Part shown: in pieces, positions 1 to 32,000 of the stretch
Layout: the number at the start of each line of letters is the position of its first letter
Numbering within the stretch: position 1 is the first letter of the stretch
Source of the DNA: Azorhizobium doebereinerae UFLA1-100
GTDB taxonomy: Bacteria; Pseudomonadota; Alphaproteobacteria; Rhizobiales; Xanthobacteraceae
Assembly (NCBI RefSeq): GCF_000473085.1
Contig: NZ_AXBA01000011.1
Span: 15,886-47,885, forward strand
DNA length: 32,000 nucleotides
Reading direction: 5' to 3'
The notes under the pieces: model-generated
Seen by the model: the letters and a program-made list of their open reading frames with translations, nothing else
What the model was told of the DNA's origin: nothing
Databases searched by the model: none
Position numbers and translations under genes: made by a program

Positions 1-207
1 ACCATCAAGAACACCTCGGTGGCGTTGACCATCGGGCTAATGGAACTGACCGGGGCGGCGCGTTCCATGCAGGAATTCTCCTTCCACGTGTTCGAGGCCT
101 TCACCGCGGCCACCGTCATCTATCTCGCCCTCAATGCCGTGGTGACCATCGGGATGCGCGCGCTGGAGCGCGCCCTCGCGGTGCCCGGCTTCAACGCGGC
201 GAGGTGA
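1..207 (+). CDS. Amino-acid ABC transporter permease, C-terminal part (gene starts upstream of window; GltJ/HisM-type)
   Basis: Frame 1 is open from base 1 (TIKNTSVALTIGLMELTGAARS...). This is the hydrophobic C-terminal tail typical of polar amino-acid permeases. It is followed 4 nt later by a second permease and then an ATPase. Confidence 0.85.
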   Translation, partial: TIKNTSVALTIGLMELTGAARSMQEFSFHVFEAFTAATVIYLALNAVVTIGMRALERALAVPGFNAAR

Positions 208-211
208 GGCG

Positions 212-904
212 ATGTTCTCCGATTTCGACTTCGGGGTGATCTGGCGCGCGCTGCCCTACCTGTTCAAGGAGGGCATGACCTTCACTCTCACGCTCACCGC
301 CGTGGCGACCGTCGGCGGGGTGATGCTGGGTACGGTCATCGCGCTGCTGCGGCTTTCCTCCCTGCCGGTGCTGCCGAAGCTGGCGGCGGGCTATGTGAAT
401 GTGATGCGTGCCCTGCCGCTGGTGCTGGTGATCTTCCTGTTCTACTTCCTCATGCCCTATGTGGGCCAATGGGCGCTGCGCACCAGCCAGCCAATCCAGG
501 TGGGGGCGCTGTCCTCCACCATCATCACCTTCACCTTGTTCGAGGCGGCCTATTTCGCCGAGATCATGCGGGCGGGCATCCAGTCCATCCCGCACGGGCA
601 GGTGGCGGCGGGCTACGCCATCGGCCTCACCTATCGGCAGGTGATGAGCTATGTGGTGCTGCCGCAGGCCTTCCGGAACATGCTGCCGGTGATCTTCACC
701 CAGACCATCGTGCTGTTCCAGGACACCTCGCTGGTCTACGTGCTCTCCATCACCGATTTCCTCGGCGCCGCCTCCAAGGTCGCCCAGCGCGACGGCCGGC
801 TGACCGAGATGTACCTGTTCGCCGCCGCCGTCTATTTCCTCATCTCCTTTACCGCCTCGATGCTGGTGAAACGGCTCCAGGCCCGCATCAGCATCGTGCG
901 GTGA
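212..904 (+). CDS. Amino-acid ABC transporter permease (GltK/HisM family)
   Basis: 230-aa multi-TM protein with the EAA-loop-like segment LFEAAYFAEIMRAGIQSIPHGQVAAGYAIGL. GAGGTGAGG RBS lies upstream of the ATG at 212. Operon context with the ATPase. Confidence 0.93.
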   Translation: MFSDFDFGVIWRALPYLFKEGMTFTLTLTAVATVGGVMLGTVIALLRLSSLPVLPKLAAGYVNVMRALPLVLVIFLFYFLMPYVGQWALRTSQPIQVGALSSTIITFTLFEAAYFAEIMRAGIQSIPHGQVAAGYAIGLTYRQVMSYVVLPQAFRNMLPVIFTQTIVLFQDTSLVYVLSITDFLGAASKVAQRDGRLTEMYLFAAAVYFLISFTASMLVKRLQARISIVR

Positions 905-923
905 CCAGCCCGGACCGCGACCC

Positions 924-1661
924 ATGGCCATGATCTCCCTGCGCAACGTGAGCAAATGGTACGGCCCGACGTTCCAGGTGCTGAAGGATTGCAGCGTCGA
1001 GGTGAAGAAAGGCGAAGTGGTCGTCGTCTGCGGGCCGTCCGGCTCGGGAAAGTCCACGCTCATCAAGACCATCAATGCGCTGGAGACGATCCAGGGCGGC
1101 GAGATCGTGGTGGACGGCATCGCCGTCAGTGCGCCTAAAACCAATTTGCCCAAGCTCAGGGCGCGGGTGGGCATGGTGTTTCAGCATTTCGAGCTGTTCC
1201 CGCACCTGCGCATCCTGGAGAATCTGTGCCTCGGCCAGGAGAAGGTGCTGGGGCGCTCGCACGAGGCGGCGATGGTCAAGGCGGAGGCGCTGCTCGACCG
1301 GGTCGGGCTCAAGGCCCATGCGCAGAAATATCCCGGCCAGCTCTCCGGCGGCCAGCAGCAGCGTGTGGCCATCGCCCGCGCGCTGGTGATGGACCCCATC
1401 TGCATGCTGTTCGACGAGCCGACCTCGGCGCTGGACCCGGAAATGATCACGGAAGTGCTCGACGTGATGGTGGAACTGGCGAGGGAGGGCATGACCATGA
1501 TGGTGGTGACCCACGAGATGGGCTTTGCCCGCAAGGTGGCGCACCGCGTGGTGTTCATGGACGCGGGCGAGATCGTGGAGGATGCGGCGAAGGAAGACTT
1601 CTTCGCCCGTCCGCGCAGCGAGCGCGCGCGGAGCTTCCTCTCCAAGATCCTGTCGCATTGA
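924..1661 (+). CDS. Amino-acid ABC transporter ATP-binding protein (GlnQ/GltL-like)
   Basis: Walker A GPSGSGKST, ABC signature LSGGQQQRVAIARAL, Walker B MLFDEPTSALD, H-loop VTHEMGFA. An alternative ATG lies 2 codons downstream (930). Confidence 0.95.
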   Translation: MAMISLRNVSKWYGPTFQVLKDCSVEVKKGEVVVVCGPSGSGKSTLIKTINALETIQGGEIVVDGIAVSAPKTNLPKLRARVGMVFQHFELFPHLRILENLCLGQEKVLGRSHEAAMVKAEALLDRVGLKAHAQKYPGQLSGGQQQRVAIARALVMDPICMLFDEPTSALDPEMITEVLDVMVELAREGMTMMVVTHEMGFARKVAHRVVFMDAGEIVEDAAKEDFFARPRSERARSFLSKILSH

Positions 1662-1712
1662 TCCTGTCATGTGCATCCGTCGCCGGCTGCGGCGGGTGGA
1701 GGCAAGGAATCG

Positions 1713-1778
1713 CTCCATCTGATTGACCAGCGCAATCACCATCTGTTCCAGCCGCTGCCCTACCAAATGGCCACCGGA
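1713..1778 (+). pseudogene. Orphan fragment of a type II NADH dehydrogenase (NDH-2) N-terminus
   Basis: Frame 3 reads LHLIDQRNHHLFQPLPYQMATG. This matches the highly conserved NDH-2 segment (V/L)IDRRNHHLFQPLLYQVATG. There is no usable dinucleotide-binding region before it and no continuation after it. Confidence 0.5.
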
Positions 1779-1848
1779 TCGGCGAGGTCGCGCGTCGTTC
1801 CGTCCGGGCGCCGCGATCTCGGGCAGGAAGAGATGTTCGCCTACCGTA

Positions 1849-2022
1849 CGCGTCGGCCTCTGGCGGTTTCTCGAGGCATTCGATCGGCACGAGCGCCGCG
1901 CCACGTTCTATATGTGCGGTCGCGCCGTCGAGCGCCTGCCGCAATCTGCGGCGGAGATCGTTACGCGGAGACACGAGCCGGCCTGTCATGGCTGGCTGTG
2001 GCGCCCGCATGCCGACTTTGTG
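1849..2022 (+). pseudogene. Orphan internal fragment of a PuuE-type polysaccharide deacetylase
   Basis: Frame 1 reads VGLWRFLEAFDRHERRATFYMCGRAVERLPQSAAEIVTRRHEPACHGWLWRPHADF. This is the characteristic central block of PuuE/allantoinase-type deacetylases (~58 of ~300 aa). The flanks are non-homologous Arg/Gly-rich noise, and the reading frame differs from the NDH-2 fragment. Confidence 0.55.
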
Positions 2023-2107
2023 GACCCTCGCGACAAGCCGGAACCCGGCGCCCGTCCAAGATTGCGTGGAGGCCGGTGGCCGTGCGGGACGGCCTCCACG
2101 CATGTCT

Positions 2108-4192
2108 CTATACGGCGCGGATGCGGTTGAGGAAGTTATCGGTCGCCACCCGGAGCTCGCTGGAGGTCCGGGACAACTCGGTGGAGGCACTCAGCACCTG
2201 GGTGGCTGCCGATCCGGTCTCCGCAGCCGTCATGTTCACCTGCGTCATATTCTCGGACGCGTTCCGCGTGCCCTCGGAGGCGCGGGCGATGGAGTTGGCG
2301 ATCTCGTCCGTGGCCGCCGACTGCTGCGTGACCGCCGAGGCGATGGTGGTGGAGATCTCGTTCATCTGCTTGATGGTACTGGCGATGCCGGTGATGGCAG
2401 AAACCGACTCGTCGGTCGCGCGCTGAACGGTCGAGATTTGCGCCTCGATCTCGGCCGTGGCCTTGGAGGTCTGCTCGGCAAGGTTCTTCACTTCCGAGGC
2501 GACGACAGCAAAGCCGCGTCCCGCTTCGCCGGCCCGCGCCGCTTCTATGGTGGCGTTGAGGGCCAACAGGTTGGTCTGTCCGGCGATGTCCGAGATGAGC
2601 CGCAGGATGTCGCCGATGCGGCGGGCGGCTTCCGACATCACCGTGACCTTGGACGCCGCGTCATTGGCCTCCGTCACCGCCACGCCGGCGATGCGCGCGG
2701 ATTCCGTCACGCGCGAGCCGATCTCGGTGACCGAGGCGGACAATTCCTCCGCTGCCGCGGCGACCGCGCCGACCATGTCGCTGGCGACCTGGGAAGCCTG
2801 CGAGGCCTGGCCGGAGCGGCTGGACGTCTGCTCAGCCATGGCGGACATGCCCCGCGCGGATGCCTGCAACTCCTCGGAAGTCGCGGAGACCGAGCCGGCG
2901 ATCTTTCCGACCACACGCTCCAATTCGTCGGCCAATGTGTGGAATGCCGCGCGGCGATCCTCCTCCGCCTGCTCGCGGATGGTGACCTGCTCGCTCTGGA
3001 GGCGCACCATCTCGCGGCTGTTGGCGCGGAGCACGCCGACCGCGCGGCCGATCTCGCCAATCTCGTCGTGGCGTTCGAGACCGGGTATCTCCACGTCGAA
3101 CACGCCCTTGGAGATCTGTTCGATGCCATCGGCCAGCATACGGATCGGCTGTACCACGCGGCGGGTGATGAACAGGGCGAAGCCCAGCACTAGGGCCAGG
3201 ATCGCCAGCACGGCAGCGCCGGCAATGAAGAAGCGCAGCCGCGCGGTCGCGATCACCTGGTCGGACAGCGCATTGGCCGCGGCGAAGGCCGCGTCGCGGG
3301 GCGCCAGAGCCGGCGCGAGCGTGGCCCGGATACGGGCGCGCCAAGCTTCCATGGTAATGCCGGGATCGCTGCCGTCCAATGCGTGCTTGAAGGCATCGCG
3401 GGTCGATTGGCCGAGGCCAACCATGAATTCCGCATTGGCCCGTTCCACCGCCGGCATGATGCCGGGAGCGTCCTGCACTTCGCGCGCGGTGTGCATCAGC
3501 ATGGTCCAGATGGCCGCGATCTGGCCCTCATACAGCAGGAATTGCTCGGTCTCGGCCGGGCCATAGGCTTTCTTGCTGCCCACGAAGTTGGTGATCATGG
3601 TGGAGCGACGCCCGCCGAGATCCCGAAGCGTCAGCGACATGCGCGCCAGCGCGGCGAAGCGGCCGACGGCGGGATATTCGTCAGCCGCCCGCAATTCGAC
3701 AGCATCGGACAGCCGGCTGATGTCGGCGAGAATGGCAATGGAGTCGGCGATGTAGCGGGCGTGGACCTGCGGGTCGCGCTGGTTCTTGGGCTTGGCCACC
3801 TGCTCCTGCGCGGTGGCGCGGGTGGCGTGCGCGGCGGCGAGAATCTTGGCAAAGGCCTTTTCGACCATGACCGCATCGCTGGTGGTGAGCGCCGCCGTGC
3901 TCGCCTGCACAGCGGCGAGGGATTCGTCCACGAGGGCCATGTCCTTGCCGGCACTTTGGATGAGCGGTGCGCCGGCGGCCTCGTCCACCAGCATGATCTG
4001 ATTGAAATCGCCACGCTCGATGGATGCGCGCTCGCTCAAGAAGGCGAGGTTGGCGAATACCTGCATCAGGGCCTTTGCAGTACTGGCATCGTCCCAGCGT
4101 TGCCATTCGCTGGCGGCGAAGAACACACTTCCGGCGACGGCAATCGATCCGATGGCAGAGATGCAGAGAAGGAAAAGCCCTCGAATACGCAT
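2108..4192 (-). CDS. Methyl-accepting chemotaxis protein with a large (~300 aa) helical periplasmic domain
   Basis: TM1 [25 protein letters not shown]2 [23 protein letters not shown], then a HAMP domain. Conserved signalling hairpin [39 protein letters not shown]. Start set at ATG 4192 (GGGGGA RBS 7 nt upstream) rather than the TTG at 4210. Confidence 0.93.
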
Positions 4193-4545
4193 GAAAAATC
4201 CCCCAATCAAAGCTGGAACGTTCCCCGCAAATTTAGGGCCCAGGCTTGCGTCAAGCTGTGCAATGAAGGGGATTGTAATACTCTATCGAGTAGTACATTT
4301 GCATTCCCTTGAGGAATTGTCTGGCTGACAAAGGTGTTCCTCCATCCCAATGGTCATTAATCCAGATCAGGGGAGGGAGGGCGATGCGCTGCCTAATTAT
4401 TGTAAATTGCCCGCCGATGCAGGATCTCAGTCTTTATGTAAGCGCCTGTCTTTCGCTCGCGCGTGAAATATTCATGGCGCTGGGTGCGGGCGCGTACGAA
4501 GACATCTGCGTGGGCGGACTGCGGAAAGCTTCGGATCCCAAATAT

Positions 4546-5919
4546 CTAAACGAGAGAGATGGCTTCTGCTTGTTCGAGAATGCGCCGCACCTCGGTGAGG
4601 GCCGTTTCCAATTGCGCCTCGGTAGTTGGGGCGCCCAGGCAGATGCGCACGCCGAGGCTTGCTGCGTCGAGCGGGCGCAACGCACCAGGCGGCGCCAGCG
4701 TGATGCCGGCCTGCGCAGATTGCGTGATCAGGGATGTGAGCGTGCGCCCGGCGGGCAGCGGCAGCCACACATGAAAGCCGGGTGGGGCGGAGACGGGGGA
4801 AAGCCAGCCGCTCAGCACCCGCCGCACGACCTGGTCGCGCAGCACCGCTTTCTCGCGCTTCAGCATGGCCTGGCGGGCAAGGCCGCCATTTTGGACCAGC
4901 CGCGACACCACTTCCGCCATAATCGGGGAAGCCATCCAGCCCGTGGCGCGCACCGCATTGATACAGCGGTCGCGGAAGGCGTCAGGCACGATCATGGCGC
5001 CGATGCGAAGACCCGGAGCCAGGCACTTTGCGAAGCTCATCGCATAGAAGCTTCGCTCGGGCGCCAGGGCCGAGACGGGGCGCGGCGGGGTCTGGAACAG
5101 GAAGGCGTAGGCGTCGTCCTCCAGCACGTAGGCGTCGCGGCGGCGGATAATCTCGGCGATGGCCAGCCGCCTCTCCGCCGGCATCACCGTGCCGGTGGGC
5201 GTCTGCAGGCTGGGCATGGTGTAGAGCACCCGCGCGCCGGTCTCCGCGAAGGCGGCGTCCAGCGCCTCCGGAACCAGGCCGTGAATGTCCATCGCCACGC
5301 CGTGCAGCCGGTAGCCGGACTGCGCGGACAGGGCGAGCATGCCGGAATAGGTCAGGCTTTCGGTCAGCACCGTGTCGCCGCGGGCGGCGACCATGCCGAT
5401 GGCGATGGATAAAGCGTGCTGGGCGCCGTGGGTGATGAACACCCGGTCCGGATCGGTGGCCATGCCGTGGGCGGCGAGCCAGGATGCCACCGCCGCGCGG
5501 TGGTCGGGCAGACCCTGGTGCGGCAGGTAGCCCAGCAGTCGGTCAATGCCGCCGTCCGCCACCACCTCTGCCAGCGTGGCGGCAATCAGCGCATCCTCGC
5601 CTGTGGCGGGGGGAACGTTGAGGGCGAGGTTGATGCCCTCGCGGCCGGTGGACTCGGTCTTATGGCCATTGAAGCGGCGGCGGAGCACGAAGGTGCCGCG
5701 ACCGACCTCGCCGGAGATCAGCCCGCGCTGCTCTGCTTCCGCATAGGCCTTGGAGATGGTGCCGACGCTGAGCCCCAGCCGCTCGGCCATGTCCCGCTGC
5801 GGCAGCAGGCGCGCGCCCGGCTTCACCTCGCCGGAGGCGATGTCGCTCTCCAACTGCTCCACGATCGCCATGTAGCGTGGGCCGCGGTGGTGCGAAAGCG
5901 CTGGTACCCAGTCGGTCAT
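4546..5919 (-). CDS. MocR-family transcriptional regulator (GntR wHTH fused to a PLP-dependent aminotransferase-like domain)
   Basis: N-terminal wHTH LPQRDMAERLGLSVGTISKAYAEAEQRGLISGEVGRGTFV. C-terminal fold-type-I aminotransferase-like domain with candidate PLP lysine in SFAKCLAPGLRIG. Divergent from operon 1. Confidence 0.93.
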   Translation of the reverse strand: MTDWVPALSHHRGPRYMAIVEQLESDIASGEVKPGARLLPQRDMAERLGLSVGTISKAYAEAEQRGLISGEVGRGTFVLRRRFNGHKTESTGREGINLALNVPPATGEDALIAATLAEVVADGGIDRLLGYLPHQGLPDHRAAVASWLAAHGMATDPDRVFITHGAQHALSIAIGMVAARGDTVLTESLTYSGMLALSAQSGYRLHGVAMDIHGLVPEALDAAFAETGARVLYTMPSLQTPTGTVMPAERRLAIAEIIRRRDAYVLEDDAYAFLFQTPPRPVSALAPERSFYAMSFAKCLAPGLRIGAMIVPDAFRDRCINAVRATGWMASPIMAEVVSRLVQNGGLARQAMLKREKAVLRDQVVRRVLSGWLSPVSAPPGFHVWLPLPAGRTLTSLITQSAQAGITLAPPGALRPLDAASLGVRICLGAPTTEAQLETALTEVRRILEQAEAISLV

Positions 5920-5955
5920 GAATCACCCTGTTCCATTCCCGAATAGTACAATCGT

Positions 5956-5972
5956 GAGATTGATGCAATCTC
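5956..5972. promoter_or_regulatory. Perfect 17-bp palindrome GAGATTG-ATG-CAATCTC in the mocR leader/promoter (candidate operator)
   Basis: Read directly: 7-bp arms with a 3-bp spacer, 37 nt upstream of the mocR ATG. It contains TTGATGCAAT, the exact reverse complement of ATTGCATCAA at 6075-6084. Confidence 0.4.
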
Positions 5973-6028
5973 AGTCAGGCCGGAAGCCTCTCCTGCACGG
6001 CAGACGAGTGCGGGCGCTCGCCGGTCGG

Positions 6029-6084
6029 TGCATTCCCGGCTGCATTGCGTTGCATTGCATCTAGAATGATATGCATTGCATCAA
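6029..6084. promoter_or_regulatory. Array of phased direct repeats TGCATT(G/C)C (candidate MocR binding sites)
   Basis: TGCATTCC at 6029, and TGCATTGC at 6041, 6051 and 6072 (start spacings 12, 10 and 21 bp). ATTGCATC occurs at 6054 and 6075, exactly 21 bp apart. Located in the divergent mocR / operon-1 intergenic region. Confidence 0.4.
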
Positions 6085-6210
6085 TTCATTCATCCGAAAA
6101 TACTCTATTGAAGTATGTCAATGATTGACAATCTGCGTTTTGACCCTTTATCGTCCTATTCAACAGCGCGACACGACGCTGCTTCTGATGTGTGTGGGGA
6201 TGATGGCCGC

Positions 6211-6534
6211 ATGATCTACGAGATCCGCATCTACGAGGCCTCCGAGGGGCGTGCCGACGCGATGCGTCAGCGGTTCATCGCCGAGGTGGTGCCCCGCCTG
6301 CCGGGCCACGGCATCGAGCTTCTCGGCGTGTTCACCGCGCCCGAGGAAGATGGCCGGCTCACCTATCTGACCCGCTTCTCCAGCGAGGACGCCCGCAAGC
6401 AGGCTTGGGCCTCTTTCGGCGCCGATCCCGACTGGAAAGCCGTCAAGGCTGCCAGCGAGGTCAATGGTCCGCTGCTCAAGGCCCAGACCGTCAATGTGCT
6501 GAGCCCGGCGGCCGCCGGCTTGCTGCTGGGCTGA
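6211..6534 (+). CDS. NIPSNAP-family protein (ferredoxin-like alpha+beta barrel)
   Basis: MIYEIRIYEASEGRADAMRQRF...LTYLTRFSSEDARKQAWASFGADPDWKAV is the typical single NIPSNAP domain (~107 aa). Start moved from 6115 to ATG 6211 because the 32 extra residues lie in the AT-rich promoter-like region and have no homology. Confidence 0.8.
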   Translation: MIYEIRIYEASEGRADAMRQRFIAEVVPRLPGHGIELLGVFTAPEEDGRLTYLTRFSSEDARKQAWASFGADPDWKAVKAASEVNGPLLKAQTVNVLSPAAAGLLLG

Positions 6535-6639
6535 CCGGCGGCGCCCGAGGGCGCCTCATGTCTGCGTGGTCGGAAAGCGTGCCCGGTATAGCCGGCGCGC
6601 GAAGGCCGCCCGAAGTCTGCGAACAAGGACGTTTCTTAA

Positions 6640-7515
6640 ATGAAGCCGGCGCCTTTTGACTATGTGCGACCGCAAAACCTTGCGGAGGCTTGCGCCATCC
6701 TCTCCGCCAACGAGGATGCGCGGGTCATCGCCGGAGGGCAGACGCTCGTGCCCATGCTGGCGATGCGGCTCGCCCGCCCCGCCGTGCTGGTGGACGTGCT
6801 GCGGCTGCCTGGTCTGTCCGGTATTCGCGTGGAGGAGGGCGCGCTGGTGATCGGCGCCACCACCCGCCAGGTGGAGGCGGAGCGCTCGCCGGACGTGGTG
6901 CGGCACCTGCCATTGCTGGCGGCAGCGCTTCCCTGGGTCGGCCATCCGCCGACCCGTAATCGCGGCACGGTCGGCGGTTCGCTCGCCAATGCCGATCCTT
7001 CAGCCGAGATTCCTCTTGTGGCGGTCACGCTGGATGCGGAGATCGTCACCGAGGACGAGGGCGGCATGCTGGCCATGTCGCCGGACGATTTCTTCATCGG
7101 CCCCATGCTCACGGCGGTGCCCATGGGTGGCCTCGTCACTCAGGTGCGCTTTCCCATCTGGCAGGGCGGGCGGATCGGTGTCGGCTTTCATGAGGTGAGC
7201 GCCCGCCGCTCCGACTTCGCCTTCGTCTCCGCCGCCGCCCAGGTGGAGGTTGGTGCTGACGGTGCCTGCACTCGTGTGGCGCTGGGCATCGGCGGTGTTG
7301 GCGACCGGCCGGTGAGGCTGGATGTGGGCTCGCTGATAGGCATGCGCATCGACGAGACAGTGCTGGAAGAGGCGGTGGAGGCCGCCGCCGGAGGTCTCGA
7401 TGCCACCTCCGATCTCCATGCGAGCGCCGAATATCGCCGGCGCGTCGCGCGTCTGCTGGGTGCCCGTGCGCTCGCCGACGCATATGCCGAAGCTTTGGCA
7501 AAGGAACACGGCTGA
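6640..7515 (+). CDS. Molybdenum hydroxylase FAD-binding (medium, CoxM/XdhB-like) subunit
   Basis: MKPAPFDYVRPQNLAEACAIL...VIAGGQTLVPMLAMRLARP is the FAD_binding_5/CO_deh_flav_C pattern. 291 aa. The stop overlaps the next start (TGATG). Confidence 0.93.
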   Translation: MKPAPFDYVRPQNLAEACAILSANEDARVIAGGQTLVPMLAMRLARPAVLVDVLRLPGLSGIRVEEGALVIGATTRQVEAERSPDVVRHLPLLAAALPWVGHPPTRNRGTVGGSLANADPSAEIPLVAVTLDAEIVTEDEGGMLAMSPDDFFIGPMLTAVPMGGLVTQVRFPIWQGGRIGVGFHEVSARRSDFAFVSAAAQVEVGADGACTRVALGIGGVGDRPVRLDVGSLIGMRIDETVLEEAVEAAAGGLDATSDLHASAEYRRRVARLLGARALADAYAEALAKEHG

Positions 7516-8111
7516 TGAAGGTCGCACTGCGCATCAACGGAACCTTGCGCGAGGCCGAGGTGGAGCCGCGCAAGACGCTGCTGGACACACTGCGCGAGAA
7601 TTTCCACCTCACCGGCGCCCATGCCGGCTGCGAGCACGGCGTGTGCGGCGCCTGCACCGTGCTGGTGGACGGCGCGCCCATGCGCTCCTGCCTGATGTTC
7701 GCCGTGCAGGCGGATGGCTATGAGATCACCACCATAGAGGGCCTTGCGCCCGCGCCGGGTGAGCTCTCCGTGCTCCAGGATGCCTTCTGCGAGACGCACG
7801 GCCTGCAATGCGGCTTCTGTACTCCCGGCATGATCCTGTCTTCCCACGCGCTCCTGGAGCGTGAGGGGAGCCCGAGCCGCCAGGAGATCGTGGAGGCCAT
7901 TTCGGGGAACATCTGCCGCTGCACCGGCTACGGCCAGATCATCGAGGCGGTGGAATTCGCCGCCGAGCGCCTGCGCAAGGCCAATGCGCCGCGAGGCTCC
8001 GCGCTGCCCCATGTGGGCGCCCCCGGCACCGAGCCGTCCGCGCAGGACGACGCTGCCATCGAGCACGGCATCCTGGAAGCCGCCACCGCCCATGACGGAG
8101 GCCCGAAGTGA
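7515..8111 (+). CDS. Molybdenum hydroxylase (2Fe-2S)-binding small (CoxS-like) subunit with a ~40-aa C-terminal extension
   Basis: Two cluster motifs: CEHGVCGACTV and CGFCTPGM...CRCTGY. Its stop overlaps the GTG start of the large subunit. Confidence 0.93.
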   Translation: MKVALRINGTLREAEVEPRKTLLDTLRENFHLTGAHAGCEHGVCGACTVLVDGAPMRSCLMFAVQADGYEITTIEGLAPAPGELSVLQDAFCETHGLQCGFCTPGMILSSHALLEREGSPSRQEIVEAISGNICRCTGYGQIIEAVEFAAERLRKANAPRGSALPHVGAPGTEPSAQDDAAIEHGILEAATAHDGGPK

Positions 8112-10519
8112 CAGCCGATCCCTCCACTTTCCGCTTCGTCTCCAGCAACCGCCGGGTGCGTGAGGATCGCCGCTTCGTGGTCGGTAACGGCCATTATGTC
8201 GCCGACGTGCCCCTGGAGGGCATGTTGCACGTGGCCATCGTCGGCTCGCAATATCCCGCCGCCAGGATCCTCGGCATCGACGCCTCCGCGGCGCTGGCCA
8301 TGCCGGGCGTGCACTATGTGCTCACCGGCGAGGAATTGGCCGGCGCCGTCGATCAATTGATGAACGGGCTCGATACCCCCAATGTGCGGCGCTTCCCGCT
8401 GGCCGTGGGGCAGGTGCGCTATGCTGGCGAATGGGTCGCCGCCGTGGTGGCTGACACGCGCGCCCTGGCGGAAGACGCCAGCGAAAAGGTGCGCGTCTCC
8501 TACGAGCCCTTGCCCTATCTCACCAAGGCGGGAGAGGCGCTGGAGCCTTCGAGCCCGCCGGTGCATCCGCCGCACGGCTCCAATGTGCTGCTGGACAAGA
8601 CCTTCGTGTGGGGCGAGGTGGAGAAGCACTTCACTGAGAGCCCGCGCCACCTGTCGTTCCGCGTCACCTGGGGGCGCAATTCCACCGTCCCCATCGAGAC
8701 TTTCGGCGTGGTCGCCTCCTGGGACCCGTGGCGCGAGATGCTGGACGTGTGGGCGTCTATCCAGATGCCAAAGTATCCCGACCAGATCGCCCGCGCCCTG
8801 CGCATTCCCGCCAACAACGTGCGCGTCCACCAGGACGTGGATGTGGGCGGCAGCTATGGGGTGAAGCGCGGCATCAAGCACACGGTGTTGGTTGCTCACC
8901 TCGCCCGCCGCCTCGGCCGCCCGGTGCGCCTGCTGGAGGATCGGCTGGAGAACATGCGCGGCGGCGACGCCCACGGTCCAGAACGCATCTTCGACGTGGA
9001 CGTGGCCTTCAATGACGAGGGCATCGTCAAGTCCATGAAGATGAAGGCGCTGGACAATGCGGGGGCCTATGCGGGCCGCGCGCCGTTCCAGCTCGGCAAG
9101 CCCATCGGCGCCATCGTCGGCCCCTACAAGATCGAGAGCGTGCAGTATCGCGCGCAATCGGTCACCACCAACAAGGCGGTGCAGGAAGCGGTGCGCGGCT
9201 TCGGCCAGTCGCCCACCAATTATGCCATCGAGACCGCCATCGACAAGGTGGCGCGGGCCTGCGGGCTGGACCGGGTGGAGATCCGCCGGCGCAACTTCAT
9301 CCGCGCCGACGAATTTCCCTACCTCATCCCCAGCGGCACCCGCTACGACAGCGGCGAGTACCACACCGTGGTGGACAAGGTGCTGGCGCATATCGATTAT
9401 CCCGCTCTTCAGGCGGAGCGTGATCGGTTGCGCGCCTCCGGCCTGCTGGCCGGCATCGGGATTGCCGCATGCCTGGAGCCCTCCGGCGGAAACTCATCTT
9501 TCGAGCCGTTGCTCAACGAAAAAAACCAGACCACCACTTGGATGGATTCCGCGCGCATCAACGTGGACGGACTGGGCTTCGTCACCGTCACCATTCATAC
9601 CACCTCGGCCGGACAGGGGCATGAGACCCTGGCCGCCACGGTGGTGGCCGAGGTGCTCCAGATCGATCCGGACCTCATCCGCATCGTGCGGCCGGATTCG
9701 CTCGCCTGCCTGCCGTCCAATACCCCGGTGGGCAGCCGCATGGCGATCATGCTCGGCGGTGCCTGCTTCCACGCGGCGCAGAAGCTGAAGGCCAAGCTCA
9801 CGAGGATCGGCGCGTTTCGCCTCGGCGTGGCGGCGGACGTCGCCACCTACGAGAACGGCGCGGTGGCAGACCCGGCGAGCGGCCGGAAGCTGGACTGGGC
9901 GGAGCTGGTGAACATCGCCCATCGCGGCTTCCACCTTTTGCCGCCGGACACCGAGCCGGGCCTTGAAGCCACCCATGTGATGCAGGTGCCCACGGGCGAC
10001 AAGCTGCCCGAGGGCGGCCGGGTGCAGATGTACCCCTGCCATTCGTTCGAATTCCATATGGTGCTGATCGCGCTCGACCCGGTGCTCGGCAAGCCGGAGA
10101 TCCGCCGTTATGTCATCGGCCATGACTGTGGCACGGTCATCAACCCGCACATCGTGAAGGGCATGACGTTGGGCGGCATCGCGCACGGCATTGGTGCCGC
10201 GCTGCTGGAAGAGTTCGTCTATGACGACGAGGGCCAGATGCTGACCCAGAGCTTCATGGACTATCTGCTGCCGTCCTCCCACGAGGTGCCGCAGGTGGAG
10301 ATCGTCCACCATTGCACGCCCTCGCCCTTCACAGTGTTCGGACAGAAGGGGTCGGGGGAGAGCGGCTATCTCGGTGCCCCCGCCGCCATCTCCGGCGCCC
10401 TGAACGACGCTGTCGCGGATCTAGGAATCTTCTTCGACAAACTGCCCATTCGCATCTTCGCGATCAGCGACGCGGTTGCCGCCGCGCGCGCCAATCCCAC
10501 GGGAAAGACTGCCGTATGA
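8108..10519 (+). CDS. Molybdopterin-binding large subunit of a xanthine dehydrogenase/aldehyde oxidase/CoxL-family hydroxylase (not CO dehydrogenase)
   Basis: 803 aa. Family-typical C-terminal catalytic-Glu motif GQKGSGESGYLGAP. GTG start in a GTGA overlap with the small subunit. Neither the VAYRCSFR nor the AYRGAGR CODH loop string is present. Confidence 0.93.
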   Translation: MTADPSTFRFVSSNRRVREDRRFVVGNGHYVADVPLEGMLHVAIVGSQYPAARILGIDASAALAMPGVHYVLTGEELAGAVDQLMNGLDTPNVRRFPLAVGQVRYAGEWVAAVVADTRALAEDASEKVRVSYEPLPYLTKAGEALEPSSPPVHPPHGSNVLLDKTFVWGEVEKHFTESPRHLSFRVTWGRNSTVPIETFGVVASWDPWREMLDVWASIQMPKYPDQIARALRIPANNVRVHQDVDVGGSYGVKRGIKHTVLVAHLARRLGRPVRLLEDRLENMRGGDAHGPERIFDVDVAFNDEGIVKSMKMKALDNAGAYAGRAPFQLGKPIGAIVGPYKIESVQYRAQSVTTNKAVQEAVRGFGQSPTNYAIETAIDKVARACGLDRVEIRRRNFIRADEFPYLIPSGTRYDSGEYHTVVDKVLAHIDYPALQAERDRLRASGLLAGIGIAACLEPSGGNSSFEPLLNEKNQTTTWMDSARINVDGLGFVTVTIHTTSAGQGHETLAATVVAEVLQIDPDLIRIVRPDSLACLPSNTPVGSRMAIMLGGACFHAAQKLKAKLTRIGAFRLGVAADVATYENGAVADPASGRKLDWAELVNIAHRGFHLLPPDTEPGLEATHVMQVPTGDKLPEGGRVQMYPCHSFEFHMVLIALDPVLGKPEIRRYVIGHDCGTVINPHIVKGMTLGGIAHGIGAALLEEFVYDDEGQMLTQSFMDYLLPSSHEVPQVEIVHHCTPSPFTVFGQKGSGESGYLGAPAAISGALNDAVADLGIFFDKLPIRIFAISDAVAAARANPTGKTAV

Positions 10520-11490
10520 TTATCGACTGCCATGCCCATCTGGTGCCGCCGACCCTGATCGAGGCGATCCGTTCGCAGGCCGCGAAATTCCCCTCCGTGC
10601 GCCTGGTCGAAGAGGGCGCCAGCCTCGGCTTCGCCTTCTCCGGCGGCAAGCCCACGCGCCCCGTCTCCAAGCCGCTCAGCGATCTCGCCGGCCGGCTGAA
10701 GTGGATGGACGAGCAGAAGGTGGACCGCCAGGTGGTGGGCGGCTGGCTCGACATGTTCGGCAACGACCTGCCTGTCTCCGAGGGGGTGGAATGGTCGCGT
10801 CTCATCAATGCCCATCTGGCGCAGGCCGGCAAGGACGAGCCGCGCTTCGTGCCGCTCGCCTGCGTGCCGTTGCAGGACGGCAAGCTCGCCGCGGAGGTGC
10901 TGCGCGAGGCCCACGGCCAGGGCTTCCGGGGCGCCATGATCGGCACCCAGCCCAAAGGCAAGGGCGGCGTGCTGGATGATCCGACCCTCGTGCCGTTCTG
11001 GGAAGCGGCGCACGAACTGGGCTCGATGATCTTCATCCACCCGGTGTTCGAGAGCGGCGACGATCGGGTCCATGACTACGGCATGGCCAATGCGGTTGGC
11101 CGCATCACCGATACGCTGATCGCGCTGTCTCGGCTGATCTATGCGGGCCACGTCACCCGCTATGACAAGGCCAAGATCATCGCCGGCATCGGCGGCGCCG
11201 CGCTGCCCTATATCATCGGCCGCCTGCGCCGGAATTACAGCCTCGACAAGACCCTGGGCGATCCCGACGCCGCGCTGGCCACGTTCTATTACGACACCAT
11301 CCTCCAGGACACGCGCGCGCTGCGCTACCTCGCGGACGTGGTGGGCCCGGAGCGCATCATGATGGGGTCGGACATGCCGTTTCCCATTGGCGACCTGGCG
11401 CCGCTCAACATCGTGTCAGAGACCAGCTTTTCCGATGCGGAGCGGGCGTCCATCAATGGCGGGCTCGCCCAGCGCCTCCTGGGCTTGTGA
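10516..11490 (+). CDS. Amidohydrolase-2 family protein (ACMSD/LigW/LigJ-type metal-dependent decarboxylase or hydratase)
   Basis: N-terminal HxH metal motif MIIDCHAHLVPP, then IFIHPV and MGSDMPFP near the C-terminus. ATG in an ATGA overlap with the large-subunit stop. The track ORF from 10312 is over-extended. Confidence 0.9.
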   Translation: MIIDCHAHLVPPTLIEAIRSQAAKFPSVRLVEEGASLGFAFSGGKPTRPVSKPLSDLAGRLKWMDEQKVDRQVVGGWLDMFGNDLPVSEGVEWSRLINAHLAQAGKDEPRFVPLACVPLQDGKLAAEVLREAHGQGFRGAMIGTQPKGKGGVLDDPTLVPFWEAAHELGSMIFIHPVFESGDDRVHDYGMANAVGRITDTLIALSRLIYAGHVTRYDKAKIIAGIGGAALPYIIGRLRRNYSLDKTLGDPDAALATFYYDTILQDTRALRYLADVVGPERIMMGSDMPFPIGDLAPLNIVSETSFSDAERASINGGLAQRLLGL

Positions 11491-11503
11491 GGAGGGCGCA
11501 GCC

Positions 11504-11980
11504 ATGAAGCTCGACATCGGCGGCACCGAGACCATCCAGACGGACGTCGAGACGCTCTGGCGCGCGCTCAACGATCCCGTGGTCCTGACCCGCTGCATTC
11601 CCGGCTGCAAAGCCATGACCGAGACGGCGCCTGACGCCTACAAGGTCGACATGCAATTGCGCGTGGCCGCCGTGGGCGGCTCGTTCGAGGGCGAAATCGC
11701 CCTGTCCGACAAGCAGCCGCCCAATACCTGCCGCATCACGGTGTCCGGTGCCGGCACGCTGGGCCACGGCAGCGGCGAGGCGAAGTTCGCGATCACGCCG
11801 CTGAGCGAGGGCTTTTCGCAGCTCTCCTACCAGGGCGTGGGTGAAGTGGGCGGCCTTGTGGCCGGCGTCGGCCAGCGCATCCTCGGTAGCGTGTCCAAGC
11901 ACCTCATCGGGCGCTTCTTCACCACGCTGCGCAAGGAATTCGAGGACGGCGGCGCGCTTGCCGCCGGGGCTGCGGAATGA
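11504..11980 (+). CDS. CoxG-like SRPBCC-fold protein
   Basis: MKLDIGGTETIQTDVETLWRALNDPVVLTRCIPGCKAM is the typical CoxG/carbon-monoxide-dehydrogenase-subunit-G family N-terminus. GGAGGG RBS at 11491-11496. Confidence 0.85.
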   Translation: MKLDIGGTETIQTDVETLWRALNDPVVLTRCIPGCKAMTETAPDAYKVDMQLRVAAVGGSFEGEIALSDKQPPNTCRITVSGAGTLGHGSGEAKFAITPLSEGFSQLSYQGVGEVGGLVAGVGQRILGSVSKHLIGRFFTTLRKEFEDGGALAAGAAE

Positions 11981-12792
11981 GCACCATGACAACCACCCTC
12001 AAACGCATCGCGGTAGAGCCGGGCGTCAGCCTGCAAGTGCGGGTCTCCGGCACTCCGGGCAAGCCGGCGTTGCTGCTCAGCAATTCGCTGACCGCGGACC
12101 TTAGCACCTGGGACGAGGTGGAGACGCGTCTCGCGCCGCATGCCTTCATCATCGGCTATGATACTCGCGGCCACGGCCGTTCCGACGCCCCCGGCGAGGG
12201 CTACACGCTCGGCCGGCTCGGCGCCGACGCGATTGCCATTCTGGACGCACTTTCCATCCCGAAGGCGGTGGTGTGCGGCCTGTCCCTCGGCGGGCTGACC
12301 GCCATGTGGCTCGGCGCCCACGTGCCGGATCGCGTCGCAGGATTGGTGCTGGCCAATACGGCCGCCAACTTCCCGCCGCCCGGTATGTGGGAGGAACGCG
12401 CCAGGGCGGCTCTGGAACGCGGTCTGGCGCCATTCGTGGCGCCGGCTCTCGAGCGCTGGTTCACGGCGGGCTTCCGGGCTGCGGCACCCGAGCGGGTGGC
12501 GCAGATCGCCCGGGTGATCGGTGCCACCTCGCCGGCCGGCTATGCGGGCTGCTGCCGCATCCTGGCCCATGCCGACGTGGGGCCCGACCTGGCCGCCATC
12601 GCCTGCCCGACGCTGGTGATCGCCGGCACGCATGATCCCTCCACGCCGCCGGCGCGCGCCGAGGAGATCTGCGCGGGCATTGCCGGCGCCGAGCTCGTTT
12701 GCCTCGATGCCGCGCACCTTTCGGCGGTCGAGGCGCCAGAGGCGTTTGCCGCGGCGGTGCAAGATTTCCTCCTCCGAACGCGGGCCGACTAA
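11977..12792 (+). CDS. Alpha/beta-hydrolase, 3-oxoadipate enol-lactonase (PcaD)-like
   Basis: YDTRGHGRSD, nucleophile elbow GLSLGG, C-terminal AAHLSAVEAPEAF. ATGA overlap with the coxG-like stop. Confidence 0.9.
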   Translation: MSTMTTTLKRIAVEPGVSLQVRVSGTPGKPALLLSNSLTADLSTWDEVETRLAPHAFIIGYDTRGHGRSDAPGEGYTLGRLGADAIAILDALSIPKAVVCGLSLGGLTAMWLGAHVPDRVAGLVLANTAANFPPPGMWEERARAALERGLAPFVAPALERWFTAGFRAAAPERVAQIARVIGATSPAGYAGCCRILAHADVGPDLAAIACPTLVIAGTHDPSTPPARAEEICAGIAGAELVCLDAAHLSAVEAPEAFAAAVQDFLLRTRAD

Positions 12793-12816
12793 CAAAAAAG
12801 AACCAGGGAGGACGCC

Positions 12817-13812
12817 ATGCTCAACCGTCGCATACAGGGTCTTCGCATCTCGGGCTTTGCGGCGGCGGTCGCCGCCGCCCTCTCGGCCGTTGTGCCCGCC
12901 AAGGCGCAGGCCCTCGATAAGCTGACCATCGTGGTGTTCGGGGCGCCCTCCCTCGGGGCGTTCCTGCCGCCGGTGATCAAGGCGCAGAAGCTGGATGAGA
13001 AGAACGGCCTCGCAATCACCTTCGACGAGCGCACGCCAGACGCCTACACTGCACAGTTCAATTCCGGCGAATACCAGTTGGGCGGCAGCGCTGCCCTGCT
13101 CACGGTGGGTCTCGCCGACCTGCGCGGGGTGAAGGTCACCTATCTATTTAACCTGTTCGATTATTGGGGCGCGGTCATCACGTCGCGACCCGAGATCAAG
13201 GTCCTGAGGGACCTGGAGGGCAAGGATCTCGCGGCTGCCAAGGGCACCACCAATTATGTGATGTTCGACTGGTTCGCCCGCCAGCAGGGCGTGGACACGG
13301 CGAAGATTTCCGTAGTGAACACGGCGACGCCGGGCCTCGTTGGCTATGCGCTGGCGGATCGTGCCTCGGCGGTGCAGTTGTGGGAGCCGGCCTATACCGC
13401 GCTGCTGGCGAAAAAGCCCACCATCCGCACCCTGGACCTCAAGATCGCGGAGAGCTGGAAGAAGGTCACCGGCTCCACAAATATTCCCTATCTCGGGGTG
13501 GCGGCGCACACCGACTGGGTGGCCAAGAACAAGCCGCTGATCCCCAAGCTCTATGCCGCCTACAAGGCCGCCGCTGAATGGGTGGTGGCCAATCCGGACG
13601 CGGCCGCCAAGCTGATCGCCCCCAAGGGCACGGCGGACGACCAGAAGGCGGTGGCCGACATCGTGCGGTCAAACGACCGGCTGGGCCTCAATGTCCGCTG
13701 GGCCGCCGACGTACGCAAGGAAATCGGCGCCGTCTACGCGGCCGGGCGCACCATCGACTTCCTGCCCGGCGAGCCCGCCGCGGCCACCATCTATGACGGA
13801 GGAAAGCCGTGA
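12817..13812 (+). CDS. ABC transporter substrate-binding protein 1 (NMT1/TauA/SsuA-like, NitT/TauT family)
   Basis: Sec-type signal peptide ISGFAAAVAAALSAVVPAKAQA. AGGGAGGA RBS. Immediately upstream of the matching permease and ATPase. Confidence 0.88.
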   Translation: MLNRRIQGLRISGFAAAVAAALSAVVPAKAQALDKLTIVVFGAPSLGAFLPPVIKAQKLDEKNGLAITFDERTPDAYTAQFNSGEYQLGGSAALLTVGLADLRGVKVTYLFNLFDYWGAVITSRPEIKVLRDLEGKDLAAAKGTTNYVMFDWFARQQGVDTAKISVVNTATPGLVGYALADRASAVQLWEPAYTALLAKKPTIRTLDLKIAESWKKVTGSTNIPYLGVAAHTDWVAKNKPLIPKLYAAYKAAAEWVVANPDAAAKLIAPKGTADDQKAVADIVRSNDRLGLNVRWAADVRKEIGAVYAAGRTIDFLPGEPAAATIYDGGKP

Positions 13813-14618
13813 GCGAGCGCACCCTTGACGGCACGTCGCCGCCCACGCCGATCATCGACGGAGCCTGGCGTGTCGTGCGCGCCCTCGCTCCGTTCATCTT
13901 CCTGGGGGCAGCATGGCAGGTCGCCTCGCTGTTCTTCCCGGCCTTCCTGTTTCCCTCGCTGGTGGCCGTGTTCTGGCGTTGCCTGGATATATTGGAGCAA
14001 TGGTCGCAGTTCGTGGATGTGCTCTACACCGTCGGGCGCATCCTGGCCGGGCTGGCCGGGGCCTTCATCATCGGCGCGGTGCTGGCGCTGATGATGGCGC
14101 GCTCCAAGCTGGTGGACGGTTTTCTTTCGCCCATCCTCACCTTCTTCCAAGGCATTCCGGCGCTGTCCTGGGTGGTGTTTGCCATCATCTGGTTCCACGG
14201 CGTCGAATTCCGCATCTTCTTCATCATGGTGTTGACGACCCTGCCGGCCTTCACTTTCCAGATCGTGAGCGCCTTGCGCGCCATGTCGAAAGACCTGGTG
14301 GAGATGGTGATGAGCTTTCGTCCCTCGCGGGTGCAGATGTTTCGCACGCTCATCCTGCCCTCCATCCTCCCGGAGATTCTCACAGCCTGGAAAGTCAACC
14401 TCGGCAACGCCTCGCGCGTTGTGGTGGTGGCCGAACTGGTGGGGGCGACGGGCGGTGTCGGGTATCAGCTGCTCCAGCAGCAGCAGATCTTCGATATGGC
14501 AGGCGCGCTGGCCTGGACGCTCCAGCTCGTGTTCTTCGTGCTCATCGTTCAATACATCCTGACGCTCATCGAAAACTTCGCCTTCCGGTACCGGGCCATC
14601 TCGGAGCGCTCCCTATGA
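13809..14618 (+). CDS. ABC transporter permease (NitT/TauT family)
   Basis: 269-aa, 6-TM BPD_transp_1-type protein. GTG start in a GTGA overlap with the SBP stop. Its stop overlaps the ATPase start. Confidence 0.9.
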   Translation: MSERTLDGTSPPTPIIDGAWRVVRALAPFIFLGAAWQVASLFFPAFLFPSLVAVFWRCLDILEQWSQFVDVLYTVGRILAGLAGAFIIGAVLALMMARSKLVDGFLSPILTFFQGIPALSWVVFAIIWFHGVEFRIFFIMVLTTLPAFTFQIVSALRAMSKDLVEMVMSFRPSRVQMFRTLILPSILPEILTAWKVNLGNASRVVVVAELVGATGGVGYQLLQQQQIFDMAGALAWTLQLVFFVLIVQYILTLIENFAFRYRAISERSL

Positions 14619-15391
14619 CCATGACGGACACCGCCCCTCCCGCCCGGCCGGAAATCCGCTTCGAGCACGTCTCGAAGACCTTCGGCCGGGTCGGCGCCAC
14701 CGATCTGTTCCGTGCCGTGGACGACCTCAATCTGGAGATCGGTAGCGGCGAGCTGGTGGCCATCCTGGGCAAGACCGGCTGCGGCAAGTCCACCATGTTC
14801 AACATGATCGCCGGCCTGCTGGAGCCGAGCGCCGGCAAGGTGGAAGTGTCGGGTCACGATCCCTTCGCACAGTTCAACTGGTTTCGCGGCAAGATCGCCA
14901 TCGTGTTCCAGAACGACCGCCTCCTGCCCTGGCGCACCGCTATCGAGAACGTAGCGTTCGGGCTGGAGATGCTGGACGTGCCGAAGGCGGAGCGCATGGC
15001 ATCCGCCCAGGCGTGGCTCACCAAGCTCGGCCTGGGCGGGCATGAGAACGACTATCCCCACGCGCTCTCGGGGGGAATGCGCCAGCGCGTGTCCATCGCC
15101 CGCGCCTTTGCCACCAATGCCAACATCCTGCTCTGCGACGAGCCGTTCTCGGCGCTGGACGAGATGACCGGAAACCGGCTGCGCGAGGAGTTCGCGCGGC
15201 TGGTGCGCGAGAATGGCAAGACAGCCGTCTTCATCACCCATTCCATCAATGAGGCGCTCCAGATCGGCGATCGCATCGTGGTGCTGCGCCGCCCCGCCAA
15301 GATCGCCTACGACACGCGCCTGGGGCGGGATGCGGACCACGGCGCCAAGGAAGACATCAGGGCGCGGATCCAGGCCGTGCTTGCCGAATAA
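14615..15391 (+). CDS. ABC transporter ATP-binding protein (NitT/TauT family)
   Basis: Walker A GKTGCGKST, signature LSGGMRQRVSIARA, Walker B LLCDEPFSALD. ATGA overlap with the permease. The track ORF from 13913 is over-extended. Confidence 0.93.
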   Translation: MTMTDTAPPARPEIRFEHVSKTFGRVGATDLFRAVDDLNLEIGSGELVAILGKTGCGKSTMFNMIAGLLEPSAGKVEVSGHDPFAQFNWFRGKIAIVFQNDRLLPWRTAIENVAFGLEMLDVPKAERMASAQAWLTKLGLGGHENDYPHALSGGMRQRVSIARAFATNANILLCDEPFSALDEMTGNRLREEFARLVRENGKTAVFITHSINEALQIGDRIVVLRRPAKIAYDTRLGRDADHGAKEDIRARIQAVLAE

Positions 15392-15431
15392 AACAGACGA
15401 CGGAAAGCCGCATCCCTCCAGGAGGTTCTCT

Positions 15432-16418
15432 ATGAGCGCCGGGGCCAGCCACCTCTCTCGCCGCAGCTTCATCGCCATGACGGCCGCCGCCACCATCGCC
15501 CGCCCGGCGCTGGCGGCTGCGGCCCAGCCGCTGACGATCAGCGTGGTGTTCGGGAATTCCATCCACTGGGTGATCTTCGCCGCGGTGGAGAAGGGGATGT
15601 TCAAGGACGAGGGCTTCGAGCCCAGCGTCCAGCCCCTGCAATCCTCCGCCCATTCGGTGCAGATGGCGCTCTCGGGCGATTTCCAGCTCGCCACCTCCCA
15701 GCCTGAGACCTTCGTCGCCGCAGTGGAGCAGGGGGCCGCCGACCTCGCGGCCATGACCGCGCCCATGAACCGCTCCGACTGGGTGCTGGTGGGCGCGCGC
15801 AACGTGACCAGCCTCGCCCAGCTCAAGGGCATGGCCATCGGCCTGTCCGGCCTTCGCAACAGCGAGGGCTGGCTGACGGATCGGCTGCTGGCCAGCCAGG
15901 GGCTGAAAAAGGGGGACTATCGCCTCACCATCGCCGGTACCTCGCCGGCCAAGGTGGCGGCGCTGGAGAAGGGCGGCATCGGCGCTGCTGTACTGTTTCA
16001 GCCGAGCGCGGAATTCGCCATCAAGCAGGGCCTGCCGGTATTGGCGCGGTTCGACACCATGCGCGCCTATCCCACCATCTTCTATATCGTGAAGAAGAGC
16101 TGGGCGGGCACCGACCAGTCCGGCGTGCGCGCCTCGCGCGCGTTGCAGAAATCCTATGCCTGGCTCTGGGACCCGGCCAACCGCGCTGAAGCGATCCAGA
16201 TCCTGGCCAAATACACAAAGCGCGAGCCGGCGTTGCTGGAGAGCGTCTATGACGATTATTTCATCAAGGCCAAGCTCTATTCGCGGGACGGCAAGGTGGA
16301 CCTTGCCGGCTTCACCGCCGTGCTGACCGACATGGCGGAAGATGGCGCGGTGTTCAAGACCGCGCCGTCCCCGGCCAAATTCATGCTCGCCCCCGAACTC
16401 GGCGGCCTGTCCGCCTGA
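15432..16418 (+). CDS. ABC transporter substrate-binding protein 2 (NMT1/TauA-like) with a twin-arginine-like signal
   Basis: MSAGASHLSRRSFIAMTAAATIARPALAAAA, then an NMT1-like body. GGAGG RBS at about 15418-15425. By eye it is only distantly similar to SBP1. Confidence 0.85.
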   Translation: MSAGASHLSRRSFIAMTAAATIARPALAAAAQPLTISVVFGNSIHWVIFAAVEKGMFKDEGFEPSVQPLQSSAHSVQMALSGDFQLATSQPETFVAAVEQGAADLAAMTAPMNRSDWVLVGARNVTSLAQLKGMAIGLSGLRNSEGWLTDRLLASQGLKKGDYRLTIAGTSPAKVAALEKGGIGAAVLFQPSAEFAIKQGLPVLARFDTMRAYPTIFYIVKKSWAGTDQSGVRASRALQKSYAWLWDPANRAEAIQILAKYTKREPALLESVYDDYFIKAKLYSRDGKVDLAGFTAVLTDMAEDGAVFKTAPSPAKFMLAPELGGLSA

Positions 16419-16494
16419 GCCCCGAACCCTGCGTGCCTCCCCCGGCGCGCCGCCGGGTGCGAGGCCGCTTGCCTGCTTCCCAGGAGATCCCCCA

Positions 16495-18117
16495 ATGTCC
16501 GCTCCTCGTCCCTATAACGACCTCCACGATCATCTGGACGCTCTGCGCGAGAAGGGGCTGCTGGTCACCGTGGACCGGCGGATCGACAAGGACAGCGAGA
16601 TGCACCCCTTGGTGCGCTGGCAGTTCGTCGGCGGCATGGACGAGAAGGACCGCAAGGCCTTCCTGTTCACCAACATCGTGGACGGCAAGGGCCGGCCTTA
16701 CGACATCCCCGTGGTCGTGGGCGCCATGGCGGCCAACCGGGCCGTCTACAGCGTCGGCATGGATTGCGACCTCGACAAGATCCAGGCCAAGTGGGACCAC
16801 GCGATCGCCCATCCCATCGATCCGCTGGTGGTGAACGATGCACCCTGCCATGAGGTGGTCCACGAGGGCGAGGCGGTGAAGGGCGAGGGCAACGGCCTCG
16901 ACCGTCTGCCCATTCCGGTCTCCACCCCCGGCTTCGACAGCGCCCCGACGCTGAGCGCCACCAACGTCATCACCAAGGATCCTCTCACCGGCATCCAGAA
17001 CATGGGCACCTACCGTGCCGCGCTGAAGGCCCCGGATCGCCTGGTGGTGCGCATGGCCACCCGCGTCGGCGGAGCGGGCGGGTACCAGCATTATCTCGCC
17101 CACCAGAAGCGCGGCGACACCGAAATGCCGGTAGCCATCGTGCTCGGCTGCCCGCCCTATGTGGCCTTCATGGGTCCGCAGAAGCTGCCCATCGGCGTGG
17201 ACGAATTCACCGTGGCTGGCGGGCTGGCGGGGGCGCCCATCAATGTGGTGCGGGCACGCACCGTGGACCTGCTGGTGCCGGCCGAGGCCGAGGTGGTGAT
17301 CGAGGGCTATATCGACACCACGCGGGTGGAGCCGGAGGCGCCGTTCGGGGAATCCCATGGCCATATTGCGCTTGAGGAGTTCAACATGCCCATGCGCGTC
17401 ACCGCCATCACCCATCGCCGGGATGCGGTGATCCCCTCCTATATCAGCCAGGTGGCGCCGAGCGAATCCAGCGTCATCAAGCGCGTTGCCTACGAGCCCT
17501 TGTTCCTCGCCCATCTGCGCGACACGCTCTCCATCAAGGGGGTGAAGAAAGTGTCGCTGCACGAACCGCTCACCGGCCTGCTGCGCGTCACCATCATCAC
17601 CCTGGAGCGGGACGTGCCGCGCACCGAGGTGTGGCGCGCGCTCTATGGCGCGGCCTATTTCAAGGGCGACTGCTCGAAGATCTGCATCGCCATCAATGAC
17701 GATATCGACCCGGACAATGGCGACGCGCTGCTGTGGGCCATGGGCTACAGGTCAAACCCCATTCACGATGTGCAGACCCTGGCCCACCGCGGCGCCGGCC
17801 ACGGTCCCAAGCGCGAGAGCGCACAGGAGGAGGATTCCACACTCCTGATCGACGCCACCATGAAGTCTCCCATGCCGCCGCTCGCGCTGCCCAAGCGGGA
17901 GTTCATGGAGAAGGCCAAGACCATCTGGGAGGAACTGGGCCTGCCCGCCTTGCGCCCGCAGGCGCCCTGGTTCGGCTATTCGCTGGGCGATTGGATGCCG
18001 CAGTGGGATGAGGCCGCCGCCCGCGCGGTCGCCGGCGACTATCTGGTGAACGGCCGCAACAGCCTTGCCGCGCAGCAGCCCGGCCTGAAGCCCGAAACCA
18101 AGTTTCGGCCGACCTGA
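16495..18117 (+). CDS. UbiD-family (prFMN-dependent) aromatic acid decarboxylase
   Basis: 540 aa. N-terminus YNDLHDHLDALREKGLLVTVDRRIDKDSEMHPLVRWQF, then NMGTYRA and the EAPFGESHGH catalytic-Glu motif. AGGAGA RBS at 16482-16487. The track ORF from 16342 is over-extended. Confidence 0.92.
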   Translation: MSAPRPYNDLHDHLDALREKGLLVTVDRRIDKDSEMHPLVRWQFVGGMDEKDRKAFLFTNIVDGKGRPYDIPVVVGAMAANRAVYSVGMDCDLDKIQAKWDHAIAHPIDPLVVNDAPCHEVVHEGEAVKGEGNGLDRLPIPVSTPGFDSAPTLSATNVITKDPLTGIQNMGTYRAALKAPDRLVVRMATRVGGAGGYQHYLAHQKRGDTEMPVAIVLGCPPYVAFMGPQKLPIGVDEFTVAGGLAGAPINVVRARTVDLLVPAEAEVVIEGYIDTTRVEPEAPFGESHGHIALEEFNMPMRVTAITHRRDAVIPSYISQVAPSESSVIKRVAYEPLFLAHLRDTLSIKGVKKVSLHEPLTGLLRVTIITLERDVPRTEVWRALYGAAYFKGDCSKICIAINDDIDPDNGDALLWAMGYRSNPIHDVQTLAHRGAGHGPKRESAQEEDSTLLIDATMKSPMPPLALPKREFMEKAKTIWEELGLPALRPQAPWFGYSLGDWMPQWDEAAARAVAGDYLVNGRNSLAAQQPGLKPETKFRPT

Positions 18118-18270
18118 GCGGCCCGGCCGATCGGCGGGGCTGCCCGGCCCGTGCGGGGCAACCGGCTGGTGGGCGCCCCCAGGCCATCGGCGCGCCGACG
18201 CTGTATGTCGCCGGCGGCGCGCACTGCCATCGGTTTCTGAGGAGCGCGCGTCGCCGGTGCGCCGGCCAAC

Positions 18271-19233
18271 TCAGCCGGCGAGTAAGCGCACGGGCGCACC
18301 GGCACGCCAGGCGAGGATGTCTTCGACGCAATCGTCGAAGAACTGGGCATAGGTCGTGTCGGTCACGTAGCCGAGGTGGGGGGTGAGCACCACGTCGTCG
18401 CGCTGCCGCAGGGGGTGGCCGGCGGGAAGCGGCTCCTGATCGAAGACATCGAGGCCCGCGCGCAGGCCGCCGGCATCCAGGCGGGCGATCAATGCCGCCT
18501 CGTCCACCAGCGGGCCACGGGACGTGTTCACGAGGATCGAGCCGGGCTCCAGCCGCGCCAGTTCGGGAGCGCTCACCACGCCTCGTGTCCGGTCGCTCAG
18601 TACCAGGTGGATGGTCACCACGTCGGCGCGATCGAACAGTTCCTCCTTCGCCACCAGTTCGGCGCCTGCGGCAGCGGCGCGGTCGGCGGTGAGGTTCTGG
18701 CTCCAGGCGATCACCGGCATGCCGAAGGCCCGGGCGATGGAAGCCATGCGCGCGCCCATCTTGCCCAAGCCCACCAGGCCGAGCGTGCGGCCTTCCAGCG
18801 TCGTTCCCAGCGTGCGCTGCCATCCGCCGTCTCGAACGTTGCGGTGTTCCTGCGGGATGTGACGGGCGCAGGCGAGGATGAGCCCCCAGGCCAGCTCCGG
18901 GGTGGCAAAGCTGGAATCCCCGCCGCGCGTGTGGCAGATGACGACGCCGCGCGCCTCGGCAGCCGCGAAGTCGATGGAGCGAGTGCGCACACCCGTCACC
19001 ACCATCAGCTTCAGGTTCGGCAGCCTCTCCAGCAACTCCGCCCGAACCGGCATGCGCTCGCGCATCAGGCACAGGACGTCGAACGGAGCCAAGGCCTCTG
19101 CCTGCGCGTCCAGGGTCGGCAGATGCTGGTCGAACACGGTGATTTGGGCATCGGGGCCGAGCCGTTTCCAGTCGGCCATCTTCAGGGCGACGTTCTGGTA
19201 GTCGTCCAGGATGGCGATGCGCAGTGCAGCCAT
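18271..19233 (-). CDS. D-isomer-specific 2-hydroxyacid dehydrogenase family protein (NAD-binding)
   Basis: Rossmann motif GLVGLGKMGARMA and family C-terminal block NTSRGPLVDEAAL...VLTPHLGY. Start set at MAALRIAILDDY (19233). The alternative ATG at 19278 has no RBS. Confidence 0.9.
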   Translation of the reverse strand: MAALRIAILDDYQNVALKMADWKRLGPDAQITVFDQHLPTLDAQAEALAPFDVLCLMRERMPVRAELLERLPNLKLMVVTGVRTRSIDFAAAEARGVVICHTRGGDSSFATPELAWGLILACARHIPQEHRNVRDGGWQRTLGTTLEGRTLGLVGLGKMGARMASIARAFGMPVIAWSQNLTADRAAAAGAELVAKEELFDRADVVTIHLVLSDRTRGVVSAPELARLEPGSILVNTSRGPLVDEAALIARLDAGGLRAGLDVFDQEPLPAGHPLRQRDDVVLTPHLGYVTDTTYAQFFDDCVEDILAWRAGAPVRLLAG

Positions 19234-19335
19234 GGGGGTGATCTCGTCTCTGAAGGGGAAGGAGGCCCAAGACTGCATGTCCGGGCGCCGCCGTACAGCG
19301 CCGATGCGATCACGATAGCGCGCCGTCCACCGGTG

Positions 19336-20073
19336 TCAGGCCGCTTCCAGACCCATCATCGCCCGGCGCAGGTCCTCCGGGTCGATGCTGCCGGCGCTGC
19401 GGTCGATGGTGCGGATGATGCGGCCATGGGACAGCACATAGGCGCGGGCGGCAAGGTCCACCGCCTGGAAGAAGCTCTGCTCCGCCATGAGGATGGTGAG
19501 GTTCTGCTCGGCCTGGAGCGCGCGCACGGCCTCGAACACCTGGGCCACGACGATGGGCGCGAGGCCCACCGAGGGCTCGTCGATGACGACGAGGCGCGGC
19601 GAGGTCATCAGCGCGCGGGCGATGGCGAGGAGCTGCTGCTGCCCTCCGCTCATGGTGGAGGCCCGCTGGGTCCTGCGCTCCCGCAGCAGGGGGAAGGTCG
19701 CGTAGCAGAATGCAAGATTGCGCGCGAGGTCGTTGCGGGCGCGCGGGCAACTGCCCGCGAGCACGAGGTTCTCCTCCACCGTGAGGTTGGGCACCAGCCG
19801 GCGGCCCTCCGGCACCAGGGCGATGCCCTCGTTGACGATGCGGTGGGGCGGCAGCTTCGTGAGATCGACGGTGCGGCCGTCCCACTCCAGCAGAATGCGC
19901 CCGCGCGTGGGTTTGACGAAGCCGAGGATGGCGTGGAGCAAAGTGCTCTTGCCATTGCCGTTGGTGCCCAGCAGCGCCACGAACTCGCTTTCGTTCAGCT
20001 CCAGCGAGACGTCGTGCAGCACGGCCACCGCGCCATAGCCGGCGCTGAGGTTTTCAATGACGAGCCTGTTCAC
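19336..20073 (-). CDS. Branched-chain-amino-acid-type (HAAT family) ABC transporter ATP-binding protein, LivF-like
   Basis: Walker A GTNGNGKSTL, signature MSGGQQQLLAIARAL, Walker B VVIDEPSVGLAP. The start is uncertain. GTG 20073 gives the usual short N-terminus (VNRLVIENLSAGYG). The ATGs at 20103 and 20115 would overlap the livG-like gene more deeply. Confidence 0.88.
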   Translation of the reverse strand: MNRLVIENLSAGYGAVAVLHDVSLELNESEFVALLGTNGNGKSTLLHAILGFVKPTRGRILLEWDGRTVDLTKLPPHRIVNEGIALVPEGRRLVPNLTVEENLVLAGSCPRARNDLARNLAFCYATFPLLRERRTQRASTMSGGQQQLLAIARALMTSPRLVVIDEPSVGLAPIVVAQVFEAVRALQAEQNLTILMAEQSFFQAVDLAARAYVLSHGRIIRTIDRSAGSIDPEDLRRAMMGLEAA

Positions 20074-20779
20074 CGAAATAGACCTTCTGAACGAGCGGAT
20101 CATTGGCGATGGCATCCGGCAGGCCGTCGGCGATGAGCCGACCGGTCTCCAGGCAGATGATGCGGTGGGAGAAGCGCATCACCGCATGCATGATGTGCTC
20201 GATCATGATGACGGCGACGCCGCTCTCGTTGAGGCGTTCGAGGATGGCGAGCACGTCGTCGATCTCGCGGTCCGACAGGCCCGCCATGGCCTCGTCCGCG
20301 ATCAGCACTTTGGGCCGCCCCGCCAGCGCCCGCGCCAGCTCCAGCTTGCGCAGTTCGAGTTGGGTGAGGCCGCCGGCCTCATGGCCGGCGCGCCCGGCAA
20401 GGCCCACGGAGGCCAGAACCTCCATAGCGCGGGCGCGCGGATCGGCCACATCATGGAGATGATCGAGGGGCACCAGGAGGTTCTCCAGCACGCTCATGCC
20501 GGTGAATGGCTTGGGGATCTGGAAGCTGCGCGCCAGCCCCATGCGGGCACGCCGGTGCGGTGCAAGGTCGGTGACCTTGCGGCCGAGGAACCAGACCTCG
20601 CCCGCGCTCGGCGTGAGGGTGCCGGTGAGGCAGTTGATGAGGGTCGTCTTGCCCGACCCATTGGGCCCGATCACTCCGAGCCGCTCGCCGGCTTTGAGTG
20701 AAACCGAGATGGGGCCGAGCGCCCTCAGCGCCCCGAAGCTCTTCTCAACATTCTCGACCAAGAGGATGGGATCGCTCAC
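20054..20779 (-). CDS. HAAT-family ABC transporter ATP-binding protein, LivG-like
   Basis: VSDPILLVENVEKSFGALRAL, Walker A GPNGSGKTT, Walker B LIADEAMAGLS. GTG start in a GTGA overlap with the upstream permease stop. The 636-aa track ORF is an artefactual extension. Confidence 0.9.
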   Translation of the reverse strand: MSDPILLVENVEKSFGALRALGPISVSLKAGERLGVIGPNGSGKTTLINCLTGTLTPSAGEVWFLGRKVTDLAPHRRARMGLARSFQIPKPFTGMSVLENLLVPLDHLHDVADPRARAMEVLASVGLAGRAGHEAGGLTQLELRKLELARALAGRPKVLIADEAMAGLSDREIDDVLAILERLNESGVAVIMIEHIMHAVMRFSHRIICLETGRLIADGLPDAIANDPLVQKVYFGEQARH

Positions 20780-21780
20780 TGCCGGCCCTTTCTCAGCGTG
20801 TCGACGAGGCCGAGGATGCCGTCCGGCGCGGCGGCGACGAAGCCGATGAGGACGACGCCGACCAGCAGAATGTTGAGTTCCGAGGAAATGGTGATGGTGG
20901 CGGCCTGCTGCACCGAGCCCAGCAGCACGGCCCCGATGATCGGCCCCGGCCAGGATTTTTTGCCCCCGATCAGCGGCATGGCGATGGCGTTGAGGGCGAG
21001 GGCAAGGCCGAACACCGTCTCCGGCTCGATGAAGGAGGCATAGAAGACCAGCGGCGCGCCGGTCATGGCCAGGATCGCGCCCGATATGGCGCAGGCGGAG
21101 AGCTTGAGCCTGAACGTGGGCACGCCCGCGCACTCGGCGGCCTCCTCGGAAGCCCGCAGCGCGCGGAAGCCCCGGCCCACCCAGGAGATCTCGATCCAGC
21201 GGGCGCAGGCCACCGCCAGCACGGCGATGCCCAGCATTACCAGGAACACGAACTGCACCTGCCCGCCGGTCCAGGCGGGCGGCTCGGGCGGCATCAGGGC
21301 AAGGCCACTGGCCCCGCCGAGATAATCGATGTTCAGCACCAGCGTGTGCATCATCACCACCAGCGCGATGGTGGCGATGGCGAAATAGACGCCCTGCACG
21401 CGCAGCGTCATGTAACCCATGAGCAGGCCGAGCCCGCCGCCCACCAGCGCCGCCGCCGGCAGGCAGAGGAAGATGGAGGCGCCATATGCCTTCAGCAGGA
21501 AGGCCCCTGTATAGGCGCCGGCGCCATAGAAGGCGGTGGCGCCGAAATTGATGTAGCCGGCATAGCCGCCCAGCACGTTCCAGCCCGTGGCGAGGGCCAC
21601 CTGCTGCACGATGATGAAGGCGGCGAAGAACACGTAGGGGTTGGCGATGGTCTGCGTCAGGACGGCGCCCAGGGCGAGCACTGCGAGAGCGCAGGCGCAG
21701 AACACCAGGGTGCGGGCCTCCGGTGCCCGCGCGGCGGCGGGCGGGGGAGCGGCGGTCATCAGGGAGGTCTTCGCGGTCAT
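20776..21780 (-). CDS. HAAT-family ABC transporter permease, LivM-like
   Basis: 334-aa polytopic membrane protein. ATGA overlap with the LivH-like stop. Confidence 0.9.
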   Translation of the reverse strand: MTAKTSLMTAAPPPAAARAPEARTLVFCACALAVLALGAVLTQTIANPYVFFAAFIIVQQVALATGWNVLGGYAGYINFGATAFYGAGAYTGAFLLKAYGASIFLCLPAAALVGGGLGLLMGYMTLRVQGVYFAIATIALVVMMHTLVLNIDYLGGASGLALMPPEPPAWTGGQVQFVFLVMLGIAVLAVACARWIEISWVGRGFRALRASEEAAECAGVPTFRLKLSACAISGAILAMTGAPLVFYASFIEPETVFGLALALNAIAMPLIGGKKSWPGPIIGAVLLGSVQQAATITISSELNILLVGVVLIGFVAAAPDGILGLVDTLRKGRQ

Positions 21781-22652
21781 CGGTGCGCTCCGAACAGGCC
21801 CTCGGGGCGCAGCGCCAGGGTGGCGAGCAGGATGGAGAAGGCGACCGCCGGTGCCCAGGACGGGCTAGCGAAAGCGGAGACCATGGATTCCGACACGCCG
21901 ATGAGGATGCCGGCGGCGATGGTGCCGGGCAGTGAGCCCATGCCCGCCAGCACCACCACCGCAAATGTGCGGCCGATCATCAGCCGCCCGCCGAACGGGT
22001 CCACGGGGCCGATGATGATGAGCGCGGCGCCGGCGACGACGGCGGTGGCCGCGGCGATGCCGAAGGCGTGGCGCTTGATCCAGCGCGGGTCGATGCCGCT
22101 CACCGACAGAGCGCGCTCGTCATGGGCCACCGCGCGGATGGCGATGCCCGCGTGGGTAAAGCGCAGGTAGAGCCAGAGCAGGAGGATCATGACCGGCGCC
22201 AGCAGCGCCGGCACCAGCAGCCGGTAGGGCAGGGACAGGAGGCCGATGGTCAGGCTCTGGCCCACATAGGCGACGCTGACCGATTGCTGGTTGGTGCCGA
22301 ACTTGATGAGCAGCGCCGTCTCCACCACGAGCGAGACGCCGAAGAACAAGGTGAGGGCATTCATGGTGTCGGCGGCGCCGCGCCGCTCGAACAGGCGAGC
22401 ATAGAATTCGTAGAAGCCAAGGCCGGCCACATAGAAGGGCACGAGGGCGACCAGCGCCACCAGCAGCGGATCGAAGCCACAGGAATTGCCCACGGCCACC
22501 ACATAGGCGCCGGCCACCACGAAGGCGGGATGGGCGATGTTCGGGATATGCAGCAGGCCGAACGTCACGGCGAGGCCGAGCGCCAGCGCGGCATAGATGC
22601 TGCCGAGCATCACGCCGGTGCCGATGGCGTTGACGAACTGGTCAAGAAACAT
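21777..22652 (-). CDS. HAAT-family ABC transporter permease, LivH-like
   Basis: 291-aa polytopic protein with N-terminus MFLDQFVNAIGTGVMLGSIYAALALGL, typical of LivH. Confidence 0.92.
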   Translation of the reverse strand: MFLDQFVNAIGTGVMLGSIYAALALGLAVTFGLLHIPNIAHPAFVVAGAYVVAVGNSCGFDPLLVALVALVPFYVAGLGFYEFYARLFERRGAADTMNALTLFFGVSLVVETALLIKFGTNQQSVSVAYVGQSLTIGLLSLPYRLLVPALLAPVMILLLWLYLRFTHAGIAIRAVAHDERALSVSGIDPRWIKRHAFGIAAATAVVAGAALIIIGPVDPFGGRLMIGRTFAVVVLAGMGSLPGTIAAGILIGVSESMVSAFASPSWAPAVAFSILLATLALRPEGLFGAHR

Positions 22653-22715
22653 GGTCGGCGCTCCGGCGGGGTGGAGGCGTACCGGCGGCGACCGCCGCCG
22701 GCGCGCGGAGGGCGA

Positions 22716-23984
22716 TCACGCGCCGCGCGCTTTGAGGAACGGCTGCGCCAGCTCGCCCGACTTCAGCGCCGGCGGATCGAGGATCACCTGCCGTCCCGCC
22801 TGTCGGAACTGCTCGATGTCATTGCCCTTGATGCCCTGGAACTGCGTCATCAGCACCCGCCGCTCGGTCCAGTCCCCCAGTTCGTTGAAGGTGGCGGTTC
22901 CGACCAGGGTCTTGACCGGATTGGCATGCAGCCAGGTCGCCATGGCCGCGCTTTCGGTGGAGCCGGTGGCCGTCACCGCGGCGGCGATCAGCTGACCCGC
23001 CACATAATAGAAGGGCGGGATGTAATAGCCGAGCGCGTCGAGCTTCTCCGGCACGGCGATGGCGGTGTAGCGGTCGAGGAAGCTGGTCACCGCCGGGGTG
23101 ACCATGGTGGGCTCCGGCACGAACAGGTTGAAGTTGACGATGCCGTTGAGCGAAGAGCCCAGCGCCTGGAGGGTCGCCGCATATTGCGGGCCCACCATGG
23201 CGCCGCCGAACAGCTTGACACTGTCGCCGATGCCCACTTCCGACAGGCCGCGGATCAGCGCGCTGCTGTCTGGCGGATAAGAGCAGACGAACACCGCGTC
23301 CGGCGTGGCGCCGCGCAGGTTCCGCAGGATGGCGGAAAAGTCGGAGGTGTTGGGCGGATAGCTCTGCTCGAACACCACCTCCTGCCCCAGTTCCTTCGCC
23401 GCCGTCTTGCCGCCGGCGGCAGAGACCTTGGCGAACTCCACGTCGGCGTTCAGCACCGCGATGCGCTTGCACCCCGCCGCCTTGCCCACCTCGAAGAAGC
23501 CGCGCGCCCAGTTCACCTTGGCGTCCGGCCCCCAGGGGGCGCTGTGGAAATAGCGGTCGCTCTTCACCCCGTCATTGCCGGCGAGGGCGAACATGCCGGC
23601 CATGAAGCGGCCGCGCTGCTTGATGAAGGGCATCACCGGGGCAGACAGCACCGCGCCATAAGGCGAGACGAGGATGTCCACCTTGTCGATGTCCACCAGC
23701 TTCGAATAGATGCTGGGGATCTGCGCCACAGTGCTCTGGTCGTCATAGGTGACCAGCTCCACCTGGCGGCCCAGCAGGCCACCGGCGGCGTTCACGTCAT
23801 CGCGCCAGAGCTGGAGGCCGACGAGCCCCGCCTTGGTGGAGGACAAGGGGCCGGTCATGGAAAAGCTGGCGCCGATGCGGATCGGCCGGTTCTGCGCGCG
23901 TCCCGTGGTCCACACGGCGGGCGCGGCCAAGGCGAGGCCGGTGGCGGCGGCGAGTTTGCCGAGGCGCCTGCGGGAAATGGTCAT
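22716..23984 (-). CDS. HAAT-family (LivK/Peripla_BP_6-type) substrate-binding protein with a twin-arginine-like signal
   Basis: MTISRRRLGKLAAATGLALAAPAVWTTGRAQ, then IRIGASFSMTGPLSSTKAG, typical of Leu/Ile/Val-binding-fold SBPs. GGGGAGGA RBS before ATG 23984. The track start at 24008 is rejected. Confidence 0.9.
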   Translation of the reverse strand: MTISRRRLGKLAAATGLALAAPAVWTTGRAQNRPIRIGASFSMTGPLSSTKAGLVGLQLWRDDVNAAGGLLGRQVELVTYDDQSTVAQIPSIYSKLVDIDKVDILVSPYGAVLSAPVMPFIKQRGRFMAGMFALAGNDGVKSDRYFHSAPWGPDAKVNWARGFFEVGKAAGCKRIAVLNADVEFAKVSAAGGKTAAKELGQEVVFEQSYPPNTSDFSAILRNLRGATPDAVFVCSYPPDSSALIRGLSEVGIGDSVKLFGGAMVGPQYAATLQALGSSLNGIVNFNLFVPEPTMVTPAVTSFLDRYTAIAVPEKLDALGYYIPPFYYVAGQLIAAAVTATGSTESAAMATWLHANPVKTLVGTATFNELGDWTERRVLMTQFQGIKGNDIEQFRQAGRQVILDPPALKSGELAQPFLKARGA

Positions 23985-24051
23985 GATGTCCTCCCCAATC
24001 CATGTCAACGAGGCGCTGTTCCCGCGCCATTGCCGCCGGTCGCGCCGCTGG

Positions 24052-24417
24052 TCAGAGCGCGACCGAGGGATAATCCTTGCCGTTCCAATGCTGGAGTCTG
24101 GCGGCGAACTCCCGCTGGAAGGCGAGGGGACCGCTCCGGTGCATGTAGTCTTCGTCGTACAAGGCGATGAAGATGGTCAGTGACAGGAAGAAATGGGCGC
24201 CCATTTCGAACAGCGCCACATAGTCGTGCGCGATGAGCGCTTCGCGCTCAGCCTCGGTGAAGCCGGTGACGGAGGTCCGCTCGGTCTCATTGAGGCGGGG
24301 GCCTATGGACTGTTCCCAGGTGGTCACGAAGGACCGTGGGTCCTCCTTGTAGCGCTGGAGGTAGTTCGGATTTCCATCCACGGTGTAGAGGAACTTGTTC
24401 ACATAATACTTGCTCAT
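24052..24417 (-). CDS. LigA-type small (alpha) subunit of a class III extradiol ring-cleavage dioxygenase
   Basis: 121 aa. The pattern YYVNKFLYTV...RYKEDPRSF...FTEAEREALIAHDYVALFEMGAHFF parallels the LigA consensus (YNLNQF...RF..D...Y...LT..E..A...RDY..M...G). Its start overlaps the stop of the LigB-like gene. Confidence 0.8.
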   Translation of the reverse strand: MSKYYVNKFLYTVDGNPNYLQRYKEDPRSFVTTWEQSIGPRLNETERTSVTGFTEAEREALIAHDYVALFEMGAHFFLSLTIFIALYDEDYMHRSGPLAFQREFAARLQHWNGKDYPSVAL

Positions 24418-25274
24418 GCGCGTCCCTCCTCCGGATACCAGGTCAGATAGGCTTCACGGGTGTGGTAGAGGTCGAGGCTGTCCACATAGGCGGCCTTCTG
24501 CGGCCCGGCGATGCCCATCATCAGGATGAGGTCCATGAAGCCGTGGGTGGCGTTGCCCGCCTTGGTCATGCTCTCATGGGTCACGTTCTCCAGGATCGCC
24601 TCGATGTTGCCGGTGGAGAGCCATTCGATGGCCTGGAGGTCGAACTCCGGGTCCGGGCCGTGCTCGCCGAACTGGCGCGGCCCGCCAAGCTCCAGCGACA
24701 GATGGCCCGAGCCCACGGCGGCGATGCGCTGGTCGGAGGGATAGGCGTCGATGACTTCGCGGATCGCCCGCCCGAGGTCCCAGAAGCGCCGGGGCGATGG
24801 CAGCGGCGGCGCGAAGATGTTGGTGTAGATGGGCACCACCGGCAAGTCCGCCTGCGGGCGGGTGGTGATGATCGGGCAGATGATGGAATGGTCGATCTTC
24901 AGCTCGTGGCTGAAGGAGAAATCGAAGCCCCGATCCAGAAGCCCCTGGTGCATGAAGCGCGAGAGATCCTCGTGCCCTTCCAGCACGTATTTCGGCAGGC
25001 CGAACTCGCGCTCCTCATTGTAGAAGGTGGCGTCGTAGCGGGGCGCCTTGCCAATGAGGAAGGTGGGGTAATTGTCCAGGAAGAATTGATGAAAGTGGTC
25101 CGCGCCGACCATTACCAGGATGTCGGGGGCGGCGCGCGTGAGGGTCTCGCGGTAGGCTTCCACCTTGCGCTTCCATTCCGCCGCCTGGGGGATCTGCTCC
25201 TCCACGGGGGCGGTGGTCGCCTTCAGGTAGAAGGGGTGATGGGTGGTGGCCAGTACGGCCGCCAGAGTCGCCAT
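24414..25274 (-). CDS. LigB-type catalytic (beta) subunit of a class III extradiol dioxygenase
   Basis: 286 aa. TTHHPFY, VMVGADHFHQFFLDNYPTFLIG, KIDHSIICP and AVGSGHLSLEL blocks of the LigB family. GGGGAGGA RBS before ATG 25274. The 578-aa track ORF is over-extended. Confidence 0.9.
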   Translation of the reverse strand: MATLAAVLATTHHPFYLKATTAPVEEQIPQAAEWKRKVEAYRETLTRAAPDILVMVGADHFHQFFLDNYPTFLIGKAPRYDATFYNEEREFGLPKYVLEGHEDLSRFMHQGLLDRGFDFSFSHELKIDHSIICPIITTRPQADLPVVPIYTNIFAPPLPSPRRFWDLGRAIREVIDAYPSDQRIAAVGSGHLSLELGGPRQFGEHGPDPEFDLQAIEWLSTGNIEAILENVTHESMTKAGNATHGFMDLILMMGIAGPQKAAYVDSLDLYHTREAYLTWYPEEGRA

Positions 25275-25315
25275 AATTTCCTCCCCGATGCGTTCTTGCT
25301 TGGCTGTTCTTGTGG

Positions 25316-26503
25316 TCAGGCCGTCTGTTCCAGTATCGCGGCCACGCCCCGCGCGGGCCAATTGTGCCGGTCGCCCCCCAAGGCGCGGCGGATCCGGGCG
25401 CCATCCTCGTCCACCGTCGGCGCCGCCTTCACCGCATGGGCGCGCTGATGGTCGAAGCTGAAGGCGGGGCGCACCGAGAAAGAGGCACCTTCCGTGCGTT
25501 CGTTCACCGGGACGATCACGCCGAGATGGTTCACCTGCGGGTCTTCGACCACGTCCGGAATGGAATTGATGGGCGCATAGGGCACATCGAACGCCGCGAA
25601 GCGCTCCACCCACTCCGCGCGGTCGCGCTGCGCGAAGATGGCGTTCAGTTCGTCCGACAGTTCCAGATAATTGTCGATGCGCTTCAGGCGGACGGAGAAG
25701 CGCAGGTCGGCGGCGAGCTGCGTCGCGCCGGTGGCCTCCACCAGCGCGTCCCAGAACTTGTCGAGGGAGGAGAGGTGGAAGGCGAACAGCTTCCCATCCT
25801 TGCAGCGCACGATATAGGCCTGCGCGAGGCGCGGCCGGTCGATGCCGGTGGGCTGCTCGCCGAGCGCGAAATAGCCCATGAAGGGCTCCACCGCGAAATG
25901 CATCATGGCTTCGAGCATGGAGATTTCCACCAGCCGCCCCTTGCCGGTGCGCCCTCGTTCGACCAGAGCCCCGGCAATGCCCAGCGCCGCATAGATGCCG
26001 GTGATGGCATCCGCCAGCGCCGGCCCGATGAAGCGCGGCTGCTCGGGATCGATGGCGACGCCCAGGAAGCCGCTCACCGCCTGCGCGACGGAATCGTAGA
26101 CCGGCCGCTTGGCATAAGGCCCGTCCTGGCCGAACCCGCTGATGGAACAATAGACGAGACGCGGATTGATGGCGTGCAGCGTCTCGGCGTCCGCCCCGAT
26201 GCGTCCCGCTGCGCCGGGGCGGAAGTTCTGGATGTAGACGTCGGCATTGCGGATGAGGTCGTAGAAGACCTCCTTGTCGGCCTCGGCCTTCATGTCCAGG
26301 CAGATGCTGCGCTTGTTGCGGTTGTAGGCCTGGAAATGGGCGCTGTAGAAGCCGGTCTTGAAGCTGCGGTAGGGATCGCCGTTGCCGGCGCTTTCCACCT
26401 TGATGACATCGGCACCGAGGTCCGCCAGCATCATGCCGGCGCAGGGGCCGGTGATGAAGGTGCCCTGTTCCACGATGCGCACGTCGTTGAGAACGCCGAA
26501 CAT
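25316..26503 (-). CDS. Family III CoA-transferase (CaiB/BaiF/Frc family)
   Basis: VRIVEQGTFITGPCAGMMLADLGADVIKVE N-terminal signature, and ALADAITG with the candidate catalytic Asp. Start set at MFGVLNDVRIV (ATG 26503) with GAGGAA upstream. Confidence 0.92.
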   Translation of the reverse strand: MFGVLNDVRIVEQGTFITGPCAGMMLADLGADVIKVESAGNGDPYRSFKTGFYSAHFQAYNRNKRSICLDMKAEADKEVFYDLIRNADVYIQNFRPGAAGRIGADAETLHAINPRLVYCSISGFGQDGPYAKRPVYDSVAQAVSGFLGVAIDPEQPRFIGPALADAITGIYAALGIAGALVERGRTGKGRLVEISMLEAMMHFAVEPFMGYFALGEQPTGIDRPRLAQAYIVRCKDGKLFAFHLSSLDKFWDALVEATGATQLAADLRFSVRLKRIDNYLELSDELNAIFAQRDRAEWVERFAAFDVPYAPINSIPDVVEDPQVNHLGVIVPVNERTEGASFSVRPAFSFDHQRAHAVKAAPTVDEDGARIRRALGGDRHNWPARGVAAILEQTA

Positions 26504-26513
26504 CCCGAATTCC

Positions 26514-27326
26514 TCAATTCTCGTTGGCGACGAAACCGTCAGGGGCGGGACCGTCATAGGTGATGGCCGACGAGGCGGCATGGGACATCAGGAAGCCGAT
26601 GGGGTGGACCTGCTCCTCCAGCAGATGGCCGATCAGGCCGGCGGCGCGCGCCAGCAGCGGCACCCCGCGCAGGGCGAGCAGCGGGTAGTCCGCATCCAGC
26701 AGCACGCAGGGGATGGCGCTGGATACGTTCATCACCAGTGGCCGGTTGATGAGCTCCGGCAGCAGCCGCTCCACCGCCAGCGCCACCTCGCAATGGCGCC
26801 CGTGCAGGCCGAGCTCGCGGGCGATGGCCAAAAGGCGCGCGGCGCGGGGATCGGCCCCCTTGTGCAGGGGGTGGCCGTAGCCGGGGATGGCGCGCTTGGC
26901 GGCGCGATAGCCGCGCACGATCTTGGCGATGGCCGCGTCCAGCGAAGCGCCGGTGGCGTCCTGCTCGGCGAGGATTTCCGCGAACAAAGCGCCGGCATCG
27001 GCGGAGGCGCCGAGAATGACGGAGCCGCATCCCAAAAGGCCGGCGGCCACCGCCCCCTGCAAGGCTTCGGGCGCAGAGGCCAATGTCATGCGCGCCGCCT
27101 GCACGCTGGGCACGAGGCCGTGCTCGGCGATGGCGACCAGGGTCGCGTCCAGCATGGCGCGTTGCGCATCGGTGGGCAGGGTGCCGGCGACGAGCAGCCA
27201 GGTGTGGTCGGTGAAGGTGATGCGGCCGATCAGGTCGTTCACCAGGTCATGGCCGCGGACGAGGATGGTATCGGGATTGGATCCCGAGATGCCCGTGGTG
27301 GGCGAGGTTTCAGCACCGATCTTCAA
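26514..27326 (-). CDS. Short citrate-synthase-like protein ('citryl-CoA lyase' family)
   Basis: AIAEHGLVPSVQAARM and PGYGHPLHKGADPRA correspond to the two catalytic-His blocks of citrate synthase. The protein is ~270 aa and lacks the citrate synthase N-terminal region. Start set at TTG 27326 (GGGAGA RBS 6-7 nt upstream). The longer track ORF runs through operator-like DNA and is Arg-rich noise. Confidence 0.78.
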   Translation of the reverse strand: MKIGAETSPTTGISGSNPDTILVRGHDLVNDLIGRITFTDHTWLLVAGTLPTDAQRAMLDATLVAIAEHGLVPSVQAARMTLASAPEALQGAVAAGLLGCGSVILGASADAGALFAEILAEQDATGASLDAAIAKIVRGYRAAKRAIPGYGHPLHKGADPRAARLLAIARELGLHGRHCEVALAVERLLPELINRPLVMNVSSAIPCVLLDADYPLLALRGVPLLARAAGLIGHLLEEQVHPIGFLMSHAASSAITYDGPAPDGFVANEN

Positions 27327-27510
27327 GGTTGTTCTCCCAGGTGGGCCGGGTCCGCCGACATGGTGGATCCGGCGCGCCTGAAGCCCGGCGCGGCGGCACA
27401 ATGCGCGGCCGCGGGCGCGGCACACGGCGGCGCAATCTCCACCACGACGGTGTTCGGGCGCATGGCGTTTTCTCCGGCAAGCTCCGCCCTGAACGGTACG
27501 GGCTTTATTA

Positions 27511-27538
27511 TTTTCGCTGAGCGAATTTTTATTCGCCA
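27511..27538. promoter_or_regulatory. Candidate IclR operator, site 1 (tripartite TTCGC half-site motif), upstream of operon 2
   Basis: TTTTCGCTGAGCGAATTTTTATTCGCCA = palindrome TTCGC-TGA-GCGAA plus a third half-site ATTCGCC. GCGAAT-TTTT-ATTCGC is also an inverted repeat. About 185 nt upstream of the TTG start at 27326. Confidence 0.45.
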
Positions 27539-27663
27539 TAAGCGTGCGGTGAGGCGGTGGGCATGTCAAGAGAAGAAGTGCAGTTTAAAGTCTGCGGCAT
27601 GGCGCACCGCAACATGCCGGCCAGCTTGACAGAGACGGCAATTCTGTCCCTACATCGAATATA

Positions 27664-27687
27664 TTTTCGTTAGACGAATATTCGCCA
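27664..27687. promoter_or_regulatory. Candidate IclR operator, site 2 (same motif), upstream of iclR
   Basis: TTTTCGTTAGACGAATATTCGCCA = palindrome TTCGT-TAG-ACGAA plus the overlapping perfect 10-bp palindrome CGAATATTCG and the terminal ATTCGCCA shared with site 1. It lies 46-64 nt upstream of the iclR start, just downstream of a TTGACA hexamer at 27626-27631. Confidence 0.45.
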
Positions 27688-27732
27688 CGTGTTCGGTAAC
27701 CGGAAGGATGCCTAGCATCCCGCAACGGCGGA

Positions 27733-28590
27733 GTGACACTCATTTCTGAGATGCCGGCCCCCAGCGCCAAGGCCGCGGACGAGCCTGTGCCCGACCGTGG
27801 CGGCACGGAATTCGTGGAGGCCCTTGCGCGTGGTCTCGCCGTTCTGGAGACCTTCGATGCGGGGCATTCGGAGATGTCGCTGACCGAGATCGCGCGGCGC
27901 ACGGGCATGAGCCCCGCGACCGCCCGGCGCAGCCTCCACACCTTGGCCGCGCTGGGCTATGTGCGTCATCACAACAAGCGCTATGTGCTGGCCGCACGCG
28001 TTCTCGCCCTCGGCGCGTCCTATCTGCGCGCCGCCCATGTGGAAGAGGCGCTGATGCCGGAGTTGCGGCGGCTCGTCGCCCAGTTCGGCGACGCCTCCTC
28101 CGTCAGCATTCTCGACGGGCCCAACATCCTCTACGTGGCTCATTGTTCGGAGCAGCGCGCGTCCCGGCCGGCGGCGACCATCGGCGCGACCTATCCGGGC
28201 TATGCCACCTCCATGGGGCGCGTGATGCTCTCGCGGATGCCGCCGGAAGCCATCGAGATGTATCTCGCCCAACTCCGCCCCGCCAAGCTCACCGAGCATA
28301 CCGAGACCGATATCGGAAAGCTGCGCCAGATCCTCGCCGAAGTCCGCCAGCTCGGCTATGCGGTGGTCGTGGATCAACTGGACTATGGGGTCACCTCGCT
28401 CGCCGTTCCCGTAAAGGATCACACCGGGCGGGTGGTCGCTGCCGTCAACAGTTCCGGCTATTCCGGAAAGCTCAGCGCCGACCGTCTCGTCGCCGAACGC
28501 CTGGCCGAATTGCAGATGTCCGCGGCGCGCATCACCCAGGTCTTCGCGCGCTACCCGGCGCTCCTGTATTCGCTCCGCCATGCCGGCTAG
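27733..28590 (+). CDS. IclR-family transcriptional regulator (PcaR/PobR-like)
   Basis: EFVEALARGLAVLETF, HTH MSLTEIARRTGMSPATARRSLHTLAALGYV, and a C-terminal IclR effector domain (VAAVNSSGY). GTG start at 27733, alternative ATG at 27751. Confidence 0.9.
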   Translation: MTLISEMPAPSAKAADEPVPDRGGTEFVEALARGLAVLETFDAGHSEMSLTEIARRTGMSPATARRSLHTLAALGYVRHHNKRYVLAARVLALGASYLRAAHVEEALMPELRRLVAQFGDASSVSILDGPNILYVAHCSEQRASRPAATIGATYPGYATSMGRVMLSRMPPEAIEMYLAQLRPAKLTEHTETDIGKLRQILAEVRQLGYAVVVDQLDYGVTSLAVPVKDHTGRVVAAVNSSGYSGKLSADRLVAERLAELQMSAARITQVFARYPALLYSLRHAG

Positions 28591-28602
28591 GCTCTGGCAT
28601 TT

Positions 28603-30666
28603 TCAGGCGCGCAGGCTGGATCGTCCATCGGGGGCGAGGGGCCGTGCAGGGAGCCATACGGAGAAGGTCGAGCCCTTGCCTTCCTCGCTCTCCACATCCA
28701 TCAGGCCCGCGTAGCGCATCACCAGCGCATAGCTGATGGACAGGCCGAGCCCCGTGCCCTTGCTGGCCTTCGTGGTGAAGAAGGCGTCGAAGATCCGCTC
28801 GCGATGGCCGGCAGGGATGCCGACGCCGGTGTCGCTCACGCTGATGTTGACGCCTTCCTCGCCCCGCCGCGGCTCGTCGCGCGTCGCGATGGTGAGCGTG
28901 CCGCCCTCCGGCATGGCGTGGAGGGCATTCATCAGCAGGTTGACGATCACCTGCTGAAGCTCCGCCCTGTTGATATGGACGCCGCGCGTCGCAGTGTCGT
29001 GGCGAATGACCGTGATGTCCGCGCGATCAAGCAGATGGCGGACGAAGAGCAGGCAGTCGGAAACCACGTCGCCGGGCGCGAGGAAGTCCTCGTCCACCAG
29101 CGGCTGGACCGGGCGGGCGAACTGCAGGAGCTTGTCCACCAGCAGGGTAATGCGCTGGACCTGCTCGTCGATCAGCCGGAACTCCGTTCTGACGGGAACC
29201 GCCTGCGATCCGAGAACCTCACGGGCGACATCGAGATTTCCCTGGATGACGGCGATCGGGTTGTTGATCTCATGCGCAACGCCGGCGGTGATCTCGCCGA
29301 TGGCGGCAAGCTTCTCGGACATGACGAGTTGCGCCTGTGCCGCCTCCAGCCGGCGGTTGGCGGCCTCCAGTTCGCTGGTGCGTCCCGCCACCCGCGCATC
29401 GAGTTCGTTCGCCCAGGCGCGCAGCTCGCGGTCGCGGACCTCGATCCGGTCGAGCAGGGCATCGAGATGGTGCGCGAGGCGGCCGATCTCGTCGGTGGTT
29501 CCGACGGGGCCGGTCCGGGCGTCGAGCTCGCCGGCCTCCACCCGCGTGATCGTGCTGTCCATCTGCTCCAGCGGCCGGAAGATGCCCTGCGCCCACCGCA
29601 GCAGGAAGGGCAGGGCGGCCAGCAGCACCAGCAGGAAGGGGACGGCGATGGCCGCCAGCATGCCGAGCTTGGCGGTCTGGAACGGCCGGTCGAGAAAGCC
29701 GACGTAGAGCATGCCGATGCGGCGGCCATGGCTGTCGAGGATCGGCTCGTAGGCCGAGATGTACCAGTCGTCGACCACGAAGGCGCGGTCGAGCCACACC
29801 CGGCCTTCCTCCAGCACCGAATGGCGCACCGCCTCGGAAACGCGCGTGCCGAGCGCCCGGTCGCCCGCGAACAGCCGCACGTTGGTGCTGATGCGGACAT
29901 CGTCGAGAAACAGGGTCGCCGTGCCGGAGCTGCCCGCCGGCAGGCTGGAGGCCTGATAGACCAGATCGTTGATCGTATCGATGAAGGCGAGGTTCCTGTT
30001 GAGCAGCATGCCGCCGACGAGCGCGCCATGGCTGCCGTCCGGCAGGCGCACGGGTACCGCGGACTGGATCACCATGCCGCGGGTCTCTTCCTGCCGCGCC
30101 GCGGGCATCGCGCCCGGCGTCGCGACGATGGGTATGACGGCCTGGAGGGCGAGGTCGCCGGACAGGTGTCGGAGGTCGGCGGCATCCAGCACGTCGATCG
30201 CGGTTTCCGACATGCCGGCCATCGCCCGGGCGATCACCGGCCATTTCTTCCAGTCGAGGACGCGGTGCTGCGGCGGCGTGGACGCCAGGACGGCGCCATC
30301 GGGGGCGACCACGTAAAGATAATCCAGGGCCAGGCTCGTGCGGCGCTGGGCTAGGAAGGCATCGATCGGCTGCGGCGCCGCGGATGTCAGCAGATCGGCG
30401 AAGGCGGCGGAATCGCCCACCGCGTGCAGCGCCTCGTCGCTGTGCTCCATCAGGCGGTTGAGATACTGGCGGGCGATGGTGAGGTCGCCGCTGACCTTGG
30501 CGGTGAGCAGCCGGTCGAACATCACGCTCCATCCCATCACGGCCAGGATCAGCAGCGCAGGCAGGATGATCACGGTCGGGAGGAGGGCGATGGCGAGGAG
30601 ACGGTAGCGCACCGAATAACGCCAGCGCCGGGGCGGCGCCGGTGCGGGCGTCACGGGATCAGACAT
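28603..30666 (-). CDS. Sensor histidine kinase with a periplasmic Cache-type (Cache_3-Cache_2-like) domain, HAMP, HisKA and HATPase
   Basis: TM1 LLAIALLPTVIILPALLILAVMGW. ~330-aa periplasmic region containing TLFLDDVRISTNV...YISAYEPILDSHGRRIGMLYVGF. TM2 LGMLAAIAVPFLLVLLAALPFLL. H-box GVAHEINNPI, N-box NLLMNALHAM, G-boxes DTGVGI and GTGLGLS. ATG 30666 overlaps the regulator stop (ATGTCTGA). Confidence 0.9.
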   Translation of the reverse strand: MSDPVTPAPAPPRRWRYSVRYRLLAIALLPTVIILPALLILAVMGWSVMFDRLLTAKVSGDLTIARQYLNRLMEHSDEALHAVGDSAAFADLLTSAAPQPIDAFLAQRRTSLALDYLYVVAPDGAVLASTPPQHRVLDWKKWPVIARAMAGMSETAIDVLDAADLRHLSGDLALQAVIPIVATPGAMPAARQEETRGMVIQSAVPVRLPDGSHGALVGGMLLNRNLAFIDTINDLVYQASSLPAGSSGTATLFLDDVRISTNVRLFAGDRALGTRVSEAVRHSVLEEGRVWLDRAFVVDDWYISAYEPILDSHGRRIGMLYVGFLDRPFQTAKLGMLAAIAVPFLLVLLAALPFLLRWAQGIFRPLEQMDSTITRVEAGELDARTGPVGTTDEIGRLAHHLDALLDRIEVRDRELRAWANELDARVAGRTSELEAANRRLEAAQAQLVMSEKLAAIGEITAGVAHEINNPIAVIQGNLDVAREVLGSQAVPVRTEFRLIDEQVQRITLLVDKLLQFARPVQPLVDEDFLAPGDVVSDCLLFVRHLLDRADITVIRHDTATRGVHINRAELQQVIVNLLMNALHAMPEGGTLTIATRDEPRRGEEGVNISVSDTGVGIPAGHRERIFDAFFTTKASKGTGLGLSISYALVMRYAGLMDVESEEGKGSTFSVWLPARPLAPDGRSSLRA

Positions 30667-32000
30667 TCCAGGCTGCGCATTTCCGGTCGAGGGTCTTGCG
30701 CGACACGCCCAGTCGTCGCGCGGCCTCCGCGCGGTTTCCTCCGACACTGTGCAGGATGTGCAGCATGTGGGCGCGCTCCACCTCCTCAAGCGTTTCGCCC
30801 ACGGCGGTGCTGGCGGCGAATGCCGGAGGGGTGGATGAGTGCGGCCGATCTCCCAGGATGATAGTGCGCTCGATCAGGTTGCGCAGCTCGCGGATGTTGC
30901 CGGGCCATTCGTAGCGCTCCAGCTCGGCGATCCGCGCGTCTTCCAGAGCCATTGGCGCGACGCCGAGCTGCTGGGAAATCTCGCTGATGAAGTGGCGGGC
31001 CAGCGGCGCGATGTCCGCCGTGCGCTCGCGCAGCGGCGGCAGGTGGATGTTCACCACGTTCAGCCGGTAGAGCAGGTCGCGCCGCATCTGCCCGCTCGCC
31101 GCCGCCTGTTCCAGGTCGCTGTTGGTGGCGGCGATGATGCGCACGTCCACCGGCACCTCCCGCTCGCTGCCCACGGGGCGGACGCGCTTGTCTTCCAGCA
31201 CACGGAGCAGCTTGGCCTGAAGCGGGAGCGGCAGCTCTCCCACCTCGTCGAGAAACAGGGTTCCGCCCTGGGCGTAGAAGAACAGCCCCTCGCGCGAGGT
31301 GGCCGCGCCGGTGAAGGCGCCCTTCAGATGGCCGAACAGTTCGCTTTCGATCATCTCGGCCGGGATGGCGGCACAGTTCACCGGAACGAAGGGCTTGTCG
31401 GCGCGTGGCGAGCGCATGTGCAGGGCCCGGGCGGTGACTTCCTTGCCGGTACCCGATTCGCCGGTGAGGAGCACGGTGGTCGGCAGGGGCGCCAGCCGCT
31501 CCACCATGTCGCGGACCAGGGACAGGGCGCGGGAGCGGCCGATCAGCTGGCCGATCTGCGAGGCGCCGGCCTCGGGCAGGATATGGAGCTGGCGCCTCAG
31601 CAGAAAATTCTCGCGTCGCAAGCGCGCCCGGTCGAGGCAGCGGGTGACGGCGTTCAGCATCTGGTTCGCCCGGAAGGGCTTTAGGATGAAGTCCGCCGCG
31701 CCCTCGCGCATGGCCTGGATGACGGTGTCGAGATCCGCGAAGGCGGAAATCAGGATGACCTCGCCGAAATAGCCGGAGGCCCGCAGGTCCTGGAGCCAGT
31801 CGAGGCCGTGCTTGCCTTCCATGATGTTGTCGAGCAGCAGCAGGTCGAAGGGCTCGGTTTCGAGCAGGCGCGCGGCCATGTCGGCTGATTCCGCCTCGGC
31901 CACGTGCTTGCAGCGGGAGGCGAGGAGCCGGCACATGAAGTTGCGCATGCCCGCCTCGTCGTCCACCACCAGGATGGAGGCGTTTGCGAGCAGTTGAGTG
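30659..32000 (-). CDS. Sigma54-dependent response regulator (NtrC/Fis family), N-terminus beyond the window edge
   Basis: Receiver ILVVDDE...LLLLDNIM. AAA+ Walker A GESGTGKE, sigma54-contact GAFTGA, C-terminal Fis HTH GGNRAEAARRLGVSRKTLDRK. The frame stays open to base 32000 (..TQLLANASILVVDDE). Confidence 0.93.
   Translation of the reverse strand, partial: TQLLANASILVVDDEAGMRNFMCRLLASRCKHVAEAESADMAARLLETEPFDLLLLDNIMEGKHGLDWLQDLRASGYFGEVILISAFADLDTVIQAMREGAADFILKPFRANQMLNAVTRCLDRARLRRENFLLRRQLHILPEAGASQIGQLIGRSRALSLVRDMVERLAPLPTTVLLTGESGTGKEVTARALHMRSPRADKPFVPVNCAAIPAEMIESELFGHLKGAFTGAATSREGLFFYAQGGTLFLDEVGELPLPLQAKLLRVLEDKRVRPVGSEREVPVDVRIIAATNSDLEQAAASGQMRRDLLYRLNVVNIHLPPLRERTADIAPLARHFISEISQQLGVAPMALEDARIAELERYEWPGNIRELRNLIERTIILGDRPHSSTPPAFAASTAVGETLEEVERAHMLHILHSVGGNRAEAARRLGVSRKTLDRKCAAWNV

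Follow-up and report, generated by a model that had tools for sequence, protein, structure and literature searches.

The window analysed here is a stretch of 32,000 nt from Azorhizobium doebereinerae UFLA1-100 (contig NZ_AXBA01000011.1, assembly GCF_000473085.1). Gene families were called with Pfam and NCBIfam profiles, and gene starts were set by start-codon analysis. The left operon (6211-18117, plus strand) and the right operon (27326-18271, minus strand) are convergent and leave a gap of 154 bp. Start and stop codons overlap at 7515, 8108/8111, 10516/10519, 11977/11980, 13809/13812 and 14615/14618, and further at 20776/20779, 21777/21780 and 24414/24417; so many overlaps fit two genuine operons. 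An earlier note on this DNA had given the same two-operon layout, with a MocR regulator on the left and an IclR regulator on the right, and our profile searches agreed with it: each gene class that it listed was found, with coordinates that were exact or off by a few codons. The CoxG gene, which also belongs to the left operon, is an addition to that inventory. The gap between the operons contains three GC-rich inverted repeats found by a repeat search (I1-I3, 18118-18222), and a consensus scan detected no T-tract terminator in it. There was no tRNA, Rfam element, integrase or composition break to mark the region as an island of the mobile-element type. No TPP or other riboswitch and no UbiX gene were found within the window.

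The MocR-type regulator (4546-5919, minus strand) is divergent from the left operon and combines a GntR HTH with a PLP aminotransferase-like domain (Pfam GntR and Aminotran_1_2). Its closest NCBIfam model was EhuR, with 424.7 bits below the cut-off of 480. The usual effectors of MocR regulators are amines rather than pyridine acids. A repeat search of the region between the MocR and NIPSNAP genes revealed an array of three to four TGCATTGCAT-like repeats (6029-6082), which is a candidate operator. The left operon opens with a small NIPSNAP-family protein (6211-6534, plus strand like all genes of this operon; Pfam NIPSNAP, E 3.9e-14), followed by the three subunits of a Mo hydroxylase. These are the CoxM-like FAD-binding medium subunit (6640-7515; FAD_binding_5 and CO_deh_flav_C), the CoxS-like [2Fe-2S] small subunit (7515-8111; Fer2 and Fer2_2) and the CoxL-like molybdopterin large subunit (8108-10519; Ald_Xan_dh_C, MoCoBD_1 and MoCoBD_2). 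The large subunit scored far under the cut-off of every NCBIfam equivalog, and its top PDB match was quinoline 2-oxidoreductase (1t3q, E 2e-113). The CODH active-site loop motif was not found in it, so the earlier label of a non-CODH hydroxylase was correct.

The next gene encodes an ACMSD-like Amidohydrolase_2 protein (10516-11490; PF04909) in which the N-terminal HxH is present. ACMSD was its best PDB match (E 8e-32), followed by IDCase, LigW and gamma-resorcylate decarboxylase, which suggests that it is probably a metal-dependent non-oxidative decarboxylase. The CoxG/SRPBCC protein (11504-11980; COXG, E 2.2e-22) is a possible fourth component of the hydroxylase. The PcaD-like alpha/beta hydrolase (11977-12792), with the nucleophile elbow GLSLGG, passed model TIGR02427 (271.2 bits against a cut-off of 255.85). 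An NMT1-type ABC importer (12817-16418; Pfam NMT1, BPD_transp_1 and ABC_tran) comprises binding protein 1 (12817-13812), a permease (13809-14618), an ATPase (14615-15391) and binding protein 2 (15432-16418); binding protein 1 had no PDB relative at E<=1e-3, ThiY and THI5 included. The operon is closed by a UbiD-family (prFMN) decarboxylase (16495-18117; UbiD and UbiD_C) in which the catalytic motifs NMGTYR and EAPFGESHGH are kept. It stayed under all NCBIfam equivalog cut-offs, and its top PDB matches were E. coli UbiD and HmfF, each at about E 1e-30.

The right operon starts with a short citrate-synthase-like protein of the citryl-CoA-lyase family (26514-27326, minus strand like the genes that follow). 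It reached 313.7 bits with NF004868 (cut-off 193), and Pfam Citrate_synt matched its C-terminal part. A family III (CaiB/BaiF) CoA-transferase comes next (25316-26503; CoA_transf_3, E 4e-107) and reached no NCBIfam equivalog. The earlier "LigAB" label needs correction in its LigA part: the LigB-superfamily protein, here LigB' (24414-25274), matched Pfam LigB (E 6.6e-28) while remaining under all NCBIfam cut-offs, and the small LigA-like partner LigA' (24052-24417) gave only a sub-threshold match to LigA (E 0.0025; 18.4 bits, where 25.3 are required). The top PDB matches of LigB' were gallate dioxygenase DesB and LigB (E about 1e-19). Its motif is GSGHLSLE, as against GTGG(M/L)SHQ in LigB and DesB, and is invariant among the LigB' orthologues; since the catalytic His motif is altered, dioxygenase activity is uncertain. 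The operon continues with a LIV-type ABC importer, LivKHMGF (19336-23984; ABC_tran, BPD_transp_2 and Peripla_BP_6), consisting of the LivK-type binding protein (22716-23984), LivH (21777-22652), LivM (20776-21780), LivG (20054-20779, start from the start-codon analysis) and LivF (19336-20073). It ends with a D-2-hydroxyacid dehydrogenase (18271-19233, or with a start at 19278; 2-Hacid_dh_C, E 1.2e-54). The divergent IclR-family regulator (27751-28590, plus strand; HTH_IclR and IclR_C) is PcaR/PobR-like, with 239 bits to TIGR02431 below the cut-off of 284.75.

The left operon with its MocR gene is hereafter module L, and its core is conserved. Orthologues of the UbiD enzyme with 76-98% identity occur across Alpha-, Beta- and Gammaproteobacteria, and the flanks of 10 kb were surveyed in 80 genomes with such an orthologue (76-89% identity). 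The co-occurrence counts are lower bounds, many metagenome contigs being short: the amidohydrolase-2 was present in at least 42 of the 80, the Mo large subunit in 40, both in 38, the FAD subunit in 36 and the [2Fe-2S] subunit in 37. The amidohydrolase-2 directly adjoined UbiD in 22 loci and UbiX did so in 14. The CoxG gene (4/80), the MocR gene (3/80) and the PcaD-like gene (3/80, only in Aquabacter-type and Roseicyclus loci) were rare companions, and the NIPSNAP gene was conserved in Aquabacter and Roseicyclus. A MocR orthologue divergent from the cassette was seen in Roseicyclus (L075, L085) and Propylenella (L012), and the Roseicyclus order is MocR<NIPSNAP-CoxMSL-AH2-CoxG-PcaD-like-UbiX-UbiD. 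The NMT1-type importer accompanied UbiD in 14-16 of the 80 loci; TctC systems take its place elsewhere and are found in most cassettes, and the nearest PDB relatives of these TctC proteins were the terephthalate-binding protein (top), BugD and Bug27. About half of the UbiD orthologues lack the Mo enzyme and are neighboured by FAD monooxygenases, a different amidohydrolase-2 or genes of the TRAP/TctC type, so UbiD may act on a shared intermediate and not on the imported acid. Module L represents a local form, with additional genes, of a cassette that is widespread in soil bacteria and consists of three-subunit Mo hydroxylase, ACMSD-type amidohydrolase-2 and UbiD.

Module R, which is the IclR gene plus the right operon from 27326 to 19336, was followed in 84 other loci with a LigB' orthologue, where the counts are again lower bounds; these orthologues are 82-90% identical and come from Alphaproteobacteria and Actinobacteria. 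LigA' adjoined LigB' in 78 of the 84 loci, and the CoA-transferase was present in 48, the citryl-CoA-lyase-like protein in 43 and the IclR regulator in 40. The D-2-hydroxyacid dehydrogenase appeared in none of the 84 and is not part of the conserved module. A LIV-type transporter also goes with module R in Sinorhizobium sp. B11 and at two further loci (L102/L135), and it is swapped for TRAP or MFS transporters at others. A 488-aa deaminase-type (TRZ/ATZ-type) aminohydrolase, a usual member of the module at other loci (35/84), is missing from the copy in the window. This copy is a trimmed form of a module of citryl-CoA-lyase-like protein, CoA-transferase, LigB' and LigA' that is likewise widespread in soil bacteria.

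The earlier note had found no complete known pathway here, and this holds for each operon. Partner genes of the pic, nic, lig and pca routes are missing, and the literature searched contained no published characterisation of either module. Module L does parallel two described systems in its enzyme classes. In PicA/PicC, Mo hydroxylation is followed by an amidohydrolase-2 decarboxylase (bioRxiv 10.1101/530550), and in the LuDH/DHLI/XCDC set of Cupriavidus sp. LA-1 a Mo enzyme is joined by members of the amidohydrolase-2 and UbiD families (PMC12391406). What the substrates are, in which order the steps run and what the accessory genes do is inferred for both modules. Most likely the left operon strips carboxyl groups from an N-containing aromatic acid. 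An anionic N-heteroaromatic polycarboxylate would enter through the NMT1-type ABC importer in this strain and through TctC in other lineages; the best chemical fit would be a pyridine dicarboxylate, e.g., 2,5- or 2,3-pyridinedicarboxylate. The Mo enzyme, possibly with CoxG, would put a water-derived hydroxyl beside the ring nitrogen, the metal-dependent amidohydrolase-2 would take off the carboxyl activated by the new hydroxyl/oxo group, and the prFMN enzyme, with its cofactor from a UbiX encoded elsewhere, would take off the carboxyl alpha to the heteroatom. The PcaD-like hydrolase and NIPSNAP may come into play further on, deformylating an intermediate or hydrolysing a lactone or lactam. The window's copy of module L encodes neither an oxygenase nor an enzyme that opens the ring, so the pathway is open-ended, and ring fission would be encoded elsewhere. 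In module R, a hydroxylated (hetero)aromatic acid may be the substrate of LigB', which would open its ring or catalyse something similar, and CoA activation of the polycarboxylic product and retro-Claisen cleavage would follow.

For the left operon, the earlier hint at an N-heterocyclic (di)carboxylate is supported to some extent by the neighbours in Stellaceae-type loci and by the TctC carboxylate receptors elsewhere. In the Stellaceae-type loci a FAD monooxygenase and a Rieske-like gene immediately precede the cassette in the same orientation, and an isochorismatase-type amidase, an alpha/beta hydrolase, two cupins and an amidase flank it; the loci come from one related group of MAGs, so shared ancestry, not function, could explain these N-heterocycle neighbours. 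The regulator type speaks against a pyridine acid, since MocR proteins usually sense amines instead.

Other substrates were considered for module L. In a furan route without CoA, UbiD would convert furan-2,5-dicarboxylate (FDCA) to 2-furoate, the Mo enzyme would hydroxylate C5, and the PcaD-like lactonase or the amidohydrolase-2 would open the enol-lactone (5-oxo-4,5-dihydrofuran-2-carboxylate) to give 2-oxoglutarate. Such a route needs no oxygenase and closes inside the operon, the hydrolase passes the enol-lactonase model, HmfF is among the top matches of UbiD, the TctC of related loci points to a terephthalate-binding relative, and the hmf pathway of Cupriavidus basilensis HMF14 likewise pairs a Mo dehydrogenase with a UbiD enzyme. 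We nevertheless consider it unlikely: HmfF is no closer a match than E. coli UbiD, furoate hydroxylation as known depends on a CoA thioester while a ligase is missing from module L, the amidohydrolase-2 is nearest to decarboxylases and not to LigI-type lactonases, most cassettes do without the PcaD-like gene, and amidases occur in the Stellaceae-type loci. It is quite improbable that the Mo enzyme is an aldehyde oxidase in the degradation of a vitamin-derived heterocycle, either B6 via pyridine-4,5-dicarboxylate or the thiamine pyrimidine via 4-amino-2-methylpyrimidine-5-carboxylate, with the decarboxylases removing the resulting carboxyls. The PLP-dependent, amine-sensing type of regulator, the NMT1/THI5 family of the binding proteins, the similar amino- or oxo-substituted carboxylates used by ACMSD and IDCase, and the best matches of the FAD and FeS subunits to aldehyde (glyceraldehyde) dehydrogenase models would agree with it. 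They are set against the missing riboswitch, a binding protein 1 with no detectable PDB relative, ThiY and THI5 included, the lack of a candidate in the operon for the alcohol-oxidising steps, the use of TctC and not NMT1 in most cassettes, and the rarity of the MocR gene beside them. A pterin/lumazine version, with LuDH hydroxylation, a ring-contracting amidohydrolase-2 isomerase and a UbiD-type xanthine-8-carboxylate decarboxylase, has the identical three enzyme families of Cupriavidus sp. LA-1 in its favour (PMC12391406), yet is extremely improbable. In the lumazine pathway a GTPase is reported to accompany the isomerase in every case (PMC12391406), and the bona fide lumazine-type cluster of S. 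meliloti pSymB has two amidohydrolase subunits (HxH in one only), UbiD, UbiX, a GTPase and XDH L/S/M. In the window there is only one amidohydrolase-2, and a GTP-binding protein, a deaminase and UbiX are all missing; identities to the pSymB cluster are 26% for UbiD and 28% for the large subunit, and the amidohydrolase-2 gave no BLASTP match. Orthology between module L and the lumazine cluster is largely refuted by these comparisons.

The earlier note had also joined both operons in one pathway that begins with Mo hydroxylation and decarboxylations, proceeds through LigAB extradiol cleavage and hydrolysis, and ends with CoA activation and a lyase step. These steps form a chemically coherent series, the convergent operons nearly touch, the only ring-cleaving enzyme belongs to module R, and a module R without the aminohydrolase could accept a ready-made hydroxylated ring. 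However, this reading is not supported by co-occurrence and is very improbable: right-operon genes were near UbiD in 0/80 loci (10-kb flanks), and left-operon genes were near LigB' in 0/84. Compared with these loci, this genome alone has the two modules side by side. The operons are not syntenic in relatives either. Where UbiD is 97% identical, the contig carries the left operon in full, with LysR, KatG, an integrase and RepC coming after it, and relatives with UbiD 89-90% identical have the entire left operon, yet other right-hand neighbours. Moreover, each operon has its own regulator and importer, and module R is complete and free-standing on plasmids of Sinorhizobium sp. B11, Aminobacter sp. 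MSH1 and Martelella.

Taken together, we suggest, with a probability of roughly 55% that includes the mechanisms proposed above, that the two operons of A. doebereinerae UFLA1-100 are independent catabolic modules that became adjacent by accident, one a widespread cassette and the other a trimmed second module.

Gene calling by third-position GC and start-codon context, with annotation by Pfam and NCBIfam, gave two operons. The left operon (module L, + strand) begins with a NIPSNAP gene (6211-6534), followed by the FAD subunit (6640-7515), the [2Fe-2S] subunit (7515-8111) and the 803-aa molybdopterin large subunit (8108-10519) of a xanthine-oxidase-family enzyme, an amidohydrolase-2 (AH2; PF04909; 10516-11490), CoxG (11504-11980), an alpha/beta hydrolase (11977-12792) above the cut-off of the PcaD model TIGR02427 (271.2 bits vs 255.85), an NMT1-type ABC importer with two binding proteins (12817-16418), and a UbiD-family decarboxylase (16495-18117; Pfam UbiD, E 2e-49). 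The right operon (module R, - strand) encodes a citryl-CoA-lyase-family protein (26514-27326; NF004868), a family III CoA-transferase (25316-26503; CoA_transf_3, E 4e-107), a LigB-family protein, here LigB' (24414-25274; Pfam LigB), its 121-aa partner LigA' (24052-24417; sub-threshold LigA match), LivKHMGF (19336-23984) and a D-2-hydroxyacid dehydrogenase (18271-19233). A MocR regulator gene (4546-5919) is divergent from the left operon, and an IclR regulator gene (27751-28590) from the right one. Many neighbouring genes in both operons overlap by 1-4 bases, which fits two real operons, as the earlier note had observed. Its gene inventory, two-operon layout and divergent regulators were borne out by Pfam, NCBIfam and start-codon analysis, and CoxG, which it had missed, is a member of the left operon. 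Its LigAB assignment stood for the LigB Pfam domain, but the LigA match is sub-threshold and the catalytic motif of LigB' is altered. The GC content is 0.60-0.72 throughout the window with no compositional break, and no tRNA, Rfam element or mobile-element gene was found in it.

The surroundings of the two regulators showed some further features. An MCP gene (2108-4210, -) adjoins MocR, and a 251-aa ORF (1671-2426, +) with no Pfam or NCBIfam match overlaps the MCP 3' end by ~320 nt and may not be real. Within the window, GC content per kilobase reaches its minimum (0.60) at bases 4001-5000. Between MocR and NIPSNAP (6029-6082), TGCATTGCAT-like repeats recur 3-4 times at 10-22 nt spacing; they precede an AT-rich stretch and are a candidate MocR operator. 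Directly to the right of IclR (28603-31969, -), a sensor kinase (sCache_3_3 + HAMP + HisKA + HATPase) lies beside a sigma-54-dependent response regulator; the pair is DctB/DctD-like and might respond to a dicarboxylate.

The earlier note had read the two operons as a single catabolic island of ~24 kb forming one pathway. UbiD, whose gene lies at the operon junction, was used as bait to collect 80 loci with 10-kb flanks from species-representative genomes, and all 24 window proteins were searched against them. UbiD was present in 80/80 loci at 76-89% identity, and the right-operon genes in 0/80: the matches that did come up were unspecific similarity among ABC ATPases and two lone LivK/LivF-type hits barely over 40% (44% and 41%), neither of which had another right-operon gene in its locus. 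In the reverse test with LigB' as bait (84 loci; 80 metagenome and 4 plasmid), left-operon genes were likewise found in 0/84, and megablast of the 24 kb against plasmids returned only the four-gene core of module R, at ~78% identity. A contig with a 97%-identical UbiD carries the whole left operon and then LysR, KatG, integrase and RepC genes, and in relatives with UbiD at 89-90%, Aquabacter sp. CN5-332 among them, the left operon is likewise complete and is followed by different genes again. The single-pathway reading thus failed on both co-occurrence counts, the outcome set beforehand as counting against it. The absent co-occurrence and the different neighbours in the closest relatives show that the juxtaposition is specific to the window's genome. 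The companion claim that no known pathway matches holds for module L and module R separately, as partner genes are absent, and no published account of the module L cassette or of module R was found in the literature searched. The split changes what to test, since regulator, importer and distribution differ from one module to the other. Cultured strains with module L only are Aquabacter sp. CN5-332, Roseicyclus sediminis and Propylenella binzhouense, and those with module R only are Sinorhizobium sp. B11, Aminobacter sp. MSH1 and Martelella mediterranea. Both modules are widespread, so it is they, and not the window locus, that deserve interest.

The conserved core of module L is CoxM-CoxS-CoxL-AH2-UbiD. 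Among the 80 UbiD loci, 42 have AH2, 40 have the Mo large subunit and 38 have the two together, and AH2 directly abuts UbiD in 22. UbiD relatives occur in at least 577 stretches of species-representative genomes, with the full cassette in about half of the 80 loci examined. Proteobacteria of different classes keep the orthologue at 76-90% identity, and soil MAGs carry it in abundance. This suggests that the substrate is probably a common natural compound, whose turnover has not yet been mapped. The importer is swapped among lineages: Xanthobacteraceae and other Hyphomicrobiales have the NMT1-type ABC system, and Betaproteobacteria and Roseicyclus have TctC/TTT. The TctC protein is encoded between AH2 and UbiD, and its nearest solved receptors are the terephthalate-binding protein, BugD and Bug27; Bug27 and Bug69 were reported to bind quinolinate (PMC11452294). 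As a ligand clue it was set aside as non-discriminating, because terephthalate-, aspartate- and nicotinate-type receptors match about equally. No PDB relative was found for NMT1-type binding protein 1. The Roseicyclus locus reads MocR<NIPSNAP-CoxMSL-AH2-CoxG-PcaD-like-UbiX-UbiD, so the accessory genes of the window are a conserved extended version and the absent UbiX is provided in cis at other loci. The UbiX gene adjoins that of the UbiD orthologue in 14/80 loci, and there is no UbiX gene in the window. In Stellaceae/Rhodospirillales MAGs, the strand of the cassette carries, ahead of it, genes for an FAD monooxygenase and a small Rieske protein; next to the cassette are genes for an isochorismatase-type amidase, two gentisate-dioxygenase-like cupins, an amidase and an alpha/beta hydrolase. 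This neighbour set, seen in mutually related loci, resembles hydroxypyridine (maleamate-type) catabolism, a likeness that is suggestive only.

In about half of the 80 loci, UbiD occurs without the Mo enzyme, beside FAD monooxygenases, a different AH2, TctC/TRAP genes and DUF2390. It suggests that the UbiD substrate is an intermediate reached by more than one route. UbiD at 76-79% identity without the Mo enzyme was seen in loci L031, L060, L062, L070, L072 and L078 and in loci L044, L055, L059 and L063. One such context is a small AH2/TctC/UbiD unit with a divergent FAD monooxygenase, adjoining queA-tgt; in the other, UbiD is accompanied by an FAD monooxygenase, an amidase and DUF2390, together with a fused TRAP permease and a TAXI-type binding protein. 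Four betaproteobacterial MAG loci (L015, L020, L026, L038) have a second, divergently placed UbiD paralogue and TctC genes in the cassette, giving three putative decarboxylases per locus. A plasmid of Neorhizobium petrolearium (L004) carries a UbiD paralogue 56-57% identical to that of the window in a different Mo-enzyme cluster (MarR, CoxM, CoxS, CoxG, ABC binding protein, two molybdopterin large subunits, GntR and UbiX; no AH2), with similar matches on S. fredii megaplasmids. The contig with the 97%-identical UbiD (L089) has a PIN/antitoxin pair, a phage-type integrase and a RepC-like replication protein within a few kb of the left operon, which suggests that the operon is on a plasmid or integrative element there. 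In tblastn of the large subunit on plasmids, the sole orthologue (61%) was in Burkholderia sp. PAMC 26561 (L175). There the large subunit gene is followed by alpha/beta hydrolase, enoyl-CoA hydratase, CoxG and XdhC genes, with a succinate-semialdehyde dehydrogenase gene close by and no AH2 or UbiD. The same search with AH2 gave nothing above 32%, the top matches being ACMSD genes.

The Mo hydroxylase is encoded by three consecutive overlapping genes as L/M/S subunits of the xanthine-oxidase family, and its domains (MoCoBD_1/2 + hammerhead, FAD_binding_5 + CO_deh_flav_C, Fer2 + Fer2_2) all score above gathering thresholds. The best PDB match of the large subunit is quinoline 2-oxidoreductase (E 2e-113), and CODH and 6-hydroxypseudooxynicotine dehydrogenase score almost as well. 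CODH identity was rejected, as the large subunit has no AYR/YRC motif (form I VAYRCSFR, form II AYRGAGR) and falls far below the models TIGR02416 (404 bits vs cut-off 991) and NF040766 (432 vs 950). AH2 has an N-terminal HxH (H6/H8), and ACMSD structures fill the first 13 places among its PDB matches (E 8e-32 to 1e-27), ahead of IDCase, LigW and gamma-resorcylate decarboxylase; on its sequence it is assigned as a putative ACMSD-type decarboxylase. UbiD keeps the NMGTYR and EAPFGESHGH motifs, which we take to be the catalytic Arg/Glu motifs known in Fdc1 and UbiD. For the PcaD-like hydrolase, deformylase or lactonase activity is possible, and the domain search found no other pca genes in the window.

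Several described systems share part of this enzyme set. In the pic cluster of Alcaligenes faecalis JQ135, a CoxLMS-type Mo hydroxylase acts beside the nitrogen of a pyridine carboxylate and then the AH2 PicC decarboxylates (10.1101/530550), and the quinolinate hydroxylase QuiA1A2A3A4 of strain JQ191 is a four-component enzyme (PMC11789743). The window also has a Mo hydroxylase and an AH2, and the four-component QuiA recalls CoxMSL + CoxG, but the window has an extra UbiD decarboxylase and, compared with pic by description only, is without the PicB monooxygenase, PicD dioxygenase, PicF amidase and PicG isomerase. No monooxygenase, 2,5-DHP dioxygenase, amidase or isomerase domains were found in the window, and the pic cluster was rejected, since of PicA, PicB, PicC and the maleamate-pathway genes PicD/E/F/G only a PicA-like Mo hydroxylase, one AH2 and one alpha/beta hydrolase are there. 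The pic, nic, lig and pca pathways were all discarded on the absence of needed partner domains from the window. Lumazine/pterin cluster I of Cupriavidus sp. LA-1 (LuDH + DHLI + XCDC) shows the same family triad of Mo dehydrogenase, AH2 enzyme and UbiD/prFMN decarboxylase (2025; PMC12391406). We found a complete cluster matching its architecture on S. meliloti pSymB (L094; CP140944.1, 1561642-1573127), with two amidohydrolase subunits (MIIDTHLHP and MIIDISCYP, only one with HxH), UbiD, UbiX, an NCS2 permease, a GTP-binding protein, XDH L/S/M subunits and GntR. BLASTP of the window against it gave 26% for UbiD, 28% for the large subunit, 33% for the FAD subunit and 53% for the FeS subunit, and no match for AH2. 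The lumazine cluster has an AH2 alpha/beta pair, a GTPase, UbiX and a pterin deaminase, whereas the window has a single AH2 and none of the others. Orthology was ruled out on these grounds, and the low identities with no AH2 match indicate that the window cassette is analogous. The hmf system of Cupriavidus basilensis HMF14 joins the furoyl-CoA dehydrogenase HmfABC, a three-subunit Mo dehydrogenase, with the UbiD-family decarboxylase HmfF/G on a heteroaromatic dicarboxylate, a pairing that module L shares. That route needs a CoA ligase and an enoyl-CoA-hydratase-type hydrolase, and module L has neither. HmfF is also no closer to the window UbiD than E. coli UbiD, the two being equidistant among its PDB matches, and the C. 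basilensis match in the plasmid tblastn with the large subunit is not the hmf cluster. The publication on the dip (dipicolinate) cluster gave no link to module L. We take module L to be a form, not described before, of heteroaromatic acid catabolism that starts with a Mo hydroxylase.

In the mechanism that we propose for module L, an anionic N-heteroaromatic polycarboxylate would be imported first, and the Mo enzyme would add a hydroxyl beside the ring nitrogen, as for PicA/QuiA. AH2 would then remove a carboxyl ortho or para to the new hydroxyl/oxo group, which is the usual substrate pattern of the AH2 clade, PicC included. The prFMN enzyme would remove the carboxyl alpha to the heteroatom, patterned on HmfF, pyrrole-2-carboxylate decarboxylase and xanthine-8-carboxylate decarboxylase. 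By chemical reasoning only, pyridine-2,5-dicarboxylate would be the best fit, with quinolinate next. As the left operon has no oxygenase, ring opening must be encoded elsewhere. Amines are the normal effectors of MocR regulators, and amine sensing is not accounted for by this mechanism. A TPP or other riboswitch, sought as support for a vitamin role, gave no Rfam match in the window. If module L fits, it would be the third Mo hydroxylase/AH2/prFMN case after lumazine, pointing to a general strategy for carboxylated N-heterocycles.

The core of module R is the citryl-CoA-lyase-like protein, the CoA-transferase, LigB' and LigA', with IclR. In the 84 LigB' loci, many of which are short contigs, LigA' is adjacent in 78, and the CoA-transferase was found in 48, the citryl-CoA-lyase-like protein in 43, IclR in 40 and a 488-aa TRZ/ATZ/deaminase-type amidohydrolase in 35. 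The latter scores 407.6 bits against NCBIfam PRK08204 ("hypothetical protein"; cut-off 391). An NADPH-FMN reductase is often part of the module elsewhere, with transport by LIV-ABC, TRAP or MFS systems; the window copy is without both the amidohydrolase and the reductase. The 2-hydroxyacid dehydrogenase occurs in 0/84 loci. The citryl-CoA-lyase-like protein belongs to the NF004868 subfamily (313.7 bits vs cut-off 193), and the CoA-transferase is below the cut-off of all equivalogs (e.g., 240 vs 750 and 214 vs 442). We tentatively read module R as a LigB-variant/CoA-lyase module: the deaminase, where present, would yield a hydroxylated (hetero)aromatic acid, LigB'A' would open its ring, and the polycarboxylic product would be converted to a CoA thioester and split by the lyase in a retro-Claisen reaction.

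Between Alphaproteobacteria and Actinobacteria, LigB' keeps 82-90% identity, and its only names are automatic ones. Its best solved relatives are the gallate dioxygenase DesB and LigB, at low identity (E ~1e-19), and its position before LigA' follows the domain order of fused gallate dioxygenases, which together with the LigB Pfam domain gives it a likeness to LigAB, DesB and GalA. However, LigB' and all its orthologues have G(S/T)GHLSLE (GSGHLSLE in the window), in contrast to GTGG(L/M)SHQ with the catalytic His in LigB/DesB. Three residues before the position of the missing histidine there is a new one, and LigB' has GNATHGF at the iron-ligand Glu242 region. Both changes are invariant in 70-90%-identical orthologues (L001, L086-L088), and a 37%-identical paralogue of R. 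rhizogenes K84 has the same GH(M)S feature. Membership of the LigAB/gallate dioxygenases was rejected on these replaced SHQ and Glu242 regions, the sub-threshold LigA and NCBIfam equivalog scores far below cut-off. The gene context also differs, as the window is without ligC/I/J/K or galB/C/D and has the CoA-transferase and the citryl-CoA-lyase-like enzyme instead. PydA of Rhizobium sp. TAL1145, a LigB-family 3-hydroxy-4-pyridone (3,4-dihydroxypyridine) dioxygenase, was reported to open an N-heterocyclic diol (PMC7356986, PMC3637104). The family is the same, and in one LigB' locus, that of R. johnstonii, the neighbours include an alpha/beta hydrolase and an FAH-family protein, which recalls the kpi cluster. 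However, in a comparison by motifs only, the published DDHFENH and EWICGM (pydA primer regions) correspond in LigB' to GADHFHQF and no EWICGM, and PydA identity was ruled out by these missing signature motifs. The LigB' family, conserved with an altered catalytic motif, is a well-defined target for enzymology.

Taken at their broadest, modules L and R would both be undescribed pathways of wide ecological reach, a reading that we consider rather unlikely (probability about 0.3). The two may also have been coupled secondarily in the window genome, the hydroxylated heterocycle from module L feeding a module R that lost its own aminohydrolase. If the broad reading is true, module L would be a CoA- and oxygenase-independent funnel from a common natural N-heteroaromatic polycarboxylate to a hydroxypyridine, with quinolinate, lignin- or black-carbon-derived pyridine dicarboxylates or a related ring as candidates, and it would add a new substrate class for prFMN enzymes. 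Module R would then be a new ring-fission route, in which a LigB variant with a relocated catalytic histidine acts and a CoA-dependent C-C lyase is used instead of the usual hydratase and aldolase.

Follow-up and report, generated by a model that had tools for sequence, protein, structure and literature searches.

The gene pair at positions 25316 to 27326 is a real and widespread module, in which the citryl-CoA lyase (CCL)-like member likely carries out a reaction different from that given by its database name. In the window, i.e. the whole stretch of 32,000 nt from Azorhizobium doebereinerae UFLA1-100 that was analysed, the pair comprises the following features:

26514..27326, minus strand: CCL-type citrate-synthase-fold protein, 270 aa (NF004868 match, 6hxp match, predicted model, clade)
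27333..27338, minus strand: GGGAGA ribosome-binding site, 6 nt 5' of the TTG start
25316..26503, minus strand: family III (CaiB/Frc) CoA-transferase, 395 aa (PF02515, E 3e-107)
26009-26011, minus strand: codon of Asp165 at the catalytic position of the CoA-transferase (Asp in 90/91 homologues)

An earlier note on this DNA had described two genes 10 nt apart and a TTG start with a GGGAGA ribosome-binding site. Both genes are real, and the CoA-transferase gene begins 10 nt past the stop codon of the 270-aa ORF. The start position of this ORF is common to all 80 closest homologues (41 ATG, 23 GTG, 15 TTG and 1 CTG), among which the residues K2-I3-G4 are invariant. Judged by homology, the TTG start is right. 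The concern that automated gene callers may miss it proved unfounded: an ESM Atlas entry is identical to the 270-aa sequence letter for letter, and relatives are found in public records at 270 aa, annotated as citryl-CoA lyase. A promoter scan of the region gave no signal above chance. Over the whole length of the transferase, PF02515 is matched and the catalytic Asp is present, which places the protein in family III. Its scores are below every NCBIfam cut-off for the named subfamilies (Frc, YfdE, CaiB, Mct and others).

The 270-aa protein is a full-length CCL-type protein and not, as the earlier note had it, a truncated protein devoid of about 100 or more N-terminal residues. Its length is that of a whole stand-alone CCL (6hxp, NF004868). 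It scores 314.9 bits with NF004868 (NCBIfam PRK06224, 'citryl-CoA lyase') against a cut-off of 193, and all NCBIfam synthase models remain far under their cut-offs. The best solved relative by sequence is the CCL of Hydrogenobacter thermophilus (PDB 6hxp, E 6e-34). The predicted model has a pLDDT of 93 and a TM of 0.83 to 6hxp; the fold match of this model has a Z of 26.4 and an rmsd of 2.2, with 245 residues aligned (256 in the 6hxp structure). The protein thus has the stand-alone citrate-synthase core fold of about 260 aa and falls short of the ~370 to 430 aa of citrate synthase. A truncated or broken citrate synthase was ruled out by the full CCL length, the conserved start and end, and the pLDDT.

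Residue equivalences were taken from sequence alignments with 6hxp, ACL and the genome's own citrate synthases, backed by the fold-level match. Three positions of the active site are altered:

26721..26723, minus strand: codon of Ser202, at the position of Asp375 (citrate synthase) or Asp1026 (ACLY) (alignments)
27015..27017, minus strand: codon of Ile104, at the position of His274; the His is lost (alignments)
26868..26873, minus strand: codons of His152-Pro153; the His320 equivalent is kept and the next Arg (ACLY Arg976) is replaced by Pro (alignments)

In citrate synthase, Asp375 deprotonates acetyl-CoA (PMC5830745). The acetyl group is bound by His274 and Asp375, and oxaloacetate by Arg329, Arg401, His320 and Arg421 (bioRxiv 2024.11.06.622199). 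The D1026A variant of ACLY is inactive, and Arg976 contributes to CoA binding (PMC10115795); this study argues for an allosteric role of the ACLY domain, whereas others treat the Asp as a base.

The segment NVSS falls on NVDG in the alignment with H. thermophilus CCL and ACL, and on NIDF in that with the genome's own citrate synthase. This bears out the Asp-to-Ser replacement proposed previously, Ser202 being present in 81/81 close homologues, as is Pro153. A catalytic Asp at a shifted position was ruled out by the alignments: Asp211 near Ser202 matches a separate Asp of ACL. The keto-acid-binding residues His238, His320, Arg329 and Arg401 have equivalents in His69, His152, Arg161 and Arg227, and no match to the Arg421 motif was found in the alignment. 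The two His blocks of citrate synthase that were described earlier as kept are those of His238 and His320; at the His274 position, the protein reads GSVILGA and the genome's own citrate synthase GPAHGGA. His69, His152, His155, Asp159, Arg161, Asn200 and Arg227 are invariant or nearly so down to about 32% identity.

With Ile104 and Ser202 in place of the His274 and Asp375 pair, and with the low synthase scores, the protein is not a citrate synthase, in agreement with the earlier note. The step from there to a lyase or hydrolase does not follow, however. As ACLY D1026A is inactive, the same Asp is needed in the lyase direction, and its loss weighs against a classical lyase or hydrolase as well. 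The loss of His274 alone is not decisive, since ACL lacks it too. By sequence, the protein belongs to PRK06224, yet it lacks the catalytic residues that define citrate synthase and citryl-CoA lyase.

In a quick tree of 63 rows, including two citrate synthases, a branch with an SH-aLRT of 99 sets the 37 Asp-less sequences apart from the rest. In these 37, position 202 is occupied by S, N, T or A and position 153 by Pro or His, and a His at 104 does not occur. The Asp and a basic residue at 153 are present in all 24 sister sequences, 23 of which also have the His. As position 202 varies across the Asp-less clade, Ser202 represents a loss and not a replacement catalyst. New nucleophiles were ruled out in the same way for Ser202 (N/T/A) and for Cys100 (S/M/A/V/G in the wider clade). 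The name 'citryl-CoA lyase' of PRK06224 is carried over onto the Asp-less branch. The taxa with the module belong to Alpha-, Beta- and Gammaproteobacteria and Actinobacteria, often as genomes from soil metagenomes.

The same genome encodes a second Asp-less CCL-type protein of 35% identity with Thr at the Asp position (L082, G000:C50:26144-28476), behind an AMP-forming CoA ligase and together with IclR, SDR and tripartite transporter genes. A sister branch of PRK06224 (L138-L160) keeps Asp, His and Arg and is often accompanied by genes for a family III transferase and a tripartite tricarboxylate transporter; its members are candidates for true citryl-CoA-type lyases in heterotrophs.

The genomic neighborhood was compared across related loci and genomes, so that the counts given here and below are not independent of each other. 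The CoA-transferase is found within the locus in 79/80 closest relatives of the CCL-like protein, the IclR gene in 68 and the Liv-type importer in 12 of these 80 loci. Of 36 members of the Asp-less clade, 34 have a gene for a family III transferase or an AMP-forming CoA ligase at a distance of up to 3.5 kb, among them the second copy of the A. doebereinerae genome. The ligase replaces the transferase in 6 to 7 distant members, in one of them beside an intradiol dioxygenase. The use of two unrelated activating enzymes points to a CoA ester. Since 16/24 Asp-intact relatives also have a family III transferase alongside, the pairing predates the Asp-less function. Very probably, the CCL-like protein and the neighbouring transferase act jointly on a CoA ester, as had been suggested earlier with co-occurrence as a check.

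The pair is usually first in its operon. Ring-cleavage partners in the 95 loci of the close group are LigB-like proteins (16), intradiol enzymes closest to hydroxyquinol 1,2-dioxygenase (15, or 19 by tree), HapCD-like subunits of the hydroquinone-dioxygenase type (3) and VOC proteins (49), the latter being putative dioxygenases by their conserved His/His/Glu residues. LigB-like genes never occur together with the other types, and no ring-cleavage gene was seen in 20 of the 95 loci. With LigAB in only 16/95 loci, a LigAB-specific module was ruled out. Genes of quinone-reductase families are common (WrbA-like in 38/95 and FMN reductase in 19/95 loci); also frequent are genes for an alpha/beta hydrolase and for two MetE-like proteins that carry Zn-ligand motifs. 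Flavin hydroxylases occur in few loci. A clear aldehyde dehydrogenase is present in only two module loci, which makes it probable that ring opening directly yields an acid or ester. LeuC and/or LeuD-type genes were found in six loci of distant taxa. Enzymes of this type hydrate maleate and citraconate; no citable paper on a LeuCD-type maleate hydratase was found among the papers searched, largely those available without subscription.

In many Steroidobacteraceae and other loci (among them L014, L033, L036 and L063), the pair is followed by two distinct MetE-like proteins, in which His-x-Cys, Glu and Cys motifs are conserved, together with a VOC protein and a TonB receptor. On plasmid pBB2 of Cupriavidus necator N-1 (L089:12001-21551), genes for an Asp-less CCL, a CoA ligase and an intradiol dioxygenase adjoin those for a family III transferase, an HMG-CoA-lyase-like protein and LeuCD, which reads like a cluster for the release and breakdown of an alkylmaleate. 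Another cluster of the A. doebereinerae genome (L223, G000:C55:2205-10870) encodes an intradiol dioxygenase, an SDR, an enzyme of the beta-keto acid cleavage (BKACE) family, an ABC importer and an amidohydrolase with a possible Tat signal. This cluster contains no maleylacetate reductase and is possibly another non-standard lower route.

Further features of the window are located up- and downstream of the pair:

24414..25274, minus strand: atypical LigB-like class III dioxygenase subunit (PF02900; alignment to 1b4u and DesB)
24052..24417, minus strand: small partner subunit, LigA-like by position and size (follows the LigB-like gene in homologous loci)
19336..23984, minus strand: Liv-type ABC importer, five genes (profile matches)
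27733..28590, plus strand: divergent IclR/PcaR-like regulator (profile matches; in 68/80 loci)
27513..27525, no strand assigned: palindrome TTCG(C/T)-N3-(A/G)CGAA, candidate IclR operator 1
27666..27678, no strand assigned: second copy of the palindrome, candidate operator 2
6115-18117: operon 1 (Mo hydroxylase, amidohydrolase, CoxG, PcaD-like hydrolase, ABC importer, UbiD)

In the LigB-like protein, Leu occupies the His195 position, a His is found three residues before it, and Glu242 is unmatched. The protein is 86% identical to a Rhodococcus plasmid protein, and no match at E 1e-40 was obtained in 400 sampled Alphaproteobacteria-level genomes except its own. The small partner subunit has no Pfam or NCBIfam match. 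Protocatechuate 4,5-cleavage by the Lig pathway is not indicated: these two LigB positions are unmatched, and none of the Lig-pathway dehydrogenase, hydrolase, hydratase and aldolase genes is found in the operon. Nor does the module operon of the window contain a hydroxylase, hydratase or LeuCD gene. In Rhodococcus and Nonomuraea, this LigAB type is accompanied by an Asp-less CCL and another transferase; in Rhizobium johnstonii, a fumarylacetoacetate-family hydrolase takes their place. On two Rhizobium plasmids, a cytochrome P450 is encoded beside the same LigAB type (L218:2602-3816; L219:2858-4033), and the retrieved stretches of both contain no CCL or transferase gene.

Of 11 genome-wide matches to the palindrome, two are located in the spacer between the module and the IclR gene. 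The D-2-hydroxyacid dehydrogenase gene (18271-19278) is not supported as part of the module: it has no orthologue in module loci, and its Azorhizobium orthologue is located ~420 kb from the module. Operon 1 is likewise not supported as an upper pathway, a UbiD orthologue being present in one of five module genomes, that of a close relative. In Aquabacter sp. CN5-332, this operon is conserved at a distance of ~27 kb to the module.

Maleylacetate reductase (MAR) was searched with a query validated beforehand, using a neighbourhood of ~8 kb around control dioxygenases. Of 29 ordinary hydroxyquinol dioxygenases, 22 have a MAR gene nearby, but the 95 module loci contain none, including the 19 with a hydroxyquinol dioxygenase, five of which are on contigs of 2.8 to 12 kb. 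Fourteen of these 19 dioxygenases form a clade of their own (100/99). At the genome level, MAR was detected in 11/52 module genomes, many of them incomplete, and in 4/11 among those known to be complete. It was not found in the nearly complete genome studied here, where the best match has an E of 3e-24, compared to 1e-106 or better for full-length orthologues. A strict replacement of MAR by the module had to be softened, as MAR is encoded 10 to 15 kb away from the module in two genomes, in one of them next to genes for 3-oxoadipate transferase and thiolase. This suggests that the module handles a product unsuited to the usual route and is not a plain substitute.

We consider it probable that the pair represents the lower half of a pathway for an oxygen-rich aromatic compound of hydroxyquinol or hydroquinone type, i.e. 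that it acts downstream of ring opening. The earlier idea that it acts on an aromatic ring-fission acid is probably right; different dioxygenase types alternate beside the pair in the 95 loci. The substrate is probably substituted at the ring (hydroxy, methoxy or alkyl). Ring opening by a dioxygenase, in this operon the atypical LigAB, would give a maleylacetate-type 4-oxo-hex-2-enedioate, from which the family III transferase would form a 3-oxoacyl-CoA ester. The Asp-less CCL-fold protein would then break a C-C bond without the usual Asp/His machinery for the acetyl-CoA enolate. The products may be acetyl-CoA and a substituted maleate, or oxaloacetate if the substituent is hydroxy; we hold this part of the proposal only tentatively. 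A cyclic lactol form of the CoA ester would resemble citryl-CoA, and the exchange of the transferase for a CoA ligase favours activation before cleavage. On the other hand, a proton donor is required for the release of acetyl-CoA, and the residue that normally serves is lost. A candidate for this role is Glu68, but this residue is Asp in actinobacterial members.

The pair may hold the same position in the pathway with other chemistry, which is conceivable though rather unlikely. In a BKACE-like variant, a free beta-keto acid and acetyl-CoA would be converted to a maleyl-type CoA ester and acetoacetate, the transferase moving the CoA afterwards; in a retro-aldol variant, a hydrated ester would yield glyoxylate, pyruvate or oxalate and acetoacetyl-CoA. 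Both variants proceed without a plain acetyl-CoA enolate, which would explain why Asp375 and His274 were lost together. The unmatched Arg421 motif is consistent with a smaller keto acid, and the separate cluster of the genome does combine a BKACE gene with those for an intradiol dioxygenase and a related amidohydrolase. The CoA ligases of distant members, however, argue for activation first, and no hydratase or thiolase is a constant neighbour of the module. These routes explain the lost residues better than acetyl-CoA cleavage does and fit the CoA-ligase variants less well. A classical 3-hydroxyacyl-CoA lyase of the citryl, citramalyl or malyl type with another proton donor would agree with the retained fold and keto-acid residues, the public annotation, the absence of His274 from ACL itself and a supply of malate or citramalate by LeuCD. 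It is nevertheless very unlikely, as the Asp is absent from the whole clade, sister clades keep Asp, His and Arg together, ACLY is inactivated by D1026A (PMC10115795) and LeuCD is present in few loci.

The combined loss of Asp375, His274 and the CoA-binding Arg, and the allosteric role argued for the homologous ACLY domain (PMC10115795), would also be consistent with a non-catalytic protein that serves to bind or protect a labile CoA ester, or to assist the transferase. The near invariance of seven residues, the pairing with two unrelated activating enzymes and an operon without any other C-C cleaving gene render this equally improbable. Quite unlikely as well is a role upstream of ring cleavage, in which the pair would activate an aromatic or quinol acid with CoA and remove its side chain to provide a quinone or hydroquinone for the dioxygenase. 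The usual position at the head of the operon and the frequent quinone reductases would fit, as would a distant member with CoA ligase next to a PcpA-like gene and MAR, and one module near a full set of canonical lower-pathway genes. Such a role would not account for the absence of MAR next to the dioxygenases linked to the module and from the majority of the module genomes searched, and flavin hydroxylases are rare in the loci.

Returning to the lower-pathway reading, a literature search, largely limited to papers available without subscription, found no characterisation of the Asp-less branch or the gene cluster; the only relevant mention is at annotation level, in the phn island of Delftia (PMC3318190). 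In line with the earlier note, no characterised aromatic pathway of this kind was found, nor was the pair found to correspond to a known citramalyl-, malyl- or citryl-CoA module with an assigned function. It is conceivable, if unlikely, that the citrate-synthase-fold enzyme has new C-C cleavage chemistry and that, together with the transferase, it provides many soil bacteria with a central pathway, not described so far, for tetra-oxygenated or methoxylated benzenes. Several unrelated dioxygenase families would converge on this pathway, with Zn-dependent demethylation by the MetE-like proteins. An example substrate would presumably be 2,6-dimethoxyhydroquinone derived from syringyl lignin. If the module is an alternative to MAR, it would close a gap in the final steps by which bacteria degrade hydroquinones and hydroxyquinols that carry substituents and derive from lignin or plant phenolics, and it would add a reaction to the citrate-synthase fold. 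Many 'citryl-CoA lyase' or 'citrate synthase' labels fall in the Asp-less branch and may wrongly suggest a reductive TCA cycle or citrate metabolism.

Compared to known systems, the CCL-like protein resembles H. thermophilus CCL (6hxp) and the CCL module of ACL in length, fold, ~33% identity and the four keto-acid-binding equivalents. It differs from them by Ser at Asp375/1026, Ile at His274, Pro for the Arg past His320 and EHG in place of DHG, as well as by its location in catabolic operons with CoA-transferase and ring-cleavage genes. With Si-citrate synthase and 2-methylcitrate synthase it has in common the fold of the catalytic core (Z 17 to 19) and a portion of the oxaloacetate site, but lacks the N-terminal region, both acetyl-binding and enolising residues and a match to the Arg421 motif. 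Within PRK06224, the protein is a member by score, but the Asp is absent in its branch and kept in the sister branches with DHG/HGG/NID. CoA-transferase and lyase modules are known for itaconate, citramalate and malate. These also combine family III activation with subsequent C-C cleavage, but their lyases belong to the CitE or HMG-CoA-lyase families and not to the citrate-synthase fold. The fungal 1,2,3,5-tetrahydroxybenzene pathway (bioRxiv 10.1101/2023.06.06.543907) is similar in its oxygen-rich ring, in its terminal FAH-like hydrolase and in that no reductase step is described; it differs in its genes (DUF3500, FAH-like), and no CoA step is reported. The hydroxyquinol branch (hydroxyquinol 1,2-dioxygenase, MAR, PcaIJF) shares an intradiol dioxygenase, a YciI-like gene and a related amidohydrolase with related loci, whereas the 95 module loci encode, in place of MAR, a family III transferase and an Asp-less CCL protein.
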